Of a stretch of DNA of 64,000 nucleotides, positions 1 through 64,000 are shown piece by piece. Within the stretch, counting starts at the first letter, position 1; each line of letters begins with the position of its first letter. Position numbers and translations under genes: made by a program. The stretch is from an uncultured beta proteobacterium. GTDB taxonomy: Bacteria; Pseudomonadota; Gammaproteobacteria; Burkholderiales; SG8-39. The stretch is taken from assembly GCA_963789885.1 (NCBI GenBank), contig CAWBNB010000033.1, forward strand, positions 29,770 through 93,769, in the 5' to 3' direction. The notes beneath the pieces were generated by a model. That model was given only the letters and a program-made list of their open reading frames with translations. It was not told where the DNA came from and ran no database searches.

Positions 1-923
1 GTCTCGCGCATCGTGCCGCGAATCTTCTTGGTGTCGATCAGCTCGGCCACGCGGGTGAGCAGGCGGTGCTGTTCGATCATGTCGGGCGTCTTGAAGCGCG
101 GGCGCGTGAACATCAGCTCCCAGCAGACCGCCGCGCTCTTGGCGCGCACGCCGTCCTGCGCGAGCGGCCCCTTGGGCGCCACGATCATGCACACCGCACC
201 CTGCGGCGCAACGAGATCGCCCAGCTGCTCCCAGTAGCGGTCGGTGTCGTTGAAGTTGGCGATGTAGTCGACGTGCTTCAGTCCGAGCGCCTCGATCTGC
301 GGGCGCAGCGGCTGCGAATGGTCGACGACGTGGTCGGCGCCAAGCTCCTTGACCCAGGCGATCGTCTCCGGGCGCGACGCGGTCGCGATCACCTTGAGCC
401 CGGCGACCACCTTCGCGATCTGGATCCCGATCGAGCCGACGCCGCCCGCGCCGCCGATGATGAGCAGGCTCGCGCCGCGGTGCCTGCCGCCCGCGTCGAT
501 CTTCATGCGGTCGAAGTACGCCTCCCAGGCGGTGATCGCCGTGAGCGGGATCGCGGCCGCCTGCGCAAAGTCGAGTGTCTTCGGCTTGCGGCCGACGATG
601 CGCTCGTCGACGAGCTGCAGCTCGCTGTTCGACCCGGGCCGCGTGACGTCGCCGGCGTAGTAGACCTCGTCCCCGGGTTTGAACAGCGTCACCTCCGGTC
701 CGACCGCGGCCACCGTGCCGGCGGCGTCGTAGCCGAGGACGCGCGGCTGCGCTTCCACTTTCGGATTCGGCGCGCGCTGTTTCGTGTCGACCGGGTTCAC
801 CGACACCGCTTCGACTTTCACGACGATGTCGTGGCCGGCCGCCTTCGGATCGGGCAGCGTGACGTCGACGAGGGATTCCGGATCGGCGATCGGCAGGTAG
901 CGGGTAAGGGCGACGGCTTTCAT
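1..923 (-). CDS. Zinc-binding alcohol dehydrogenase / quinone oxidoreductase family protein (MDR superfamily); 3' end runs off the window
   Basis: Absent from the supplied ORF track because it has no stop in the window. Hand translation of the minus strand from ATG 923-921 gives MKAVALTRYLPIADPESLVDVTLPDPKAAGHDIVVKVEAVSVNPVDTKQRAPNPK..., then LLIIGGAGGVGSIGIQ (Rossmann GxGxxG), then ...LTRVAELIDTKKIRGTMRE. The frame stays open to nt 2. Confidence 0.8.
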   Translation of the reverse strand, partial: MKAVALTRYLPIADPESLVDVTLPDPKAAGHDIVVKVEAVSVNPVDTKQRAPNPKVEAQPRVLGYDAAGTVAAVGPEVTLFKPGDEVYYAGDVTRPGSNSELQLVDERIVGRKPKTLDFAQAAAIPLTAITAWEAYFDRMKIDAGGRHRGASLLIIGGAGGVGSIGIQIAKVVAGLKVIATASRPETIAWVKELGADHVVDHSQPLRPQIEALGLKHVDYIANFNDTDRYWEQLGDLVAPQGAVCMIVAPKGPLAQDGVRAKSAAVCWELMFTRPRFKTPDMIEQHRLLTRVAELIDTKKIRGTMRE

Positions 924-977
924 TGCGGCAATCCTCTCGGAAAGTGAAGCCAGGGGGCGATACGGTACCCCAAATGC

Positions 978-2639
978 TCACGACCGCGTGACGACGATCC
1001 CGGCGCGCTCGCGATCCCATGCGCGGCCCGGGTCGGCCTCCAGTTCCTCTCGCAGCCGGTACTTCTCCACCTTCTGGTTCAGCGTGCGCGGCAGCTCGGC
1101 GCGGAACTCGACGAATCGCGGGACCATGAAGTAGGCCATGTTACGGCGGCAGTACTCGATCAGCTCCGGCCCGGTCAGCGCGGCCCCGGGCTTCAGGAGG
1201 ATCGCGGCGCCGATCTCCTCGTCGCCGCTTTCGACGCGCACCGGGAACACCGCGGATTCCGCGACCGCCGGATGCGCGGCGATGATCTGCTCGACCTCGA
1301 ACGCCGACACGTTCTCTCCGCGGCGGCGGATCGCATCCTTCTTGCGGTCGACGAACCAAAGGTAGCCGTCGGCGTCGAGGTAGCCGCGGTCGCCGGTGTG
1401 GAACCAGAGGTTGCGCCGCGCCGCGAGGGTCGCTTCGGGCATGTTGTAGTACCCCGACGCCGCGCGCCAGGGATCGCTCGTGCGCGCGAGGATCTCGCCG
1501 GGCTGGCCGGCCGGCACGTCGAAGTCGTCGTCGTCGACCACCCGTACCTCGAAGTTCCGGCGCGGGCGCCCGGACGAGCCGAGCTTCTCCGGCGGGTCGG
1601 CGGTGGTGTACGCGGTGATCATCCCGTAGTCCGACAGCGCGTAGTTGCTGACGAACCGCAGGCCGAAGCGCTGCTCGAACTCGCGCGCGAACTTCGGCAC
1701 CGGCACGCAGCTCACCATGCGCAGGGCGTTCCGCGCGTCGTCGTCGGAGCGCGGCTGGCTCCACAGGAAGTTGACCATCGATCCGAGCATGTTGGTGACG
1801 GTCGCGCCCGATGCGCGCACCTCGTCCCAGTACCGCGACACGGAGAAGCGCCGCACGAGCGCGAGCGAGGCGCCGGTCACCAGCGCGGCGTTAGTCGCCG
1901 CCTGCATGGCGTTCAGGTGAAAGAGCGGCAGGCAGGTGTAGACGACGTCGTCCGGACGGTAGCCGTAGTGCTCGGCGTTGCTCAGGCCGACCGACAGCGC
2001 CGCCGCATGCGACAGCATGTTGCCCTTCGACGGTCCGGTCGTGCCCGACGTGTAGGCGAGGAACGCGAGATCGGAGCAGCGAACGTCGACGTCCGGCGGC
2101 TTGTCCGCAGCCGCCTCGAGGTCGCGATGGTAGTCGGCGACCGCCGCGCTGCCGAAGGCGATCCGCGGCGGTGGGTCGCCGTTCTCCGGGACGACGATCA
2201 GGGTGCGGATCCTCAGCGCCGCCGGGTCGAGCTCCGCCAGGCGGTCGAGCAGTCCGGCGTCGACGATCATCGCGAGCGAGTCGGACTGGGCGAGGTAGTA
2301 GTGGAGGAGGCGGCCCTTCGAGGCGGTGTTGATCGGCACGGCGACCGCGCCGATCTTGCCGAGCGCCCAGCACGCGAGGATGAACTCCGGGCTGTTCTCC
2401 ATCATGATCGCGACGTGGGCACCGCGGCCGATGCCGAGCGCGGCGAGGCCGTTGGCCAGCCGGTTGGAGATGCGGTCGACCTCGGCGAACGTGAAGGACC
2501 GGCCGTCCGGCAGATAGGTCAGGAACTTCTTGTCGCCGGCGCGCTCGACCTGGCGCGCGAGCACCTTCCCGATGGTGAGATCGCGCGTCTCGTAGCCAAG
2601 CGTCGTCAGGAGCTCGCGGCCCGCGCCCGAGACGGTCAT
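978..2639 (-). CDS. AMP-dependent acyl/aryl-CoA synthetase (ligase)
   Basis: 553-aa ORF. It carries the AMP-binding signature FLAYTSGTTGPSKG and the C-terminal GDRGYLDADGYLWFVDRKKD motif, and its length is typical of the family. Confidence 0.9.
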   Translation of the reverse strand: MTVSGAGRELLTTLGYETRDLTIGKVLARQVERAGDKKFLTYLPDGRSFTFAEVDRISNRLANGLAALGIGRGAHVAIMMENSPEFILACWALGKIGAVAVPINTASKGRLLHYYLAQSDSLAMIVDAGLLDRLAELDPAALRIRTLIVVPENGDPPPRIAFGSAAVADYHRDLEAAADKPPDVDVRCSDLAFLAYTSGTTGPSKGNMLSHAAALSVGLSNAEHYGYRPDDVVYTCLPLFHLNAMQAATNAALVTGASLALVRRFSVSRYWDEVRASGATVTNMLGSMVNFLWSQPRSDDDARNALRMVSCVPVPKFAREFEQRFGLRFVSNYALSDYGMITAYTTADPPEKLGSSGRPRRNFEVRVVDDDDFDVPAGQPGEILARTSDPWRAASGYYNMPEATLAARRNLWFHTGDRGYLDADGYLWFVDRKKDAIRRRGENVSAFEVEQIIAAHPAVAESAVFPVRVESGDEEIGAAILLKPGAALTGPELIEYCRRNMAYFMVPRFVEFRAELPRTLNQKVEKYRLREELEADPGRAWDRERAGIVVTRS

Positions 2640-2655
2640 CGCACCTGGCCCCGGC

Positions 2656-3621
2656 TCACTGGATCTTGAAGCCCGTTTCCTGGACCTGACGCGCCACCCT
2701 TTCGAGGGACGCCTTGATGGTGGCGGCGAATTCCTCCGGCGTTCCGGGCGTGATTTCCGACCCGACGAGCGCCTGCTGCAAGGCCGGATCCTTCAGCGCG
2801 ACCTGCACCGCCGCGTTCAGCTTCACGACGATCTCTCTTTGCAGTCCGGCGGGGCCCACCAGGCCGAACCACATGTCGACGTGCGGGTCGTTCAGGCCGG
2901 CGTCGTTCAGCGAAGGCACGTCGGGCGCCGACGGCACGCGCTGCGGCAGCGTGACCAGCAAGCCGCGGACCGATCCGCCCTTGAGCCGCGCCACGGCGTC
3001 GCTCGCCGCCGCGAAGTACATCGCTACCTCGCCCGCCATGAGCGCGCGCAGCGCCGGCGCGGATCCGGCGTAGGGGACGTGCACGAAGTCCGTCCCCAGC
3101 GCCTTGTTGAACTGTTCGGACGCGAAATTGGACACCGACCCGATACCCGCCGTGGCGTAGTTCAGCTTCCCGGTTCGCTGCCTGCCGGCGGCGACGAGAT
3201 CGGAGAGCGTCTTGTACGGACTCGACTCCGGGACGATCAGGATCAGCGGCTGCGACGTGATGCCTGCGATCGCCGTGAAGGCGGTCCGCGGGTCGTACCC
3301 GACGTCCTTCTTCGCGATCGGCGTGATGACGGTCGCGCCGAGGCTGCCGATGAGCAGCGTGTAGCCGTCGGGCGCGGCGCGCGCGACCGACGCCGAACCG
3401 ACCGTGCCGGCCGCACCCGGGCGGTTTTCCACGATCACCGACTGCCCGAGCTCACCCGCCATCTTCGTCGCGACCAGCCGCGCCGCGATGTCCTGCGCGC
3501 CCCCGGGCGGGAAGGGCACCACGATGGTGATCGTTCTCGACGGATAGCTTTGCGCGTGCGCAACCGGCGCCGCGACGAGCAGCAGCGCGATGGCCAGGAT
3601 CGATCGCAGCGGCGTTCTCAT
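2656..3621 (-). CDS. Bug/TctC-family tripartite tricarboxylate transporter substrate-binding protein
   Basis: 321-aa ORF with signal peptide MRTPLRSILAIALLLVAAPVAHA and the hallmark IVVPFPPGGAQD...VENRPGAAG. Confidence 0.9.
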   Translation of the reverse strand: MRTPLRSILAIALLLVAAPVAHAQSYPSRTITIVVPFPPGGAQDIAARLVATKMAGELGQSVIVENRPGAAGTVGSASVARAAPDGYTLLIGSLGATVITPIAKKDVGYDPRTAFTAIAGITSQPLILIVPESSPYKTLSDLVAAGRQRTGKLNYATAGIGSVSNFASEQFNKALGTDFVHVPYAGSAPALRALMAGEVAMYFAAASDAVARLKGGSVRGLLVTLPQRVPSAPDVPSLNDAGLNDPHVDMWFGLVGPAGLQREIVVKLNAAVQVALKDPALQQALVGSEITPGTPEEFAATIKASLERVARQVQETGFKIQ

Positions 3622-3638
3622 TCTTGTGCGCCTCCCTT

Positions 3639-3678
3639 TGGGACGTTCGGTGAGTGGGACGTCCTCGAGTGGGACGTT
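3639..3678. promoter_or_regulatory. Candidate operator: three direct TGGGACGT repeats in a divergent promoter region
   Basis: TGGGACGT occurs at 3639, 3655 and 3670. The last two copies read GAGTGGGACGT, and the spacing is 15-16 nt. The middle copy contains the palindrome GGACGTCC. All three lie in the 106-nt gap between the divergent genes starting at 3621 (-) and 3728 (+). Confidence 0.35.
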
Positions 3679-3727
3679 CCCGTTAGGCTATGCTCCACGC
3701 GCGAAGCATAAAGGAGGATCGAGCGAA

Positions 3728-4909
3728 ATGAACGGTCTGCGCGACCGTGGCATCGCGATCGTCGGCTACGCTGACACGAAGCTCGTCCGGCGCGGTGGCA
3801 GGACGGTGCTCCAGCTGGCGGGCGAGGTGCTGCAGACGCTGCTCGAGCGGACCGGTATCGAGCGTGCGCGCGTCGACGGCCTCGCGACGACCATGGCGTG
3901 GTCGGAGGCGGGCAACGCGTTCTACTCGAGCTCGCTCGCGGAAGGCCTGGGACTGTCGCTGACCTGGTCCCAGGTCACCGACATCGGCGGCGCCTCGCCG
4001 GTGGGCAATGTCGCGCGCGCCGCCGCGGCGATCAACGCGGGGCTGTGCGAGATGGTGCTCTGCCTCGGCGCCGACGCCGTCACGACGCAGGACTTCGGCC
4101 GCCAGACCTGGTATCGCACCGAGTTCCTCGAGCCGCTCGGGTACAGCGGCCCGCTCGTCGAGTTCGCCCTGCTGTCGAGCGCGTATGCCGACCGCTACGG
4201 CAGTCCCGACGCGGCGCTCGCCAAGCTCGCGGTCGCGCAGCGCGACGGCGCGCTGCTCAACGATCACGCGTGCGACGTGCTACGCAAGCCGCTCACGGCG
4301 GAGGAATACCTCGGCTCGCGCGTGGTGTCGCATCCGCTCCGCATCCTCGACTGCGTGATGCGCTGCGACGGCGCGAACGCGGTGCTGGTCACCTCGACGA
4401 AGCTCGCGCGCGCTATCGGGCTGAAGAAGATGGTGCACCCGATCGCCTACCGGGAGCGCGTGAACTTCGACCCGCAGCAGCGAGTCGACGACATCACGCT
4501 GTCCGGTTTCTCCGAGATCGGCCCGCAGGTGCTTGAAGACGCGGGAATGAAGCCGGCAGACGTGCGGATGTTCCATCCCTACGACGACTTCCTGATCGTC
4601 GTGCCGATGAAGCTCGAGCACTTCGGTTTCTGTCCGCCCGGCGGGGGCGCGAGGTTCATCCTCGATCACGACATCGCCTGCACGGGCGACTTCCCGATCA
4701 ACACCGGCGGCGGTCAGATCTCGGCCGGCCAGCCGGGCCTCGCCGGCGGCGGCGTGAACCTGGTGGAGGCCGTGCAGCAGCTCTTCGGCGAAGCGGGCGC
4801 GCGCCAGGTCCCGAACGCGGTGAACGCGCTGGTGACCGGGATGGGCGGCGTGCAGTACGCCCGCAACTGGGCCAACAGCTGCGCGCTCGTCCTGGAGCCG
4901 GGCCGATGA
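3728..4909 (+). CDS. Thiolase-like protein (SCP-X / nonspecific lipid-transfer type acetyl-CoA acyltransferase)
   Basis: Lies in ORF 3590-4909. I moved the start to ATG 3728, which is preceded by AAGGAGG (3711-3717). N-terminus MNGLRDRGIAIVGYADTK; thiolase-type C-terminal region GGGQISAGQPGLAGG. Confidence 0.8.
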   Translation: MNGLRDRGIAIVGYADTKLVRRGGRTVLQLAGEVLQTLLERTGIERARVDGLATTMAWSEAGNAFYSSSLAEGLGLSLTWSQVTDIGGASPVGNVARAAAAINAGLCEMVLCLGADAVTTQDFGRQTWYRTEFLEPLGYSGPLVEFALLSSAYADRYGSPDAALAKLAVAQRDGALLNDHACDVLRKPLTAEEYLGSRVVSHPLRILDCVMRCDGANAVLVTSTKLARAIGLKKMVHPIAYRERVNFDPQQRVDDITLSGFSEIGPQVLEDAGMKPADVRMFHPYDDFLIVVPMKLEHFGFCPPGGGARFILDHDIACTGDFPINTGGGQISAGQPGLAGGGVNLVEAVQQLFGEAGARQVPNAVNALVTGMGGVQYARNWANSCALVLEPGR

Positions 4910-5310
4910 AGAAGCCGAAGCCGGAAATCCGCCCGACGGACCTGAGCCGCGCGTTCTGGGACGGCGTGGCGGAGCGCCGCCTGCTGCTCCAGTACGACCC
5001 GGTGGCGCGGCGCTACCAGTTCTATCCGCGGCCGCTGAGCCTCTTCGGCGACGGCCGAATGCTCGAGTGGCGGGCCGCAAGCGGGCGCGGGAAGCTCGTC
5101 GCGCAGACGCTGTGCCACGCCCCGGCACCCGGGTTCGACGAGGAGGTGCCCTACGTCCTGGGCATCGTCGCGCTGGAGGAAGGGCCGCGGGTGTTCGCCC
5201 GCATCGTGAACGCCGAATTCGGCGCGCTGAAGATCGGACAGGCGATGCGCCTCGTGTGGGACGAAACGCGCGCCGGCCGGCCGCTCTACCAGTTCGAGCC
5301 AGCGACGTGA
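4906..5310 (+). CDS. DUF35 OB-fold / Zn-ribbon acyl-CoA-associated protein (thiolase partner)
   Basis: 134-aa ORF whose start overlaps the upstream stop (ATGA). It shows a DUF35-like pattern (LLLQYDPVARRYQFYPRP ... YVLGIVALEEGPRVFARI) and has the classic pairing with an SCP-X-type thiolase. Confidence 0.75.
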   Translation: MKKPKPEIRPTDLSRAFWDGVAERRLLLQYDPVARRYQFYPRPLSLFGDGRMLEWRAASGRGKLVAQTLCHAPAPGFDEEVPYVLGIVALEEGPRVFARIVNAEFGALKIGQAMRLVWDETRAGRPLYQFEPAT

Positions 5311-5324
5311 TCCCGGTGGACCAT

Positions 5325-7500
<2,176 letters not shown>

Positions 7501-7509
7501 GGCGGTCTC

Positions 7510-8469
7510 TCACTCCACCTTCGCACCGGATTCGCGCACGAGCTTTTCCCACATCGGTGCTTCCGCCTTGATCTCGGCTTCGAAGGCCTCGGGCGAGGCG
7601 GACGGCGCCGCGTCCATGCCCTGGAGCGCGATCTTGTCCTTCGTCTCCGGTTTCGCGAGGCCCCGTACCGCTGCTTCGTGCAGCCGCTTGACGACGGCCG
7701 GCGGGGTGCCGGCGGGAACGAACAGGCCGAACCAGAACGTGAAGTCGTAGCCGGGCATGCCGGCTTCCTCCGCACCGGGGATACCCGGCACCGCGGGCGA
7801 TGCGGCGCGGGTGCTGAGTGCGAGCCCGCGCATGCGTCCGGCGCGGATGAAGCCCATGACGGTCGGCGCGGTGGCGAACATCACCTGGGTGTCGCCGGAG
7901 AGCAGCGACTGCGCGGCCGGGCCGCCGCCCTTGAACTGCACCGACGTGAACTTGATGCCCGCCACCGATTCGAAGAGCACCGACGCGAGGTGGGGCGCCG
8001 AGCCGTAGCCGGCCGAGGCGTTGAAGAGCTTGCCCGGGTTCGCCCGCGCGTAGTCGATCAGCTCCTTCAGGTCCTTCACCTGGAGGTTGTTGTTCACGCA
8101 GATCACGGTCGGGCCGTTGGCGACTCTCGACACCGCGGCAAATCCCCGGTCGGCGTCGTATGCGATGCTCTTGTACAGCGCCTTGTTCACGGCGAAGTGC
8201 GTTGCGTTCAGCACGGTGTAGCCGTCCGCCGGCGCCTTCGCGACGACCTCGTTCGCGATGTTTCCGCCCGCGCCGGGCCGGTTGTCCGCGACCACCGACA
8301 CGCCGAGCTCCTTCGACATCTCGTCGGCCATGACGCGGGTGAGGAAGTCGCCCGAGCCGCCGGGCGGGTAGCCGACGACGAGCTTGACTGGCTTGGACGG
8401 GAATGTCTGCGCGTGGACGTGCACCGCCATCGCGCAGGCGAGCAGCGAACCGAGTACGCGAACGATCAT
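7510..8469 (-). CDS. Bug/TctC-family substrate-binding protein
   Basis: 319-aa ORF with a signal peptide and the hallmark LVVGYPPGGSGD...ADNRPGAGG. Confidence 0.9.
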   Translation of the reverse strand: MIVRVLGSLLACAMAVHVHAQTFPSKPVKLVVGYPPGGSGDFLTRVMADEMSKELGVSVVADNRPGAGGNIANEVVAKAPADGYTVLNATHFAVNKALYKSIAYDADRGFAAVSRVANGPTVICVNNNLQVKDLKELIDYARANPGKLFNASAGYGSAPHLASVLFESVAGIKFTSVQFKGGGPAAQSLLSGDTQVMFATAPTVMGFIRAGRMRGLALSTRAASPAVPGIPGAEEAGMPGYDFTFWFGLFVPAGTPPAVVKRLHEAAVRGLAKPETKDKIALQGMDAAPSASPEAFEAEIKAEAPMWEKLVRESGAKVE

Positions 8470-8555
8470 GGACCTCCTCCCATTGCCTGCGCCCGCATCC
8501 TAGCCAATTCCGGGGAACGTGGAGCGCGGTTGGAGCCGGTGTACGATGCGCGCCG

Positions 8556-9701
8556 ATGAAGACCTGGGACGTTGCGGTGATCGGGGCCGGCTGCTTCGGC
8601 GCCTGGACGGCCTCGAGCCTCCGGCGCAAGGGGCTGAGCGTCCTCCTCGTCGACAAGTACGGACCGGCGAGCGCGCGCGCGAGCTCCGGCGGCGAGTCGC
8701 GGATCATCCGCATGGGCTACGGCCCCGACGAGCTCTACACGCGCATGGCGCTGCGTTCGCTCGCCGCCTGGCAGCGTCTCGGCACGGAAGCCCGGGAGTC
8801 GATCTTCCACGCCACCGGCGTCCTCTGGCTCGCGCGCACCGCGGACCGCTATACGGCCGACACGCTCGCCACGCTCGCCCGCGTCGGCGTTCCCCACGAG
8901 GCGCTCGATGCGCGTTCGATCCGCGCGCGCTACCCGCAGTTCGTGCTCGACGACGACGCGTGGGGCATCTTCGAGCCGGAGAGCGGCGCGCTGATGGCGC
9001 GCCGCGCGGTGCACGCGGTCGTGCGCGAAGCAGTGCGGGCGGGCGCGGAATATCGCGACGCCGACGTTGCGCCGCCGGACGCGCGCGGGCGCCTGCCCGC
9101 GGTCCGAGCGGGCGATGGCGCCGCGATCGCGGCGGGGACATTCGTCTTCGCGTGCGGGCCCTGGCTGCCGAAGGTGTTTCCGGACCTCCTCGGCGCGCGG
9201 ATCTTTCCGACGCGGCAGGAGGTGTTCTTCTTCGGCCCGCCTCCGGGCGACGCGCGCTTCGCCCCGCCGCGGATGCCGACCTGGATCGACTTCGGCGCCG
9301 AGACCTACGGCCTGCCGGACCTCGAAACGCGCGGGTTCAAGCTCGCGCCCGATCGTCACGGCGAGCCGATCGATCCCGACACCGACGAGCGGCTGGTCTC
9401 GCCGGCGAGCGTCGAGCGCGTGCGCGCGTTCCTGGCCCGGCGCTTTCCGGCGCTCGCCGCTGCGCCGCTGGTCGAGACGCGCGTGTGCCAGTACGAGAAC
9501 ACGTCGAACGGCGATTTCCTGATCGACCGCCATCCGGAGGCCGAGAACGTCTGGCTGGTCGGCGGCGGCTCGGGGCACGGCTTCAAGCACGGTCCGGCGG
9601 TCGGCGAATACGTCGCGGAGCGGCTGACGGGCGGCGGGGCGCCCGAGCCGCGATTCGGGCTCGCAACGAAGCAGGCGGCGAAGAAGCGGGCGGTGTTCTA
9701 A
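8556..9701 (+). CDS. FAD-dependent oxidoreductase (DAO / sarcosine-oxidase-beta-like)
   Basis: Lies in ORF 8403-9701. I moved the start to ATG 8556, giving MKTWDVAVIGAGCFGAWTA (GxGxxG). C-terminal motif GGGSGHGFKHGPAVG. Confidence 0.8.
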   Translation: MKTWDVAVIGAGCFGAWTASSLRRKGLSVLLVDKYGPASARASSGGESRIIRMGYGPDELYTRMALRSLAAWQRLGTEARESIFHATGVLWLARTADRYTADTLATLARVGVPHEALDARSIRARYPQFVLDDDAWGIFEPESGALMARRAVHAVVREAVRAGAEYRDADVAPPDARGRLPAVRAGDGAAIAAGTFVFACGPWLPKVFPDLLGARIFPTRQEVFFFGPPPGDARFAPPRMPTWIDFGAETYGLPDLETRGFKLAPDRHGEPIDPDTDERLVSPASVERVRAFLARRFPALAAAPLVETRVCQYENTSNGDFLIDRHPEAENVWLVGGGSGHGFKHGPAVGEYVAERLTGGGAPEPRFGLATKQAAKKRAVF

Positions 9702-9728
9702 TCGGGGCCAAGAGCGGGGAGGGGCGGG

Positions 9729-10706
9729 ATGCGCGGACTACAGGGCACCATGGCGACGGCGCTTGCAGCGCTCGCGTTCGCCGCGCACGCCCAGGGCGGC
9801 GATCCCGCCGACTACCCGAGCCGTCCGATCCGCATCATCGTGGGGTTCACGCCGGGCGGCGGGCCGGACATCACCGCGCGCTACGTGGCGCAGAAGCTCG
9901 CCGAGTCCTTCAAGCAGCAGGTGCTGGTCGAGAACCGGCCGGGCGCGGGCGGCACGGTGGCGGCGAGCTTCGTCGCGACCGCGCCGCCCGACGGCTACAC
10001 GCTCCTTTCGGTCTCGTCCGCGCATGCGGTCGCCCCGGCGATCTACGCGAAGCTGCCATACGACACGCAGAAGGACCTCGCCGGCATCACGCTCACCGCC
10101 ACGTCGAAGTACCTGCTGGTGGTGCCGCCGTCGCTCGGCGCGAAGAGCGTGCAGGAGCTGATCGCCATGGCGAAGGCACGGCCGGGGCACCTCAACTTCT
10201 CCTCGGCCGGCGTGGGCAGCGGCACGCACTTCGCCGCGGAGCTGTTCAAGAGCATGGCGTCGATCGACGTCGTGCACGTGCCCTTCAAGGGCATTCCCGA
10301 AGCGCTCACCGAGACGGTGACCGGGCGCGTGCAGTTCTTCATGGCGCCGATCGCGAACGGGGTGAACCTGGTGAGGGACGGCCGCCTCCTCGCGCTCGGC
10401 GTGTCCTCGGCGCAGCGCGATGCCCTGGTCCCCGACGTCCCGACGATCGCCGAAGCGGGCGTGCCCGGCTACGACTCGATCCTGTGGTTCGGACTGCTCA
10501 CCTCGGCGCGCACGCCGCGGCCGGTGATCGCGAAGCTGAACCGCGAGACCGTGCGCTTCCTCCACGATCCGGAAGCGAAGGCACGCTGGGCGCCGATCGG
10601 GCTCGACCCGCGCCCCACCACGCCGCAGGAGTTCGACAAGTTGATCGCGGACGACATCGCGACCTTCACGCGCCTCGCGCGGGCGGGGAACATCCGCGCG
10701 GATTGA
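9729..10706 (+). CDS. Bug/TctC-family substrate-binding protein
   Basis: 325-aa ORF with a signal peptide and the hallmark IIVGFTPGGGPD...VENRPGAGG. Confidence 0.9.
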   Translation: MRGLQGTMATALAALAFAAHAQGGDPADYPSRPIRIIVGFTPGGGPDITARYVAQKLAESFKQQVLVENRPGAGGTVAASFVATAPPDGYTLLSVSSAHAVAPAIYAKLPYDTQKDLAGITLTATSKYLLVVPPSLGAKSVQELIAMAKARPGHLNFSSAGVGSGTHFAAELFKSMASIDVVHVPFKGIPEALTETVTGRVQFFMAPIANGVNLVRDGRLLALGVSSAQRDALVPDVPTIAEAGVPGYDSILWFGLLTSARTPRPVIAKLNRETVRFLHDPEAKARWAPIGLDPRPTTPQEFDKLIADDIATFTRLARAGNIRAD

Positions 10707-10734
10707 CCAACCAGCCAGACGAAAGGGGTTCCAC

Positions 10735-11220
10735 ATGAAGCGTGTTCTTGCAGCTCTCATCGCGGCCGCGTGCGCCTGCGCCGGCGCTGCGGTGGCGCAG
10801 GACAAAAGCGCCAAGCCGTCGGCCGCGGACGCGAAGCGCGGTCGGTACCTCGTGCAAATCGCCGGCTGCAACGACTGCCACACGCTGGGCTACCCGGAGT
10901 CGGGCGGCAAGGTCGACGAGAAGGTCTGGCTTACGGGAAGTCCGCTCGGCTGGCGCGGGCCGTGGGGAACGACGTACGCCGCCAATCTGCGCCTGGTCGC
11001 GCAATCGATGACCGAAGCGCAATGGATGAAACGGGCGCGGAGCGAATTGCGCCCGCCGATGCCCTGGTTCAACGTGCGCGACATGAGCGACAAGGACGTC
11101 CGGGCGATCTATCGCTATCTCAAGGCCCTCGGCCCGGCGGGGACCGCCGCGCCCGACTACGTGCCGCCGGACAGGGAGCCCAAGCCGCCGTTCGTGCAGT
11201 TCCCTGCGCCGCCGAAGTGA
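10735..11220 (+). CDS. Periplasmic c-type cytochrome (monohaem)
   Basis: 161-aa ORF with signal peptide MKRVLAALIAAACACAGAAVA and a single CNDCH haem-binding motif. Confidence 0.8.
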   Translation: MKRVLAALIAAACACAGAAVAQDKSAKPSAADAKRGRYLVQIAGCNDCHTLGYPESGGKVDEKVWLTGSPLGWRGPWGTTYAANLRLVAQSMTEAQWMKRARSELRPPMPWFNVRDMSDKDVRAIYRYLKALGPAGTAAPDYVPPDREPKPPFVQFPAPPK

Positions 11221-11256
11221 AGCGGAGGGCGGATCCGACGGCGCCGGCCGCACGCC

Positions 11257-12741
11257 TCAGGCGTGCTCGCCGCCGTTGCGGTCGAGCAGGTTGAGGAACT
11301 CCCGCCGCGTCTTCGGGCCGTACGTCCGGAAGTGCGGCTCCGGGTGCTCGCGGTAGGCGAGCCGCTCGCGCGCGATGCGGTCGCGCTGCGTGTACTTGCG
11401 CACTTCCGCAGCGCTCATCGGGTACGGCCGCGTCGCGTTCAGGCCGAACACCTTCGCGCGGAGCGCGGGCGTGATCTCGGGGTAACCGTGCTTCGCCCGC
11501 AGTTCGGGCGAGATCTGGAACGTGCGGAAGGCCTGGATCTGGTCCTGCGGCGAGCCGTACCAGATCGAGTCGGTGCCCCACAGCACGTTGTTCTCGCCGC
11601 AGTACTTGAAGAGCTTGCCGAGCGCGTGTGCCGCCTGCTCGGGGTCGCGCATCAGGAACCGCCACGTGCTGCCGAGCTCGGCGTAGACGTTCGAGTTCGG
11701 TGGGATTCCGTTCTCGACCAGCGAACGGATCAGCGTGTCGATGCCGTCGCGGTTCGCGCCTTCGGCGTAGGCCTGCTCGGTGACGCCGGTGACGAACCCG
11801 GAGTGGTAGACGAGGAAGCTCACGTCGGGAAACCGCTTCGCGACGACGCCGATGTCGCTGCACTGGCTGTGCTCGTAGGACTCGCGGCCGAACGGCAGGC
11901 CCTTGTGCACGCAGATCACCTTGATGCCGAGCGCGCGCGCCTTCTCGATGAAGCGGATGCCGACGTCGTCCGACAGGAAGAAGCCCTTCCCGCCGGGGCC
12001 GAACTGCGTGTAGGTCTTCCACGCGCTGACCTTCCATCGCTGCGCGAGCTCGTCCATCCCCTCGAGGTCGCCCGGCTGGTTCGGGTTCACGCGCCCATGG
12101 ACGAGCAGGCGATGCGTGCCCTCCAGCCGGTCGACGATGCGGCGTACCGCGTCCGCCGCCTGGATCGTCACCGGCTCGGCGTCGCGCCGCGAGGGGACGA
12201 ACGACAGCACCATCAGGTCGGTGTCGCTGTCGAGGAACACGTCCTTCACGAACTCCTCCGGCCCGAGGCAGCGGAGGTGGCTGCGCGGCCCCGGCTCGTT
12301 CGCGAATGCGCACGCCGCCTTCGGCGACCACTTGAACGCGTCGGGCGCGGCGCCGCGCACCCACGCGCCGTCCGGATCGACGAAATGCCCCTGCACGTCG
12401 AAGATGAACTCGCCGTCGCCGAGCTTCGCCGCGGCGAGCTGCGGCTCGAGCGCGGCCTCGGGCTCGAGCTCGAAGAACCCGCCGCGCCGCCCGGCCGCCG
12501 CGTTGGCGGCGTTGAACGCGAGGAGCGTGCTCGCCGCGCCGCAGGCGGAAACGAGGAACGCCCGGCGGGGCAGGGCAAGGCGCCTGGCGTTGCGCGCGGC
12601 GGCCTCGTGGGCGAGGCGGTTGGCGGCCAGATTGGCCGGCGAGAGGGGGACGGGTACGAACTCGCCGTTGGACGTCGTGTCGAGCTTGATGGGGAGCCGC
12701 GTGCCGTAAGGATCGATCCGCTGCTGCGACATTTTCCGCAC
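11257..12741 (-). CDS. Amidohydrolase-family protein with twin-arginine signal
   Basis: 494-aa ORF with amidohydrolase-2-like motifs (VICVHKGLPFG, LVYHSGF, NVLWGTDSIWYG). The Tat motif LPRRAFLVSACGAAS is preceded by an N-terminal extension of about 55 aa. Confidence 0.75.
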   Translation of the reverse strand: MRKMSQQRIDPYGTRLPIKLDTTSNGEFVPVPLSPANLAANRLAHEAAARNARRLALPRRAFLVSACGAASTLLAFNAANAAAGRRGGFFELEPEAALEPQLAAAKLGDGEFIFDVQGHFVDPDGAWVRGAAPDAFKWSPKAACAFANEPGPRSHLRCLGPEEFVKDVFLDSDTDLMVLSFVPSRRDAEPVTIQAADAVRRIVDRLEGTHRLLVHGRVNPNQPGDLEGMDELAQRWKVSAWKTYTQFGPGGKGFFLSDDVGIRFIEKARALGIKVICVHKGLPFGRESYEHSQCSDIGVVAKRFPDVSFLVYHSGFVTGVTEQAYAEGANRDGIDTLIRSLVENGIPPNSNVYAELGSTWRFLMRDPEQAAHALGKLFKYCGENNVLWGTDSIWYGSPQDQIQAFRTFQISPELRAKHGYPEITPALRAKVFGLNATRPYPMSAAEVRKYTQRDRIARERLAYREHPEPHFRTYGPKTRREFLNLLDRNGGEHA

Positions 12742-12899
12742 CTCCTGGTGGCGCCGATTCTAGTTCCCCCGGCGGACCGCGGGCACTAGTACACGCCGGG
12801 ATCGAATCTCCACCTCGGCCTAATCCCTAGGTTGGAAGTCGCGGCCCCCGGGCGGGCGTAGCGTTGCTTCCAAGGGTTCGGCAGGAAAGTGGGGACGCC

Positions 12900-13268
12900 A
12901 TGAAACGCAACGATCGGGATCGCCAGCGCGCGATCTGGAATCTCGCCTTCGCCGCGGTGGCCGCGCTGATGCTCGGCGGCTGGACCGCGTCGCGGGCGCA
13001 CGCTAGCCAGCTCGAGCTCAATATCCAGAACGCGAGCGGCCGGCCGATCGTGCTCGTCTACGTGTCGCCCGCGACGGTCCGCAGCTGGGGTGACGACGTG
13101 CTCGGCCGGCCCGACCTGCCGAACGGCGAGAGCGCCCGGATCAGCCTGTCGGACCGGGCGCCCACCGCTTCCTGCCAGTGGGACGTCAAGTTCGTCTACC
13201 GCGGCGGGACGAGCGCGGTGAGCCGCGCCAACCTCTGCAGCGGCGACCCGGTCATCGCGCCGCGCTGA
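12900..13268 (+). CDS. Small exported hypothetical protein
   Basis: Lies in ORF 12864-13268, with the start at ATG 12900. N-terminus MKRNDRDRQRAIWNLAFAAVAALMLGGWTASRAHA looks like a signal or anchor. Two Cys residues (..ASCQWDVKF.., ..NLCSGD..). I recognise no family. Confidence 0.5.
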   Translation: MKRNDRDRQRAIWNLAFAAVAALMLGGWTASRAHASQLELNIQNASGRPIVLVYVSPATVRSWGDDVLGRPDLPNGESARISLSDRAPTASCQWDVKFVYRGGTSAVSRANLCSGDPVIAPR

Positions 13269-14694
13269 GCGCTCCATCGCGCAGGACCGCGCGGGCGGCG
13301 TTCGCGCCCGGCGCGCCCGCGATCCCTGCCCCCGGGTGCATCCCGGTGCCGCAGAGGTACAGCCCCGCGATCGGCGTGCGGTAGCGCGCGAGCGCCGGAA
13401 TCGGCCGCATCCACAATAGTTGGTCGAGCCCGAGCTCGGCCTGGTGTGCCTGGCCGCCGGGCCAGCCGTAGTCCCGCTCCAGATCGACCGGTGAGCGCAC
13501 GCGCCGCTCCACGATCGACGCGCCGAGATGCGGGGCGAGCGCCCGGACCACGAGCTCGCCGAGCTCGGCGCAGCGCGCATCGTCCCACCGGCCCTCGGCC
13601 AGGTCGTAGGGCGTGTACTGCACGTGCACCTCGACGCGCGCGCCGTCGCTCGTCGCCTCGAGCCAGGGCGCCCTCGAGACCCGGCCGTACTTCGCGTCGT
13701 CGTGCGCGCGCTCGAGGTGATCGAGCGAGGGCGCGAGCACCAGGGTTGCGAAGCCTGGCGACCGGTCGAGCGTGAGCGTCACCCGGGCGACCACGCCGCG
13801 CGCGCGGATCGCACGCACCGCACGCACGAGGGCCGGGTCGAGCCACCCCGGATCGACGAGCTCGAGCAGCGTGCGCTTCGGGTCGGCGCCGGAGATGACG
13901 ATCGCCGCCGCGATCTCTTCACCGCTGGCGAGGACGACGCCGGTGGCGCGCCCCTCGTGCACGTCGATGCGCACGACTTCCGCTCCGGGGCGGATCTGGA
14001 TGCCCGGCAGGCCGGCGAGCGCGCGCCGGAAGTTCGAGCGCGGCGGGCGGAAGACACCGGGCGGGCTGCCGACGTGGCGATGCAGCAGACCGAACGCGGT
14101 CCCCCCCGAGCGCGGACCCTGCGCGAGATGCATGACGCCCGCCGCCGCGAGCACGCCCTTCAACGCGTCGCTCTCGAACCAGTCGTCGAGGAGATCCGCG
14201 ACCGGCATCGGGAGCGTGCGGAGCAGGTCCTCGATGCCCTGTCGCCCGAGGCCGCGCGCGCGCAGCGCAAGGCCGGCCAGCTGCGCGAGGTCGCGGGTCC
14301 CGCGCGCGAGCGGTTCGGGCGGCGGCGCGAGATACATCGATTCGAGCAGCCGCGCGAGGCGCGCCATCCGCTCGCAGAACCCTGGCCAGTTCGCCGCGTC
14401 CCCAGGGCTCAGGGCGCGGATCGACTCGGCGGAGCGCGCGACGTCGTTCCAGAGCTCGAGGCGGCCGCCGTCGGGCAGCGGCACGGTCGCCCACGGATCC
14501 GCGCGGACGATCTCCAGGCCCCGCCCCGCCAGGCCGAGCTCGCGCACGATCGGCTCCGGCACCCAGCCGATGCCGGCCGGCGCGTCGTCGGCGGTCGGCG
14601 TGAGGACGAGGACGCGATGCCCGGTGCGCGCGAGGTAGTGGGCCGCGACCAGCTCGTTCGCGCCCGCTCCGATGACGACCGCCGGCGCGCTCAC
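13252..14694 (-). CDS. NAD(P)/FAD-dependent oxidoreductase, phytoene-desaturase (CrtI-like) family
   Basis: 480-aa ORF. N-terminus MSAPAVVIGAGANELVAAHYLARTGHRVLVL is a dinucleotide fold, and C-terminal LYLCGTGMHPGAGIAGAPG is typical of the family. Confidence 0.8.
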   Translation of the reverse strand: MSAPAVVIGAGANELVAAHYLARTGHRVLVLTPTADDAPAGIGWVPEPIVRELGLAGRGLEIVRADPWATVPLPDGGRLELWNDVARSAESIRALSPGDAANWPGFCERMARLARLLESMYLAPPPEPLARGTRDLAQLAGLALRARGLGRQGIEDLLRTLPMPVADLLDDWFESDALKGVLAAAGVMHLAQGPRSGGTAFGLLHRHVGSPPGVFRPPRSNFRRALAGLPGIQIRPGAEVVRIDVHEGRATGVVLASGEEIAAAIVISGADPKRTLLELVDPGWLDPALVRAVRAIRARGVVARVTLTLDRSPGFATLVLAPSLDHLERAHDDAKYGRVSRAPWLEATSDGARVEVHVQYTPYDLAEGRWDDARCAELGELVVRALAPHLGASIVERRVRSPVDLERDYGWPGGQAHQAELGLDQLLWMRPIPALARYRTPIAGLYLCGTGMHPGAGIAGAPGANAARAVLRDGALSAAR

Positions 14695-14703
14695 GGTGAC
14701 GCG

Positions 14704-15948
14704 TTACGGCTCCAGGTTCTTCGACACGGGAAAGTCGCGCGAGTAGACCGGGCTCGCGAGGAACGCCTTCGGGTCATAAGTCCAGAACTGGCTCACCTGC
14801 GGGTAGGTCTTTACCACGGTGTTCACCAGCTTCCCGCCCTTGCGCTCGACTTTCCGGATGTAGATGTTCATCACCGGGTTGCCGTACTCGTCCATCCGCC
14901 AGTCGCCGCGCGGATCCCTGACGGCGCCCGGGTTGCGGAGCGCCTTGATGAAGGCGTCCTTGTCCTCGACCTTGCCGTTCACCGCCTTCGCGGCCGCCTC
15001 GACGAGCGCGCCGGCGGAGTAGGCGCCGAGCGTGTAGTAGCCGGGATCGGCGCCGTACTCCTTGTTCACCGCCGCGACGAAGCGTGCGTTCTCCGGCGAC
15101 TCGATGCCGGCGGCGTACCAGCCGCCGGTCACGACGCCGAGGGCTTCGTCGCCCATCTGCTTCAGGATCCCCTCGTCGGCGGTGGTCATGCTGCCGAGCA
15201 CCGGGAGCTTCATGCCGAATTCCTTGTACTGCTTGAGGAACCGGAACCCGTTCGCGCCGGCGAAGCCGGCGTAGACCGCGTCGACATTGGGCTTGATCTG
15301 CGCGATGTACGTGCCGTAATCGGGCACGTTGAGCGGCGACCAGAGCTTCTGCACCACCTTGCCGCCGTTGTCCTCGAACACCCGCTGGAACCCGGCCGCG
15401 GTCTCGTGGCCGTAGGCGAAGTCGTCGGCGATGATCACCACCCGCTTGTAGCCGAGGTCCTTCGCCGCGTACTCGCCGAGCGCGTGGTTCGGCTGCGCGG
15501 AGCTCGCCGCGCTGCGGGTGAACCAGGGGTTCGACTTGCGCTGCGTCAGGTCCTCCGCCGCGGCCGAGCAGGAGACGATCGGCGTCTTCGTCTGGCGGAT
15601 GTAGTCGTCGATCGCGATCGCCTCGAACGCGGCGAGCGGGCCGATGATGACGTGCACCTTGTTCCGCTCGACGAGGTCCTGGGTCTTGGTGCGGGCGCCC
15701 GCCGGGTTGCCGCCGGTGTCCGCGATGATCAGCTCGACTTTCCGCCCGGCGATCGTGTTGTTGCGCTCCTTGAGGAAGAGCAGGATGCCTTCCTCCATCT
15801 GCTTCCCGCCGGCGGCGAGCGGACCGGTGCGCACGGTCAGGAAACCGATCCGGATCGGCTCGCCTTGCGCAGCCGCAGGCGCGGGCAGCGCGGCGAGCGG
15901 CGCGACGGCGAGCGCAGCGAGCAGGGCACGGACGAAGTTGCGACGCAT
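14704..15948 (-). CDS. ABC transporter substrate-binding protein (Leu/Ile/Val-binding, LivK-like)
   Basis: Lies in ORF 14704-16047. I moved the start to ATG 15948, which has GAGGAG upstream. The signal peptide ends AAAQGEPIRIGFL; type-I periplasmic binding fold. Confidence 0.8.
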   Translation of the reverse strand: MRRNFVRALLAALAVAPLAALPAPAAAQGEPIRIGFLTVRTGPLAAGGKQMEEGILLFLKERNNTIAGRKVELIIADTGGNPAGARTKTQDLVERNKVHVIIGPLAAFEAIAIDDYIRQTKTPIVSCSAAAEDLTQRKSNPWFTRSAASSAQPNHALGEYAAKDLGYKRVVIIADDFAYGHETAAGFQRVFEDNGGKVVQKLWSPLNVPDYGTYIAQIKPNVDAVYAGFAGANGFRFLKQYKEFGMKLPVLGSMTTADEGILKQMGDEALGVVTGGWYAAGIESPENARFVAAVNKEYGADPGYYTLGAYSAGALVEAAAKAVNGKVEDKDAFIKALRNPGAVRDPRGDWRMDEYGNPVMNIYIRKVERKGGKLVNTVVKTYPQVSQFWTYDPKAFLASPVYSRDFPVSKNLEP

Positions 15949-16056
15949 TGGAAGGCTCCTCTGGTTTGAGCTGGCGTAGCGCGCGTCTGGTGGCGCGAGT
16001 GCGGCGGTTAGGCTAGCAGCCTTCTCCGGGATGTCAACTCGACGCATCGCGCCCGG

Positions 16057-16791
16057 CTAGCGCGGATCGCGCTGCTCGATCACCGCCACCCACGGCCGGT
16101 CGTCGCGCGCGAGCAGCAACCCGCGCTCGTCCACCGGGAAGCGGGCGAGCGCCACGGTGTCGCCCACGTTCCCGCCCACGACCTCGATCCCGCCCCCGTT
16201 CGCGTTCACGACCAGGTCGCAGTGGTAGGGACCGCGGCGCAGCGAGGCGAAGTCGGTGACGGCGTCCGACCGGGAGACGCACACCAGATCGCCGACCCGC
16301 GGCGCGTACGCGCGCGGATCGCGCGCGACGAACCGCGCACCGCCGCCGGCCGCGAGAAACCGCTCGATGTAGTCCCAGTGCAGGACGGTGGGCGGGAACT
16401 CGTCCGGCGTCAGGCCGGCGCTCCGCGCGAGCCACGAGATGAACGCCGCGGACCAGGGTTCCAGCTCGCCCTGGTCGCCGACGATCGGTGAGCGGCTCAC
16501 CGCGTACCAGTACATGAGCACCCGCGACAGCACCGCGGGCTGCGCTTCGTGCGTCGCCGACCCCTCGAACGCGACCTGTGGGGTGCCGTTCGCGTCCCAT
16601 ACGACGACCGCGCGACCGAAGAGCTCCCACTCCTGCTGCGCGAGGAAGACCATACGCGCGCGCATGCTGGGGACGGCGAAATTGGGCACGATCGAGGCGT
16701 TCGGCGTCAGCGGCGGCGGCCCGAGCGGGCGCGTGGTCGTGCAGCCGGCGGCGAGCAGCGCGGCACCGAGGAGGAGGGGTACGAGTCGCAT
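16057..16791 (-). CDS. DUF2272-like lipoprotein
   Basis: Lies in ORF 16057-16836, with the start at ATG 16791. N-terminus MRLVPLLLGAALLAAGC contains a lipobox. Body motifs: PWSAAFISWLARSAG, GDLVCVSR, HCDLVV. Confidence 0.6.
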   Translation of the reverse strand: MRLVPLLLGAALLAAGCTTTRPLGPPPLTPNASIVPNFAVPSMRARMVFLAQQEWELFGRAVVVWDANGTPQVAFEGSATHEAQPAVLSRVLMYWYAVSRSPIVGDQGELEPWSAAFISWLARSAGLTPDEFPPTVLHWDYIERFLAAGGGARFVARDPRAYAPRVGDLVCVSRSDAVTDFASLRRGPYHCDLVVNANGGGIEVVGGNVGDTVALARFPVDERGLLLARDDRPWVAVIEQRDPR

Positions 16792-16961
16792 AAAGGTTTC
16801 CGATGGGCCGAGAGCCCGTATTTTTCGGCCGCCCATCGCTCACCCGCACGCGGGGCTTCGCGCGCACCGACTCGCGTGATTGACCGCTGTCCTTTGTTTA
16901 GGGTAAACCCCAATCGACGGGAATGGGGAGTTTGAGGCCCAATCCCATTTAGGAGGAGGCC

Positions 16962-18230
16962 ATGAAGATCAACTCGAAAACATTGACTGTGAACAGCCCA
17001 TCGCGGCGCCGGATCATCGCCGGCGCGGCCGGCGCGGGCGCACTCACCGCGCTCGGGCTTTCGCGCGCGTTCGCCGGGCCGGTCGGCAGCATGGCGGCGC
17101 TCGGCTTCGCCGAGCTGCCCGACGGCACGCTCGCCGAGCAGACGCTCTTCGCGCTGCCCGGGAAGGTGCCGCTGATCAAGAAGACCTTCCGGCCGCCCAA
17201 CTTCGAGACGCCGGTGAAGTACTTCCGCACCGCGATCACGCCGAACGACGCGTTCTTCGTGCGCTATCACCTCGCGGGCATCCCGGAAGTGAACGCGCGC
17301 GACTGGTCGCTGACCGTCGCCGGCGACAGCGCCGAGCGCACGCTCAAGTTCACGCTGGCCCAGCTGCGCAAGGAGCTGGCCGCCGCCGAGATCACGGCGG
17401 TATGCCAGTGCTCGGGGAGCCGCCGCGGGCTGTTCGAGCCGCACGTCGCCGGGGTCGAGTGGGGCGTCGGCGCGATGGGGAACGCGGTCTGGCGCGGCAT
17501 ACGCCTGAAGGACGTGCTCGCGAGGGCCGGCGTCAAGGCGGGCGCCGTCGAGGTGGTGTTCGACGGTGCCGACCACGCCCCGCTCGAGAAGACGCCGGAC
17601 TTCGTGAAGTCGCTCCCGGTCGAGGTGGCCCTCGACCCGAACACGCTCATCGCCTTCGAGATGAATGGCAAGCCGCTGCCGCACTGGAACGGCGGGCCGG
17701 CGCGCCTCGTCGTCCCGGGGTGGACCGGCACCTATTGGGTCAAGCAGCTCTCCCGGATCAGCGTCGTCTCGAAGCCCGAGTCGAACTTCTGGATGAGCAC
17801 CGCGTACCGGCTGCCGCGCGGGCTGTTCAAGACGCCGACCTTCAAGTCGCAGCTGTACTCGCCGAACGAGCCGATCACCACCATGGTGGTGAACTCGCTC
17901 ATCACCTCGCTCGAGAACGGTCAGCAGATCCCGCACGGCAAGCCGATCGAGGTGCAGGGCATCGCCTGGGACGGCGGCTCCGGGATCGCGCGGGTGGAGG
18001 TCTCCACCGATCTCGGCGCGAGCTGGCAGGCGGCGAAGCTCGGGAAGGACCTCGGGCGCTTCTCGTTCCGGGAGTTCGCACTGTCGGTGCCGACCAGGGA
18101 ACCCGGCGCGCGGGTGGTGATGGCGCGGGCGACGGGAAACTCCGGCGAGACGCAGGTCGAGCGCCTGATCTTCAATCCCGCCGGCTATCACCACAACGTG
18201 ATCCAGCGCCTGTACGTCGAGATCGCGTGA
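16962..18230 (+). CDS. sorA: Sulfite dehydrogenase, molybdopterin subunit (SorA-like, sulfite-oxidase family)
   Basis: 422-aa ORF with Tat leader SRRRIIAGAAGAGALTALGLSRAFA. The Mo-ligand Cys sits in the context AVCQCSGSRRG, followed by ARLVVPGWTGTYWVKQL and a C-terminal dimerisation region. Confidence 0.85.
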   Translation: MKINSKTLTVNSPSRRRIIAGAAGAGALTALGLSRAFAGPVGSMAALGFAELPDGTLAEQTLFALPGKVPLIKKTFRPPNFETPVKYFRTAITPNDAFFVRYHLAGIPEVNARDWSLTVAGDSAERTLKFTLAQLRKELAAAEITAVCQCSGSRRGLFEPHVAGVEWGVGAMGNAVWRGIRLKDVLARAGVKAGAVEVVFDGADHAPLEKTPDFVKSLPVEVALDPNTLIAFEMNGKPLPHWNGGPARLVVPGWTGTYWVKQLSRISVVSKPESNFWMSTAYRLPRGLFKTPTFKSQLYSPNEPITTMVVNSLITSLENGQQIPHGKPIEVQGIAWDGGSGIARVEVSTDLGASWQAAKLGKDLGRFSFREFALSVPTREPGARVVMARATGNSGETQVERLIFNPAGYHHNVIQRLYVEIA

Positions 18231-18241
18231 GGAGACCCACG

Positions 18242-18529
18242 ATGCGAACCCTCGTTTTCGTTCTCGGGCTCTCGGTCGCGGCCGTGGCGCTGGCGCAGGA
18301 GTCGAAGGTCCAGCTCGTGGACGCGCCGGGCAAGGACAAGGCGATGCAGTGCATCGCGTGCCACAGCGTCGACTACATCCAGATGAACTCGAAGTTCATG
18401 GACAAGGCCGGCTGGACGGCGTCGGTCAACAAGATGATCAAGGTGTTCGGCGCGCCGATTCCGGAGAGCGACGTCGAGCCGATCGCGACCTACCTCGCGC
18501 AGCACTACGGCAAGGCGCCGGCGAAGTAG
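18242..18529 (+). CDS. sorB: Monohaem cytochrome c subunit of sulfite dehydrogenase (SorB-like)
   Basis: ATG 18242 lies 11 nt after the sorA stop, and GAGGAG overlaps that stop. Sequence MRTLVFVLGLSVAAVALA is a signal peptide, and CIACH is the haem motif. 95 aa. Confidence 0.75.
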   Translation: MRTLVFVLGLSVAAVALAQESKVQLVDAPGKDKAMQCIACHSVDYIQMNSKFMDKAGWTASVNKMIKVFGAPIPESDVEPIATYLAQHYGKAPAK

Positions 18530-18544
18530 GCGCGGGGCCTGGCG

Positions 18545-18570
18545 GCGCGGCGGGTCCGTCCCCGCCGCGC
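18545..18570. terminator. GC-rich hairpin between the convergent sorB and benE genes
   Basis: Perfect 10-bp stem GCGCGGCGGG / CCCGCCGCGC with loop TCCGTC. On the plus strand GTTTTGG follows a few nt after the stem. Confidence 0.4.
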
Positions 18571-18571
18571 G

Positions 18572-19795
18572 TCAGCGTTTTGGCGCGCGAAAGTCGCCGC
18601 GCTCGAGCAGCCACGAAGCCGCGAAGCCGAACACGAGCCCCCAGAACGGTGCGCCGATGTTGAGGATCGCCACGTCGGCCACCGTCACGAGGAACGTCAC
18701 CAGCGCGCCGAGCGTGAACCGGTCCCTGAACGAGATCGTGAACGCCGTCTGGAGCACCCGCAGCATCGCGAGCCCGGCGAGCGCCGCGATGAACGCCTTT
18801 GGCGTCGCGAGCATCAGCCCGACGAACAGCGGCGAGGCGAGGCCGAAGCCGAGCGCGAGGATGCCGACCAGGATGCCGGCGATGTAGTGCCGGGACTTCT
18901 CGCCCGCTGCCGAGATGATCGCGTTCACCGGCCCGGTGAGGCAGGTCGATACCGTCCCTACGAACGAGGTGACGATCGAGCCGGCCCCGCAGGCCACGGT
19001 TATCGCGTTGATCGGCGGCTGATGCCCGGCGGCGCGGAGGATCGCGATGCCCTGGCCGTTCTGCACCACGAGCACGGTGATCGCCAGCGGGACGACGAGC
19101 TCCAGCATCGCCGGCCAGGAAAGCGCCGGCACGTACAGGTTCGGGCGCGCGAGGCTCCAGGCCTGCGCGCCCGACGGGTCGAAGCGGCCGAGCGCGGCGA
19201 CCAGCGCAACGCCGACTATTAGCGCGCCGATCAGCGGCGGCATGATCCGGCCGAGCCGCGGCCACGCGCTGAGGCCGACGAACGTCGCGGCCATCGGGGC
19301 GGCGATCCAGAAGTCGTCGCGGACCGCGTAGACGAGATCGAGCCCGAAGCGGAGGAATACCCCCGCCACCATTCCCATCACGATCGGCATCGGCACCGCT
19401 TCCATCGCCCGCCGCACCCAGCCGGAGAGGCCGAGGAGCAGCATGAGGACGCCGGTCGCGAGGAACGCGCCGACCACCTCGGGGAAGGTCAGGTGCCCGA
19501 GCGCCGGGCCGACGAGCACCGTCCCCGGGATCGTCCAGAAGAACACGAGCGGCTGGCGGTACAGCCAGGAGAAGCCGATGCTGATGAGCCCGTTCACGAA
19601 GAACGAGCCGAAGATCCAGGACGAGAGGTCCGACGCGGTCAGGCCGCCGCGCGTCCCGACCGCGAGGATGATCGCGACCGGTCCCGACGCCGCGAAGATG
19701 AACCCGACCAGCGCGTTGACGGCGTAGACGCCGCCGAGGTCGGCGAGCGCCTCTCCGGGAGAAGGCGGCGGCGCGGCTGGCTTCTCGAGCGGCAT
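18572..19795 (-). CDS. benE: BenE-family benzoate/H+ symporter-like transporter
   Basis: 407-aa polytopic membrane ORF with a BenE-like N-terminal region (GVYAVNALVGFIFAASGPVAIIL...LVFFWTIPG). Confidence 0.75.
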   Translation of the reverse strand: MPLEKPAAPPPSPGEALADLGGVYAVNALVGFIFAASGPVAIILAVGTRGGLTASDLSSWIFGSFFVNGLISIGFSWLYRQPLVFFWTIPGTVLVGPALGHLTFPEVVGAFLATGVLMLLLGLSGWVRRAMEAVPMPIVMGMVAGVFLRFGLDLVYAVRDDFWIAAPMAATFVGLSAWPRLGRIMPPLIGALIVGVALVAALGRFDPSGAQAWSLARPNLYVPALSWPAMLELVVPLAITVLVVQNGQGIAILRAAGHQPPINAITVACGAGSIVTSFVGTVSTCLTGPVNAIISAAGEKSRHYIAGILVGILALGFGLASPLFVGLMLATPKAFIAALAGLAMLRVLQTAFTISFRDRFTLGALVTFLVTVADVAILNIGAPFWGLVFGFAASWLLERGDFRAPKR

Positions 19796-19801
19796 CGGCG
19801 C

Positions 19802-21383
19802 CTAGAGTTTCGCACGCAGGATCGCGAGCGCGGCGAGCCGGCCGGGGGCACCCATCACCCCGCCACCCGGGTGTGTGCCCGAGCCGCACTGCCAGAGCCC
19901 GGCGACCGGCGTCCGGAACTTCGCCCATTCCGGCACCGGCCGGAGGCAAAACATCTGCTGCAGGCTGAGCTCGCCGTGGAAGATGTTGCCCTCGGTGATG
20001 CCGACGACGCGCTCGATGTCGGCCGGAGTCACCACCTGGCGGTGCAGGATCGCGCCCTTGAGGTTCGGCGCGTACTCGGCGAGCGTGTCGATCACCGCGT
20101 CGCCGAACGCCTCGCGCCGCGCGTCGGTCCAGCCGCCCTTGAGATCGTAGGGCGCGTACTGCGCGAAGATCGACATCACGTGCTTGCCGGGCGGCGCCAT
20201 GCCGGGATCGATCATCGACGGGATCACGATGTCCAGGTACGGGCGGCGCGAGAACTCGCCGTACTTCGCCTCGTCGTAGGCGCGCTCGAGATAGTCGACG
20301 CTCGGGCTGATCGAAATGGCGCCGCGGTGATGGGCGCCGCGCCCGGGGAGGCAAGCGAAGTCCGGGAGCTCGCCGAGCGCGAGATTCACCTTGGCCGATG
20401 CGCCGCGGAACCGGAACCGGCGGATCCCTTGCGCGAACTCGCCGGGCAGATGCTTCTCGCCGACGAGCTCGAGGAACGTGCGCCGCGGATCGGCGTTGGA
20501 CAACACCAGGCTGCGCCCGGATCTCGTCGCCGTTGGCGAGCGCCACGCCGGTCGCGCGCCCGTTCTCGACCAGCACGTGCGCGACCGGCGCCTCGGTGCG
20601 GATTTCCGCGCCGGCGGCCCGCGCCGCGGCGGCGATCGCCGCGCTCACCGAGCCGTTGCCGCCCTTCGCGAATCCCCACGCGCGAAACACGCCGTCGAGC
20701 TCGCCCATGTAGTGGTGGAGCAGCACGTACGCGGTGCCGGGCGAGCGCGGGCCGAGGAGCGTGCCGATGATCCCGCTCGCCGACTTGGTGCCTTTGAGCG
20801 CCGGGGTCTCGAACCACTCGTCGAGATAGTCGGCGGCGCTCATCGTGAGCAGCTTGTGGAGCGTATGGAAGCGCTCGGGGCCGAGCCCGCGAAAGTATTT
20901 CGCCAGCCGCCACATGCCCGCGAGATCGCCGGGCGCGAGCGATGCGGGGTCGGGCGGAACCATGCCGAGGATCGGCTTCACCGCGCGCGCCATGAGGTGC
21001 ATCAGGCGGCCGAACTCGTCGTAGGCCTCGGCGTCGCGCGGCGAGTGGCGCGCGAGCTCGCGCCGGTTCCGGTCGTGGTCGTTCCACTGCGCGAGGTAGT
21101 CGCCGTTCGGTAGCGGGGTCAGCGTGCTCTCGAGCGGCAGCACGTGCAGGCCGTGCCGCGGCAGGTCGAGGTCGCGGATGATCTCCGGCCGCAGCAGGCT
21201 GACGACGTAGGAGAACACCGAAAACGTGAAGCCCGGGAAGATCTGCTCGCTCATCGCCGCGCCGCCGACGCGTTCGCGCCGCTCTAGGACGACGACGCGC
21301 TTCCCCGCGCGGGCGAGGTACGCGGCCGCGACGAGGCCGTTGTGGCCGCCGCCGATGACGATCGCGTCGTAGCGGTCAGCCAC
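19802..21383 (-). pseudogene. CrtI-like NAD(P)/FAD-dependent oxidoreductase interrupted by a 1-nt insertion near 20513
   Basis: The N-terminal frame from ATG 21383 reads MADRYDAIVIGGGHNGLVAAAYLARAGKRVVVLE...ANGDEIRA. The C-terminal 234 aa (ORF 19802-20506, ..LSNADPRRTFLELV...GLWQCGSGTHPGGGVMGAPG) lie in the next frame. The total length of 1582 nt equals 527 codons plus 1 nt. Confidence 0.8.
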
Positions 21384-22563
21384 GCTTCCGCTCCGGGTTG
21401 AAGAACGGCTTCTTCACGACTCGCGCCGCGGCCCGCTTGCGCCGGTGCTCCACCGTCACTTCCATCTCGAGCGCGGTCCCCGGCGCTGCCCAGCGCGAGC
21501 GGAGGTGCGCGAGCGCGATGTAGGCCTTGAGGAGCGGCGACCAGACCCCGCTCGTCGCGTAGCCCGCCTGTTCCCCGCCGGCGTAGAGCGGGACGCTCGT
21601 CCGCCACGCCGCTGCCGGGACGCGCGGCGCGAGCCCCGCCTCGAGATAGAGCGCTTCGAACGAGCTCCAGTCGACCTGGACCCCGACGAACTGCCACGCC
21701 GGCCCGCGCTTCGCCTCTGCGGCGAGCGCCGGCTTGCCGACGAACTGTTCCTTGCCCAGGTTCACCGCCCAGCCGAGGTCGAGCTCGAACGGCGACGAGG
21801 TCTGGCTCTCGATCAGCGCCTTGTTCGCCGGCACGTAGTCCACGTCGAGCAGCATGAGGCCCGCTTCGACCCGCGCGACGTCGAGCGCGAGCATCCCCGC
21901 AGGCGTGATCCCGTACGGGGTGCCGGCCTCGATGAGCGCGTCCCATATGGCGAGCGCGTCGGCCGTGCCCATCCAGATCTCGTAGCCGAGATCGCCGGTG
22001 TAGCCGGTGCGCGTGATCGTGACCGGGACGTTGCGGAGCTTCGCCGCGGTCATGCGGAAGTACCTGAGCCGCGCCAGGTCTGCATCGCAGACCTGCTCGA
22101 GGATCGCGCGCGAGGAGGGTCCCTGGAGGGCGAGCGCGGCGACCGAGTCGGAGACGTCCTCGATCGCGACGGCGAGGCCGAGCGCGTTGTCCTGGAACCA
22201 GCGGAGATTCGGCTCGGCCGAGGTCACGCGGAACGTTTCGCCGTCGAGCCGGGTGACCGTGCCGTCGTCGAGCACCTTCCCGGCGCCGTCGCACCACGGC
22301 GTGTACAGCACCTGGCCGGGTTGCGAGCGGTCGACGTCGCGCGTCACGACGCGGTCGAGGAGACGCGCCGCATCCTTGCCGCGCACCAGATACTTATAGA
22401 GCGGGGAGATGTCGAGCAGCGCTGCCGCACCCCGGATCGCGTGATATTCGCGCTCGTGCGCGAGCTCGTACGAGCTGGCGACGACGTAGCCCGCCCAGCG
22501 CCGCCAGGCGTGGCTCGCGCACAGCGCGGCCGTGCGTTCGTGGAACGGCGTGGTTTTCAGCAT
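21376..22563 (-). CDS. Aminomethyltransferase (GcvT)-family protein
   Basis: 395-aa ORF with a GcvT-fold pattern (MLKTTPFHERT...YHAIRGAAALLDISPLYKYLVRGKDA...). Its stop overlaps the downstream start by 8 nt. Confidence 0.8.
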   Translation of the reverse strand: MLKTTPFHERTAALCASHAWRRWAGYVVASSYELAHEREYHAIRGAAALLDISPLYKYLVRGKDAARLLDRVVTRDVDRSQPGQVLYTPWCDGAGKVLDDGTVTRLDGETFRVTSAEPNLRWFQDNALGLAVAIEDVSDSVAALALQGPSSRAILEQVCDADLARLRYFRMTAAKLRNVPVTITRTGYTGDLGYEIWMGTADALAIWDALIEAGTPYGITPAGMLALDVARVEAGLMLLDVDYVPANKALIESQTSSPFELDLGWAVNLGKEQFVGKPALAAEAKRGPAWQFVGVQVDWSSFEALYLEAGLAPRVPAAAWRTSVPLYAGGEQAGYATSGVWSPLLKAYIALAHLRSRWAAPGTALEMEVTVEHRRKRAAARVVKKPFFNPERKRG

Positions 22564-22625
22564 CGGGGGCGGCGAAGTTTAACCGGCTCGCGTGAACCGC
22601 TGCGCGTTCGGTCTAGAATTGCTCG

Positions 22626-23735
22626 ATGACCCTCCCGCCGCCCGCCGCACCGGGAATGCCGCTCGCCGAGGTCGATACCCCGGCGCTCCTCCTCGATCTC
22701 GACCGCTTCGAGCGCAACGTCGCGGCGATGGCCGAGGCGACGCGCGGGATCCGCCTCCGCCCCCATGCGAAGGCGCACAAGTGCCCGGAGATCGCGCTGC
22801 GGCAGATCGCCGCCGGCGCGGTCGGCGTGTGCTGCCAGAAGGTGAGCGAGGCGGCGGCGATGGTCGACGGCGGCGTTGCCGACGTGCTCGTGTCGAACGA
22901 GATCGTCGGGGGCGCCAAGCTCGCACGGCTTGCGGAGCTCGCGCAGCGCGCGCGGGTGAGCGTCTGCGTCGACGACGCCGGCAACGTCGGGGCGCTCGAC
23001 GACGCGGCGCGCGCCGCGGGCGTGCGGATCGACACGCTGGTCGAGGTGAACGTCGGGGCGAACCGCTGCGGCGTCGAGCCCGGCGAACCGGTGCTGCGCC
23101 TCGCGCGCGCGGTCAGCGGTTCACGCAATCTCCGCTTCGCCGGGATCCACGCCTACCACGGCGCCGCACAGCACCTGCGCTCGGTGGCCGAGCGGAGCGC
23201 CGCGATTGCGGTCGCGGCGGAGAAGGCGCGCCGCACGCGCGACCTGCTCGAGGACGAAGGCCTCGAATGCGAGAGCGTGACCGGCGCCGGCACCGGCAGC
23301 TTCCTCTTCGAGCGCGGGAGCGGCGTCTGGACCGAGCTCCAGCCGGGCTCCTACATCTTCATGGACGCGGACTACGGCCGGAACGCGTGGGAGGGATTCC
23401 CGGGCTTCGAGCAGAGCCTGTACATCTGGACGACGGCGATGAGCGTGCCGGCGCCCGGCCGCGTGATCGTCGACGCGGGGCTCAAGGCGCACAGCTTCGA
23501 CTCGGGGAATCCGCTCGTCGCCGGCTGGCCGGGCGTGGAGTACATCCGCGGGTCGGACGAGCACGGCGTGCTAAAGGTTCCCTCGGGCGCGCGCGCGCCG
23601 ACGCTCGGCGAGAAGCTCCGGCTGATCCCGGGCCACTGCGACCCGACCGTCAACCTCTACGACTGGCTGGTGTGCTATCGCGGCGAGCGCGTCGAAGCGC
23701 TCTGGCCGGTCGCGGCGCGCGGGGCGTTCTACTAG
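22626..23735 (+). CDS. DSD1-family PLP-dependent enzyme (D-serine dehydratase / D-threonine aldolase-like)
   Basis: 369-aa ORF with an alanine-racemase-N fold. The PLP-Lys context is RLRPHAKAHKCPEIA, and the C-terminal motif is GHCDPTVNLYDWL. Confidence 0.8.
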   Translation: MTLPPPAAPGMPLAEVDTPALLLDLDRFERNVAAMAEATRGIRLRPHAKAHKCPEIALRQIAAGAVGVCCQKVSEAAAMVDGGVADVLVSNEIVGGAKLARLAELAQRARVSVCVDDAGNVGALDDAARAAGVRIDTLVEVNVGANRCGVEPGEPVLRLARAVSGSRNLRFAGIHAYHGAAQHLRSVAERSAAIAVAAEKARRTRDLLEDEGLECESVTGAGTGSFLFERGSGVWTELQPGSYIFMDADYGRNAWEGFPGFEQSLYIWTTAMSVPAPGRVIVDAGLKAHSFDSGNPLVAGWPGVEYIRGSDEHGVLKVPSGARAPTLGEKLRLIPGHCDPTVNLYDWLVCYRGERVEALWPVAARGAFY

Positions 23736-23747
23736 CGGCCGGGCAGA

Positions 23748-24173
23748 CTACTTGGTCGCGGCGCGCCGGGGGACCGGTTCGAGGAGAAGGTCGCGCCTGG
23801 TCGGGTTGCCCTGCGTGATCACCGGCGCGGCCTGCAGCGTCGCGAACCAGACCTCGGCCCCGACGACGACCTTGGCGAAGATCCCGTACAGGCCTGACTT
23901 GTCGATCGCCTGCGCGGGGTACTCCAGCTGGTAGGGCCACGCGACCGGCTTCGGATCGAGGAACGTCAGCTCGGAAATGACGCTCGCGGACGTCATCGGA
24001 CGCGACAGGTCGACGAGCTGCAGGACCACCTTCGCGTTCTTCGGGAACGAGGTCGCACCGCGATAGTTGATCGTGCCGATCACGACGCTCTCGTCGCCGT
24101 CGGGGTTGGCGGAGGCGAAGGGCGCGGCGAGCGCGCAGAGGAGGGCGAGGAGGCTGGCGAACGTCCGATGCAT
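23748..24173 (-). CDS. YbaY-like exported protein
   Basis: Lies in ORF 23748-24281, with the start at ATG 24173. MHRTFASLLALLCALAAPFASA is a signal peptide. The YbaY-like body reads VVIGTINYRG..KVVLQLVDLSR... Confidence 0.55.
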   Translation of the reverse strand: MHRTFASLLALLCALAAPFASANPDGDESVVIGTINYRGATSFPKNAKVVLQLVDLSRPMTSASVISELTFLDPKPVAWPYQLEYPAQAIDKSGLYGIFAKVVVGAEVWFATLQAAPVITQGNPTRRDLLLEPVPRRAATK

Positions 24174-24312
24174 AGGATGGCCCGGTTCCCGAGAAGCGAT
24201 GGACGCTAAGTTAGTCCTCCCCCGCGGGTGCGGCAAGGAGATTCGCCGCCGTTCGTGGCGCCGGCGCGACATAATTCCCATGTCATAAACCGGGCCCGCG
24301 CCCGGCGGCGTG

Positions 24313-25509
24313 TCAGGCCGCCGCTTTCGCCGGCGCCGCCGCCGCGGCCGTCACCCGCTCGCCCGGGAACGCGAGCGCCGAGAGCAGCGTCAGGACCGCG
24401 ACCGCGGCGAGGAGCGCGAACAGCGGCTGGAAGTCGCCGTAGGTCCGGTGCACCCACGCGATCAGCGGCACCGCGGTCGCGCTCGCGCCGAACGAGACCA
24501 CGTAGCGCACCGAGTAGGCGCGCGCGCGCCACTCGTCGGCGGTGTAGCGCGCGATCATCGCGTCGTTGATCGGGATCTGGCCGAAGACGAAGAACATCAT
24601 CGCCACCGCGACGACCAGCATCGCGTAGCCGGAGAGCGAGCCGGCGGCCAGGAGCAGCGGCACCTGCATCAGCGCCACGACGACGAACACGCTCTTCACC
24701 GACTTCTTGTCCATCCACCACCCGACGAGGAGCTGGGCCATCGCGGCGATCAGGTAAGTGGCGCACACCAGCAGCCCGATGCCGAAGTTGGTGTCGGCGA
24801 GCGCGGCGAGCCGCTCGTCGAAGACCTTGGGCATCGACACCGTCGTCGCGTTGAAGATCAGGCCGCCGCAGGCGGTCGCTACGGCGACGACCAGGAACAC
24901 CCGCGCGAGCAGCGCGCGCGGGAGGCGCGCCGGAGGCTTCTTCACCGCGCCCTTGCCGAGCGCGATGCCCTGCGCCGCCCAGACGAAGCCGAAGCCGGCG
25001 GCGATGCAGAGCGCGCCCGGCACGAAGAACGCCGCGCGCCAGCCGGCGAGGTCCGCGAGCGCGCCGGTCAGCAGCGCGGCGAACGCGAGCCCGGCGTTGC
25101 CCCACACGCCGTTCACGCCGAGCGTGCGGCCGAGGTTGGGCTGGTTCGAGACGAGCATCGCGATGCCGACCGGGTGGTAGATCGCGGCGAACATGCCGAT
25201 CGCCGTGAGGCCGAGCGCGAGCTCGACCGGCGTGCGTGCGAACCCGGTCAGGATCGTGGCGCTGCCGATCCCGAAGAAGAAGAGCTTCATCATCCCGCTC
25301 CGGCTCCAGTGGTCGGCGAGCCAGCCGGCGGGAATCGAGAACGCGCCGAAGGCGATGAAGCCGCCGAGCGCGAGCGGGAGGAGGTCCGAGTACGGCCGCT
25401 GCCACGCCGCGCCGATCGCGAGCACCGCGGTCGGGAAGATCAGCATCGCCAGATGGTCGACGAAGTGGCCGACGTTCAGGAAGAGGTCGAGGCGGGCGGG
25501 GTTTTTCAT
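24313..25509 (-). CDS. MFS transporter
   Basis: Lies in ORF 24313-25560, with the start probably at ATG 25509 (MKNPARLDLFLNVGHFVDH...). It is a polytopic membrane protein of about 12 TM segments. Confidence 0.8.
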   Translation of the reverse strand: MKNPARLDLFLNVGHFVDHLAMLIFPTAVLAIGAAWQRPYSDLLPLALGGFIAFGAFSIPAGWLADHWSRSGMMKLFFFGIGSATILTGFARTPVELALGLTAIGMFAAIYHPVGIAMLVSNQPNLGRTLGVNGVWGNAGLAFAALLTGALADLAGWRAAFFVPGALCIAAGFGFVWAAQGIALGKGAVKKPPARLPRALLARVFLVVAVATACGGLIFNATTVSMPKVFDERLAALADTNFGIGLLVCATYLIAAMAQLLVGWWMDKKSVKSVFVVVALMQVPLLLAAGSLSGYAMLVVAVAMMFFVFGQIPINDAMIARYTADEWRARAYSVRYVVSFGASATAVPLIAWVHRTYGDFQPLFALLAAVAVLTLLSALAFPGERVTAAAAAPAKAAA

Positions 25510-25563
25510 GGTGCGGATCGTAGCGCGGCCGGCCCCGTCCGGCACGCGAGAGTCCGACAAGAT

Positions 25564-26331
25564 CTATCGCGGTTCGGCCAGGGCTCTGACGCGCATCACC
25601 ACGCCGGCGGCGACGAGGCCGGCGGCGAACGCCACCGGAAATCCGACGAGCACCCCCAGGGCGGGCAGCGCCGTCGCGACGACGAGCTGGAACGCGGCGA
25701 ACGCGAAGAGGCCCGACAGGAAGCCGGCGAGGAGCCGCACGGTCGCGTCGCTGCCGTGAAGGGCGAGCGCGAAGCTGGGCAGGACCGAGCCGGTGATCGG
25801 GAACGCGAGCAGGATCCCCGAGATGCGCGGGCCGAAGAAGCTCGCGCCGAGCGTCACCGCTGCCGCGATCGCCAGCGCGGCCGCCACGCGGACCGCCATT
25901 TCCGAGCCGGGAATCGGCACCGGTCCGATCGCGCGCTTTGCCGCGGGCAGCTTTGCGAGCATTGCGCCCAGCGCGAGCAGCGTGATGCCCGCGCCGGCGA
26001 GCGGCGGTATCGGAACCGCACCAAGCGCCGCGGCGGCTGCGACGAACGCCGCCCAGCCGAGGAGGAGCGAGGCGATCCACCCGAACCGCCGCGAAGCGTG
26101 CGCAAACACGAAGCAGTGGAGCGCTGCGGCGCCGGTGACCTGAAGCGTCGCGGCCGCGGCATCGGCGGCGAACTCCACCCCCTGGTCGAGCGCGAGGAAG
26201 ACGCTGATCGGCCCGGCGATGAGCGGCAGGCCGCTGATCCAGCCGGTCGCCGCGTGTCCCCACCGGCGTCCCGCGACGCTTGCGAGCCAGACGACGAGCG
26301 GGACGAGCGCGAGCTTGAGGAGGGCGGCCAT
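25564..26331 (-). CDS. Polytopic membrane protein of unknown function
   Basis: Lies in ORF 25564-26397, with the start at ATG 26331 (MAALLKLALVPLVVWLASVAGRRWG...). It is very hydrophobic throughout. A decayed copy of its 5' part lies at 31211-31417. Confidence 0.65.
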   Translation of the reverse strand: MAALLKLALVPLVVWLASVAGRRWGHAATGWISGLPLIAGPISVFLALDQGVEFAADAAAATLQVTGAAALHCFVFAHASRRFGWIASLLLGWAAFVAAAAALGAVPIPPLAGAGITLLALGAMLAKLPAAKRAIGPVPIPGSEMAVRVAAALAIAAAVTLGASFFGPRISGILLAFPITGSVLPSFALALHGSDATVRLLAGFLSGLFAFAAFQLVVATALPALGVLVGFPVAFAAGLVAAGVVMRVRALAEPR

Positions 26332-26489
26332 CGAGGGCGGGCGGGGCGGGGAATGATACCCGCTGAAGGCAGTCGCCCGCGATCGCGCTCGATGCACTGT
26401 GCATTGTCTTCCGCGCGGTGTTCGTCCGCGAGGCGTGAGTCTCGCGTGGCGGCGAGCGAGCGCTCGCCGGTGTTGGGCCCGCGGCGGGC

Positions 26490-27332
26490 CTACTTCATCG
26501 CGCCGCCGGTGATTCCGGCGATGAAGCGGTCGAGGAACATGTTGTACAGGATCGCGAACGGGATGCTCGTGATCAGGGCCGCCGCCATCAGCGATCCCCA
26601 GTAGAAGATGTCCCCGCGCACGAGATCGGTCGCCACGCCGAGGGTCACCGGCACCTGGTTTTCCGACGAGATGAACGTCAGCGCGTAGATGAACTCCTGC
26701 ATCGTCAGGGTGAACGTGAAGATCACCACCGTCAGGAGGCCCGGCACGGAAACGGGCAGGACCACTTTCACGAACGCTCCCAGCAGGCTACAGCCGTCCA
26801 CGATCGCCGCTTCCTCGATCGCCCGCGGGATCGACTTGAAGAAGCCCATCAGCAGCCAGGTGCAGAACGGTATCGTGAAGGTCGGATAGACGAGCACGAG
26901 CGACCACATGGAGTCCTGGAGGCCGAGGAGGGAGACCACCCGCGCGAGCGGCAGGAACAGCAGGGTCGGCGGGACCAGGTAGGTGAGGAAGATGCCGATT
27001 CCCAGGTTCTCCGCCTTCGTGCCGCCCATCCGCGCGAGGCTGTAGCCCGCCGGCACGGCGGTGAGCAGCGTGATGACCACCACGACCGTGCCGATCACGA
27101 GCGAGTTCTCGATCCAGCGGAGGAACGAGGTCTGGGTGAAGAGCAGCGTGATGTGGTCCAGCGTCGGCGGCTGATTGAACCAGAAGGGGTTGGACTCGAG
27201 ATTGTAGAGATCGCCGTCGCGCTTGAAGGCGGTGATGATCATCCAGTAGAACGGGAACGCCGCGAACACCAGCAGGCCGGCGAGGGCGGCGACGAAGCCG
27301 CCCTCCTGCGCGAGCTTCCGGAGGGTCGCCAT
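26490..27332 (-). CDS. Carbohydrate ABC transporter permease (MalG-like)
   Basis: 280-aa ORF with an EAA-loop region (PRAIEEAAIVDGCSLLGAF). Confidence 0.9.
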   Translation of the reverse strand: MATLRKLAQEGGFVAALAGLLVFAAFPFYWMIITAFKRDGDLYNLESNPFWFNQPPTLDHITLLFTQTSFLRWIENSLVIGTVVVVITLLTAVPAGYSLARMGGTKAENLGIGIFLTYLVPPTLLFLPLARVVSLLGLQDSMWSLVLVYPTFTIPFCTWLLMGFFKSIPRAIEEAAIVDGCSLLGAFVKVVLPVSVPGLLTVVIFTFTLTMQEFIYALTFISSENQVPVTLGVATDLVRGDIFYWGSLMAAALITSIPFAILYNMFLDRFIAGITGGAMK

Positions 27333-28256
27333 TCAGATCTCCCGCCGGCGCAGGAAGCGGAGGAGGAAGAAGGTCGCCACGAGCAGGAACGGGAAGAGGT
27401 ACAGGGAGATCGCGGCGCCCCGGCCGACGTCTCCGGACAGGATCCCCACCTGGAAGGCGAGGGAGCCCAGCACCTGGGTGCTGTTGGTCGGGCCGCCCTT
27501 GGTGAGCAGGTAGACGACGCTCATGTCGGTGAACGTGAACACCAGCCCGAACAGCATGGCGACCATCATGATCGGCAGGATCATCGGCAGGACGATCTGG
27601 AAAGTCCGCCGCCAGTACCCGGCGCCGTCGATGTAGGTCGCGTCGATGACCGCCTTCGGCACCGAGGTCAGGCCGGCGAGGAAGATGATGGCGGAGAAGG
27701 GAAACAGCCGCCACGCCTGCACCACGATGATCGAGATCATCGCGAGCCCCTCCTCGCCCAGCCAGTTCGGCCAGACCGAGGCCGGCACGAGGTGGGCGTG
27801 GACCAGCACCCAGTTGACCACGCTGTACATCGAGTCGAGCATCCAGCGCCAGGTGATCGCCGCGAGGGCGACCGGCACCGCCCAGGGCAGGATCAGCAGG
27901 CAGCGCGCCACCTTCCGGCCGGGGAATTCCCGCATGAGGAGCAGCGCGGTGATCTTGCCGAGAACGAGCGCGAGCAGGTTCGAGCCGATCGTGAACACGA
28001 AGGTGTTCAGCAGGGTGGTGCGAAAGATCTCGCTCTTGCTGACGGCGATGAAGTTCTGCAGGCCGACGAACGAGAAGCTGAGCGTGCCCAGGTTGTAGGC
28101 GCTCACGCTGTAGTACAGCGCCAGGAAGAACGGCACGGCGACGAGCAGCAGGATGTAGAGGATCGCCGGCGCCAGCAGCAGCGGGCCGAGCGCGTCCGCC
28201 TCGTCGAGGAAGAACCGGAAGCGGCGCTGACGCGGCGGGGCGAGGACGGATTCCAT
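27333..28256 (-). CDS. Carbohydrate ABC transporter permease (MalF-like)
   Basis: 307-aa ORF directly abutting the downstream permease, with an EAA-like loop (PKAVIDATYIDGAGYWRRTF). Confidence 0.9.
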   Translation of the reverse strand: MESVLAPPRQRRFRFFLDEADALGPLLLAPAILYILLLVAVPFFLALYYSVSAYNLGTLSFSFVGLQNFIAVSKSEIFRTTLLNTFVFTIGSNLLALVLGKITALLLMREFPGRKVARCLLILPWAVPVALAAITWRWMLDSMYSVVNWVLVHAHLVPASVWPNWLGEEGLAMISIIVVQAWRLFPFSAIIFLAGLTSVPKAVIDATYIDGAGYWRRTFQIVLPMILPIMMVAMLFGLVFTFTDMSVVYLLTKGGPTNSTQVLGSLAFQVGILSGDVGRGAAISLYLFPFLLVATFFLLRFLRRREI

Positions 28257-28260
28257 CGCG

Positions 28261-29295
28261 TCACCTCCGCGCGTTCGGCAGTCGCTTGCCCGAGGCCTTG
28301 TCGAAGTACCTCAGGTCCTTCGGGTGCACCGTGAACGGATAGGTTTCCCCTTCGCGCAGCACCGGCTCCGCGATGTGCGACGAAAGCCGTGCGGTGTACT
28401 CCGCGCCGTTCGTCTGACTGTCGATGTAACCGTAGAGGACGCGCTCGTTCCCCAGGTACTCGATCCGCTGCACCTTGAAAGCGTAGCGCGCGGGCTCGAT
28501 CCCCTTCTGCTGCAGATCGCGGTGGAGGAAGTTCTCCGGCCGGAAGCCCTCGATCCGGCCGTCCCGCTCGAGGAGGTTCATCGGCGGCGCGCCGAGAAAC
28601 GCGGCGACGAAGGTGTCCGCCGGCTCCTCGTAGATCTCGCTCGGCGTGCCCACCTGCCGCAGCCTGCCGTGCTCGAGCACCGCGATCCGGTCGCCGAGCC
28701 CCATCGCCTCCACCTGGTCGTGCGTGACGTAGATCGTGGTGGTGCCGATGCCGCGCTGGAATTCCTTGAGCTCGTTGCGTGCGCTCGTGCGCAGCTTGGC
28801 GTCGAGGTTGGAGAGCGGTTCGTCGAGCAGGAACACCGTGGGCTCGCGCACCAGGGCGCGCGCGAGCGCCACCCGTTGCTGCTCGCCGCCGGAGAGCTGG
28901 CGCGGCTTGCGGTCGAGCAGGCGGGTGATGCCCAGGATGCCGGCCGCCCACGCGACCTTCCGCTCGATCACGTCGCCGGGCGTGCGCTGGGTGCGCAGCG
29001 GGAACGCGATGTTGTCGCGCACCTTGAGGTGCGGATACAGCCCGTAGCCCTGGAACACCATCGCGATCCCGCGCGCCCGCGGCGGCATGTCGTTGACGAC
29101 CTGGTTGCCGATGAGGATCTCGCCGGAGGTCGGCTTCTCCAGACCCGCGATCATGCGCAGGATGGTCGTCTTGCCGCAGCCGGAAGGGCCGAGGAACACC
29201 ATGCATTCGCCGTCCCGGACGTCGAGGTCCACGCCGTTGACGGCGGGGACATCGCCGAACAGCTTGCGCAACTGCTTCGCAACGACTTGCCCCAT
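28261..29295 (-). CDS. ABC transporter ATP-binding protein (MalK/UgpC-like)
   Basis: 344-aa ORF with Walker [10 protein letters not shown], signature [15 protein letters not shown], Walker [12 protein letters not shown] and a C-terminal regulatory domain. Confidence 0.9.
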
Positions 29296-29387
29296 GCGGT
29301 GCCCTCCGGCCTCCAGCGCGGCTGCGCTCGCAATCGGCCGGCTTCCGCGCGCGGGAGGAAGCCGGCGGCGACTGCCTCAGTGCCGGT

Positions 29388-30764
29388 TCAGGCCTGGCCC
29401 CCCCACTTGGCGAAGATCGCCTTGATCTCGGTGTCGGCCCATTTCATCGCTTCTTCGGGCGACATCTTCCCGGTGGCGGCGTTGGCCATCATGTCCGGGA
29501 TGATGTAGTTGTTCGCCACCTCGTCGATCGCCGGCGTGTCGGGGCCCGGGTAGCCGTAGATGTCGTGCCACTCGTTCACCGTCTCGAGCACCTTCAGCTT
29601 GTCGCGCGGATGCGAGGTCGGGTCGTCCGAGAGGATCGGCATGGGCATGGGAATGAGCTGCTCGAATACCGGATGGTTGTAGCCGGTACTCGCCATGAAG
29701 CCGTCCTTCCAGTTGGCGGCGTAGTGGCGCAGGAACTGGTTCGCCGCGTCGATGTTGCGGGCGAACTTCCAGATGATGTAGGAGTTCGGGGAGCACGCCG
29801 CCAGTCGCCGCACCGGCCCGGCCGGCGTCTTCCACACGAAGATCTTGTCGGCCAGCTCCGGATTCGATTCCTGTGTCGACCGGTAGGCGGAAATCGGGTT
29901 GTGGATCCAGGAGGCCCGTCCGGACTGGATGTAGCGGTTGTTGGAAGCGTCGTCCCAGGACAGGACCTCGTTGGTCATCGCGTCCTTGTACAGCGCGACC
30001 ACGAACTTGATCGCCTCGAGCGTCTCCTTGGAGCTGAGCGTCACCCGGAGCCCCGACTTGTCCTGTTCGACGCCGCCGTACGACCACAGGACGCTCCGCC
30101 AGCTGCTGTTCGCGTCCTGGTGGTGGGCGAGGCCGATCCCGACCGGATGTCCCTTCGCCTTCAGCTTGGCGCCGCCGACCCGGATGTCCTCCCAGGTGTC
30201 CGGCTTCATGCCGATCTCGTCCCACAGGTCCTTGCGGTACAGGCCCGGGAAGCTGATGTAGTAGTCGGGGAAGGCGGTCCAGTGCCGCGTCTCGGTGTCG
30301 TACGCGAGGTTCCGGCCCACCGGCCCGACCTTGCCGTACTTCTTCTCGAACTCCGCCATGAGGGGCGACAGGTCGACGGTCGCCCGACGGTAGAGATGCG
30401 GACCGCCCGCGCCGTTGATGCCGAAGAGATCGTGGCCCGCCTTGGCCGAGACTTCGGCCGCCATCCGGGCCGGAATCTCGAGATGGGGGATGTGATCCAC
30501 GGTGGCCTTCACGCCGTTGGCGGCGCCCCAGTCCTTGACGAACTGGTCGAACCACTTGTCGTAGGCCGGGACGAAGTGGCTCCACTGGATGATCTTCAAC
30601 TCCTTGTCCGCGGCATGCGCGTTGCGGGCGAAGACGAGCGGCCCGACCCCCGCCGCGGACAGGGCGGCGATCCCGGCGCCTGCGCCGGCGGACTTTAGAA
30701 ATCTACGGCGGGTCGCTCGCGTGGTGCGGACGTTCCTGGTGCCGCTCGACTTCGGCTTAGCCAT
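29388..30764 (-). CDS. Extracellular solute-binding protein (family 1, sugar ABC) with Tat-type leader
   Basis: 458-aa ORF with leader TRRRFLKSAGAGAGIAALSAAG and a strong SD (AGGAGGAGGA) upstream of ATG 30764. Confidence 0.85.
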   Translation of the reverse strand: MAKPKSSGTRNVRTTRATRRRFLKSAGAGAGIAALSAAGVGPLVFARNAHAADKELKIIQWSHFVPAYDKWFDQFVKDWGAANGVKATVDHIPHLEIPARMAAEVSAKAGHDLFGINGAGGPHLYRRATVDLSPLMAEFEKKYGKVGPVGRNLAYDTETRHWTAFPDYYISFPGLYRKDLWDEIGMKPDTWEDIRVGGAKLKAKGHPVGIGLAHHQDANSSWRSVLWSYGGVEQDKSGLRVTLSSKETLEAIKFVVALYKDAMTNEVLSWDDASNNRYIQSGRASWIHNPISAYRSTQESNPELADKIFVWKTPAGPVRRLAACSPNSYIIWKFARNIDAANQFLRHYAANWKDGFMASTGYNHPVFEQLIPMPMPILSDDPTSHPRDKLKVLETVNEWHDIYGYPGPDTPAIDEVANNYIIPDMMANAATGKMSPEEAMKWADTEIKAIFAKWGGQA

Positions 30765-30993
30765 GCTGAATCCTCCTCCTAGTGGAAGCGGGATCGCCCC
30801 GCGTGCGAATCGTCATCCCGCGTGTGTGTCTCGCTGCAGCGAAAACGGCCGTCGTGTCCTGCGCTCGACCGAGTCGGGATGGACGATTTGGGTGGCAACG
30901 TTCGCGGCCCGAACTCCTTTCGCCGACAGGTGCGGGATGCTCTCGAGCGGCAGCATCATCCGTGCCACGGGCGCATGTTCTTGAATTTGCGCA

Positions 30994-31212
30994 ATAGACG
31001 GCAACGCCCGAGCGGGTGTGCGCGGCCCAGAACAACCGCTCCGCCCGCGAGATGGCCAATTTCAGCCACCCCGGCGCACGGGGAGTCCCCGGCCACGATG
31101 GGGCACGCGGCCACGAGCGGCCTTGGGGTCGTGTAAGTCGCTCGGGCGCTAAGGGCCGCGTCGAGATGCGCGCGCTCTACCCGCGGCGCGACGTCGCGGG
31201 CACGCTGCCGAA
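30994..31212 (+). pseudogene. Decayed 5' fragment of an AraC-family regulator gene (duplicate of 33931-34228)
   Basis: Segment 31154-31212 (GGCCGCGTCGAGATGCGCGCGCTCTACCCGCGGCGCGACGTCGCGGGCACGCTGCCG) aligns with 34169-34228 of the intact gene (GRVEMRTLYLRRDAAGTLP). Weaker, indel-ridden similarity extends back through the start-codon region (ATA at 30994 against ATG 33931) and about 100 nt further upstream. Confidence 0.55.
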
Positions 31213-31417
31213 CGCCGCGCAGCCGAGAAGCGGCGCGGACCACCACTTTGAATCGCCTCGCGGCGTGCGCGAACGCGAAGCAATGGAGCGCCACGTGATC
31301 GGTCCGGCGATGAGCGGGAGGCCGCTGATCCAGCCGGTCGCGGCGTGTCCTCACCGGCGTCCCGCTACGCTTGCGAGCCAGACGACGAGCGGAACGAGCG
31401 CGAGCTTGAGGAGGGCG
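31211..31417 (-). pseudogene. Decayed 5' fragment of the membrane-protein gene (duplicate of 26045-26331)
   Basis: Segment 31211-31417 aligns with 26045-26328. An example run is CTGATCCAGCCGGTCGCGGCGTGTCCTCACCGGCGTCCCGCTACGCTTGCGAGCCAGACGACGAGCGGAACGAGCGCGAGCTTGAGGAGGGCG. There is an internal deletion of roughly 75-80 nt and the start codon is lost. Upstream similarity continues to about 31455. Confidence 0.7.
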
Positions 31418-31652
31418 CGGGGCGGGGCGGCGCTTGATACGCGCTCAATATGACGCCGCACGAACACTTCGGCGGTAGGGTGATCGAGCGACGGCTTTCC
31501 GCGAGACACGCCGAGCTCATAGGCCAAACGGCCGATTCGCGCGCGGGCGCGCTCTCTAAGATGAAACTGACGTGACGTCGCTCGCGGACGTCGGTCCGGT
31601 TTTTCTCAAGTGCTGTCGCCGTTACGCCACGGTCGGCGAGCGCGGAGGCTCG

Positions 31653-32990
31653 ATGAGCACCCCCAGCCTGATGGTCACCGTCGAGCCCGCTCTCTCAGGC
31701 GCCGTGATCTACGGGCCCCTTGCGGCGGGCACGACATTCGGCGATGAGGCCGCGCAACTCTCCTTACGCCTATGGATCAAGAACAACGAGACGGCGGCGG
31801 TTGTCGTCAACACGATTGCGCTTTCGTTCGTTCCGCCACCCGTCGTTGATCCCATCGCGATCGCCGTCAACATCGGCATCGCTTCAGGGGAAACAAAGTT
31901 GTGGAACTTCGCCACCGCGGACAACGTCATCCTTCCGGACCCGCCTCCGCCCGTGTTCACGTTGGCCGCCTGGTGCAACGGCTTCAGCGATCCTACGACG
32001 CTCACCTTACCTTTGGACCCGCACGTCAATCCGGTCGCGGGTTCGGCGTATCTGTTTCCTGCCCGAATCGACGATCTCAGGGACGGCGAGTTCTGGCAGG
32101 GACGCAGTGGGGTCCACTCTCCCGCTGGCGGTGGCGTACAGCTCTTCGGATACGACATGGCTGTCGTGAGCTACGACGGGCAGAGCGACAGCTGGACTGA
32201 TCTCCTTCCAGGGGGCTCGGACAGCAAGAATGAGGATCATCGTCTGTGGGGCAAGCCGGTCTACGCGATGGCCGACGGCACGGTGGATTCGTGGGCGAAC
32301 GAGGAGCCCACCAACCCGAGCCCTCCCGCGGACCTCTCGCCTCCCGTGCCCGTCGAGGGCAACCACCTCTACATCCAGCACGGTCCGGAATTGGTGCTCT
32401 ATGCGCACTTCCAGCCCGGCAGTCTCAACGGTGACCTGATGGTGAAGGGCGCTCCGGTCAAGGCCGGAGACTTCCTCGGCAAGGCGGGCAACTCCGGCAA
32501 TTCGACCGGACCGCATCTTCATATCCACGCGACGAAAGGGACTGCGCCCTGGCAGGGCCCGCCACAGCCGATCACCTTCCGCGAGATCCACGTCGTCGAC
32601 CGCGCCGCACTGGCGCCGCCAAGCCCCGAGGGCGCTTGGGTGAAGGTCAAGGGGCGATGTCTTCCCGCGGTCACGTCGCTGATCTGGCCGACTGCGAACA
32701 TCCCGCCGCAGTGGCGCCGCGGGATGTCTTCGGACCGCGCGATCGACCCACTGGCGCTCATTTTGAGCGGCGAGGTCTACGTAAAGCTCACGCTGCCGGA
32801 TCCTGGACCGGAAGAGGTGGTGAGGGCGCAAATCCGCGCACTGCTCCGCACGGCGTCGCCTCAGGACAGGCGCCGCGCGCTCTACCGCGCACGCACGATG
32901 GGGCGGTACTTGCGGCTTGTCGAGGACGAGCTTGCGGCCCTAGGCGCAGCGCGCGAGAAGCGTGTGGATATCGAGTCACCGAGCGACTAG
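31653..32990 (+). CDS. Leaderless M23-family metallopeptidase, LasA/beta-lytic (M23A)-type catalytic core with unassigned N- and C-terminal regions
   Basis: Lies in ORF 31572-32990. I chose the start at ATG 31653 because GGAGG sits at 31644-31648. Catalytic set: H155-x12-D168 (GVHSPAGGGVQLFGYDMA), VYAMADGTV, LYAHF, GNSGNSTGPHLHIH. There is no signal peptide, and G+C is lower than in the flanks. Confidence 0.8.
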   Translation: MSTPSLMVTVEPALSGAVIYGPLAAGTTFGDEAAQLSLRLWIKNNETAAVVVNTIALSFVPPPVVDPIAIAVNIGIASGETKLWNFATADNVILPDPPPPVFTLAAWCNGFSDPTTLTLPLDPHVNPVAGSAYLFPARIDDLRDGEFWQGRSGVHSPAGGGVQLFGYDMAVVSYDGQSDSWTDLLPGGSDSKNEDHRLWGKPVYAMADGTVDSWANEEPTNPSPPADLSPPVPVEGNHLYIQHGPELVLYAHFQPGSLNGDLMVKGAPVKAGDFLGKAGNSGNSTGPHLHIHATKGTAPWQGPPQPITFREIHVVDRAALAPPSPEGAWVKVKGRCLPAVTSLIWPTANIPPQWRRGMSSDRAIDPLALILSGEVYVKLTLPDPGPEEVVRAQIRALLRTASPQDRRRALYRARTMGRYLRLVEDELAALGAAREKRVDIESPSD

Positions 32991-33002
32991 GGGCTTGGTG
33001 GT

Positions 33003-33830
33003 ATGGGGATCGAGCTCACCAGCGGCGGATCGAGTGGCGCTTCCGGCTCTCTTGGGCCGGCATCCAGCATCGCGAAGTCCCTGCACTGGGGCATTCTCGC
33101 GAACGGCCAGATCGGGGAGCTCGCGTACTCTGCCGACGCCGAAGGCCGGGTTACGGGAACGATATTTGGCGACCAGATCATCGGCTTCTGGGACGGCGGG
33201 GCCGGGAAGCTGACGTTCGCCCGGATCCCGAAATCGAAACAGCCGAACTCCTACCAGTTCTATACTGGCTACCACTTCTCCTGGTCGGGGCCGGGCGGGA
33301 CCCTGCGCGAGGGACTCGCCGGTTCATTCGATGCATTCGCGGGAAGCGGGGGTACCTACGAGCAGGTCACGTTCGGCTGGTACGGACTGCTGCACCCGTC
33401 GCCGCCCTACGATGGGTCGATCCTGTTCGAGGATATGAAGGCACCGGACACATTGGGAGGCAGCTTCATCAACGCGAACGGGTACCGTGGAGCAGGAAGC
33501 GTCGTGGCGCAGCCAGTGACGATCTCCTTGGATCCGCCAAAGTATGGCTATGTAGTCAGCGGCACGATATTCGGCGACGAGGTGAGCGGGTTCGCGGTGG
33601 GAGGACGCATGGCGTTCGTCAGGATTCCACCACCGGGCAAGGTCGCTCCCGTCGGCGGCGACGGAAGAAAGCCGGATGCCTATCAGGCGTACAGTGGATT
33701 TACCGCTGTGCTCGCGTTCGGCAATGTCGAGATTCGCGTGGTCGCTGGCTCGTTCGTGGCGTTCGCCGGAACCTTCGCGACCCCGCAACGCAGCGTCTAC
33801 GGATGGTACGGCGTTCGGGGGGCGCCATAA
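33003..33830 (+). CDS. Hypothetical protein with two internal repeats of about 110 aa (unknown family); probable partner of the M23 peptidase
   Basis: 275-aa ORF starting 12 nt after the upstream stop. The N-terminus is Gly/Ser-rich (SGGSSGASGSLGPASS) and lacks a leader. Conserved blocks are duplicated (see the repeat feature). Confidence 0.7.
   Translation: MGIELTSGGSSGASGSLGPASSIAKSLHWGILANGQIGELAYSADAEGRVTGTIFGDQIIGFWDGGAGKLTFARIPKSKQPNSYQFYTGYHFSWSGPGGTLREGLAGSFDAFAGSGGTYEQVTFGWYGLLHPSPPYDGSILFEDMKAPDTLGGSFINANGYRGAGSVVAQPVTISLDPPKYGYVVSGTIFGDEVSGFAVGGRMAFVRIPPPGKVAPVGGDGRKPDAYQAYSGFTAVLAFGNVEIRVVAGSFVAFAGTFATPQRSVYGWYGVRGAP
33075..33818 (+). repeat. Intragenic tandem duplication (2 x ~110 codons)
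   Basis: Repeat 1 reads ..GRVTGTIFGDQIIGF..GKLTFARIP..YQFYTGY..LAGSFDAFAGS..VTFGWYGL. Repeat 2 reads ..YVVSGTIFGDEVSGF..GRMAFVRIP..YQAYSGF..VAGSFVAFAGT..SVYGWYGV. Confidence 0.8.
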
Positions 33831-33930
33831 GCGTTGCAGGCTCTGGGAGCACTTGCGGATCACCTCGCAGATGCGGAAGATTGCAATCGGGGGGTGGGCG
33901 CGGCGCATTCTGCGGCGCTTCTCGCGCACA

Positions 33931-34704
33931 ATGGCTCGCAGAAGCACCAACGTCGCCGACTACATGCGCGTGCCGCGTCCGATCGCGGCGATGGCAAAGG
34001 ATTTCCCGCACGGCCACCACATCCCGGTCGACCGCCACGAGCGCGGACAGCTCGTGTACGCCGCGTCCGGGGTGATGACCGTGACGACGCCGCACGGCAC
34101 CTGGGTCGTGCCGCCGCAGCGCGCGGTCTGGGTGCCGCCGCGCACCGACCACGAGAGCCGGATGTCGGGTCGCGTGGAGATGCGCACGCTCTACCTGCGG
34201 CGCGACGCGGCGGGCACGCTTCCGCGCCAGTGCTGCGTGATGAACGTGCCGCCACTCCTGCGCGAGCTGATCCTCGCGGCGACCGAGATGCCGCTCGTGT
34301 ACGACGAGCGCGGACGCGACGCGCGCGTGATGCGGCTCATCCTCGACGAGCTGCGGCGGGCGAGCGATCTGCCGCTGCATCTGCCGCAGCCCGCCGATCG
34401 GCGCCTCGCGCGCATCTGCGATGCGATCCTGAAGGCGCCGGCCGATGCGCGGCCGCTCGAGGCGTGGGCGGACACGGTCGGCGCGAGCACGCGCACGATC
34501 GCGCGCCGCTTCCGGCAGGAGACCGGGATGAGCTTCGCCGCGTGGCGGCAGCAGGCGCGGCTGCTCGAGAGCCTGCGGCGGCTCGCCGCGGGCGAGGCGG
34601 TGACGAAGGTGGCGCTCGACTGCGGCTATGCGAGTCCGAGCGCCTTCGGCGCGATGTTCCGGCGCGCGCTCGGCGTGACGCCGAGCGCGTATTTCGCGCG
34701 CTAG
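33931..34704 (+). CDS. AraC-family transcriptional regulator (cupin-type N-domain + HTH)
   Basis: Lies in ORF 33676-34704, with the start at ATG 33931 (MARRSTNVADYMRVPRPIAAMAKDFPHGHHIPVDRHERGQLVYAASGVM...). The C-terminal AraC HTH reads TIARRFRQETGMSFAAWRQQARL...CGYASPSAFGAMFRRALGVTPSAYF. Confidence 0.85.
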   Translation: MARRSTNVADYMRVPRPIAAMAKDFPHGHHIPVDRHERGQLVYAASGVMTVTTPHGTWVVPPQRAVWVPPRTDHESRMSGRVEMRTLYLRRDAAGTLPRQCCVMNVPPLLRELILAATEMPLVYDERGRDARVMRLILDELRRASDLPLHLPQPADRRLARICDAILKAPADARPLEAWADTVGASTRTIARRFRQETGMSFAAWRQQARLLESLRRLAAGEAVTKVALDCGYASPSAFGAMFRRALGVTPSAYFAR

Positions 34705-34892
34705 CGCTGCTCGCACCGCTCCGCGGGAACGCCGCGCTTCCGCGTGCGCCGACCCCGCCGGCTTCGCAGCTCCTCGACGCCCGCCTCGCGCGCGGCGCCT
34801 TCGACATCGCGTCCCCGGGTAGCGGATTCACGGCGAGCACCGACGATGCCGAGCGCGATCATGGAAGCGGCGAGGAATTCGGGAGTCAGCAT
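34701..34892 (-). CDS. Small hypothetical protein (63 aa; N-terminal hydrophobic segment, basic tail)
   Basis: AAGGAG lies 6 nt upstream of ATG 34892. GC3 is about 80%. Sequence MLTPEFLAASMIALGIVGARRE.... Its stop overlaps the convergent araC-family stop. Confidence 0.35.
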   Translation of the reverse strand: MLTPEFLAASMIALGIVGARRESATRGRDVEGAAREAGVEELRSRRGRRTRKRGVPAERCEQR

Positions 34893-35095
34893 GGTTCGCT
34901 CCTTTGGTTGCGGTTTCCGGGAGGGTCCAGCGGAAGTCGGGGACTTGCTGCACGGATCATGCCTACGGCGCTTTACGCCCGCGTGAACCGAGGATGATGA
35001 TTGCGTAACGTCGCCGCACAGCGACAGCGCCAGAGCCGCGGCAGCGAAAGCGCCGAGGAATCAGTCGCGTCCGCCGTCGGCCTCAGCCGACAGCA

Positions 35096-36058
35096 TCAGG
35101 CGATCGAGTCGAGCGCCTGCCGGAGATGAGCGATCGAAGTGTTGCCGCCCGAGAGCACGAGCCCGACCTTGCGGCCCGCAAGCTCACCGCGCAGCCGATA
35201 GGCGCACGCGAGCGTCGCGCCGGCCGCGGACTCGGCGAGCGTGTGACAGCGCTCGATCCACCACGCGGTCGCGCGGCGGATCTCGTCTTCGCCGACGACC
35301 TGGAAGTCCGCGAGGTGCTCGCGCAGGATCGCAAGCGTGAGCTCCGCCGCGCGCCCGGTGGAGAGGCCCTCGGCGAAGGTTTCGTTCGGCCGCGTCTCGA
35401 TCCGCCCGCTCGTCCACGAGTCGTGGACGGCGGGCGCCGCAGCCGCCTGCACGGCGATGACGCGAACGCGCGGATTCAGGTGCTTCGCCGCGATGCAGGC
35501 GCCGGACGCGCCGCTGCCCAGCCCGACCGGCACGATGATCGCCTCGAGCCCGGGCTCGTCCTCGATCATCTCGACCGCGTACGTGCCGACGCCGGCGATG
35601 AGCGCCGGCTCGTTCGCGGAGTGCACGAAGCGCATGCCGTCGCGTGCGGCGATCGCCTGCGCGTTGGTGACCGCGTCGTCGAACTTCGCACCGCGCTCGG
35701 CGATCTCGGCGCCGAAGCCGCGGATCGCCGCGACCTTGCCGGGATTCGCCCCCTCCGGGACGCAGATCACCGCGCGCACGCCGAACCTGCGCGCGCTCCA
35801 GGCGATCGACTGGCCGTGATTCCCGGTGCTCGCGGTGACGACGCCGCGGCCCCGCTCGTCGCTGCCCATGCCCGCGATCAGGTTGACGCCGCCGCGCACC
35901 TTGAAGACGCCGACCGGCTGGTAGTTCTCGTGCTTGACGAACGCCGCGCAGCCGAGCAGCTCGTCGAGCGCGGGATAGCGGTGCAGCGGCGTGCGGGCGA
36001 GATGCGGCGCGATGCGCTCGCGCGCGGCGAGGATGTCGGCGTAGGTCGGCGGCTGCAT
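35096..36058 (-). CDS. PLP-dependent threonine/serine dehydratase family protein
   Basis: Forms the C-terminal 320 aa of ORF 35096-36790, with the start at ATG 36058 (MQPPTYADILAARERIAPHLARTPL...). The PLP-Lys context is HENYQPVGVFKVRGG, followed by the glycine loop VPVGLGSGASG. Confidence 0.85.
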   Translation of the reverse strand: MQPPTYADILAARERIAPHLARTPLHRYPALDELLGCAAFVKHENYQPVGVFKVRGGVNLIAGMGSDERGRGVVTASTGNHGQSIAWSARRFGVRAVICVPEGANPGKVAAIRGFGAEIAERGAKFDDAVTNAQAIAARDGMRFVHSANEPALIAGVGTYAVEMIEDEPGLEAIIVPVGLGSGASGACIAAKHLNPRVRVIAVQAAAAPAVHDSWTSGRIETRPNETFAEGLSTGRAAELTLAILREHLADFQVVGEDEIRRATAWWIERCHTLAESAAGATLACAYRLRGELAGRKVGLVLSGGNTSIAHLRQALDSIA

Positions 36059-36075
36059 GGCGGACGGCGGACGGG

Positions 36076-36459
36076 CTAGCCGCCGGCGAGCTTCGCCACG
36101 ATCTTGCGCTCGTAGTACGGGTTCCGCGCGAACGCGCGGGAACGCCGGAGCCCGAGCCGGGTGCGCAGCAGCGCGAGCTTCGTGAGCGCGTGCCGCCGCG
36201 CCACCGCGTCCCCGATCCCCGCGAGCTCGGCCTCGAGCTCCGCGATCTCCCGGCGCTCGAGCACCTCGGGCGGGACGAAGCCGGCGTTTTTCAGGATCCG
36301 GTACGCGAGCCTGACTTCCGGCGGGACGAGGGCGTCGTCCTCGAGCGCGAGCGGTCGGCCCGCGCCCGGCAGGTTGTCGAAATCGCCGCGGCGCAGCGCC
36401 TCCTGGATGCGTTCTTCCACCAGGGCGTCGGGCGAGAACACGGGCGTGTAGCGGGACAC
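36076..36459 (-). CDS. DUF1992 (DnaJC28-like) domain protein
   Basis: 127-aa ORF with the motif EERIQEALRRGDFDNLPGAGRPL...AYRILKNAGFVPPE. Confidence 0.75.
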   Translation of the reverse strand: MSRYTPVFSPDALVEERIQEALRRGDFDNLPGAGRPLALEDDALVPPEVRLAYRILKNAGFVPPEVLERREIAELEAELAGIGDAVARRHALTKLALLRTRLGLRRSRAFARNPYYERKIVAKLAGG

Positions 36460-36620
36460 GCCACGAGCTTAGCAGCCCGGCCGGCCGCCGGAAACCCGCC
36501 GCCGCACGCGGGCATGGCGGGCGGGAACTGGCGCTCCGCCGGCCTTCGGGACACAATGTGGAGGAGATCCTGGAACAAATCCCCGCTCGACCGGTCTCTT
36601 CTTGGCACGGAGGTGCGCTC

Positions 36621-37661
36621 ATGACGCCGCGCTCGCTCGTCCGCTTCCTCTTCTTGGCCGCCCTTGCCTGTGCGTGGCCCGCGGCCGCGCAGATGCCCGC
36701 CGACAAGCCGCTCGCGAAGGAGCCGGCCGCCGACGACAAGGAGATCGACCAGCGGATCGCCGACACGCTGTCCGCCGTGGTGCGGGTCAAGATGCGAGCG
36801 GTTCCGGACGCACGCTCGAACGCGACGCTCGGCGATACGCGCGAGGGCAGCGGGATCGTGATCGAGCCCGGCTACGTCCTCACGATCGGGTATCTCGTGA
36901 TCGAGCCCGATGCGATCGAGGTCACGACCGTCAACGACCGCACGCTCCCCGCCACGCTCGCCGGGTACGATCACCCGACCGGCTTCGGTCTGCTCAAGGT
37001 CCAGGGCGACCTGGGGGTCAAGCCGCTCGCCATCGGCGAGTCGGCGGCGCTCGCCGTGCGCGAGCCGGTGATCGTCGTCTCGCACGGGGGGCGCGAAGCG
37101 GCGAGCCTCGCCTACGTGATGTCCAGACGGCAGTTCACCGGGAGCTGGGAGTATCTCCTCGACAGCGCGATCTTCACCTCGCCGCCGACGATGAGCTGGG
37201 CGGGCGCGGCGCTCGTCAACCGCCAGCTGCGGCTCGTCGGGGTCGGCTCGCTGCTCGTGCGCGACACCGTCGAGCCGGGCACGCCGCAGCCCGGGAACAT
37301 GTTCGTGCCGACGGATCTCCTGAAGCCGATCCTCGCGGAGCTCAAGGCGAACGGCCGCACCGCCGGCCCGCAGCGGCCGTGGCTCGGGCTCAACACCGAG
37401 GAGGTCCAGGGCCGGCTGCTGGTGAGCCGGGTGTCGCCGGAGGGACCGGCGGCGCAGGCGGGCGTGCGGCGGGGCGACGTCATCGTGAGCGTCGCCGGGG
37501 AGCCGGTGAAGACGCACGTCGAGCTCTATCGCAAGGTGTGGTCGCTCGGGGCGGCCGGCGTCGAGGTACCGCTCCAGGTCTCGCAGGGCGTCGACGTGCG
37601 CGACGTGCGCGTGAAGTCGATCGACCGGTCCGAGTATTTCAAGAGCAAGCAGGCACTGTAA
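36621..37661 (+). CDS. S1C-family (trypsin-like) serine protease with PDZ domain
   Basis: Lies in ORF 36558-37661, with the start at ATG 36621 after GGAGGTG. Signal peptide MTPRSLVRFLFLAALACAWPAAA. Motifs: GSGIVIEPGYVLT, GAALVN, and PDZ-like VSPEGPAAQAGVRRGDVIVSVAG. Confidence 0.8.
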   Translation: MTPRSLVRFLFLAALACAWPAAAQMPADKPLAKEPAADDKEIDQRIADTLSAVVRVKMRAVPDARSNATLGDTREGSGIVIEPGYVLTIGYLVIEPDAIEVTTVNDRTLPATLAGYDHPTGFGLLKVQGDLGVKPLAIGESAALAVREPVIVVSHGGREAASLAYVMSRRQFTGSWEYLLDSAIFTSPPTMSWAGAALVNRQLRLVGVGSLLVRDTVEPGTPQPGNMFVPTDLLKPILAELKANGRTAGPQRPWLGLNTEEVQGRLLVSRVSPEGPAAQAGVRRGDVIVSVAGEPVKTHVELYRKVWSLGAAGVEVPLQVSQGVDVRDVRVKSIDRSEYFKSKQAL

Positions 37662-37674
37662 GCGGGGCGGAAGC

Positions 37675-38373
37675 ATGAGGCGAAGACAGGCACGGATCGC
37701 GACGCCGTCGCTCGGCGACACCGGCGGGCTGCGTACGGCGCGGGTCGCGCGCCGCGAGCTGCTCGCCGCCGCGCTCGCGGGCACGGCGCTCGCCGGGGTG
37801 CCATGGCGTGCGCGGGCGCAAGGCACCGGCCGCATCGCGACGCCGCGCCAGACCGAAGGGCCGTTCTATCCCGACCGGCTGCCGGCGGACGACGACAACG
37901 ACCTCGTCGCGGTCAAGGGGCAGAGCGGGATCGCGCGCGGCGAGATTTTGCTGCTCGCGGGGACGGTGACCGATCTCGCCGGCAAGCCCCTCGCCGGCGC
38001 GCGGGTCGAGATCTGGCAGTGCGACGCCGGCGGCCGCTACCACCACTCGCGCGATTCCTCGAGCTCGCCGCCCGATCCGAACTTCCAGGGCTGGGGTAAG
38101 TTCGTCACCGCGGCCGACGGCGAGTACCGCTTCCGCACGATCCGGCCGGTGCCGTATCCCGGCCGGACGCCGCACATCCACTTCAAGGTGTCGGGCAAGG
38201 CGATCCCGGGCCTGGTGACCCAGATGTACGTCGAGGGCGAGCCGGGGAATGCGCGCGATGGCGTGTTCGCGTCGCTCGATCCGCGCGAGCGCGCGGCGGT
38301 CACCGTCCGGCTCGACCAGGCGCCGGACGGCAAGGCGCTCACCACCCGCTTCGAGATCGTCCTCCGCGCGTAG
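37675..38373 (+). CDS. Intradiol ring-cleavage dioxygenase-family protein with Tat-like leader
   Basis: 232-aa ORF with motifs TEGPFYPD, CDAGGRYHH and PYPGRTPHIHFKV. Confidence 0.8.
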   Translation: MRRRQARIATPSLGDTGGLRTARVARRELLAAALAGTALAGVPWRARAQGTGRIATPRQTEGPFYPDRLPADDDNDLVAVKGQSGIARGEILLLAGTVTDLAGKPLAGARVEIWQCDAGGRYHHSRDSSSSPPDPNFQGWGKFVTAADGEYRFRTIRPVPYPGRTPHIHFKVSGKAIPGLVTQMYVEGEPGNARDGVFASLDPRERAAVTVRLDQAPDGKALTTRFEIVLRA

Positions 38374-38405
38374 GCGGGGCGGTCGGGGGCCCGAGCGCCG
38401 CGCCT

Positions 38406-39017
38406 TCAGCCCCGCTGCGTCAGCCAGAGCAGCAGACCGCGGCGCTCCTGGATCGGCTGCCACGCCTCGCGCATCGCCGCTGCGAAACCGGGAAACGCCC
38501 GCCGCAGCTCGGTGGGCAGCTCGCCGCCGAAGCGCGGGAGATATCCCGCGACGAGCGACGCCATCGTCGTGTCGGCGAGCTCGCGCAGGCCGGCGTGCCT
38601 GGCGAACCGGCCGCGCGACTCCTCATGCAGCAGCTCCGCCATCGCGATCCCCCGCAGGAGATGCAGCCCCGCATCGGTCTTGCCGCCGTCGGCCCGGGCG
38701 CTCCGGGTGGCGTCGAGGATCGCGCCGAGCCGCTCGATCAGGCCGAGCAGGTCCTCTCCGCACTGGAGATGCTGTTTGGCCACGAACCGGATGCTCAGCA
38801 CCAGGAACTCGAGGGTCGTGGAGCTGGTGACGTCGACCGGCGCGCATCCGTCGATCCGGAGTTGCCGGGCGTCGGCGAGCAGGCGTCCGATGAGCGCCGC
38901 CTGGGTGGCGAACGACTCGAGGACGAATTGCTCGGCCGGTGACGGACCGGGTGCTTCCGCGCGTTGTAGTCTGCTGCTCGATGTCATCGTCTGCATTGCG
39001 TTCTTGTTTCGCGTCAA
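38406..39017 (-). CDS. Hypothetical protein (203 aa, helical-looking, no family recognised)
   Basis: This is the only ORF in the interval with a balanced composition; the plus-strand alternatives are Arg/Ala/Pro shadows. The start is ambiguous (M1, M8 or M11). Confidence 0.5.
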   Translation of the reverse strand: MTRNKNAMQTMTSSSRLQRAEAPGPSPAEQFVLESFATQAALIGRLLADARQLRIDGCAPVDVTSSTTLEFLVLSIRFVAKQHLQCGEDLLGLIERLGAILDATRSARADGGKTDAGLHLLRGIAMAELLHEESRGRFARHAGLRELADTTMASLVAGYLPRFGGELPTELRRAFPGFAAAMREAWQPIQERRGLLLWLTQRG

Positions 39018-39308
39018 CCGGCACTGAAAGTATCTGGGCCGCGTCCAGCCGACAATTCGCCCGAAGGACTAGGCGGTACGGTGCGCCCGCCGATCGATCT
39101 CACGCCGACCCCAGAACCCGATAGCACGGACCGGGCCAAGTGACGCGGGGCGGCACGGAACCGGGCCTGGTCAGGCGCAGAGGCGCGTGAAATCCATCTC
39201 CCGGCGCGCGAGCGTCCGCCAATCGACGCGCATTGATGACGGCTCGACAGGGCGGGGGGCGGCCGCCGCTCGCGTGCTAGCATTGCCCGCGAATCCCCGG
39301 GGACCGAG

Positions 39309-40376
39309 ATGAGCGCGGACGACGTCGCCACGACTGCGGTGCAGGAGCGATACCGCTTCGACGTCGAGCGGCTGGAGGCGTTTCTCGCCGAACGGATCGA
39401 AGGCTTCCGGGGCCCGCTCACGGTCACCCAGTTCAAGGGTGGCCAGTCGAACCCGACGTTCCTCCTCGCCACGCCGGGCGCGCGCTACGCGATGCGCTCG
39501 AAGCCGGCGCCGGCGGCGAAGCTCCTGCCCTCCGCGCACGCGGTCGACCGCGAGCACCGCGTGATCACCGCGCTCGGCCGCACCGGCATGCCCGTGCCCC
39601 GCACCTATTGCCTCTGCGAGGACGAGGGGTTGATCGGGCGCGCTTTCTACGTCATGGAGTTCGTCGAGGGCCGCGTGCTGTGGGAGCAGTCGCTGCCGGG
39701 GATGGCGCCGCGCGAGCGCGCCGCCGTCTACGACGAGATGAACCGGGTGATCGCGGCGCTGCACAGCGTCGACTACCGGGCGATCGGCCTCGAGGGCTTC
39801 GGCAAGCCGGGGAGCTACTTCCAGCGCCAGATCGATCGCTGGTCGAAGCAGTACCGCGCCTCCGCGACCGATCCGATCCCGGAGATGGATCGCCTGATCG
39901 AGTGGCTGCCCGGTGCAATCCCGTCCGGCGACGAGACGGCGATCGTCCACGGCGACTACCGGCTCGACAACCTGATCTTCCATCCGTCCGAGCCGCGCAT
40001 CCTCGCGATCCTCGACTGGGAGCTCTCGACGCTCGGCCACCCGCTCGCCGACTTCTCGTACCACTGCATGAGCTGGCACATCCCGCCGGAGAAGTTCCGC
40101 GGCATCGCCGGGCTCGACCTCGCGGTGCTGGGGATCCCCTCGGAGGCGGAGTACGTCGCGGCGTACTGCAAGCGCACCGGCCGGCGCGGCATCGACCACT
40201 GGGAGTTCTACCTCGCGTACAACATGTTCCGCCTGGCGGCCATCCTGCAGGGCATCATGAAGCGCGCGCTCGACGGGACGGCGGCGAGCACCGAGGCGCT
40301 CGATGCGGGCAAGCGCGCCCGGCCGATGGCCGAGCTCGGCTGGCGGTACGCGCAGCGCGCGGGCGCGCGCGGCTGA
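39309..40376 (+). CDS. Phosphotransferase (APH / choline-kinase-like) family protein
   Basis: 355-aa ORF with motifs FKGGQSNPTFLL, AHAVDREHRVITAL, YVMEFVEG, VHGDYRLDNLIF and ILDWELSTLGHPLADF. Confidence 0.85.
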   Translation: MSADDVATTAVQERYRFDVERLEAFLAERIEGFRGPLTVTQFKGGQSNPTFLLATPGARYAMRSKPAPAAKLLPSAHAVDREHRVITALGRTGMPVPRTYCLCEDEGLIGRAFYVMEFVEGRVLWEQSLPGMAPRERAAVYDEMNRVIAALHSVDYRAIGLEGFGKPGSYFQRQIDRWSKQYRASATDPIPEMDRLIEWLPGAIPSGDETAIVHGDYRLDNLIFHPSEPRILAILDWELSTLGHPLADFSYHCMSWHIPPEKFRGIAGLDLAVLGIPSEAEYVAAYCKRTGRRGIDHWEFYLAYNMFRLAAILQGIMKRALDGTAASTEALDAGKRARPMAELGWRYAQRAGARG

Positions 40377-40405
40377 GGGCGCGCGCGAGCCGCGAGGGAC
40401 GCGCA

Positions 40406-40810
40406 ATGAGCGAGCGCACGATCCAGGCGTTCTTCTACGGCCTGTACATGGACGAGGGGGTCCTCCGCGACAAGGGCGTCGACCCGCGCCACCCGCGCAA
40501 GGCGGTGGTCCCCGGTTACCGGACGCGGATCGGCGCGCGCGCGTCGCTGGTGCCGCGTTTCGGCGGCCAGGCGTTCGGCATGGTCTTCGCCGTCACGCAC
40601 GCGGAGCTTGCGCGTCTCTACGCCGGTGCCGGGCTCGACACGTACCGCGCGGAGTCGGTGCTCGCATTCTTCGAGGACGGGTCGTGCGCGCCGGTCGCGA
40701 CCTTCAACCTCGTCGAGCCGTCGGCACCGGGCGAGGGCAACGCCGCCTATGCTGCGAAACTGCGCGGTGTCCTCGAACGGCTCGGCCTGCCGGCGGACCA
40801 GCTGGAGTAG
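40406..40810 (+). CDS. Gamma-glutamylcyclotransferase (AIG2-like) family protein
   Basis: Forms the C-terminal 134 aa of ORF 39608-40810, with the start at ATG 40406 after GAGGGA. Sequence MSERTIQAFFYGLYMDEGVL...PGY. Confidence 0.6.
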   Translation: MSERTIQAFFYGLYMDEGVLRDKGVDPRHPRKAVVPGYRTRIGARASLVPRFGGQAFGMVFAVTHAELARLYAGAGLDTYRAESVLAFFEDGSCAPVATFNLVEPSAPGEGNAAYAAKLRGVLERLGLPADQLE

Positions 40811-40922
40811 CGCAGGTCGAGCAATACCGCACGGAAACGCGGCGGATGCCGCAGTGCGGCGCGGTGACGGCAGCGCGTCCGCGCGATACTTGCGTTCGAC
40901 GCCGCCTACGGAGGCCAACGTC

Positions 40923-41291
40923 ATGATGATCGCAGCCGGTGCAGTCTTTCTCGTCCTCGGGCTCGCGTCCGGGGTGCTCCTCGCCCTCGCGCCGTTCGGC
41001 ATTGGCGCGGTACAGCCGGGGCCGGTCGCGTGGGTGATGTTCCCGGGGCTGACCGTCGTCGGTTACCTGATGGTGGTGTTCGCGGCGCGCAACGCGTCGA
41101 TCCCGCTCATCACGCGCGTCGCCGGCGCGGCGCTGATCGCGCTCGCGGTCGGCGCGACCGTCGGCCTCTTCCTCGCCGGCAACGCGCTCGTCCAGGCGAG
41201 CGGCGCCACGCTGTCGCTCTGGTACGTCCTCGCCGTCGGATTCGTGCTCGGCATCGGCGGCATCGCGGTCCGCCGGCCCGGGACCGACTGA
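40923..41291 (+). CDS. Small membrane protein (about 4 TM), hypothetical
   Basis: ATG 40923 follows GGAGG (40910-40914). Sequence MMIAAGAVFLVLGLASGVLLALAPFG.... Confidence 0.5.
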   Translation: MMIAAGAVFLVLGLASGVLLALAPFGIGAVQPGPVAWVMFPGLTVVGYLMVVFAARNASIPLITRVAGAALIALAVGATVGLFLAGNALVQASGATLSLWYVLAVGFVLGIGGIAVRRPGTD

Positions 41292-41328
41292 CCAGGCGCG
41301 CCGCGGGCGCCGCACCCCGGGTCGCGCG

Positions 41329-41673
41329 ATGCGCGACAGCTATCTCGAATTCGTGCTGTTCCTCGGTCCGGCGATCGCGGTCGCGCTCGCCGGCGCGGTG
41401 GTCGCGTACCGCGAGGCGCACCGGCGCCGCGCGCCGCGGCGCGAGCTCGTTGCCGGTGCGCTCGGCGCGGTCCTGCGCTGGGGGCTCGTCGGCTGCGGCG
41501 CGCTCGCCGCCGGGGTGATCGCACTCAAGGTGGCGGCCGCGAACGACCAAGCGCCGCTCGCGCTTGTCGCCGCACCGTGGATGTTCGCCGCCTGCGGGAC
41601 CTTCGGTCTCTGGCGCTGGCGCGCGGCCGCGGCTCAGCCGGGCTCGGCCCCGAAGCCCGGGGACGGCGACTAG
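41329..41673 (+). CDS. Small membrane protein, hypothetical
   Basis: 114-aa ORF with several hydrophobic segments (FVLFLGPAIAVALAGAVVAY, GLVGCGALAAGVIALKV). Confidence 0.45.
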   Translation: MRDSYLEFVLFLGPAIAVALAGAVVAYREAHRRRAPRRELVAGALGAVLRWGLVGCGALAAGVIALKVAAANDQAPLALVAAPWMFAACGTFGLWRWRAAAAQPGSAPKPGDGD

Positions 41674-41710
41674 GCGGCGCGGCCGCTCGACGCGCCGGAT
41701 CCGGCGGGCG

Positions 41711-42865
41711 TCACGAGGCTGCGTACCTCTCCAGCGTCCGGCGCGAGACCTCGATCCCGAGCCCGGGGCGCTGCGGGATCTCGACCCAGCCGTCGCGCTG
41801 GCGGAGCGGCGAATCGGTCAGGTGCTCGCGGAAGGGATGGGACGACGTGTCGAACTCGAGCAGCGGCTCGCGCGCGAAGAGCGCGTGGTTCGCCACGGGC
41901 AGCGCGGCGATGAACTGCAGCGATGCGGCCTGGCCGACCGCGGAGGCCCAGACGTGGGGATTGACCTGGACGCCGTGCGCGTGGGCGAGCGCGACGATGT
42001 GCCGGCAGCCGGTGAAGCCGCCGGCGGCGCAAAGGTCCGGCTGCGCGATGTCGACCGCGCGCCGCGCGAAGAGCTCGCGGAACCCGAACAGGGTGTATTC
42101 GTTCTCGCCGCCGGCGACCGGGGTGCCGAGCGCCCGCCGCACCTCGGCATAGCCGTCGAGGTCCTCCTGCGTCACCGGCTCCTCGTACCAGCGGAGCTTC
42201 CAGCCCATGTCCTCGAGACCGCGGCCGAGCGCGATCGCCTCCGCGACGCCGTACGCGTGGTTGGTGTCGATCATCGCCTCGTACGCGCGGCCGGCGGTCG
42301 CGTCGCGAATCGCGCGCATCACTTCGAGGTCGTCCTCGATCCCGAACCCGAGCTTGACCTTCAGCGCGCGGAAGCCGGCCTCGTGCTGCATCACGGCTTC
42401 CTGCGCGAGGCGCGGCGCCTCGCCGCGCCCGGTGATGCGGTAGAACCCGGTCGCGTAAGCCTGCACCTTGTCGCGGAACATCCCGCCGAGCAGCTTCGCC
42501 ACCGGCTCGCCGCGCACCTTGCCGAGGATGTCCCAGAGCGCGATGTCGATGCCGCTGATCGCGCCGATCACCGCGCCCTTCATGCCGTAGTCGCGCGTGT
42601 GGTGGTACATCCGGTGCCAGAGCACCTCGGGCTGGAGCGGATCGGCACCGACCGCGAGCGGCTTCAGCGCGGCGTGCACGGTCGCGGCGGCGATCTCCGG
42701 CGGCTGCAGGCCCTGGCAGAGCGCTTCGCCCCAGCCGGTGACGCCGGCGTCGGTCGTGACCTCGACGATCGTCGCGCCGCGGCTCGCGACCCAGCCCTGC
42801 GAGAACGCGAACGGCTGCGCGAGCGGCGAGCGCAGGACGTGCGCTTTGACGTCGACGATCTTCAT
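41711..42865 (-). CDS. Mandelate racemase / muconate lactonizing enzyme (enolase superfamily) protein
   Basis: 384-aa ORF. N-terminus MKIVDVKAHVLRSPL..., then ALWDILGK, MIDTNHAY, WYEEP, DIAQPD. Confidence 0.85.
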   Translation of the reverse strand: MKIVDVKAHVLRSPLAQPFAFSQGWVASRGATIVEVTTDAGVTGWGEALCQGLQPPEIAAATVHAALKPLAVGADPLQPEVLWHRMYHHTRDYGMKGAVIGAISGIDIALWDILGKVRGEPVAKLLGGMFRDKVQAYATGFYRITGRGEAPRLAQEAVMQHEAGFRALKVKLGFGIEDDLEVMRAIRDATAGRAYEAMIDTNHAYGVAEAIALGRGLEDMGWKLRWYEEPVTQEDLDGYAEVRRALGTPVAGGENEYTLFGFRELFARRAVDIAQPDLCAAGGFTGCRHIVALAHAHGVQVNPHVWASAVGQAASLQFIAALPVANHALFAREPLLEFDTSSHPFREHLTDSPLRQRDGWVEIPQRPGLGIEVSRRTLERYAAS

Positions 42866-42872
42866 GCGGAGG

Positions 42873-43841
42873 CTAGTTGTCGACCTTCGCGCCGGCAGCC
42901 TTCACGACCGGCGGCCACCGCTCCATCTCGACCTTGATGAACGCGGCGAACGCTTCCGGCGAGGCGCTCGGGGTCACCTCGAGGCCGGCCTGGTTGTAGC
43001 GCTCGGCGAGCCCGGGGTTGGCGAGGGCCTTCAGGAACTCGTCGTAGATCCGCTTCACGACCGGCGCGGGCGTTCCCGCCGGCACCGCCGGGCCCCACCA
43101 CTGCACCGTCTCGAAGCCGGTAAGGCCGGACTCGTCGAACGTCGGCACGTCGGGCAGCAGGCGCGCGCGCGTCTTGCTCGTCACCGCGTACGCCTTCAGC
43201 TTGCCCGCCTTCACGTGCGGCACGACCGGCGGCATCCCGAGCGAGGCGAGCGGGATCTGCCCGGCGACGACGTCGCCGATGACCTGGCCGCCGCCCTTGT
43301 ACGGCACGTGCGTGATCTGGAGCCCCCCGGCCATCGCCTTGAACATTTCCGCGGCGAGGTGCTGCGGCGTGCCGTTGCCCGGCGAACCGTAGGCGAGCTT
43401 GCCCGGATTGCGCTTGACGTAGTCGATGAGCTCCGCAAGCGTCGCCGCCGGCACGGAAGGGTGTCCCACCAGGATGTGCGGGCCGCTGATCATCTGCGTC
43501 ACCGGGACGAAGTCCTTCACCGGGTCGAACGGCAGCTTCGCGAAGAGCGCCGGCGCGATCGTGTAGGCGTCGGCGTAGAGGAGAATCGTGTGGCCGTCGG
43601 GGGCCGAGCGCGCGACCAGCTCGGCGCCGACGAGCCCGGCGCCGCCGACGCGGTTCTCGACCACCACCGACTGGCCGAGCGAGTCGGCGAGGATCGGCGC
43701 GATGACGCGCGCGGTCATGTCCATCGCGCCGCCGGCCGCGTAGGCCGCGATGATGCGCACCGGCTTGGTGGGCCAGGTCTGCGCGGCGACGTTTGCCGCG
43801 ATGCCAAGCAGCACGAGCGAGAGGATCGATCTGATGGCCAT
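42873..43841 (-). CDS. Bug/TctC-family substrate-binding protein
   Basis: Lies in ORF 42873-43946, with the start at ATG 43841 after GGAGGAGG. Signal peptide MAIRSILSLVLLGIAANVAA; hallmark IIAAYAAGGAMD...VENRVGGAG. Confidence 0.85.
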   Translation of the reverse strand: MAIRSILSLVLLGIAANVAAQTWPTKPVRIIAAYAAGGAMDMTARVIAPILADSLGQSVVVENRVGGAGLVGAELVARSAPDGHTILLYADAYTIAPALFAKLPFDPVKDFVPVTQMISGPHILVGHPSVPAATLAELIDYVKRNPGKLAYGSPGNGTPQHLAAEMFKAMAGGLQITHVPYKGGGQVIGDVVAGQIPLASLGMPPVVPHVKAGKLKAYAVTSKTRARLLPDVPTFDESGLTGFETVQWWGPAVPAGTPAPVVKRIYDEFLKALANPGLAERYNQAGLEVTPSASPEAFAAFIKVEMERWPPVVKAAGAKVDN

Positions 43842-43981
43842 CGCGCCTCCTCCGTTGCCGGCGGTTATACAACATCCCGCCGCCGGCGTCGTCGAGCGCG
43901 TGCGCGGCTGGACACCGCGCCGGCTTCGCGCTAGCTTCCCCGGCATACCGGCATGCAGGCCCGGGGCGCACCGAAAAAGCG

Positions 43982-44626
43982 ATGAACGAGTTCCCGACCG
44001 ACATCTACACCGAGCCGTCCGAGATCGATCCGGACACCATGAAGCACCTCGGGCCGCTCACGCCGCTCGCCGGGGTCTGGGAGGGCAAGCGCGGCCTCGA
44101 CGTGAATCCCAAGCCCGAGGGTCCCGAGAAGGACGCGTACTACGAGCGCTACGAGCTGCAGCCGATCGACCCGCAGGCGAACGGCCCGCAACTCCTCTAC
44201 GGGCTGCGCTACCACACGCACATCGTGCGGCCGGCCGAGCCGGAGACCTTCCACGACCAGGTCGGCTACTGGCTGTGGGAGCCGGCGACCGGGATGGTCG
44301 TCCTGTCGCTCGCCATCCCGCGCGGGCAGATCGCGATGGCGATCGGCAAGGCGGCGGCTGACGCGAAGAGCTTCGAGGCGCGCTGCGAGTTCGGCTCGCC
44401 GACGAACGGCACGTGCTCGATCCCGTTCCTCGATTACGCGTTCAAGACGCTCGAGTACCGGATCAAGGTCACGGTGAACGCCGACGGGACATGGTCGTAC
44501 GAGCAGGACACGGTGCTCAGGATCGCCGGCAGCGACAAGCTCTTCCACCACACCGACCGCAATACGCTGCGCAAGATCGCCGAGCCGGCGCCGAACTGGC
44601 TCATGCGGAACGCGCGCGGCGGCTGA
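43982..44626 (+). CDS. Haem-binding beta-barrel (nitrobindin / DUF1794-like) domain protein
   Basis: 214-aa ORF with motifs LTPLAGVWEGKRGLDV, YERYELQPID, HDQVGYWLWEP. Confidence 0.65.
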   Translation: MNEFPTDIYTEPSEIDPDTMKHLGPLTPLAGVWEGKRGLDVNPKPEGPEKDAYYERYELQPIDPQANGPQLLYGLRYHTHIVRPAEPETFHDQVGYWLWEPATGMVVLSLAIPRGQIAMAIGKAAADAKSFEARCEFGSPTNGTCSIPFLDYAFKTLEYRIKVTVNADGTWSYEQDTVLRIAGSDKLFHHTDRNTLRKIAEPAPNWLMRNARGG

Positions 44627-44644
44627 CCGCGGTCGGCGGAGGGA

Positions 44645-45634
44645 TCAGACGGCGAGCCAGCGGCCGTCGAGGCGCGCCGACTCGAAGGCGCGCTCGATCA
44701 CGCGCACCGACACCCACGCGTCGGCGAACGAGCACGCGGGCGCCGGTCGCTGCCCGAGCACGGTGTCCACGAAGTCGCGCGTGGCGGGGCCGGGCGTCGC
44801 GTCCGCGGTGACCGACTCGACGGGCGCGCGGCCGCGGTTCCAGAGCGTGAGCTGCCAGCCGAGCGGGAGGTCGAGCGGGCGCTTCAGCTCGATCAGGCCC
44901 TCTTCGCCGTAGATCCGGATCTCGTCCCACATGTGCAGCCCGCGCGAGATGCAGGCGAGGTGGCAGCGCAGCTCGCCGAAATCGAGCTCGATGAAGCCGC
45001 CTTCGTCGGCCTTACCGGGTGGTCCCGGGCGGGTGATCGCCCGGACCTGCGTCGGCTGGCGGCGCAGGAGCCAGGGCAGCAGGTCGGCGATGTGCGAGCC
45101 GCGGCCGGTGAACGGGCCGCCGCCGCCGAGCGCCGGGTCGAGAAACCAGCCCGCCTTCTCGTAGCCGAGCTGCACCGTCTCGACGTAGCGGATCTCGCCG
45201 AGCGCGCCGGCGGCGACGAGCTCGCGCGCCCGGACCGAGCCGGGATCGAAGCGGCGGGTGAAGGCCACCGCGTTCACGAGCGAACGCGCGGCGGCGGCAG
45301 CGGCGAGCTCGGCCGCCTCGCGCTCATGCATGACGAACGGCTTGTCGACCAGGAGATGCTTGCCCGCCTCGACGCAGCGACGCACGTGCTCGGCGTGCAG
45401 CGTGTGCGGCGTGCTCAGGATCACCGCAGTGCACGCGTTCGGCGCCAGGATGTCCTCGATGCGCGTGGTGAGCTTCGCGCCGGTCTCGGCGGCGAGCGCG
45501 CGCAGCGGCTCCGGGGCCACGTCGCAGATCCACGAGATCCGCACGCCCGGGTCGGCGCGTAGCGCCGGCACGTGATAGCGGCGCGAGAAGCCGCCGCAGC
45601 CGAGGAGCGCGATGGCGAGCGGCGCGGCGGTCAC
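44645..45634 (-). CDS. Gfo/Idh/MocA-family oxidoreductase
   Basis: Forms the C-terminal 329 codons of ORF 44645-46369. Its GTG start at 45634 overlaps the upstream TGA (GTGA). Sequence VTAAPLAIALLGCGGFSRRYHVPAL...EAGKHLLVDKP. Confidence 0.8.
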   Translation of the reverse strand: MTAAPLAIALLGCGGFSRRYHVPALRADPGVRISWICDVAPEPLRALAAETGAKLTTRIEDILAPNACTAVILSTPHTLHAEHVRRCVEAGKHLLVDKPFVMHEREAAELAAAAAARSLVNAVAFTRRFDPGSVRARELVAAGALGEIRYVETVQLGYEKAGWFLDPALGGGGPFTGRGSHIADLLPWLLRRQPTQVRAITRPGPPGKADEGGFIELDFGELRCHLACISRGLHMWDEIRIYGEEGLIELKRPLDLPLGWQLTLWNRGRAPVESVTADATPGPATRDFVDTVLGQRPAPACSFADAWVSVRVIERAFESARLDGRWLAV

Positions 45635-46369
45635 GGCAGCGCTCCGGTCGTGATGAACGCAAGCGTCTTGCCCCACGCGTCGGCGGCCACCTCGGGATGG
45701 TGCGAGGGCCGCGTGTCGTTGAAGAAGGCGTGCTCCGCGCCGGCGTAGACATGCAGGTGGTGACGGATGGCCATGGCGCTCGAACGACGCGCGGAGCGCC
45801 TCGACGTCCGTCGCGACGATCAGCGGATCGCGCTCGGCGAAGAGGCCGAGATACGGCGCGCCGATCAGCCCGGCGACGTCGAGCGGCGTGAACGGCTTGA
45901 GGACCGGATCGCGGCCGAAGGTGATGCGGCCGTAGAAGTTGATCACGCCGGCGAGCCTCGAGTCGAACGCGCCGAGGTAGTGGGCGAAACGCCCGCCCTT
46001 GCAGAATCCCCAGGCGAAGAGCGCGCGCGGACGCACGCCGAGGCTGCCGGCGAGCACGCCGAGCGCCGCGCGACAGTCGCGGATCCCGCGCGGGTCGTCG
46101 TAGCGGTCGAAGAACCCGAGCACCTGCTCGATCGGATCGGATTCCCGCGGCGGCGGCACACCGCGGTACGGGTCGGGCGCGAGCGCCACGACGCCGGCGC
46201 GCGCAAGCCGCTCGCAGACCGCGCGGATGTTGCCGTTGACGCCCCAGATCTCGCCGAGGACGAGCACGCCCGGGCAGCCTTCGGCGCGCGCGGGTAGCGC
46301 GGCGTACGCGCCGGTGCGGACGCCGCGCTCGACCTCGATTTCGAGTTGCCGCGTGACGATCTCGCTCAT
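45631..46369 (-). pseudogene. Dienelactone hydrolase-family protein interrupted by a 1-nt insertion near 45763
   Basis: From ATG 46369 the frame reads MSEIVTRQ...WGFCKGGRFA (nucleophile Cys)...ALRASFERHGHP. The conserved C-terminus HHLHVYAGAEHAFFNDTRPSHHPEVAADAWGKTLAFITTGALP* lies in the next frame and ends at TGA 45633-45631. The length of 739 nt equals 246 codons plus 1 nt. Confidence 0.8.
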
Positions 46370-47411
46370 CAGTAGAACTCCGCGACACGTTGCGTCATCC
46401 CGGTCCGCGCCGCCTCATAGGCGGCAAGGATCATCGCGAGCGAGCGCCGCCCGTCCTCGAGGCCCATCGGTGGCGCCACGTCGCGCTTCAGGCGCATCGA
46501 CGAACGCGATCGCGTTCTGCTGGTGGAAGCCGCCGGTCTTGAAGCGCGGCACGATGGCCGAGACCTCCCAGGTGCGCTCCGGCTGGTCCGCAGAGTAGAA
46601 GCGCAGGAAACCGCTCGCGGTGTGCTCCTTCGACGCGAGGTCGACGCCGGAGAGGAGCGCGCTGCCCTGGGTGCCGAAGATCTCGACCGAGACGTCGGCG
46701 GCCTGGAAGTTCCAGCCGGTGGCGAGCTCGGCGAGAAGGCCGCCGGGGAACCGGTAGATCGCGAGCGCGGTGTCCTCGACCGCGAGGCCCGAAGTCCGGT
46801 CCGAGACGAGCGCGGTCACCGACTCCGGGTCGCCGAAGAGCCAGCGCAGGAAATCCGCGCCGTGCACGCCCTCGTCGAGGAGGGTCCCGCCGCCCGAACG
46901 GCGCCGGGTTCGCCCACCAGCCGCCGGTGAACGCGGCGTCGTGGCCGTAGCGGTGGCCGTGGCGCACGCGGACGAGCCATGGCGTGCCGAAGAAACCCGC
47001 CTCGAGCCGCCGCCTGATCTCGTGGTTGGCCGGGTCGAAGCGCTTGGGGAAGCTCTGCATGAAGCGCACGCCGGCGCGATCGATCGCTTGCGCGATCGCG
47101 CGCGCGTCCTCGCGCGTGGTCGCGATCGGCTTCTCGCACAGCACATGCTTGCCGCGCGCCGCGGCGCGCTCGATCAGCGGGCGGTGCGCGGCGGTTTCCG
47201 AGCACACCGCGACCGCGTCGACGGCGCCCAGCAGCGCATCGAGCGACGCGACGAACTGCGTCCCGTAGCGTGCGGCGGATTCGGCGCCACGCCGCGGGTC
47301 GTCGTCCCAGACGCCGACGAACGCGACCTCCGGCGAATCGCGAAACACCTCCGACCAGAAGTTCGCGTGATAGTGCGCGAAGCTGAGGATCCCGATGCGG
47401 ATCTCGTTCAT
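46369..47411 (-). pseudogene. Gfo/Idh/MocA-family oxidoreductase interrupted by two 1-nt insertions (near 46904 and 46492)
   Basis: Frame 1 from ATG 47411 reads MNEIRIGILSFAHYHANFW...GGWWANP. Frame 2 reads RRSGGGTLLDEGVHGADFLRWLFG...AIAFVDA. Frame 3 reads LKRDVAPPMGLEDGRRSLAMILAAYEAARTGMTQRVAEFY*. The length of 1043 nt equals 347 codons plus 2 nt. Confidence 0.8.
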
Positions 47412-48478
47412 GCCTGCCTCACCGCTTCGGCCACCGGCACGACCCGCTCGGTACGACCCGATTCGGCGGAGCGATAGATCGCCTCCGCGAGGAGCAGGGT
47501 CGCGAGGCCGTCGAGTGCCGTGCGGTCGGGCGGCAGCTTGCCGCGCACGCGGTCGAGGAAGTCGGCGTGGTGGCGCTCGCCGAACCGGCGCGCGGGCAGT
47601 TCCGGCACGACCCATTCGCGCTTGCCGGTGACGCCGGGCGCGAAGAGCGCGAGCGGCCCGCGCTCGGAGCGCAGGCGGATCGTGGCGTCGGCGCAGAAGA
47701 TCTCGCAGGCGAAGCGATCGGTGCCGGCCTGCTCGGTCAGGTCCATCTCGTGCGAGACGAGCGGCCCGTCGGCGAACCGGTAGGTCGCGAACGCGTGGTC
47801 CTCGTTGTCGGGGCGCACGGTCGTGCCGTCCTTCAGGCGGCGCTCGGCGAGGAGCTGGGCGACCGTCGCCGACACGGTCGCCACGTCGCCGAAGAGGAAG
47901 CGCAGCACGTCCATGCCGTGCACGCCGAGCTGCAGGACTACGCCGCCGCCGACCTTTTCGCGCGAGAAGAACCACGCGCTCCAGTCCGGCCCGGGCGTCG
48001 CGTTGCGCATGCGCGCCGAGAGCACCGGCCCGGCCGCGCCGCCGGCGAGGAGCTCGGCGGTGCGCTGCACCTCCTCGAAGTAGCGGTGCATGAAGCTCAC
48101 CTGGAGGAAGACGCTGCCGCGGCGCGCGGCCTCCAGGATGCGCAGGCACTCGGCGCTCGAACGCCCCATGGGCTTTTGCAGCAGCACCGCCTTGCCCGCC
48201 GCCGCGGCGGCGCACGCGATCTCGCAGTGGGTGTCGTCGGGTGTCGCGATTACCACCGCGTCGACGTCGCGCCGATCGAGCACCGACCGCCAGTCGGTCG
48301 CGACCTCCGGGATCGCAAAGCGACGGGCGACCTCGCCGGCGCGCTCTCGCGAGCGCGCGGCAATGACGCGCACCGCGGCGCCGCCCGCTGCCGCAAGGCC
48401 GGCGAGGTGATAGTCGGCGATCGAGCCGGCACCGAGGAATCCGACGCCGACCGTACCGGCGGCCGCGTGCCCGGTCAT
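47408..48478 (-). CDS. Gfo/Idh/MocA-family oxidoreductase
   Basis: Lies in ORF 47408-48946, with the start at ATG 48478 (MTGHAAAGTVGVGFLGAGSIADYHL...). There are ATGA overlaps at both ends. Confidence 0.85.
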   Translation of the reverse strand: MTGHAAAGTVGVGFLGAGSIADYHLAGLAAAGGAAVRVIAARSRERAGEVARRFAIPEVATDWRSVLDRRDVDAVVIATPDDTHCEIACAAAAAGKAVLLQKPMGRSSAECLRILEAARRGSVFLQVSFMHRYFEEVQRTAELLAGGAAGPVLSARMRNATPGPDWSAWFFSREKVGGGVVLQLGVHGMDVLRFLFGDVATVSATVAQLLAERRLKDGTTVRPDNEDHAFATYRFADGPLVSHEMDLTEQAGTDRFACEIFCADATIRLRSERGPLALFAPGVTGKREWVVPELPARRFGERHHADFLDRVRGKLPPDRTALDGLATLLLAEAIYRSAESGRTERVVPVAEAVRQA

Positions 48479-49530
48479 GCCTTCCACCGCCCGCGCACCT
48501 TGACCAGCGACGGGTCGATGCGCTCGAGCGGATCGGTGTACGTGTAGTCGAGGACGTTGATGCGCTTCCTGATCCGCCCTGACGCCTCGAGGAACGCGGC
48601 GGTCCGCTCCATGTCCTCCACGTACGCCTCGTCGAACGCGGGATTGAAGACGTAGTCGCCCCAGATCGCGCGGTTCGCCGCGGCGTCCTGCTTCTGGAAC
48701 TCGGAGAAGATCCGCACCGTCTCGTCGCGGCGGGCGGGGTCGGCGCTCTGCCGCTGGCCGCGCAGCAGCACCGCGAGCATCGCGCCCACCGCCTGCGGAT
48801 TCTTGCGGACGTAGTCCTGGTTGGCGACGAAGATCGACCGGTTGTTCGAGACGCGCACGGTCTGGCCCTTGTTCGCGGCGAACTCGCTCGTCGACCCGGT
48901 GTGCACGAGCTTCGTCTGGCCGGCGGCGAGCGCGCGCTGGGGCCACGGCTCCCAGCAGAGCAGCCCCTGCACCGTCCCCGAGGCGAGGCCGGCGAGCTGC
49001 TCCGGCGGCGGCAGGTTCACCACCTGCAGCTTCTGCTGGTCGAGCTTGTAGTACTGCGCCAGGTAGTACAGCAGCGCGCTCGAGGTCGAGCCCTGCAGCA
49101 GGCCGATCTTGATCTTGTAGAGGTCCTCGGGCGTGTTGACGTTAGCGTCGTTGCGCACCACGAGCTTCTCGAGGTTCCAGTTCACGCAGTTCGTGCCGAG
49201 CACGACGACCGGGCTGCCATTCGACGCCATCGAGATCGGCGGCAGGTTCCCCGGCGTCCAGAGCTGGATCTCCCCCGCGAGCAGCGCCTCGCCGGCGAGC
49301 GCACCGGCGGTGAAGGTGCGCGTCTTCACGTCCGAGAACCCGGCGTCCTTGAACCAGCCCTGCGTGATGCCGAGGATGTGGGGCGCGAACGGCGGATCGA
49401 CGCCGAATCCGAGCGCGAGGTTCGCCGACTCCGGGCGCGGTCCTTGTGCGCTCACGAGTCCCGGGAGCACGGATGGACCCGCCAGGGCGCCGGCACCTGC
49501 GGCGAGAAGCTGTCTGCGTTTGTTGTCCAT
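48475..49530 (-). CDS. ABC transporter substrate-binding protein (NitT/TauT, NMT1-like) with Tat-like leader
   Basis: Lies in ORF 48475-49584, with the start at ATG 49530 after GGAGGAG. N-terminus MDNKRRQLLAAGAGALAGPSVL. Confidence 0.75.
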   Translation of the reverse strand: MDNKRRQLLAAGAGALAGPSVLPGLVSAQGPRPESANLALGFGVDPPFAPHILGITQGWFKDAGFSDVKTRTFTAGALAGEALLAGEIQLWTPGNLPPISMASNGSPVVVLGTNCVNWNLEKLVVRNDANVNTPEDLYKIKIGLLQGSTSSALLYYLAQYYKLDQQKLQVVNLPPPEQLAGLASGTVQGLLCWEPWPQRALAAGQTKLVHTGSTSEFAANKGQTVRVSNNRSIFVANQDYVRKNPQAVGAMLAVLLRGQRQSADPARRDETVRIFSEFQKQDAAANRAIWGDYVFNPAFDEAYVEDMERTAAFLEASGRIRKRINVLDYTYTDPLERIDPSLVKVRGRWKA

Positions 49531-49620
49531 CGTCTCCTCCTGGTGATCACGACACGAGGGGCCACAGCTCCTCGTGCTCCCCAAAGCCAGGGAAACCGCT
49601 ATCCGGTTTCGTCCTGGTGG

Positions 49621-50382
49621 TCACACTGCGTGCCAGCGGCCGACCGAGCGCCGGATCGCGACGCCGAGCACCCAGTCCGTCGCGAGCGCGGCGAGCCCGA
49701 TCAGCAGGATGCCAAAGATGATCACCCCGACATCGGCCGTCTGGCGCGCGTTCATGATCATAAAGCCCATCCCGGTGTCGGCCGCGATCAGCTCGGCGGC
49801 GACCAGCACGCCGAACGAGAGCCCCCAGCCGACGCGCAGGCCGATCGCGATGTCGGGCAGGGCCGCCGGCAGAATCACTCGCGTCAGGAGGACGATGCCG
49901 CTCACGTCCATCGTCTGCGCCGCGCGCACCAGCGTCGGGTCAACGCTCGTGATTCCGCGGTAGGCGTTGGTGAGCACCGGGAAGAACGCGCCGAGGAAGA
50001 TGACGAATACCTTCGAGGCTTCGCCCAGTCCGAACCACACGATCGCCATCGGGATCCACGCGAGCGGCGGGATCGGCCGGAGCAGCTCGATCACCGGGCG
50101 GACGAAATTGCCGAAGGTGCGATACCAGCCGGCCGCAATCGCGATCGCGATGCCGAGCGCGGCACCCGCTGTGAAACCGGCCGCGATCCGGCCGAGGCTG
50201 ACGGCGACATGACCGCCGATCGTCGCGAGGGAAAGCTTGGTGAGCGCCTCCGCGATCGCCCGGCTCGGCGGCGGGAAGAGCGCGCTCGCCGGGCCGGCCC
50301 GCGCGGCGAGCTCCCAGGCGGCGAGGAACGCGAGCGTCCCGGCCACGCCGAGCGCGATCTCGCGCGAGCGGGAGCGAGTCAT
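49621..50382 (-). CDS. ABC transporter permease (NitT/TauT family)
   Basis: Forms the C-terminal 253 aa of ORF 49621-51132, with the start at ATG 50382 (MTRSRSREIALGVAG...). It has a binding-protein-dependent transport inner-membrane motif region. Confidence 0.8.
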   Translation of the reverse strand: MTRSRSREIALGVAGTLAFLAAWELAARAGPASALFPPPSRAIAEALTKLSLATIGGHVAVSLGRIAAGFTAGAALGIAIAIAAGWYRTFGNFVRPVIELLRPIPPLAWIPMAIVWFGLGEASKVFVIFLGAFFPVLTNAYRGITSVDPTLVRAAQTMDVSGIVLLTRVILPAALPDIAIGLRVGWGLSFGVLVAAELIAADTGMGFMIMNARQTADVGVIIFGILLIGLAALATDWVLGVAIRRSVGRWHAV

Positions 50383-51179
50383 CGGCGCACCTCGGCGAGG
50401 CCGCGATGCCAGGGCAGGAGCGCGCGCTCGATCCACCCGAGGCCGGCGGTGAACGCAAAACCGAGGAAACCGAGCGCGATCATGCCGACGATGCTCACGT
50501 CGGTGCGGTAGAACGTTCGCGCCTCCATGATCAGCGCGCCGAGTCCGGCGACGGTCGCGATCATCTCGGCGCCGACGATGACCATGAAGCCCACGCCGAT
50601 CGCCACGCGCGCGCCGGCGAGGAGCCGCGGGGTCGCGGCCGGGAGGACGACCTTGAAGAAAAGCGCCGGGCCGCCGACGTCCATCGTGCGCGCGGCGCGG
50701 ACGAGGACCGGATCGACGTACTTCGCCGCCGCGGTCGCGTTCGTGAGCATCACCCAGAAGCAGGCGTAGGCGATCAGCATCACCTTGGACGTCTCGCCGA
50801 GGCCGAACCACAGCAGCGCGAGCGGCAGGAGGCTGAGCGTGGCGACCGAGCGCGCGAACGTCACGACCGGCAGGGTCAGCTGATCGAGCGCCGGAGCCCG
50901 GCCGATCAGGAGGCCGAGCGGAATCGCGACGACAGTGGCGAGCGCGAACCCGGTGAGGATCCGCTGGATGGTGACGAGCGCGTGCGTCCCGATCCGCGTC
51001 CCCGTCGGGAACCCCGCGACGATCATTTCCCAGGATGCGGCGGCGATGCGCGAAGGCGGCGGAAACTGGAACGGCTTCAGCCATCCAAGCGTGGAGGCGG
51101 CTTCCCACAGTACGAGGAGGAGGATCACGCACGCCGCGCCCTGGACGCCGGGAAGCGCGAGCCAGCGGCGCGTGCTCAC
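50379..51179 (-). CDS. ABC transporter permease (NitT/TauT family)
   Basis: Lies in ORF 50379-51371. The probable GTG start at 51179 overlaps the upstream stop (GTGA). Sequence VSTRRWLALPGVQGAACVILLLVLWE.... Confidence 0.75.
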   Translation of the reverse strand: MSTRRWLALPGVQGAACVILLLVLWEAASTLGWLKPFQFPPPSRIAAASWEMIVAGFPTGTRIGTHALVTIQRILTGFALATVVAIPLGLLIGRAPALDQLTLPVVTFARSVATLSLLPLALLWFGLGETSKVMLIAYACFWVMLTNATAAAKYVDPVLVRAARTMDVGGPALFFKVVLPAATPRLLAGARVAIGVGFMVIVGAEMIATVAGLGALIMEARTFYRTDVSIVGMIALGFLGFAFTAGLGWIERALLPWHRGLAEVRR

Positions 51180-51961
51180 CGCAGGTGCTCCCAGATGCGC
51201 TCGTGGAGCCGTGCGAGCTGCGGGTCGGCGCGGCCGCGCGGGCGGGGCGCGGCGAGCGGGTACTCGGCGACGAGGCCGCCGCCGCCCATCACCACGATCC
51301 GGTCGGACAGCATGAGCGCCTCGGTGATGCTGTGGGTCACGAACAGCACCGTCTTCCGGCGCGACGACCACACGCGGAGCAGCTCGTCCTGCATCTCGAT
51401 GCGCGTGATCTCGTCGAGCGCGCCGAACGGCTCGTCCATCAGCAGGATCTGCGGATCCTGGGCGAGCGCACGGGCGATCGCGACCCGCTGCTGCATGCCG
51501 CCGGAGAGCTGGGAGGGATACCGGTCCCCGTAGCCCGTGAGCCCGACGAGCGCGAGCAGCTGCTCGGCCTCGCGCCGGCAGCCGGCGGCGTCGAGGCCGC
51601 GGCTCCGCGCGCCGAACTCGATATTGCGGATCGCCGTGAGCCAGGGGAAGAGCGCCTGCGCCTGGAACACGACGCCCTTGCCGCGTCCCGGCCCGGTGAC
51701 GGCGACGCCGTCGACGAGGACTTCGCCCGCGCTTGCCTCCACCAGCCCGGCGATGATGTTGAGCAGCGTCGTCTTGCCGCAGCCGCTGCGGCCGACCAGC
51801 GTCACGAACTCGTTCTCGGCGACCTCGAGGTCTATGCCGTTCAGCACCGCCGCGCCGCCCGACGCAGCGTCGTAGCGCTTCGTGACTGCGCGCACCGCGA
51901 TCTTCGCTCGCGCCCGCGCGACCGGTTCCGGCGATTCCGCGTGCGCGCTGCGCACGTGCAC
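51176..51961 (-). CDS. ABC transporter ATP-binding protein (NitT/TauT family)
   Basis: Lies in ORF 51176-52114. The probable GTG start at 51961 overlaps the sulfatase stop by 1 nt. Walker A GRSGCGKTT, signature LSGGMQQRVAIARAL, Walker B LLMDEPFGALD. Confidence 0.8.
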   Translation of the reverse strand: MHVRSAHAESPEPVARARAKIAVRAVTKRYDAASGGAAVLNGIDLEVAENEFVTLVGRSGCGKTTLLNIIAGLVEASAGEVLVDGVAVTGPGRGKGVVFQAQALFPWLTAIRNIEFGARSRGLDAAGCRREAEQLLALVGLTGYGDRYPSQLSGGMQQRVAIARALAQDPQILLMDEPFGALDEITRIEMQDELLRVWSSRRKTVLFVTHSITEALMLSDRIVVMGGGGLVAEYPLAAPRPRGRADPQLARLHERIWEHLR

Positions 51962-53424
51962 TAGGACCTCGCGGGCTCCACTACCGCGGCGACGCCGGGG
52001 GGTGGCGTGTAGACGAGCAGCCCTTCCTTGCGGATCGCGTCGTTGCCACCCCAGTACTCGGCCTTTGCGTGCTGGTCGGCGCGCGCCCGTGCGTCCACCG
52101 CCTCCGGATCGCAAATCATGCGGAGCCGCGCTTCGAGCCGGTCGGCGATCGCGCCCCCGGCCGCAGTCGCGCCGAAATCGCGCGACTCGTCCGGATCGGC
52201 GTCGAGGTCGAAGAGCTGCCGCGGCGCGTCGACGTGGTAGATCAGCTTGTGCCGCCCGTCGCGCAGCATGAACGCGCCGCGCCGCGAACCGGCGGCGTGG
52301 TACTCGGCGAACACGGGTCGGCGCGACGTGGCATCGCCGAGGAGCGGGACGCCGAGCAGCTCGCGCTCCGCCGGCTCGGCCGCGAGGCCCGCGCTCCCGA
52401 CCAGCGTCGGATAGAGGTCAACGTGCGACACCGGGGCCTCGACGACGTGCCCCGCCGGGACGCCGGGCCCGCACATCACGAGCGGAATCGCCGCCGACGG
52501 ATCGAGCAGGGTGTATTTGCCGAAGAGCCCGTGCGCGCCGAGCGCCTCGCCGTGGTCGCTCGTGTACACGACGCGCGTGTCCGAAAGCACGCCGAGCGAT
52601 TCCGCGGCGCGCATCACCGTCCCGATCTCGCGGTCGAGGTGCGTGACGAGCGCGTAGTAGCACGCCGCGATCCGCCGCAGCGCGCCCTCGTCGGCCATCG
52701 CCTGAAAGCCCATGATCCGGCGCAGATGCTCGAGCGCAGGATGCAACGGGCGTTCGTCCGGGCGAAAGAGCGGGGGCAGCGGCATCGCACCGGGCGGATA
52801 CGCGTCGAGCAGCTCCTGCGGCACCGTGAACGGCGGATGCGGGCTCACGTAGGAGACGAAGAGCACCCACGGCCGGTCGCGCCGCGCGGCGCGGCGCCGC
52901 AGCCACTCGATCGCGAGCCGCGAGATCTCGCCGTCGTACTCCTGGTAGTGGCTCGCGCCCGCGTGCGACTGTTCGAGATAGAGGCCCCACTGTCCGGCAT
53001 TCACCGGCTCCTCGTCCGACCAGCGGAGCAGCATGCTGACGCCGCCCTTGCCGTTCAGGATGTGCATCGGCGCGAGCTCTTCGGTGAAGCCGTTGTCGTC
53101 GTCGCTCGAGCGGAAGTGGAGCTTGCCGACCGACACGACCTCGGCGCCGGCGTCGCGCAGGCGATGCATCCAGCTCCGGCAGCGGCCGTCGTACACGATT
53201 GCGTTGTCCCAGTAGCCGGTCTGGAACGGGAAGCGGCCGGTCGCGATCGCCGCGCGGGCGGGGCAGCAGAGCGGGCTCGCCGTGTACGCGTTCGCGTACC
53301 GCGTGCCAGCGGCCGCGATCCGGTCGATCGTCGGCGTGCGGACGACCGGATTGCCGTAGCAGCCGGTCGCGCCGCGCGCGTGGTTGTCGGAGAGGAAGAA
53401 GAGCCAGTTCGGGGGGCGCGCCAT
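51961..53424 (-). CDS. Cys-type sulfatase (alkaline-phosphatase superfamily), no signal peptide
   Basis: Lies in ORF 51961-53565, with the start at ATG 53424 (MARPPNWLFFLSDNH...). The sulfatase CxPxR signature sits in SPLCCPARAAIATGR. 487 aa. Confidence 0.85.
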   Translation of the reverse strand: MARPPNWLFFLSDNHARGATGCYGNPVVRTPTIDRIAAAGTRYANAYTASPLCCPARAAIATGRFPFQTGYWDNAIVYDGRCRSWMHRLRDAGAEVVSVGKLHFRSSDDDNGFTEELAPMHILNGKGGVSMLLRWSDEEPVNAGQWGLYLEQSHAGASHYQEYDGEISRLAIEWLRRRAARRDRPWVLFVSYVSPHPPFTVPQELLDAYPPGAMPLPPLFRPDERPLHPALEHLRRIMGFQAMADEGALRRIAACYYALVTHLDREIGTVMRAAESLGVLSDTRVVYTSDHGEALGAHGLFGKYTLLDPSAAIPLVMCGPGVPAGHVVEAPVSHVDLYPTLVGSAGLAAEPAERELLGVPLLGDATSRRPVFAEYHAAGSRRGAFMLRDGRHKLIYHVDAPRQLFDLDADPDESRDFGATAAGGAIADRLEARLRMICDPEAVDARARADQHAKAEYWGGNDAIRKEGLLVYTPPPGVAAVVEPARS

Positions 53425-53582
53425 CGGCGAATTCCGGTGGGGACGGGCTAGCGGAGATCGGGGTGGTAACGATAACGGTCGCCGCGCATGTGCGCCTGAG
53501 GAAGCTCGGCCGGGCGGTCGCCGACGGACATCCGAACGTATGGTAGGGTCGCCACGTCGCATCATGCAAGCGCGCGGCGCGG

Positions 53583-54860
53583 ATGACAGTCGTTCTGGAC
53601 GGCCGGACGAAGGGGCTCGCGGCGGGCGTCACTGGGCTCGCGCTCGCCGACGTCGGTCGGGCCGGCTGGAACGTGCTCGCCGAGGATCTGCCGCTTCCGC
53701 TCGCGCTGCTCAAGGACTCCGCGCTCCGCCACAACTCCGCCTGGATGCGGCGGTTCCTCGCCGCGACCGGCGTCGCGCTCGCGCCGCACGGCAAGACGAC
53801 GATGAGCCCGCAGCTCTTCGCGCGCCAGCTCGCGGACGGCGCCTGGGGCATCACCGTCGCCACCGTCCAGCAGCTCCGCGTCTGCCGGGAGCACGGCATC
53901 GCCAGGGTGCTCCTCGCCAACCAGCTCGTCGGGCGGCAGGCGATCGGCTACGTGCTCGACGAGCTCGCCCGCGACCCGGCGTTCGAGTTCTACGCGCTGG
54001 TCGACTCCGTGGCCGGCGTCGACGCGCTCGCCGCGGCCGCCCGCGCCCGCCGTGCGACGCGACGCCTGCGGCTGCTGCTCGAGTGCGGCGTCGACGGCGG
54101 CCGCGCCGGCTGCCGGACCCTCGGGCAGGCCCGTGCCGTCGCGGAACGGGTCGTGGCGGCGCGCGACGTGCTCGCGCTCGCCGGGGTCGAGGGCTACGAA
54201 GGCTCGGTACCCGGCGCCGCGCCGGACGAGCAGGAGCGGAACATCGGCCGCTTCGTCGGGTTCATGGTCGAGGTCGCGGCGGCCTGCGCGGACGCGAAGT
54301 GGTTCGACACCGAGCCGGTCCTGCTCTCGGCCGGCGGCTCGGCGTTCTTCGACCTCGCCGCGACCCTGCCCAAGTCGCTCGCCGGCAGGCCGACGCAGGT
54401 GCTCCTCCGCAGCGGCTGCTACCTGACCTACGACACCGACGTCTACCGGCGCGCATTCGAGCGGATGCGCGACCGCACGCCCGCGGTCGCCGCGCTCGGC
54501 GACGGCCTGCACGAGGCGCTCGAGGTCTGGGCGTACGTGCAGTCGACGCCCGAGCCCGGCCTCGCGATCCTCACGATCGGCAAGCGCGACGTGTCGCACG
54601 ATCTCGCGCTGCCGTTCCCGCGCTGGCATTTCCGGCCCGGCGCGGCCGGCGCGCCGACCGCGGTCCCGGCGGACTGGAGGATCGCGACGCTCAACGACCA
54701 GCACGGCTACCTGCGCACGGGATCCCGGCCCGAGCTCCGGGTCGGCGACATGATCGGCTGCGCGATCTCCCACCCGTGCACCACCTTCGACAAGTGGCGC
54801 TTCCTGCCGATCGTCGATGACCGCTACGGCGTGGTCGACGCCGTCGTCACCTGTTTCTGA
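53583..54860 (+). CDS. PLP-dependent amino-acid deaminase / D-serine dehydratase-like protein (alanine-racemase-N fold)
   Basis: 425-aa ORF. The PLP-Lys context is LAPHGKTTMSPQL, and the C-terminal motif is GCAISHPCTTFDKW. Confidence 0.75.
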   Translation: MTVVLDGRTKGLAAGVTGLALADVGRAGWNVLAEDLPLPLALLKDSALRHNSAWMRRFLAATGVALAPHGKTTMSPQLFARQLADGAWGITVATVQQLRVCREHGIARVLLANQLVGRQAIGYVLDELARDPAFEFYALVDSVAGVDALAAAARARRATRRLRLLLECGVDGGRAGCRTLGQARAVAERVVAARDVLALAGVEGYEGSVPGAAPDEQERNIGRFVGFMVEVAAACADAKWFDTEPVLLSAGGSAFFDLAATLPKSLAGRPTQVLLRSGCYLTYDTDVYRRAFERMRDRTPAVAALGDGLHEALEVWAYVQSTPEPGLAILTIGKRDVSHDLALPFPRWHFRPGAAGAPTAVPADWRIATLNDQHGYLRTGSRPELRVGDMIGCAISHPCTTFDKWRFLPIVDDRYGVVDAVVTCF

Positions 54861-54874
54861 GCGAGGACCGTCTC

Positions 54875-56335
54875 TTGGCGATGACCCCGAAGAACCTCCT
54901 GATTCTCATGTCCGACGAGCACAACCCGAAGGTGATGGGCTGCGCCGGGCACGGAATCATCCGCACGCCGAACCTCGACGCGCTGGCCGCGCGCGGCACG
55001 CGCTTCACCAGCGCGTACACGACCTGCCCGATCTGCGTGCCGGCGCGCGCGGCGTTCGCGGTGGGGAAGTACGTAAACCAGATCGGCTACTGGGACAACG
55101 GCGACGCCTACGAGGGTGCGATCCCGAGCTGGCACCACCGCCTCCGCGCGCTCGGGCACGAGGTGGTCTCGATCGGCAAGCTGCACTTCCGCGGCGCGAA
55201 GGGCGACGACCACGGCTTCACGAAGGAGATCGTGCCGATGCACGTCATCGACGCGATCGGGGACGTAAAGGGCTTCATCCGCCACGACATCCCGAAGCGC
55301 AAGGGCGGCGACAAGATGGCGAAGTACGCCGGGCCGGGCGAGTCGCCCTATACCGTGTACGACCGCGACATCGCCGCGCGGGCGCAGGTCTGGCTGCACG
55401 AGGCCGCCCGCCGCCAGCACGACCGGCCGTGGGTGCTGTTCGTGTCGTTCGTTGCGCCCCACTTTCCGCTCACCGCGCCGCCCGAGTGGTACTACGAGTA
55501 CGCGTCGCGCGACCTGCCGATGCCGAAACAGTACGCGCCCGCCGAACGGCCGGATCATCCCTACCTGCGCGACTATGCCCACTGCGTCGACTACGACACG
55601 CACTTCAAGAACCCGGCGGACGTGAAGCGCGCGATCGCGGGCTACTACGGGCTGGTGAGCTCGCTCGACGAGAACATCGGCAAGGTGCTGCGCGCGCTCG
55701 AGCGGAGCGGGCTCGCCGGCGACACGCGCGTCGTCTACACGTCGGATCACGGCGACAACGTCGGCGCGCGCGGACTGTGGGGCAAGTCGACGTTCTACGA
55801 GGAATCCGCCGGCGTGCCGCTGATCCTCGCGGGCGAGGGCGCGCCGGCCGCGGCGGTGCGCGATGCACCGGCGAGCCACGTCGACATCTACCCGTACGTG
55901 TTCGAGTGCGTCGGTGTGCCGGTGCCGGGCGACGACGGCCATCCCGGCGTCTCGCTCGCGCGGCTCGCCGCCGGCGAACGGCCGGACCGGGCGGTCCTGA
56001 GCGAGTATCATGCGATCGGCTCGGTCGCGGGCGCCTTCATGCTGCGCGACGGGAATTACAAGTACGTACACTACGTCGCCTACCGGCCGCAGCTCTTCGA
56101 TCTCGCGCGCGATCCCGGCGAGCTGGTCGATCTCGCGGGCGACCCCGCGTACGCACCGGTGCTGGAGCGGCTCCACAAGCGCCTCCTCGGGCTCTGCAAT
56201 CCGGACGAGGTCGACGCGCGCGCCAAGCGGCGCCAGGCGGAGCTGCTCGCGCGGTTCGGCGGGCGCGAGGCGGCGCTCGCGCGGGGCGATCTCGGCTTCA
56301 CGCCGGCACCGGGCACGCCGCCCGAGATGAACTAA
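54875..56335 (+). CDS. Cys-type sulfatase paralogue, no signal peptide
   Basis: 486-aa ORF starting MAMTPKNLLILMSDEHN.... The CxPxR signature sits in TTCPICVPARAAFAVGK. It shares blocks with 51961-53424 (GYWDN, SIGKLHFR, DHGFT.E). Confidence 0.85.
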   Translation: MAMTPKNLLILMSDEHNPKVMGCAGHGIIRTPNLDALAARGTRFTSAYTTCPICVPARAAFAVGKYVNQIGYWDNGDAYEGAIPSWHHRLRALGHEVVSIGKLHFRGAKGDDHGFTKEIVPMHVIDAIGDVKGFIRHDIPKRKGGDKMAKYAGPGESPYTVYDRDIAARAQVWLHEAARRQHDRPWVLFVSFVAPHFPLTAPPEWYYEYASRDLPMPKQYAPAERPDHPYLRDYAHCVDYDTHFKNPADVKRAIAGYYGLVSSLDENIGKVLRALERSGLAGDTRVVYTSDHGDNVGARGLWGKSTFYEESAGVPLILAGEGAPAAAVRDAPASHVDIYPYVFECVGVPVPGDDGHPGVSLARLAAGERPDRAVLSEYHAIGSVAGAFMLRDGNYKYVHYVAYRPQLFDLARDPGELVDLAGDPAYAPVLERLHKRLLGLCNPDEVDARAKRRQAELLARFGGREAALARGDLGFTPAPGTPPEMN

Positions 56336-56343
56336 GGTGAAAC

Positions 56344-56360
56344 CGATGCCGGAGGCATCG
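56344..56360 (+). terminator. Weak hairpin after the sulfatase gene
   Basis: 7-bp stem CGATGCC / GGCATCG with loop GGA, followed by CTTTCG. A second, stronger stem-loop lies at 56381-56402 (ACGAGGGGG cgtg CCCCCTCGT). Confidence 0.3.
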
Positions 56361-56447
56361 CTTTCGTGGAACCGGGGAGCACGAGGGGGCGTGCCCCCTC
56401 GTAGCGTGGACAACTAGACCGCGAAAGCGGACCCAAGGAGGAGAACG

Positions 56448-57800
56448 ATGGCACCTGGAACGATCCGGTCGCGCGCGCGGCGATGGACGGGCGTTGGCGT
56501 CGCGGCGGTCGCGCTCGCGCTCGCGTCGGGCGCCGCGCTCGCGCAGAAGGTCGCGCCGATCAACGTCGTCATCAACCAGTCGCCGTGGTTCGGCGGCTTT
56601 TCGAAGGTGGTCGAGGCCTACGAGAAGGAGACCGGCAACAAGGTCAACCTCGACGTCAATCCGTTCGCCGGCAGCGCCGAGAAGCAGCGGAGCTCCGTGC
56701 GCGCAAAGGAAGGCCAGGTCGACCTGCTGGTGATGAACTCGACCTGGCTCGCCGAGTTCTACCACGGCGGGTTCCTGGTCCCGCTCAACGACATCGACCC
56801 CGGCTTCAAGCTCGACCCGCAGGTGATCAACTACGACGACACCGCGTACTGGGACCCGAAGACGAAGACCAACAACTCGAAGACCGGTGTCGTGTACGGC
56901 GTGCCGATCAACGGCAACATCGCGGTGCTCTATTACCGCGCCGATCTCTACGAGCAGGCGGGGCTCAAGGCGCCGACGACGTGGGAGGAGCTCCTCGCCA
57001 ACGCGCGTAAGCTCCACAACCCGCCGAACGTCTACGGCATTGTGGTGCGCGGCGCGCGCAGCGCGTCGGACATCTCGTACGACTGGATGCCGTATCTCCA
57101 CAGCCACAACGGCGCGATCTTCAAGGACGAGAAGAACGGCGACTTCACCGTCACGCTGAACAGTCCCGAGGGGAAGAAGGCGCTCGACATGTACCTCGAG
57201 CTCGCGAAGACCGCCGGGCCGCCGAATCCCGGCAGCTACGGGCAGGCGCAGGTGATCCAGGCGCTCGTGACCGGCAAGGCCGCGCACGCGACGCCCGTCA
57301 TCGCCGCCTGGTCGCAGATGGACGATGCGACCAAGTCGGCGGTCGTCGGAAAGATGAACGTCGTGGTCCTGCCGCACGGGCCCGGCGGGCAGCCTGCGCC
57401 CACGCTCGGCCACTTCATCGGCGCGATCCCGAAGAACATCCCGCGGGAGCGCCAGGTCGCCGCGCTCGCCTTCCTCAAGTGGTTCCAGACCTACGACGCG
57501 CAACTCAAGTACGCACAGGCCGGCCAGCCGCCGATCCGCAAGGACGTGTACGCGGCGGACTTCGGCAAGAAGCCCGAGTTCCGGTGGATGAAGGCGATGG
57601 TCGACAGCGCGCCGTACCCGCGCATGATGTACACGGTGCCCGAGGGCGCCCAGATCGTCGCGGTGCTCGAGCTGCGGCTCAACCAGGCCGTGATCGGCGA
57701 GCGCACCTCGACCGACGCGCTCAACACCGCCGCGGCGGAGATCCACGAGATCATGCGGAAGGCCGGCTACAAGACCGGACGCCTGCCCGACCTGAAATAG
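56448..57800 (+). CDS. Extracellular solute-binding protein (family 1, CUT1 sugar ABC)
   Basis: 450-aa ORF with a signal peptide and SD AAGGAGGAG upstream. Confidence 0.85.
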   Translation: MAPGTIRSRARRWTGVGVAAVALALASGAALAQKVAPINVVINQSPWFGGFSKVVEAYEKETGNKVNLDVNPFAGSAEKQRSSVRAKEGQVDLLVMNSTWLAEFYHGGFLVPLNDIDPGFKLDPQVINYDDTAYWDPKTKTNNSKTGVVYGVPINGNIAVLYYRADLYEQAGLKAPTTWEELLANARKLHNPPNVYGIVVRGARSASDISYDWMPYLHSHNGAIFKDEKNGDFTVTLNSPEGKKALDMYLELAKTAGPPNPGSYGQAQVIQALVTGKAAHATPVIAAWSQMDDATKSAVVGKMNVVVLPHGPGGQPAPTLGHFIGAIPKNIPRERQVAALAFLKWFQTYDAQLKYAQAGQPPIRKDVYAADFGKKPEFRWMKAMVDSAPYPRMMYTVPEGAQIVAVLELRLNQAVIGERTSTDALNTAAAEIHEIMRKAGYKTGRLPDLK

Positions 57801-57805
57801 CTGCA

Positions 57806-58708
57806 ATGCCAGCGCTTGCGCGCGGCGGGCTCGCCGGCGACACCGCGCGCTGGCGGCACTACACGCTCGCGCCGGCGGTCGCCGTCTATCTGGCGCTCAC
57901 CGCGTTGCCGATCGCCAACCTGCTGGTGATGTCGGTGCACGACATCCGGTGGGAGCAGGGCGTGGCGCAGTGGGCGTTCGCCGGGGCGAAGCACTTCGCC
58001 GAGCTCCCGCGCGACCAGCTCTTCCGCGACGGCCTCGCCAACACGGCGCTCTTCGCGGTGTGCGCAGTGTCGGCCGAGCTGGTGCTCGGCTTCCTGCTCG
58101 CCCTGTTCACGAGCCGCGTCGTCCGCGGGCGCCTCTTCTATCGCACCGCGTTCCTCCTGCCGATCCTCATCCCCGGGATCGTCATCGGCGCGATCTGGAA
58201 GCTCGCCTACAACCCGGACTTCGGCGTCATCAACCAGCTCCTCGGGCTCGCCGGCCTGCCGGGAAAGGACTGGCTGGGCGAGAAGACGCTCGCGTTCGCG
58301 TCGATCGTGGTCGTCGACATCTGGCACTGGACGCCGTTCGTGTTCCTGCTGCTCCTGGCGGGGCTCGAGTCGCTGCCGCAGGACGTGTACGAGGCGGCGA
58401 AGATCGACGGCGCGAGCGCCTGGCAGGAGCTGCGCTACGTGACGCTGCCGATGATGGTCCCGACGATCGCGGTCACGGCGGTGTTCCGGCTGATCGTCTC
58501 GTTCAAGGTGTTCGACGAGGTGTATCTCCTCACCGGTGGCGGCCCGGGCACCGCGACCGAGGTGGTGAGCTTCACGATCTACCGGCGGTTCTTCACCGAG
58601 GACCGCATCGGGTACGGCTCGGCGATCTCGGTGGTCGTGCTGTTCCTGCTGACGCTCGTCATCGTCCTCGCGCTCGCCGCGCTGCGGCGGCGGCGGGACG
58701 AGGCCTAG
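57806..58708 (+). CDS. Carbohydrate ABC transporter permease (MalF-like)
   Basis: Forms the C-terminal 300 aa of ORF 57479-58708, with the start at ATG 57806. EAA loop: LPQDVYEAAKIDGASAWQELRYVTLP. Confidence 0.85.
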   Translation: MPALARGGLAGDTARWRHYTLAPAVAVYLALTALPIANLLVMSVHDIRWEQGVAQWAFAGAKHFAELPRDQLFRDGLANTALFAVCAVSAELVLGFLLALFTSRVVRGRLFYRTAFLLPILIPGIVIGAIWKLAYNPDFGVINQLLGLAGLPGKDWLGEKTLAFASIVVVDIWHWTPFVFLLLLAGLESLPQDVYEAAKIDGASAWQELRYVTLPMMVPTIAVTAVFRLIVSFKVFDEVYLLTGGGPGTATEVVSFTIYRRFFTEDRIGYGSAISVVVLFLLTLVIVLALAALRRRRDEA

Positions 58709-58717
58709 GCGCTCGCC

Positions 58718-59546
58718 GTGGTCGGCTCGCGCACCGCCAGCCTCGGGATGCACGCGGTGCTCGTGCTGGCGGCGCTCCTCGTCATCTTCCCGATCGTCTG
58801 GATCGCGCTCGCCGCGCTCAAGACGCAGATCGCGCTGCTGCGCGGCGACGTCTTCTTCACTCCGGTCTGGACCAACTTCAACGAGCTGCTCTTTTCGCGC
58901 AGCTCGGACTACCTGGCGGACTTCCTGAACAGCCTGATCGTCGCCTCGGCCTCGACGGCGCTCGTGCTCGCAATCGCTACACCTGCCGCCTATTCGCTCC
59001 ATCGCCTCGGCTGGCCACGCTGGGTGCCCGCGGCGGTGCTCCTGTGGTCGCTCGTCTTTCACATGCTCCCGCCGATCACGATGGTCGGGCCGTGGTACGT
59101 GATGTTCCGCAGCCTCGGCCTCGACAACACCTACACCGGCCTCGCGGCTCGCGCACCTCGCGCTCAACCTGCCGATCGGCATCTGGCTGATGTCGGTCTT
59201 CGTGCGCGAGATCCCGCTCGAGCTCGAGGAGGCGGCGCGCGTCGACGGCTGTACCACCCCGCAGATGCTGTGGCGCATCGTGGTCCCTCTGGTGGCGCCG
59301 GGGCTCGCGGCGACGGCGGTCATCTGCTTCGTGTTCAGCTGGAACGAGTTCGCGGTGGCGCTCAACGTCACCGCCAGGCAGACGGCGACCGTGCCGGTCG
59401 CGATCGCGCGGTTCGCGCAGGAGTACGAGATCAAGCACGGCGTGATGGCGGCGGGCGCGGTGCTGTCCGCCATCCCGGCCGTCCTGCTGCTGCTCGCCGC
59501 GCAGCGGCACATCGTGAAGGGGCTGACCGCCGGCGCGATCCGGTAG
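58718..59546 (+). pseudogene. Carbohydrate ABC transporter permease (MalG-like) interrupted by a 1-nt insertion near 59147
   Basis: The frame from GTG 58718 reads ...MFRSLGLDNTYTGLA. The continuation LAHLALNLPIGIWLMSVFVREIPLELEEAARVDGC... (ORF 59190-59546) lies in the +1 frame. The length of 829 nt equals 276 codons plus 1 nt. Confidence 0.8.
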
Positions 59547-59621
59547 ACGGCGGACTGGACGCGCGACGGAAACGCAGGCAGCATCCGTCGGACAATCGGG
59601 GAACCACACGGAGGGGAGACC

Positions 59622-60614
59622 ATGAAACTGCGTCACCAGGCGATCGCGGCTGCGATCGCATCGCTGTGCCTGATGCCGCTCGGCGCATTCGCGCAGACCG
59701 TGCTCAAGTTTGCCCACTACGCCGAGACAACGCATCCCGCGCATACCGCGGCGATGCAGTTCGCGAAGAACGTCGAGGCGCGCACGAACGGCCGCATCAA
59801 GATCGACGTGTTCCCGGCGAACCAGCTCGGCTCCCCGCCCGAGCAGCTGCAGCAGGTCAAGCTCGGCACGATCGACATCGGCGTGCCCACGCAGGGCCAG
59901 CTCGACAAGTTCGACAAGGCGTTCGCGGCGGTGATGCTGCCGTTCGTGTTCGAGGACCTCGCGCACGCGCACCGCACGCTCGACGGCCCGGCGATGGCCT
60001 GGTTCGGGCCGATCGCGGAGAAGCAGGGCTTCGTGATCCTCGCCAACTGGGAGTGGGGGTTCCGCAATCTCACCAACTCCAAGCGGCCGATCAACGGGCC
60101 CGACGACGTGAAGGGGCTCAAGATCCGCGTCCCCCCGGAGATCCAGCTCGAAGCGGCGATGGAGGCGCTCGGCGCGCAGGTGACGAAGATCGCGTTCCCC
60201 GAGCTCTACATGTCGCTGTCGCAGGGCGTCGTCGACGGGCAGGAGAACCCGGTCGCGGTGATCACCTCGAACAAGATCTACGAGGTGCAGAAGTACCTGA
60301 CGCTCACGCGGCACGTCTACAACAACATGGTCCAGGTGGTGAACGCGAAGCGCTGGGCGAGCCTCTCGCCCGCCGATCAGCAGATTCTGCGCGAGGAAGG
60401 CAAGAAGGCGGGGGACCTGATGCGGCAGCTCCTCGCCGACGCCGAGACGCAGCAGATCGAGGACCTCAAGAAGCGCGGCATGCAGGTCGTGTCGCCGAAC
60501 CCGGCGGTGTTCCGCGCGAAGATGGACCCGGCGTACAAGAAGATCTCCGAGTACGCCGGCGCTGACAACGTGCAGCGCTTCATCAAGCTCGTCGACGAGG
60601 CGAAGAAGAAGTAG
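59622..60614 (+). CDS. dctP: TRAP transporter substrate-binding protein (DctP family)
   Basis: 330-aa ORF with a signal peptide and DctP-type blocks (LKFAHYAETTHP, FPANQLG, GLKIRVP). Confidence 0.9.
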   Translation: MKLRHQAIAAAIASLCLMPLGAFAQTVLKFAHYAETTHPAHTAAMQFAKNVEARTNGRIKIDVFPANQLGSPPEQLQQVKLGTIDIGVPTQGQLDKFDKAFAAVMLPFVFEDLAHAHRTLDGPAMAWFGPIAEKQGFVILANWEWGFRNLTNSKRPINGPDDVKGLKIRVPPEIQLEAAMEALGAQVTKIAFPELYMSLSQGVVDGQENPVAVITSNKIYEVQKYLTLTRHVYNNMVQVVNAKRWASLSPADQQILREEGKKAGDLMRQLLADAETQQIEDLKKRGMQVVSPNPAVFRAKMDPAYKKISEYAGADNVQRFIKLVDEAKKK

Positions 60615-60643
60615 GCAGGAACGGGGAGGCGAAGCGCTTTCAC

Positions 60644-60674
60644 CCACCCTCTCCGCCGACCGCGGAGAGGGTGG
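60644..60674 (+). other. Intercistronic stem-loop between dctP and dctM
   Basis: Perfect 13-bp stem CCACCCTCTCCGC / GCGGAGAGGGTGG with loop CGACC. A second palindromic GC hairpin follows immediately at 60678-60696 (GGCGCGCC gca GGCGCGCC). Confidence 0.6.
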
Positions 60675-60725
60675 CGCGGCGCGCCGCAGGCGCGCCTTCC
60701 TTCCCGTGTTGCCGTTCCGCGAATC

Positions 60726-62009
60726 ATGGTCACGCTCGCGATCTTCACGCTGCTCGTCGTCCTGCTGCTCCTCGGGCTGCCGGTGGCGGCGGCGATGGGC
60801 CTCACCGCCGTCGCCGCGCTCGCGGTGCTCGGCGATGCGTCGCTGCTCAAGATCGTCGCCCAGCGCGTTTACGCGAGCACGACCGCGTTCCCCCTGCTCG
60901 CCATCCCGTTCTTCATCCTCGCCGGCAACCTGATGAACACCGGCGGGATGACCGAGCGGATCTTCCGGTTCGCCCACATGCTCGTCGGGCACATGAAAGG
61001 CGGGCTCGGGCAGGTGAACATCGTCGGCTCGATGGTGTTCGCGGGAATGTCCGGGTCGGCGCTCGCCGACGCGATGGGGCTCGGCGCGATCGAGGTGAAG
61101 GCGATGACCGAGCGCGGGTACGAGCCGACGTTCTCGGCCGCGTGCTCGGCCGCCTCCGCGACCGTCGGCCCGGTGATCCCGCCGTCGATTCCGCTCGTGC
61201 TGTTCGGCTCGATGACCGGCGTCTCGGTCGGGGCGCTCTTCCTCGGTGGCGTGGTGCCGGGGCTCCTCATGGGTTTCGCGATGATGGCGGTCGTGGCCGT
61301 AGTCGCGCGCCGGCGCAACTACCCGTCCGAGCCGCGCGCCTCGCTCGCCACCGCGCTCCGCGGGCTTGCCGACGGGCTCGCGGCGCTGGTCACGCCCGGA
61401 ATCATCATGGGCGGCATCCTCGGCGGCTTCTTCACGCCGACCGAGGCTTCGGTGGTTGCATGCGTGTACGCGCTCCTGCTCGGCATGGTTTTCTACCGCG
61501 AGCTGAAGTGGCACCACCTGCCGCAGATCCTGCTCGACACCGCGAACCAGACCGCGCAGGTGATGTTCATCGTCGCGACCGCGGGACTCTTCGGCTGGGT
61601 CCTGATCTATCTGCGCGTGCCCGATGCCCTGATCGCCGGGCTCACCTCGCTCTCGGCGAACAAGTGGCTGGTGCTCGCGATCATCAACGTGATCCTGCTC
61701 GTGCTCGGGTGCTTCATGGAGGGCATCGCGATCATGCTGCTGACGGTGCCGATCTTCATGCCGATCGTCCTGAAGCTCGGCATCGACCCGGTGCACTTCG
61801 GCGTGGTGATGACCCTCAACCTGATGATCGGCCTCCTGACGCCGCCGGTCGGTATGGTGCTCTACGCTATGTCGTCGGTAGCCAAGGTGAGCGTCATCGA
61901 CCTGACGCGCGAGCTCGTGCCGTTCATGATCTCGATCTTGGCGGTGCTGGTGCTGATCACCTTCGTCCCGGGAGTCGTGACGTGGTTGCCCAGGCTGATC
62001 ATGGGATAG
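60726..62009 (+). CDS. dctM: TRAP transporter large permease (DctM)
   Basis: 427-aa polytopic ORF with a typical DctM N-terminus and length. Confidence 0.9.
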   Translation: MVTLAIFTLLVVLLLLGLPVAAAMGLTAVAALAVLGDASLLKIVAQRVYASTTAFPLLAIPFFILAGNLMNTGGMTERIFRFAHMLVGHMKGGLGQVNIVGSMVFAGMSGSALADAMGLGAIEVKAMTERGYEPTFSAACSAASATVGPVIPPSIPLVLFGSMTGVSVGALFLGGVVPGLLMGFAMMAVVAVVARRRNYPSEPRASLATALRGLADGLAALVTPGIIMGGILGGFFTPTEASVVACVYALLLGMVFYRELKWHHLPQILLDTANQTAQVMFIVATAGLFGWVLIYLRVPDALIAGLTSLSANKWLVLAIINVILLVLGCFMEGIAIMLLTVPIFMPIVLKLGIDPVHFGVVMTLNLMIGLLTPPVGMVLYAMSSVAKVSVIDLTRELVPFMISILAVLVLITFVPGVVTWLPRLIMG

Positions 62010-62020
62010 GGGTCGGCGGC

Positions 62021-62506
62021 GTGCTCGGGCGGGTGGATCGCGGACTGGCGGCGGCGCTCAGGTGGATCAGCGTCGGCTGCCTGAGCGCGCTGTTCCTCAC
62101 GATCTCGTTCGTCGTGGTGACCCGGATATTCGGGCTGCGCTCCGCGGGCTGGACCGACGAACTGATCGAGCTCCTGTTCGGCTGGCTGCTGTTCCCGTGC
62201 GCCGCGAGCCTGTGGCGCACCAGGAGCCATTTCACCGTCGACCTGCTCGAGCAGACGATTGCCAGTCCGGCGGTGCGGCGCGTGCTTGCGATCGTGGTGG
62301 AGACGCTGTGCCTCGTGTTCCTGGCGGTCTTCGTGTACGAGGCGTGCGTGTTCGTCGAGGCGAGTGCGTCCGAGCGCTCGCCGGTGTTCGGGTACTCCCG
62401 GCTCTACTGGTACATCGTGATGCCGATCGCCGGCGCGATCATGGCGGCGTATTCGGCGGCGCGGCTGGTCGCGGCGGTGCGGGGGAGAGCGCTGCAACTT
62501 GCATGA
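62021..62506 (+). CDS. dctQ: TRAP transporter small permease (DctQ)
   Basis: Forms the C-terminal 161 codons of ORF 60671-62506, with a probable GTG start at 62021 (62033 is also possible). It has 4 TM segments and the motif GWTDELIELLFGWLLF. Confidence 0.7.
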   Translation: MLGRVDRGLAAALRWISVGCLSALFLTISFVVVTRIFGLRSAGWTDELIELLFGWLLFPCAASLWRTRSHFTVDLLEQTIASPAVRRVLAIVVETLCLVFLAVFVYEACVFVEASASERSPVFGYSRLYWYIVMPIAGAIMAAYSAARLVAAVRGRALQLA

Positions 62507-62540
62507 GCCGGGCCGAAGCCGCCGGTTGCTTCGCCGGCGC

Positions 62541-62651
62541 ATGAACGGCCTCGAACTCCTCGGCATGGTGATGCTCGTCGTGATGCTCGGCGCGATCTTC
62601 ATCGGCCTGCCGATCAGCCTCACGCTGCTCTTCCTCGCGCTGATCTTCGGG
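62541..62651 (+). pseudogene. 3'-truncated N-terminal fragment (~37 codons) of a second TRAP large permease
   Basis: MNGLELLGMVMLVVMLGAIFIGLPISLTLLFLALIFG is a typical DctM N-terminus. The membrane-protein character breaks off at about 62651, and the frame continues into unrelated, lower-GC sequence. Confidence 0.6.
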
Positions 62652-62754
62652 CCCGGAGCTTATCCAGAAAGGGTGCACTTCTCCGCTAAACACTCTCTCG
62701 CAAAGGCGCCAGGCGTATCCAGGTCGCACGCTCGGTGGCGGCCGACAGACAGAA

Positions 62755-62779
62755 GAACGGCGGCATGGCGCCGCCGTTC
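62755..62779 (-). terminator. Hairpin downstream of the minus-strand beta-propeller fragment
   Basis: Perfect 10-bp stem GAACGGCGGC / GCCGCCGTTC with loop ATGGC, about 30 nt after the stop at 62811. On the minus strand TTCTGTCTGT follows the stem. Confidence 0.4.
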
Positions 62780-62810
62780 TCCCCGCACAAGAGCTCGGCC
62801 GAGGGGGATT

Positions 62811-63473
62811 TCAGTCGTCGTGCTTCTGCTGCGGCACCCCGAACACCGCTACACAACCGTTCAGGCAGTTCGGGAAGACGTTGTTAGTCGGTAGCGGCAC
62901 GAACACGTGATTGTTGTGCGGATCGGCCGCGACCGAGTGGGCGGATCCCGGCTGCGTGCTGGGCGCGGGCACGGTGGCCTGATTGACCGTCGGCACGAGT
63001 TGCAGCAGCTCTTGGCTCTTCGCGTCGATCACGCCGAGCACCGGACCACCCGGCTGGGCGCGTGCGGCGAGGTAGTAGCGCCCGTCGCCGGAGTTGAACC
63101 AGACTTCGTCGTTCCCGGAAATTCCCTTTATCGTCTTGTCGATCGAACCGTTTTTCGCGTCCATGATGATCGAGACGGGCGCTGCAGTCACCGCCGGTGG
63201 GTGCGGGGGCGGCGGCGGCGCAATCGGGTTCGCAAGGCTCCAGGGGTTCCCCGCGGTATCGAAGGGCACGCTGCAACCCACGAGCAGATCCTGCTTCGGA
63301 CCAACCGTGAGTCCCGCAGGTTGACAGTTTTTCGCCGGGAAGAGGGCCTCCACTGCGCCACTGCTCGGGTTGATTCTCGCGACCGCGCCGAGCGGGCCGG
63401 TACCTGCGGCACCTGTAGTGCGGTTTAGCTCCGGGAGCGAGATATAGAACCTTCCGGTACCGGATTCCCACAC
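62811..63473 (-). pseudogene. 5'-truncated beta-propeller (YncE/YVTN-like) protein gene fragment
   Basis: The 220-codon ORF opens only 2 codons after an in-frame TAA (63480-63482) and has no signal peptide or N-terminal part. The C-terminal region GSAHSVAADPHNNHVFVPLP is propeller-blade-like. A/T-ending codons are much more frequent than in the rest of the window. Confidence 0.5.
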
Positions 63474-63606
63474 CGGTTGTTAGTGAAGGCGAGGCAGCCG
63501 GTGGCAAAGAAGAGACCCCGCCCCAGCCGGGTCTGTGAGCGGCCCGACCGAGCGGGTCGCTCGCTGTAGGATAGTCCGCCGGGACCCCAACAGCGAGGAG
63601 AGACGA

Positions 63607-64000
63607 ATGGCGGAAGGCCTGCTCGCAGGCGATACGGCGCTCGTGACGGGTGGCGCATCGGGAATCGGACGCGGCATCGCGCAGGCGTTCGCGCGCGAAG
63701 GCGCTCGCCTCGTGGTCGCGGACGTGGACGCTGATCGCGGCGAGGGTGTGGCGGTGGGGCTGCGCGGCGAAGGCCGCGACGCGACCTTCATCGCGTGCGA
63801 CCTCGCCGCCCCCGGCGGCGCGGAGCGGCTGTTCGGCGCGGCGGTGGCGGCGCTCGGCCGCGTGTCGATCCTCGTCCACAGCGCCAGCCCGCGACGCCTC
63901 GAGTCGGACACCGTGTTCGGCGTGAGCGACGAGAGCTGGGACCGCATGGTCAACGTGAACCTGCGCGGGGCTTTCGTCCTCGGCCGCGAGGCGGGGCGCC
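63607..64000 (+). CDS. SDR-family oxidoreductase; 3' end runs off the window
   Basis: Absent from the ORF track because it has no stop in the window. ATG 63607 follows GAGGAG. Sequence MAEGLLAGDTALVTGGASGIGRGIAQAFAREGARLVVADV... contains the TGxxxGIG motif. Confidence 0.85.
   Translation, partial: MAEGLLAGDTALVTGGASGIGRGIAQAFAREGARLVVADVDADRGEGVAVGLRGEGRDATFIACDLAAPGGAERLFGAAVAALGRVSILVHSASPRRLESDTVFGVSDESWDRMVNVNLRGAFVLGREAGR

Follow-up and report, generated by a model that had tools for sequence, protein, structure and literature searches.

A fused remnant of an AraC-family gene and a membrane-protein gene between two cargo blocks in an uncultured betaproteobacterial genome

The window, a 64,000-nt stretch of a contig from an uncultured betaproteobacterium, contained a scar of about 290 nt (A'/M') in which a piece of an AraC-family gene (A) was fused to the 5' end of the neighbouring membrane-protein gene (M). 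The order of the locus was M, ABC operon, A'/M', M23/X, A (Table 1). A' was without A nt 1-236 and 295-774; M' was without M nt 289-768 and 128-207, its ATG was gone and a TGA had been gained. A'/M' is a non-functional pseudogene remnant, a dead recombination scar. For its overall history, the reading that it joins the end of one M-A unit to the start of a second copy has about an even chance of being correct.

Table 1. Features of the M/A interval and its flanks (positions of the window; IGR, intergenic region; primes mark the copies in the scar)
Feature	Position	Strand	Description	Basis
MFS transporter gene	24313-25560		Downstream of M	
M	25564-26331	-	Intact gene for a 255-aa membrane protein; no family in Pfam or NCBIfam	
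IGR-left	26332-26361		The 30 nt next to M in the ancestral 41-nt region between M and A, CGAGGGCGGGCGGGGCGGGGAATGATACC	
Cargo block 1	26362-31098	-	dctQ-like fragment, 4-gene ABC uptake operon, 334-nt upstream region	
dctQ-like pseudogene fragment	26379-26477	+	Within cargo block 1	
ABC permease genes	26490-27332, 27333-28256	-		Pfam
ABC ATPase gene	28261-29295	-		Pfam
Solute-binding protein gene (SBP)	29388-30764	-		Pfam
Strain-variable segment (island)	31099-33919		2821 nt in the window and L017; 74 nt instead in L001/L002	blastn break points
Filler	31099-31152		54 nt between the shared SBP-upstream region and A'	
A'	31153-31210	+	Internal piece of A, nt 237-294, codons 80-98; no start codon	
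Join point	31209-31210		A nt 294 to M nt 288; CG microhomology, 2 nt only	Scar, A and M compared directly
M' inner block	31211-31291	-	M nt 288-208, ~75% identical to M	
M' deletion point	31292-31295		M nt 128-207 (26125-26204, 80 nt) replaced by 4 nt	M' aligned with M and 10 orthologues
M' 5' block	31296-31417	-	M nt 127-6; in-frame TGA at 31351-31353	
IGR-left'	31418-31440		Second copy of the M-proximal intergenic DNA; ~12-nt deletion took the M' ATG; ends …GCTTGATACGC	
Cargo block 2	31441-33919	+	212-nt leader, M23 peptidase gene, gene X, 89-nt spacer	
M23 peptidase gene	31653-32990	+		Pfam PF01551
Gene X	33003-33830	+	Two-repeat protein, no family assignment	
IGR-right	33920-33930		CTCGCGCACA; homology to L003 and L001 restarts at 33920	
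A	33931-34704	+	Intact AraC-family gene, 257 aa	

Anatomy of the scar

A' matched 34167-34224 on the same strand (51 of 58 nt identical, 88%; E 7e-15) in both self-BLAST and the repeat search, and tblastn with A as query aligned GRVEMRALYPRRDVAGTLP with GRVEMRTLYLRRDAAGTLP. Its pN/pS was 0.31. Two repeat families (D2 and D10) abutted at the join. Self-BLAST matched the M' inner block, as 31204-31291, to 26036-26124 (about 75%; E 1e-11), and the corresponding region of M was its most variable stretch among orthologues. The M' 5' block was 95% identical (116 of 122 nt) to 26205-26326, with codon 24 changed from TGG to TGA, and the DNA upstream of M recurred at 31420-31448 (24 of 29 nt identical to 26339-26367). 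A sequence-only reading of this DNA had described decayed copies of A and M at this position, between the ABC operon and the M23 islet. It placed a join near 31210 to a minus-sense 5' third of M that had lost roughly 75-80 nt and its ATG, with similarity continuing on the promoter side. Self-alignment of the window gave significant matches for the A' and M' blocks and bore out this description in each of these respects, including the layout, the join at 31209/31210, the 80 missing nt and the removal of the ATG.

Chance similarity or mis-assembly is already refuted as a source of the scar. The genome is GC-rich and a weaker match upstream of A' was indeed due to chance, as such an explanation would have it, but the scar matches inside the 64-kb window reached E-values of 7e-53, 7e-15 and 1e-11, and the blocks were collinear with correct codon frames. 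A 1.08-Mb contig (L017), assembled independently from a different sample, was collinear with the window at 99.1% through the entire region and had the identical layout; the scar is therefore no product of faulty assembly. A third sample yielded a 2.9-kb contig with exact M23 and X genes, and its span of 31042-33984, deduced from gene coordinates only, was consistent with spanning the scar. An ORF across the scar, 31016-31453, which is annotated as a gene on a single short contig, had no homologue in 5.8 billion proteins and is therefore not a conserved chimeric gene. In annotation, ORFs over 30956-31527 should not be called genes.

The similarity of A' to A had also been proposed to run back through the start codon and the DNA upstream of it (30885-30994 against 33845-33931), and this extension was at chance level in all tests. 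The local alignment score of the two segments (7) was below the shuffle mean (7.9), with 446 of 500 shuffles scoring at least as high, and 98% of real-sequence controls scored at least equal. With A as query against 30700-31600, tblastn returned amino acids 161-183 of the long ORF only, and a chaining (cheap-gap) alignment of 30765-31152 with the intergenic region plus A nt 1-236 was not above controls. The segment 30765-31098 was the orthologue of the SBP-upstream intergenic region in related contigs (78% identity). Therefore, A' comprises the 58-nt internal piece only.

The filler gave no significant match to A, M, the fetched loci or the rest of the window, and together with the M23 leader gave no match to any fetched locus; its right end matched, at borderline level, the 74 nt found in L001 in place of the island. 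No sigma-70 consensus site, sought as a reason for the retention of M' and IGR-left', was found in 30700-34000. A terminator-like hairpin was present at 31585-31598, between M' and M23, and argues, if anything, against read-through.

Changes private to M', polarised with outgroups, fell at third codon positions in six of six cases within the 122 nt of the 5' block (p ~0.001-0.008); five were synonymous and one was the nonsense change. M' was therefore once a working, selected gene. Its pN/pS was 0.08, and its private branch exceeded the divergence among the window, L003, L004 and L005 about 2-3-fold. Of all 35 differences, 54% were at third positions, and the synonymous divergence of the scar pieces was 0.15-0.25.

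The M/A pair, its cargo and strain variation

The M protein was encoded identically on two contigs from near-identical strains (L001 and L002), and orthologues with 67-92% amino acid identity were present at 11 betaproteobacterial MAG loci, with M followed by the MFS gene in all of them. A carried the Pfam domains HTH_18 (PF12833; 6e-24), HTH_AraC (PF00165; 2.4e-12) and AraC_binding (PF02311; 1.1e-06), with the C-terminal double helix-turn-helix and the N-terminal cupin-type ligand domain of AraC/XylS regulators. Exact-protein look-ups of the A and SBP of the window returned none on record. In five more distant relatives (L003, L004, L005, L008 and L010) M and A were divergent neighbours with an empty gap of 41-160 nt, and therefore all 7.56 kb between them in the window are secondary. 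IGR-left matched the intergenic region of L003, L004 and L005 up to …GATACC and diverged beyond, and the whole of 26362-33919 corresponded to a single position in the intergenic DNA of L003 (…GATACC/CTCGCGC…). These alignments show that M and A were ancestrally a back-to-back pair with a common 41-nt control region.

Each cargo block started directly behind …GATAC, a motif of the ancestral intergenic DNA, and the ABC operon and M23-X units had no similarity past about 7 nt after it. Their GC contents were 0.664 (block 1) and 0.646 (block 2), against 0.71-0.74 in the native genes and the scar. The ABC operon was absent from the five more distant relatives and present in L001, L002 and L017. Gene X had only 5 homologues in 5.8 billion proteins. 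A lineage about 16% diverged (L016) had the same M23-X-A order, the same right junction and, in a search against all fetched loci, a match to the X-A spacer; its contig ended inside M23. Relatives of M23 at 74-80% identity (L018-L021 and L038) lay in unrelated surroundings that contained neither X nor M nor A.

No integrase, transposase, relaxase or other mobility gene was found among all ORFs of 25.5-34.7 kb with Pfam and NCBIfam, and no tRNA genes, terminal inverted or direct repeats, Rfam RNAs or att/attC-like sites were found in the interval or at the cargo edges. X was unlike any recombinase family and is probably not a mobility gene. The only candidate target duplication was the 8-nt TGATA(A)CC flanking the ABC block on both sides in L001, which a doubled intergenic region explains equally well.

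L001 and L002 were without the island and elsewhere 98-99% identical to the window, and short contigs with M23 and X only had inferred ends at the island edges. Across genomes, the M/A interval was empty (the five more distant relatives), held the ABC operon only (L001 and L002) or both blocks (window and L017), or had M23-X beside A (L016). With different blocks starting at the same position, the notion of the same flanks carrying alternative cargo at a hotspot held up. Synonymous divergence of the window from L001 was low in MFS, M, PALP and the permeases (0.004-0.03) and higher in SBP (0.105) and in codons 1-100 of A (0.08), and identity in the SBP-upstream DNA was only 78%; in this one pairwise comparison of two haplotypes, pS was 0.08-0.17 near the island against 0.004-0.03 farther out. 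The absence of the segment from near-identical strains and the raised divergence of its flanks suggest an old haplotype moved by homologous recombination.

The island-less haplotype had an uninterrupted …TGATAACC-TCGCGCGCC-ATG beside A, and …ATGATACC also on the M side of the ABC block. The 74 nt of L001 matched the filler end plus the A' start at borderline level (14 of 2000 shuffles; 1-6% of real-sequence controls). The junction and this borderline match fit a doubling earlier than the split of the haplotypes. The 74 nt were also considered as a decayed M', and rejected as such, since neither M nor M' matched them significantly. Over its 5' 290 nt, full-length A differed by 2.8% from the island-less allele, and A' differed by 12% from both. 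An origin of the L001 A as a chimera of two A copies by collapse was likewise rejected, A' being 7/58 from the A of L001 and of the window. With A' equally far from both, neither a simple collapse nor a simple two-allele model fits perfectly.

Proposed history and rival explanations

The most likely history, that of a doubled unit, would begin with the arrangement of MFS and M on one strand and A divergent from them (MFS<-M<- / ->A). The M-A core would have been doubled in tandem, both copies being functional for a time. An illegitimate deletion or join at the 2-nt microhomology would then have fused unit 1, at A nt 294, with unit 2, at M nt 288, killing both inner genes and leaving the outer M and A intact. 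The fragments would have decayed by the 80-nt deletion, the 12-nt deletion of the ATG, the stop codon and the loss of A' nt 1-236. Foreign lower-GC blocks may have lodged at the same intergenic point in each unit, the ABC operon after IGR-left in unit 1 and M23 plus X between IGR-left' and IGR-right in unit 2, which would have put M23-X directly in front of A. The 2.8 kb of scar, M23 and X may finally have been swapped by homologous recombination in SBP and A and not by an element-encoded recombinase. We infer both the order from doubling to block insertion and the origin of the second unit inside the same lineage.

The join led from 34224 to 26044, a head-to-tail order such as would arise where one M…A unit runs into the next. 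The earlier proposal of a tandem duplication followed by fusion stood as regards this join, the M-A unit in relatives and the third-position changes; the second unit may nevertheless have come from a diverged lineage. That the duplication was old and preceded the fusion agrees with the six M' changes, which fit a prior working gene. The claim of cargo exchange inside the duplicated unit found no backing, as nothing shows replacement of one cargo by the other; the simpler reading has an M-A core with one cargo or none doubled, and each block entering on its own. Nor does the scar alone suffice to date the islet relative to the duplication, the sole hint being the uninterrupted island-less junction beside A. 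Two independent insertions within the same ±3 nt need explaining and count against the doubled-unit history; a site-specific mechanism was sought and none was found. Two intact tandem M-A units, or an intact convergent A-> <-M pair, were found in none of the sampled genomes. L003-L005 had no trace of a duplication, and with a duplication inside the lineage these relatives must therefore have collapsed it cleanly.

A possible, if rather unlikely, origin is a concatenation between lineages, with the ABC allele and the M23-X allele in related lineages and no long-lived duplication within one genome. A stretch of the M23-X allele running from 5' M through IGR-left, M23, X and IGR-right to 5' A would have been taken up, circularised or joined from A nt 294 to M nt 288, and brought into the ABC-allele chromosome by a single homologous or unequal crossover. 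This would give M-ABC-A'/M'-M23-X-A in one step, with M' and A' as fragments of orthologues and not of paralogues. It would account for the purifying-selection signature of M' and A' without two functional copies per genome, and for different cargo per unit without any exchange. The single-cargo states are at least partly seen (ABC only in L001 and L002, M23-X upstream of A in L016). The tract of raised divergence in the island flanks is expected for imported DNA, and the synonymous divergence of the scar was similar in magnitude to the divergence within the tract (0.08-0.17). However, M' was nearest to the resident M, having common states with it against L003-L005 and L008, and the divergence of A (2.8%) against that of A' (12%) is not predicted by the simplest cross of an L001-like with an L016-like lineage. 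A lineage with M directly upstream of M23-X is a supposition, and the island-less haplotype also seems to hold two …TGATA(A)CC ends of IGR-left.

The fewest rearrangements would be needed by a one-step, illegitimate partial tandem duplication of about 630 nt (5' M, 41-nt IGR, 5' A), after which each intergenic copy would have received one of the cargo blocks. Non-homologous tandem duplication produces exactly such a head-to-tail join with 2 nt of microhomology, and the 54% third-position share of the 35 differences is compatible with one selected and one neutral branch. M' and A' would then have been pseudogenes from birth, but six of six third-position changes are very unlikely in never-translated sequence, and this origin is improbable. 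Still less credit is due to M23-X as a mobile element carrying A'/M' as a captured flank and site-specific at …GATACC/CTCGCGC…. The sharp presence/absence polymorphism, the two different blocks beginning at the same intergenic position, the M23 homologues (74-80% identity) in unrelated contexts and the foreign GC content would agree with such an element. However, the integrase, transposase and relaxase searches were negative and X resembled no recombinase family, neither terminal repeats, inverted or direct, nor a tRNA was found, the M23 relatives elsewhere were without X, M' and A', and the flank divergence tract points to homologous recombination. It is equally far-fetched that …GATACC/CTCGCGCGC… is a site-specific docking point at which blocks were inserted by a trans-acting or host function, integron-like or Xer-like. 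If it were true, the ABC operon, M23-X and an earlier dctQ-containing block would have been captured repeatedly without an integrase at the locus, and the doubled M-A core would be a by-product of the capture reaction.

Significance and comparison with known systems

The locus is a nucleotide-resolved record of a regulator/target pair pulled 7.6 kb apart. The steps would be the doubling of the core, the illegitimate fusion of the inner copies and the arrival of two foreign blocks at the same intergenic nucleotide, and one cargo block is still polymorphic between near-identical strains. M23-X lies between the ancestral promoter region of A and A, and the ABC operon between A and its presumed target M-MFS; the wiring of the regulator must therefore have changed. 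The locus is a well-documented but ordinary case of bacterial genome remodelling, with no new mechanism revealed, and a useful worked example of hotspot evolution free of mobile genetic elements (MGE) in uncultured soil Betaproteobacteria.

Join points of non-homologous tandem duplications form a class with 0-4 nt of microhomology and no long flanking repeat (bioRxiv 10.64898/2026.05.22.727201). The scar resembled this class: A nt 294 and M nt 288 met in direct orientation, with CG only and no long flanking repeat, a signature by which such duplications are called. A' and A were both on the plus strand, M' and M were both minus-sense, full-length M remained at the left and full-length A at the right, and the second copy of IGR-left lay beside M'. 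It differed in that the units had unlike content (inserts of 2.5 kb and 4.7 kb) and the inner copies were only 58 and about 230 nt. The retained pieces were 5-25% diverged and therefore an old fixed remnant, not an unstable amplification.

Hotspots without MGE diversify by recombination in flanking core genes (PMC5635113). As in those hotspots, conserved flanking genes enclosed a varying content (none, ABC, M23-X or both), and the M/A interval had no recognisable mobile-element genes. The raised divergence in the adjoining genes, seen in one pairwise comparison, would be consistent with recombination. Unlike in those, the hotspot was confined here to one point of the 41-nt divergent promoter region that separates a regulator from its presumed target, and it bore a doubled-flank scar; features of this kind are not described there as typical. 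M23-X also differed from a transposon, IS, integron cassette or genomic island in having no recombinase, terminal repeats or att/attC-like sites.

Foreign DNA can also be integrated by homology-facilitated illegitimate recombination or, once circularised, by Campbell-type integration. One end of the island segment was in good homology (the A gene) and the other was a non-homologous intergenic break, with 74 nt of the alternative allele replaced, as in homology-facilitated illegitimate recombination. However, a simple one-anchor replacement cannot yield the duplicated A', for which a circular or sister-chromosome intermediate is needed. As in truncated pseudogene remnants, the start was lost, a premature stop and internal deletions were present, and no homologous ORF was detectable. 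Unlike in the usual gene vestiges, two unrelated genes were fused tail-to-tail, and the larger piece kept a codon-position signature of former selection.

Anatomy of the scar

Comparison of 30500-31900 with the whole 64-kb window by BLAST returned three non-trivial matches: 31296-31448 with 26205-26367 (87% over 163 columns, E 7e-53), 31153-31210 with 34167-34224 (88%, E 7e-15) and 31204-31291 with 26036-26124 (77%, E 1e-11). The similarity proposed in the sequence-only reading, of fragment A' to the AraC-family gene A and of the minus-sense fragment M' to the membrane-protein gene M, was thus borne out. The extent claimed there for A', back through the start codon and upstream DNA (30885-30994 against 33845-33931), did not stand: the alignment score was below the shuffle mean, no further A match was found by tblastn, and a chaining alignment of 30765-31152 with the M/A spacer plus A nt 1-236 was not above real-sequence controls.

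Ungapped comparison split the similarity into four blocks, listed below with the neighboring genes, which were assigned by Pfam. A' translated as GRVEMRALYPRRDVAGTLP (A, GRVEMRTLYLRRDAAGTLP), and M' as ALLKLALVPLVVWLASVAGRR*GHAATGWISGLPLIAGPI and, past a frame break, …ALHCFAFAHAARR. Nucleotides 128-207 of M were absent from M', its ATG was gone with a loss of ~12 nt, and TGG was changed to TGA at 31351-31353. The two fragments joined at 31209/31210, where CG was the sole sequence common to A and M.

Genes and scar blocks of the M/A region (window positions)
Feature	Position	Strand	Match	Identity	Assignment
MFS transporter	24313-25560	minus			Pfam
M	25564-26331	minus			no Pfam family
Four-gene ABC uptake operon	26490-30764	minus			Pfam
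A' block	58 nt			51/58	
M' inner block	31211-31291		M	~75%	
M' 5' block	31296-31417		26205-26326	116/122, 95%	
M-start upstream DNA copy	31420-31448		26339-26367	24/29	
M23 peptidase	31653-32990	plus			Pfam
X	33003-33830	plus			no Pfam or NCBIfam match
A, AraC-family gene	33931-34704	plus			Pfam
PALP enzyme gene		minus			Pfam

Ancestral spacer and gene blocks

When M was used to scan 185,579 species-representative genomes, 12 loci were found, mostly in betaproteobacterial or Burkholderiales MAGs. At L003, L004, L005, L008 and L010, A and M were adjacent and divergent (PALP … <-A | M-> MFS->), with a spacer of 41 nt (L003-5), ~160 nt (L008) or ~67 nt (L010) and without ABC operon, M23 or X. The L003 spacer read CAT-CGAGGGCGGGCGGGGCGGCGAATGATACC|CTCGCGCGCGCA-ATG in window orientation. 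The window matched it from the M side through …GATACC (26361) and from the A side beginning with CTCGCGC… (33920), so that 26362-33919 (7558 nt) occupies a single point in the ancestral spacer. This interval held two M-proximal spacer copies, one of them adjoining M' (…CGGGGCGGGGCGGCGCTTGATACGC, to ~31440), with a different gene block after each; the proposal of a hotspot with alternative cargo was largely right. Exchange of cargo, rather than independent insertion, and the dating of the islet from the duplication stay conjectural parts of that proposal. Base composition agreed with the ancestral-spacer reading (GC 0.71-0.74 in MFS, M, A and PALP, 0.733 in the scar, 0.664 in the ABC block and 0.646 in the M23-X block).

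A second, paralogous PALP-M-MFS neighborhood (M ~66% identical) occurred in the MAG that contains L003 (L007; MFD02809.bin.2.319), so that at least one larger-scale duplication involved the entire neighborhood. It had ~600 nt of other DNA in place of the AraC gene, and its type also occurred at L006, L009 and L012. The M/A interval held one more gene scar, its third, identical in contigs L001 and L002, at 26379-26477, in the ~100 nt from the ancestral spacer end to the ABC permease stop. It was 75% identical (E 7.5e-12) to 62288-62391, within the gene for a DctQ-like TRAP small permease (~62.0-62.5 kb; translations AIALDALCIVFRAVFVREA* and AIVVETLCLVFLAVFVYEAC), and may have been left by earlier cargo or by the previous neighbor of the ABC block.

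Only five homologues of X were found among 5.8 billion proteins. Contig L016 (2.3 kb), which stops within M23 and covers the right side of M23-X only, encoded M23 and X at 87% and 76% aa identity, together with A codons 1-41 at 100%, and had the same right junction as the window (…CCT|CTCGCGCACGATGG) and 83.6% overall nucleotide identity. The linkage of M23-X to A is therefore old and common to a diverged lineage. M23 relatives at 74-80% aa identity lay in unrelated contexts from which X, M and A were absent. Neighborhoods of the stand-alone relatives (L018, JGI 3300082261, 8946-20000; L019/L020; L021; L038) differed widely, and one relative adjoined Tc-toxin/RHS-type genes (TcA_TcB_BD, SpvB, TcdB_toxin_midN). 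This suggests that the peptidase gene is an often-transferred, possibly antibacterial, cargo gene. X (275 aa) contained two internal repeats (…GRVTGTIFGD.I.GFWD…F.RIP…Q.Y.G…LAGSF.AFAG…WYG; homologues P0002-P0005); its most distant homologue had a signal peptide and a CLIPPER-domain gene alongside.

Haplotypes and independent contigs

Contig L017 (1.08 Mb, another sample) was collinear with window 21687-42943 at 99.1%, scar included, and a third sample yielded a 2.9-kb contig with exact M23 and X genes, which would correspond to ~31042-33984 going by its gene coordinates only. The scar layout is not an artefact. The L017 alignment had 51 gaps, and M (L017 3913-4248, only 111 aa) and M23 (L017 10001-11290, 429 aa) were called short, probably through homopolymer or indel errors of long-read assembly and not as true pseudogenes.

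L001 (89.7 kb) and L002 (14.5 kb) encoded an M protein identical to that of the window, in the order MFS<-M<-ABC operon<- (406 nt) ->A; M23, X and the scar were absent from this locus. They matched the window at 97.9% over 15606-31098 and 99.3% over 33920-37555, and 74 nt stood in for 31099-33919 (2821 nt). Three short contigs contained M23 and X only, with inferred ends at the edges of that segment, as expected of a graph bubble.

Synonymous divergence between haplotypes was 0.004-0.03 in PALP, M, MFS and the permeases, 0.105 in the solute-binding protein (SBP) gene, and 0.08 in A codons 1-100, then 0.012, then 0 deeper into A. SBP-upstream DNA was homologous yet only 78% identical. This unevenness appears to be the pattern of two old alleles swapped via homologous recombination in flanking genes, the mechanism proposed for hotspots without mobile elements (PMC5635113). 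Scans of the M/A interval for recombinase genes, tRNAs, terminal repeats and Rfam families were negative. The SBP gene (29500-30764) differed from the island-less haplotype at 17, 4, 12, 3 and 16 positions per 250 nt, with non-synonymous changes concentrated in codons 1-100 and 301-400; this patchiness suggests several nested recombination events, not one tract. An exact 18-nt repeat (E~0.006) linked the SBP-upstream region (30938-30955) to a site 9.8 kb off (21125-21142), whose copy was also present in L001, L003 and L005; it could reflect chance or a common regulatory motif.

Origin and present state of the scar

Topologically, the A'|M' join corresponded to the inner junction expected of a tandem duplication, and its microhomology was that of the non-homologous class; the tandem-duplication model put forward earlier was largely right in this topology. 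In the best reading, the M-A core would formerly have been present in two tandem copies, an illegitimate deletion would have fused inner A to inner M, the fused pieces would then have decayed, and foreign blocks would sit at the same spacer point of each unit. The island-less haplotype carried an uninterrupted …TGATAACC-TCGCGCGCC-ATG beside A, …ATGATACC also at the M side of its ABC block, and a sequence with borderline similarity to the end of the filler before A' and the initial 20 nt of A'. These hint at a doubling older than the divergence of the haplotypes and at a later entry of M23-X into the second spacer.

Across all orthologues the 5' 122 nt of M were strongly conserved and the ~90 nt that follow were variable, a profile paralleled by M' (95% vs ~75%). 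M' differed from M at six sites in the conserved block. Each change was private to M' (M equaled L003-5 and L008 at each site) and fell at a third codon position; five were synonymous and one was nonsense (pN/pS 0.08; neutral probability about 0.001-0.008). The M' lineage was therefore translated and selected for most of its separate history, which counts against a one-step partial duplication, a disfavored origin; truncation and disabling of M' would have come after its time as a selected gene. Changes in A' were 4 synonymous and 3 non-synonymous. By distances, M' grouped with the window and L003-L005, having branched later than L008, and had a long branch of its own. Synonymous divergence of the scar pieces (0.15-0.25) was no smaller than that between haplotypes and about tenfold the strain background. 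Derivation of unit 2 from a diverged lineage, through circle integration or unequal crossover, would account equally well for the coding-constraint signature and the differing cargo, but A' and A distances fit it poorly and it is considered less likely than the tandem-duplication reading. The scar is real and is a well-resolved case of a familiar type of remnant of genome evolution.

The scar is most likely inert, since it had no start codon and contained stops and frame breaks, the ORF across it had no homologues, and it matched no RNA family. Because the ancestral spacer was 41 nt, the A promoter must overlap the DNA of M' and its adjoining spacer copy, so that a putative old A promoter now possibly stands ahead of M23-X-A; no consensus promoter was found there. 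A terminator-like hairpin and T-run (CGGACGTCGGTCCG GTTTTTCTCA) lay on the plus strand at 31585-31598, 55 nt upstream of the M23 start, and could be a regulatory element or a leftover from the earlier context of the block.

What the first reader, a model, noticed from the sequence alone, without database searches (positions are those of the whole stretch)
44645..59546. Cytoplasmic-sulfatase-centred catabolic locus with no sulfatase-maturation gene in view
A minus-strand gene chain runs 53424->44645. Within each block the genes are joined by ATGA/GTGA/TGATG or 1-nt overlaps, and the two blocks are separated by 90 nt. The chain encodes a Cys-type sulfatase, a NitT/TauT-type ABC system (ATPase, two permeases, binding protein), three Gfo/Idh/MocA dehydrogenases and a dienelactone hydrolase. 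Diverging from it are a D-serine-dehydratase-like PLP enzyme, a second sulfatase paralogue and a CUT1 sugar ABC system. Both sulfatases carry the CxPxR formylglycine motif but no export signal. This points to import followed by intracellular desulfation of a sulfated sugar, amino-sugar or similar ester, then oxidation by the Gfo/Idh/MocA enzymes, lactone hydrolysis by the DLH, and deamination. No FGE or anSME maturase gene and no regulator lie inside the locus. The substrate is unknown, and I do not recognise this gene combination as a described pathway.
Basis: inference. Interest (0 to 1): 0.55.

Follow-up and report, generated by a model that had tools for sequence, protein, structure and literature searches.

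The report
Conserved two-sulfatase sugar-ester catabolic gene cluster
This is a real gene cluster, conserved across several bacterial groups, that most likely imports a still-unidentified sulfated sugar-like compound, removes the sulfate inside the cell and oxidises the sugar; no studied example was found, and the apparent gene breaks are most likely sequencing errors.

Summary
All nine minus-strand genes, their ATGA/GTGA/TGATG/TAGTG junctions, the 90-nt gap, the divergent PLP enzyme, second sulfatase and CUT1 genes, the CxPxR motifs and the missing signal peptides are as described. No FGE, radical-SAM or regulator gene lies in the 64 kb.

A 99.6%-identical contig has all of these genes intact. 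Other long-read MAGs are broken in different genes, and short-read MAGs in none. I therefore read the breaks as assembly errors.

Both sulfatases are closest to choline-O-sulfatase BetC. They fall below its equivalog cutoff and lack its choline-binding hairpin.

All 13 structural genes recur one-to-one at 53-72% identity in an alphaproteobacterial MAG. There they form one co-directional array that starts with a GntR regulator and ends with an FGE gene. The window keeps only a 25-codon relic of that regulator.

A TctC binding protein and a GCI/DauB-like enolase-superfamily enzyme next door also co-occur with the cluster.

The ABC-Gfo1-Gfo2 core also occurs without S1 sulfatases, next to MBL-fold or DUF3604 hydrolases or a glucokinase.

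The substrate remains unknown. I rate this a new variant of a known kind, of moderate interest.

The parts
41711..42865 (-). Enolase-superfamily (MR_MLE) enzyme, close to lactone and anhydro-sugar-acid cycloisomerases. Probable downstream step of the pathway.
   Evidence: Best PDB matches are AtGCI galactaro-1,4-lactone cycloisomerase 4ggb (4e-88) and DauB 3,6-anhydro-D-galactonate cycloisomerase 5olc (2e-81) (identities of these entries from PMC5698469). It falls below all NCBIfam equivalog cutoffs. It co-occurs with the cluster in L001, L002, L003 and L105, and two MR_MLE genes lie in L085.
42873..43946 (-). TctC/Bug-family periplasmic binding protein (orphan carboxylate receptor). The gene caller on the sister contig uses a start equivalent to 43841.
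   Evidence: PF03401 on the identical gene of L082 and L001. TctC genes recur next to these sulfatases in 14 loci.
44645..45634 (-). Gfo3, a Gfo/Idh/MocA oxidoreductase with a GTG start that overlaps the DLH stop (GTGA).
   Evidence: PF01408, PF22725 and PF02894. Junction. Orthologues are 49-82% identical in L002-L004, L006, L009, L020, L084 and L089.
45631..46369 (-). Dienelactone-hydrolase-family enzyme with a GFCKGG Cys-nucleophile motif. In the window it is interrupted by an extra C at 45764.
   Evidence: Frame switch. The insertion is absent from the 99.6%-identical L001, where the gene is 245 aa and intact.
46369..47411 (-). Gfo2, a Gfo/Idh/MocA oxidoreductase with the conserved unusual N-terminal motif ILSFAHYHANFW. 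In the window it is interrupted by an extra C at 46902 and another at 46493.
   Evidence: Pfam. Three-frame reading. Intact at 346 aa in L001. Motif conserved in L084, L087 and L102. Best PDB match is 1,5-anhydro-D-fructose reductase at 1.7e-26.
47408..48478 (-). Gfo1, a Gfo/Idh/MocA oxidoreductase joined by ATGA overlaps on both sides.
   Evidence: Pfam. Best PDB matches are entry 6a3f (labelled 'putative dehydrogenase'; levoglucosan dehydrogenase by my recollection) at 3e-29 and scyllo-inositol/L-glucose dehydrogenase. It always follows the binding protein in relatives.
48475..49530 (-). NMT1/SsuA/TauA-like periplasmic binding protein with a Tat-like signal (MDNKRRQLLAAGAG...), preceded by AGGAGG.
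   Evidence: PF13379 and PF09084; SsuA_fam 103 bits, below the cutoff of 163.5. Best PDB matches are TauA and SsuA at about 1e-10. 439 database relatives at E<=1e-30.
49531..49620 (-). 90-nt spacer between the two translationally coupled blocks. It folds into two hairpins.
   Evidence: z = -2.06; weak, function not established.
49621..51179 (-). Two NitT/TauT-type ABC permeases (50382->49621 and 51179->50379) joined by an ATGA overlap.
   Evidence: PF00528. Nearest NCBIfam models are TauC, SsuC and SaoP, all below cutoff.
51176..51961 (-). ABC ATPase of the NitT/TauT system. Its GTG start overlaps the SulfA stop by 1 nt.
   Evidence: PF00005. Nearest models are SaoA and the taurine ATPase. Junction.
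51961..53424 (-). SulfA, a cytoplasmic Cys-type (FGly) S1 sulfatase of 487 aa. It is BetC-like but not BetC.
   Evidence: PF00884 at 5e-42. Best PDB match is choline sulfatase 6fny at 7.6e-55. TIGR03417 scores 256.6, below the 433.45 cutoff. CCPAR motif and catalytic residues are conserved; the choline hairpin is absent.
53448..53525 (-). Relic of the 3' end (25 codons plus stop) of the GntR/UTRA regulator gene that precedes SulfA in relatives.
   Evidence: tblastn gives 64-76% identity to the C-termini of the GntR genes of L002, L004, L005 and L009. The translation is VGDRPAELPQAHMRGDRYRYHPDLR*.
53583..54860 (+). Fold-type III PLP enzyme of the D-serine-dehydratase/D-threonine-aldolase family. 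It is an accessory member of the cluster.
   Evidence: PF01168 and PF14031. PDB 3gwq 'D-serine deaminase' at 1e-108. Present in L001, L006, L008, L009 and L089; absent from L002-L004 and L084.
54875..56335 (+). SulfB, the second cytoplasmic FGly sulfatase, 44% identical to SulfA. The start is TTG at 54875 or ATG at 54881.
   Evidence: PDB 6fny at 3.9e-63. TIGR03417 scores 305.8, below the 433.45 cutoff. CVPAR motif. It travels with the CUT1 genes.
56448..59546 (+). CUT1-type ABC importer: binding protein 56448-57800 and permeases 57806-58708 and 58718-59546. There is no ATPase gene. Permease 2 is broken by an extra T at 59149.
   Evidence: Best PDB match is the trehalose/maltose-binding protein 1eu8 at 3.8e-36. 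Precomputed Pfam: SBP_bac_1 on the binding protein and BPD_transp_1 on both permeases; permease 1 also matches GlcT, MalF and UgpA models. Frameshift.
59622..62506 (+). TRAP transporter genes in the order DctP, DctM, DctQ, co-directional with the CUT1 genes. Possible accessory carboxylate importer; membership is uncertain.
   Evidence: TIGR00787 and TIGR00786 above cutoff. PF04290. DctP is also present next to the cluster in L003.

Best explanation
The region 41.7-59.5 kb, possibly extending to 62.5 kb, is one catabolic island for a small anionic carbohydrate-type sulfate ester. It comes from an uncultured high-GC betaproteobacterium.

Proposed steps:
1. Two periplasmic binding-protein importers bring the substrate or substrates in. 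One is an SsuA/TauA-like NitT/TauT system and the other is a CUT1 sugar-type system.
2. Each importer is paired with its own signal-less, formylglycine-dependent S1 sulfatase. SulfA goes with NitT/TauT and SulfB with CUT1. Each sulfatase releases sulfate in the cytoplasm.
3. The freed sugar or cyclitol is worked on by three NAD(P)-dependent Gfo/Idh/MocA oxidoreductases, by oxidation, epimerisation through a keto intermediate, or both.
4. A Cys-type DLH-fold hydrolase opens the resulting lactone or ester.
5. In this genome the product is passed on to a 2-keto-3-deoxy acid. The candidate enzymes are a GCI/DauB-like enolase-superfamily enzyme and/or a DSD-like PLP ammonia-lyase.

Shown here: the gene families, the translational coupling, the absence of signal peptides on the sulfatases, conserved catalytic residues, cross-class co-conservation, and an in-locus FGE and GntR in a relative.

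Inferred: that the esters are sulfates, the order of the steps, the role of each Gfo enzyme and of DLH, and the identity of the substrate.

The four frameshifts in the window are most likely long-read assembly errors and not gene decay.
For: - Families and junctions.
- BetC is the best structural relative of both sulfatases, with the catalytic residues aligned (Asp14, FGly Cys, Asn75, Lys102/His104, His201, Asp296/His297, Lys309); residue roles from PMC9063841.
- All nine chain genes lie in the same order in L002-L004, L006, L009 and L020 at 53-95% identity, and in L105.
- L084 carries GntR, Sulf, ATPase, two permeases, SBP, Gfo, Gfo, DLH, Gfo, Sulf, CUT1 SBP, two permeases and FGE in one co-directional array. 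Its genes are one-to-one orthologues at 53-72% identity.
- In L040 the sulfatase sits at the other end of the chain, so the link survives rearrangement.
- In Rokubacteria (L085) an S1 sulfatase only 26% identical to SulfA/SulfB follows Gfo2, which suggests independent recruitment of a sulfatase to the same core.
- SulfB-like sulfatases pair with CUT1 genes in L041, L043 and L089.
- The regulator in relatives is GntR/UTRA (HutC/PhnF/TreR-like), typical of substrate-induced catabolic operons.
- Locus proteins are not depleted in Cys+Met: 2.9% versus 2.7 +/- 0.8% for other window genes.
- The MR_MLE neighbour matches ring-opening cycloisomerases of sugar acids.
- Related betaproteobacterial loci pair two such sulfatases with TctC, IlvD/Edd-like and RraA-like genes; those family names are my reading of the translations, not Pfam hits.
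- Frameshifts as artefacts: the window differs from the 99.5-99.6%-identical ENA contig by 16 single-base indels in 21 kb, many outside the locus. Long-read MAGs L002, L003, L004 and L020 are each broken in different genes, while short-read MAGs L006 and L009 are broken in none. All start/stop overlaps are preserved in the corrected frames.
Against: - No substrate was identified and no characterised homologous cluster was found.
- Sequence alone cannot separate sulfate-ester hydrolysis from phosphonate or phosphodiester hydrolysis in this superfamily.
- The ABC-Gfo1-Gfo2 core occurs without any S1 sulfatase in L095-L103 and L087. Those loci carry an RNase-Z-like MBL gene, a DUF3604/PHP-like gene or a glucokinase instead. 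The imported compound therefore need not be a sulfate ester in every lineage.
- The DSD-like and MR_MLE genes are accessory.
- The Gfo enzymes match characterised enzymes only weakly (E 1e-19 to 1e-29).
- DLH-family enzymes are not the usual sugar lactonases.
- No kinase or aldolase for a keto-deoxy acid lies in the locus.
- Genuine frameshifts in this strain cannot be excluded without the reads.
Confidence: 0.55

Rival explanations
1. This is an ats-like sulfur-scavenging system. The NitT/TauT transporter and sulfatase serve only to harvest sulfate from organic esters during sulfate limitation, as AtsRBC-AtsA does in Pseudomonas. The neighbouring oxidoreductases would then be unrelated.
For: A Cys-type cytoplasmic sulfatase lies directly upstream of an SsuA/TauA-type ABC importer. 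That is the architecture of the Pseudomonas ats locus (my own knowledge).
Against: - The sulfatase, transporter, three Gfo genes and DLH are translationally coupled and stay together across classes.
- The regulator in relatives is GntR/UTRA rather than a CysB/Cbl-type LysR protein.
- Locus proteins are not depleted in Cys/Met.
- A second sulfatase is tied to a sugar-type CUT1 importer.
Confidence: 0.12
2. The two 'sulfatases' are really phosphonate-monoester or phosphodiester hydrolases of the alkaline-phosphatase superfamily. On this reading the locus handles a sugar phospho(no)ester and not a sulfate ester.
For: - PMH/PehA-type enzymes share the FGly machinery.
- PehA and PMH appear among the weaker hits.
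- In other lineages the equivalent operon position is held by RNase-Z-like MBL or PHP/DUF3604 proteins, families better known as phosphoesterases.
Against: - BetC and arylsulfatase models score far higher than PMH/PehA. PDB E-values are 1e-55 to 1e-63 against 1e-25 to 1e-37. NCBIfam bit scores are 257-306 against 130-165.
- The transporter is of the sulfonate/taurine type and not PhnD- or Ugp-like.
Confidence: 0.1
3. The locus is decaying in this organism. The four frameshifts are real, so Gfo2, DLH and CUT1 permease 2 are pseudogenes, in line with loss of the GntR regulator.
For: - Four single-base insertions, none in a homopolymer run, break three genes.
- The regulator gene has been deleted, leaving a relic.
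Against: - The 99.6%-identical contig has every gene intact, and it carries the same regulator deletion.
- Indels of the same kind are scattered across the rest of the window and across other long-read MAGs in different genes. Short-read MAGs have none.
- No stop codons or larger lesions have accumulated, and the start/stop overlaps are intact.
Confidence: 0.08
4. This is a choline-O-sulfate utilisation locus, with both sulfatases acting as BetC orthologues.
For: BetC is the best structural match and TIGR03417 the best NCBIfam model for both proteins.
Against: - Scores are 256.6 and 305.8, below the 433.45 equivalog cutoff.
- The GW-X13-WYHN choline hairpin (Trp129/His145) is replaced by Val/Gly in SulfA and Asp/Asp in SulfB.
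- No betA, betB or betI genes and no ProX-type binding protein are present.
Confidence: 0.03

Closest known systems
Choline-O-sulfatase BetC of Sinorhizobium meliloti (SulfAtlas S1_12; PDB 6fny, 6g5z, 7pth)
   Same: Both are cytoplasmic Cys-type FGly sulfatases of about 500 aa. BetC is the best sequence match to SulfA and SulfB, and all catalytic and metal-binding residues align.
   Different: SulfA and SulfB fall below the TIGR03417 cutoff. The choline-clamping hairpin (Trp129/His145) is absent. The BetC-specific C-terminal tail was not covered by the alignments. The genomic context is sugar-type oxidoreductases and importers rather than betIBA.
Pseudomonas atsA-atsRBC sulfate-ester utilisation locus (my own knowledge; Kertesz and co-workers)
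   Same: A cytoplasmic Cys-type sulfatase lies next to an SsuA/TauA-family ABC importer for sulfate esters.
   Different: The ats locus is a sulfur-starvation regulon member without carbon-processing genes. Here the same operon carries three Gfo/Idh/MocA enzymes and a DLH, a second sulfatase with a CUT1 importer, and a GntR regulator in relatives. There is no low-sulfur protein signature.
Carrageenan regulon of Zobellia galactanivorans (sulfatases plus DauA-D; PMC5698469) and the oxidative uronate route with galactarolactone cycloisomerase (AtGCI)
   Same: Desulfation is coupled to non-phosphorylative oxidation of the released sugar and to ring opening by an enolase-superfamily cycloisomerase. 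The window's MR_MLE enzyme matches AtGCI and DauB at 4e-88 and 2e-81.
   Different: - The locus has no SusC/D genes, glycoside hydrolases or secreted sulfatases.
- Its sulfatases are cytoplasmic and BetC-like.
- The oxidising enzymes are Gfo/Idh/MocA proteins rather than an aldehyde dehydrogenase or an SDR.
- The host is a soil or freshwater betaproteobacterium.
Oxidised-chitin (GlcNAc1A) pathway OngB/OngC/OngD of Pseudoalteromonas (PMC9537276)
   Same: [quoted passage not shown] The window has a DSD-like enzyme, and L089 has RidA plus a DSD-like gene inside the cluster.
   Different: No deacetylase or KDG kinase is present, and the DSD-like gene is missing from several versions of the cluster.

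Membership tests
S1 formylglycine-dependent sulfatases | Sulfatase domain (PF00884) above the gathering score | tested here: met
   SulfA scores 144.6 bits against a cutoff of 25. SulfB and its relatives are listed as PF00884 in the precomputed annotation.
S1 formylglycine-dependent sulfatases | C/S-x-P-x-R FGly motif plus conserved metal and catalytic residues | tested here: met
   The motifs are CCPAR (SulfA) and CVPAR (SulfB). The N-terminal Asp, Asn75, Lys102/His104, His201, SDHG (Asp296/His297) and Lys309 equivalents all align with BetC. Residue roles come from PMC9063841.
S1 formylglycine-dependent sulfatases | Post-translational conversion of Cys to formylglycine by FGE or anSME | not testable with these tools
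   No FGE or radical-SAM gene lies in the 64-kb window. The orthologous array in L084 ends with an FGE gene (PF03781) carrying GGSYLCHRSYCFRYR. The rest of the genome was not available.
Choline-O-sulfatase (BetC, S1_12, TIGR03417) | Score at or above the equivalog cutoff of TIGR03417 (433.45 bits) | tested here: not met
   SulfA scores 256.6 bits and SulfB 305.8 bits.
Choline-O-sulfatase (BetC, S1_12, TIGR03417) | Choline-binding hairpin GW-X13-WYHN (Trp129, His145) | tested here: not met
   In the HMMER alignments Trp129 and His145 align to Val and Gly in SulfA and to Asp and Asp in SulfB. The motif is from PMC9063841.
Choline-O-sulfatase (BetC, S1_12, TIGR03417) | bet gene context (betA, betB, betI) | tested here: not met
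   No GMC oxidoreductase, aldehyde dehydrogenase or BetI-type regulator was found in the parts of the 64 kb that were scanned or annotated.
Phosphonate monoester hydrolases (S1_0) | Closest characterised relatives are PMH/PehA | tested here: not met
   PMH entries 2vqr, 2w8s and 4upk reach E 1e-25 to 1e-37, against 1e-55 to 1e-63 for BetC. PehA scores 130-165 bits against a cutoff of 900.
SulfAtlas subfamily assignment | Best hit to a SulfAtlas subfamily HMM | not testable with these tools
   The SulfAtlas HMMs are not available here. Only proximity to the S1_12 reference enzyme could be shown.
ats-type sulfur-scavenging locus | Sulfatase adjacent to an SsuA/TauA-family ABC importer | tested here: met
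ats-type sulfur-scavenging locus | Sulfate-starvation signature (cys-regulon control; low Cys/Met content of the proteins) | tested here: not met
   Cys+Met is 2.9% in locus proteins against 2.7 +/- 0.8% in other window genes. The regulator in relatives is GntR/UTRA. Expression itself cannot be tested here.
NitT/TauT (TC 3.A.1.17) ABC importer | NMT1/SsuA-type binding protein, two TauC/SsuC-like permeases and a TauB-like ATPase | tested here: met
   Pfam and NCBIfam hits. All fall below the equivalog cutoffs, so no known substrate class can be assigned.
CUT1 sugar ABC importer | SBP_bac_1 binding protein, two MalF/MalG-type permeases and a MalK-type ATPase | tested here: inconclusive
   The binding protein and both permeases are present. 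No ATPase gene is present in the window or in L084. A MalK-like ATPase belonging to another CUT1 system lies at 28261-29295.
Gfo/Idh/MocA oxidoreductases | N-terminal Rossmann domain PF01408, a C-terminal domain, and an EKP-type motif | tested here: met
   All three proteins hit the Pfam domains. The motifs are QKP, EKP and DKP. The iolG equivalog is not met (90-132 bits against a cutoff of 355).
Dienelactone hydrolase family | PF01738 domain with a Cys nucleophile motif | tested here: met
The GFCKGG and EHAFF motifs can be read. The comparison with ClcD is from memory.
Bacteroidetes-type polysaccharide utilisation locus | SusC/SusD pair, glycoside hydrolases and secreted sulfatases | tested here: not met
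   None of these appears in the Pfam lists for the region.

The most novel reading that the evidence does not exclude
The most widely conserved centre is the block of NitT/TauT importer plus Gfo1 plus Gfo2. It may define an undescribed route that turns a widespread anionic (sulfated or sulfonated) hexose into an ordinary hexose such as glucose. Marine versions carry a glucokinase directly after Gfo2.

At least three non-homologous metal-hydrolase families would have been recruited to the ester-cleavage position of that operon: BetC-like S1 sulfatases in Proteobacteria, an RNase-Z-like MBL protein in Methylomirabilota, and DUF3604/PHP-like proteins elsewhere.

If so, DUF3604 would be a new sulfatase or esterase family. 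The cluster would mark an unrecognised sink for carbohydrate ester sulfate in soils and waters.
Probability: 0.15. Interest if true: 0.8.

Novelty: new variant of a known kind. Interest (0 to 1): 0.5.

Why it matters
By established soil-science knowledge, ester sulfates are a large part of soil and freshwater organic sulfur. Even so, the cytoplasmic routes by which non-marine, non-gut bacteria consume sulfated carbohydrates are essentially uncharacterised.

This 13-gene unit is conserved one-to-one between Beta- and Alphaproteobacteria. Its transporter-oxidoreductase core reaches Methylomirabilota and marine contigs. It therefore offers a defined, testable candidate pathway, with two binding proteins and two sulfatases that could be screened against ligand libraries.

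The cluster also separates a BetC-like sulfatase clade from true choline sulfatases, which matters for annotation.

It flags two uncharacterised hydrolase families sitting in the sulfatase's operon position.

For the scan itself, it shows that frameshifts in long-read MAG windows should be checked against sister assemblies before pseudogenes are called.

Tried and rejected
- **Choline sulfatase.** Rejected on the equivalog score, the missing hairpin and the gene context.
- **Phosphonate monoester hydrolase.** Much weaker similarity. Kept only as a low-probability rival.
- **Pseudogene array.** Rejected as the main reading after comparison with the 99.6%-identical contig and with long-read and short-read MAGs.
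- **Exact-protein look-ups.** Those for SulfB, MR_MLE and two upstream genes found nothing because of point differences.
- **Promoter and terminator scan.** Nothing above the shuffled background. No Rfam family was found in 41-64 kb and no tRNA in the whole window. The hairpins in the 90-nt gap are only weakly better than shuffles.
- **Literature searches.** Searches for the gene combination, for cytoplasmic sulfatases with sulfated monosaccharides, and for DUF3604 found no description of this cluster.
- **PDB matches as substrate clues.** The binding proteins, the TRAP DctP and the three Gfo enzymes are too distant from characterised proteins to name a ligand.
- **NAD-dependent glycosidase idea.** I considered whether the Gfo proteins might be GH109- or GH188-like glycosidases. 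No such hits appeared among the PDB or NCBIfam matches.
- **A redox-assisted desulfonation of sulfoquinovose.** I considered this for the core operon, but nothing tested here supports it.

Full report
**1. The observation**

The window is about 70% G+C, so raw ORF lists are full of spurious frames. I used third-position GC and a six-state frame model to find the coding frames.

The minus-strand chain is real. It comprises:
- SulfA (53424->51961)
- an ABC ATPase (51961->51176)
- two permeases (51179->50379 and 50382->49621)
- an NMT1/SsuA-like binding protein (49530->48475)
- Gfo1 (48478->47408)
- Gfo2 (47411->46369)
- DLH (46369->45631)
- Gfo3 (45634->44645)

The junctions read TAGTG, GTGA, ATGA, a 90-nt gap with an AGGAGG site before the binding protein, ATGA, ATGA, TGATG and GTGA.

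Pfam and NCBIfam confirm every family named, and none reaches an equivalog cutoff. The divergent arm holds:
- a fold-type III PLP enzyme of the D-serine-dehydratase family (53583-54860)
- SulfB (54875-56335)
- a CUT1 binding protein
- two CUT1 permeases, ending at 59546

Both sulfatases carry the FGly motif (CCPAR and CVPAR). Each begins only 5-6 residues before the first catalytic strand, so there is no signal peptide. Both binding proteins have one.

**2.

In the sequence as given, three genes change frame:
- Gfo2 is read in three frames.
- DLH is read in two.
- CUT1 permease 2 is read in two.

An exact-protein look-up of SulfA found a 1.08-Mb metagenome contig (ENA ERZ25039490 contig_34598; loci L001 and L082). 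It is 99.5-99.6% identical over window 29.3-63.4 kb, and every one of these genes is intact there.

The window carries single extra bases at 45764, 46493, 46902 and 59149. Indels of the same kind are scattered through the rest of the comparison:
- There are 16 in 21 kb, including seven within 270 nt of an M23 peptidase gene.
- An amine-oxidase gene elsewhere in the window is also split over two frames.
- The sister contig has its own apparent error in DctM.

Long-read MAGs with the same cluster (L002, L003, L004, L020) are each broken in different genes. The short-read MAGs L006 and L009 are broken in none. All start/stop overlaps are preserved in the corrected frames.

I conclude that the frameshifts are most likely assembly errors. 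This cannot be proven without the reads.

**3. The sulfatases**

Both find choline-O-sulfatase BetC as their best solved relative (E 7.6e-55 and 3.9e-63). Phosphonate monoester hydrolases are far weaker, at 1e-25 to 1e-37. BetC defines SulfAtlas subfamily S1_12 and the PMHs define S1_0.

The catalytic and metal-binding residues of BetC all align. However:
- Both proteins score below the TIGR03417 equivalog cutoff (256.6 and 305.8 against 433.45).
- No bet genes are present.

They are therefore BetC-like cytoplasmic FGly sulfatases with a different, unknown substrate. SulfA and SulfB are 44% identical to each other.

**4. Maturase and regulator**

No FGE or radical-SAM gene was found in the 64 kb. 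The evidence is a six-frame motif scan of the whole window, Pfam scans of the gene models called up to ~30.8 kb and of several beyond 41.7 kb, and precomputed Pfam lists for the near-identical contig covering 29.3-63.4 kb. This is true but not remarkable, because such genes usually lie elsewhere in the genome.

In relatives a GntR/UTRA regulator (HutC/PhnF/TreR-like) sits immediately upstream of SulfA. It is seen in L002-L005, L009, L020, L057, L084, L092, L094 and L105.

The window retains only the last 25 codons and the stop of that gene, at 53525-53448. The lack of a regulator is therefore a lineage-specific deletion, shared with the sister contig.

**5. Co-conservation**

Anchoring on SulfA in 185,579 species genomes returned 80 loci. 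The full nine-gene chain, in order, is present in the Burkholderiales MAGs L002-L004, L006, L009 and L020 at 53-95% identity. In L040 the sulfatase sits at the other end of the chain.

More distant SulfA/SulfB homologues sit in other contexts:
- Betaproteobacterial loci L012-L017 and L076 have, by my reading of the translations, an IlvD/Edd-like gene, an RraA-like gene, a sulfatase, TctC and a second sulfatase.
- Stellaceae loci pair them with flavoprotein-like, GMC-like and ThiE-like genes.

Anchoring instead on the binding protein gave 439 relatives at E<=1e-30. Its contexts were examined next.

The most telling context is L084, an alphaproteobacterial MAG that NCBI names Vineibacter terrae (WP_329709065.1). 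It carries, in one co-directional array: GntR, Sulf, ATPase, permease, permease, SBP, Gfo, Gfo, DLH, Gfo, Sulf, CUT1 SBP, permease, permease, FGE. All 13 structural genes are one-to-one orthologues at 53-72% identity. Its FGE carries GGSYLCHRSYCFRYR, which I recognise from memory as the catalytic Cys pair of FGE.

This ties both arms of the window's divergent locus into one unit. It also pairs SulfA with the NitT/TauT importer and SulfB with the CUT1 importer. That pairing is seen again in L041, L043 and L089.

**6. The locus is larger than reported**

Downstream of Gfo3 there is first an inserted plus-strand haem-binding-protein gene. Beyond it lie a TctC-family binding protein (42873-43946) and an enolase-superfamily gene (41711-42865), on the same strand as the chain.

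The two best solved relatives of the enolase-superfamily protein are AtGCI, a galactaro-1,4-lactone cycloisomerase (4e-88), and DauB, a 3,6-anhydro-D-galactonate cycloisomerase (2e-81). Both open a sugar-acid ring to give a 2-keto-3-deoxy acid.

TctC and this MR_MLE gene accompany the cluster in L001, L002, L003 and L105. L085 carries two MR_MLE genes. A TRAP transporter (59622-62506) follows the CUT1 genes and is also found in L003.

**7. The conserved centre**

In Methylomirabilota/Rokubacteria (L085-L088) the ATPase, both permeases, the binding protein, Gfo1 and Gfo2 are 59-69% identical to the window's. Other features differ:
- DLH and Gfo3 are absent.
- An RNase-Z-like MBL-fold gene sits where SulfA sits.
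- The only nearby S1 sulfatases belong to a different subfamily. One is 26% identical and lies directly after Gfo2 in L085.

In metagenome contigs L096 and L098 a DUF3604/PHP-like gene accompanies the same core. In L098 it lies directly upstream of the ATPase. In L096 it lies upstream of the CUT1 genes. In marine contigs L102 and L103 the binding protein, Gfo1 and Gfo2 are followed by a glucokinase and a PHP-like protein. No S1 sulfatase lies within reach in any of these.

The sulfatases are thus one of several metal-dependent hydrolases attached to an older transporter-Gfo1-Gfo2 core. The glucokinase hints that the carbon skeleton can end as a hexose. No function for DUF3604 was found in the searchable literature.

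**8. Mechanism**

The best-supported reading has these steps:
1. Two importers take up a small anionic carbohydrate-type sulfate ester, or two related ones.
2. The paired FGly sulfatases desulfate it in the cytoplasm.
3. The three Gfo/Idh/MocA enzymes carry out NAD(P)-dependent oxidation and/or epimerisation. Their nearest characterised relatives, at only 1e-19 to 1e-29, act on sugar and cyclitol hydroxyls. They include scyllo-inositol/L-glucose dehydrogenase, 1,5-anhydro-D-fructose reductase, DgpA and, by my recollection of entry 6a3f, levoglucosan dehydrogenase.
4. The Cys-type DLH-fold enzyme hydrolyses a lactone or ester.
5. In this genome, the GCI/DauB-like enzyme and/or the DSD-like ammonia-lyase convert the product to a keto-deoxy acid.

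The last option has a direct precedent. OngC is a fold-type III PLP enzyme related to D-serine deaminases that deaminates D-glucosaminate to KDG and needs the RidA protein OngD (PMC9537276). L089 carries RidA plus a DSD-like gene between Gfo3 and SulfB.

A sulfur-scavenging role alone is unlikely, for three reasons:
- the translational coupling to the carbon-processing enzymes
- the GntR regulator in relatives
- the normal Cys+Met content of the proteins

The nature of the ester, the order of the steps and the substrate are all inferred. I put 0.55 on the general model.

**9. Comparison with known systems, and novelty**

The cluster works like a hybrid of three known kinds of system:
- the Pseudomonas ats locus, which pairs a sulfatase with an SsuA-type importer (my own knowledge)
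- BetC-type cytoplasmic desulfation
- non-phosphorylative sugar oxidation with an enolase-superfamily ring-opener, as in the carrageenan Dau route or the uronate Gci route

It is not a member of any of these. Full-text searches found no description of the combination.

Every component belongs to a known family and the general logic is familiar. I therefore class it as a new variant of a known kind, with interest 0.5. What raises it above a routine cluster of unknown substrate:
- the cross-class one-to-one conservation
- the in-locus FGE in L084
- the apparent non-orthologous replacement at the hydrolase position

What holds it down is the complete absence of substrate evidence.

Noticed in passing
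window 53448-53525 (-): A 25-codon relic, including the stop, of the GntR/UTRA regulator that precedes SulfA in most relatives. The regulator gene has been deleted in this lineage and in the 99.6%-identical contig.
   Followed up: yes
L085-L088 (for example L087 3362-4222); L098 3838-6099; L096 1081-3483; L102 4423-5976: In loci that share the ABC-SBP-Gfo1-Gfo2 core but lack an S1 sulfatase, other hydrolases take its place. An RNase-Z-like MBL-fold gene occupies SulfA's operon position in Methylomirabilota. A DUF3604/PHP-like gene does so in L098 and lies upstream of the CUT1 genes in L096. A PHP-like gene follows the glucokinase in L102. This may be non-orthologous replacement of the ester hydrolase or of the lactonase.
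   Followed up: partly
L102 3368-4426 and L103 5845-6390: Marine (TARA) versions of the core operon carry a glucokinase (PF02685) directly after Gfo2. This hints that the Gfo1/Gfo2 product is a phosphorylatable hexose.
   Followed up: partly
L089 14925-16578: A RidA-family gene sits directly upstream of the DSD-like gene, between Gfo3 and SulfB. This mirrors the OngD/OngC pair of the D-glucosaminate pathway. The contig also carries a WhiB gene, which suggests an actinobacterial host.
   Followed up: partly
L002 17111-17839: The DLH gene of L002 is only 54% identical to the window's, while all its neighbours are 78-92% identical. In L003 and L020 the DLH gene is 88-89% identical. This looks like an allele replacement within a conserved operon.
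   Followed up: no
window 19802-21383 (-), 32651-32917, 60620-60768: There are further frame breaks and indel clusters outside the finding. An amine-oxidase gene is split over two frames. Seven indels relative to the sister contig fall inside an M23 peptidase gene. Four indel differences lie between DctP and the start of DctM, one of which truncates DctM in the sister contig. These fit long-read assembly errors in both assemblies.
   Followed up: partly
window 16962-18230 (+): A sulfite-oxidase-family molybdoenzyme (PF00174 plus PF03404) lies about 27 kb from the locus. No link to the sulfatase cluster was established.
   Followed up: no
window 22626-23735 (+): A second D-serine-dehydratase-like PLP enzyme (PF01168 plus PF14031) lies divergent from a GCV_T aminomethyltransferase-family gene.
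   Followed up: no
window 59622-63707: The TRAP genes are in the unusual order DctP-DctM-DctQ. They are followed by the first ~50 codons of a second DctM (from 62499) and by a stretch without a clear coding signal (62656-63707). That stretch shows a cluster of mismatches and a 5-nt indel relative to L001. This may be a rearrangement scar.
   Followed up: no
window 49531-49620 (-): The 90-nt spacer before the binding-protein gene folds into two hairpins (-39.6 kcal/mol, z = -2.06 against shuffles). This is too weak to call a regulatory element.
   Followed up: partly
window 43982-44626 (+): A THAP4/nitrobindin-like haem-binding gene is inserted on the opposite strand between Gfo3 and TctC. It is present only in the window and its sister contig. 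In L003 and L006 TctC follows Gfo3 directly.
   Followed up: partly
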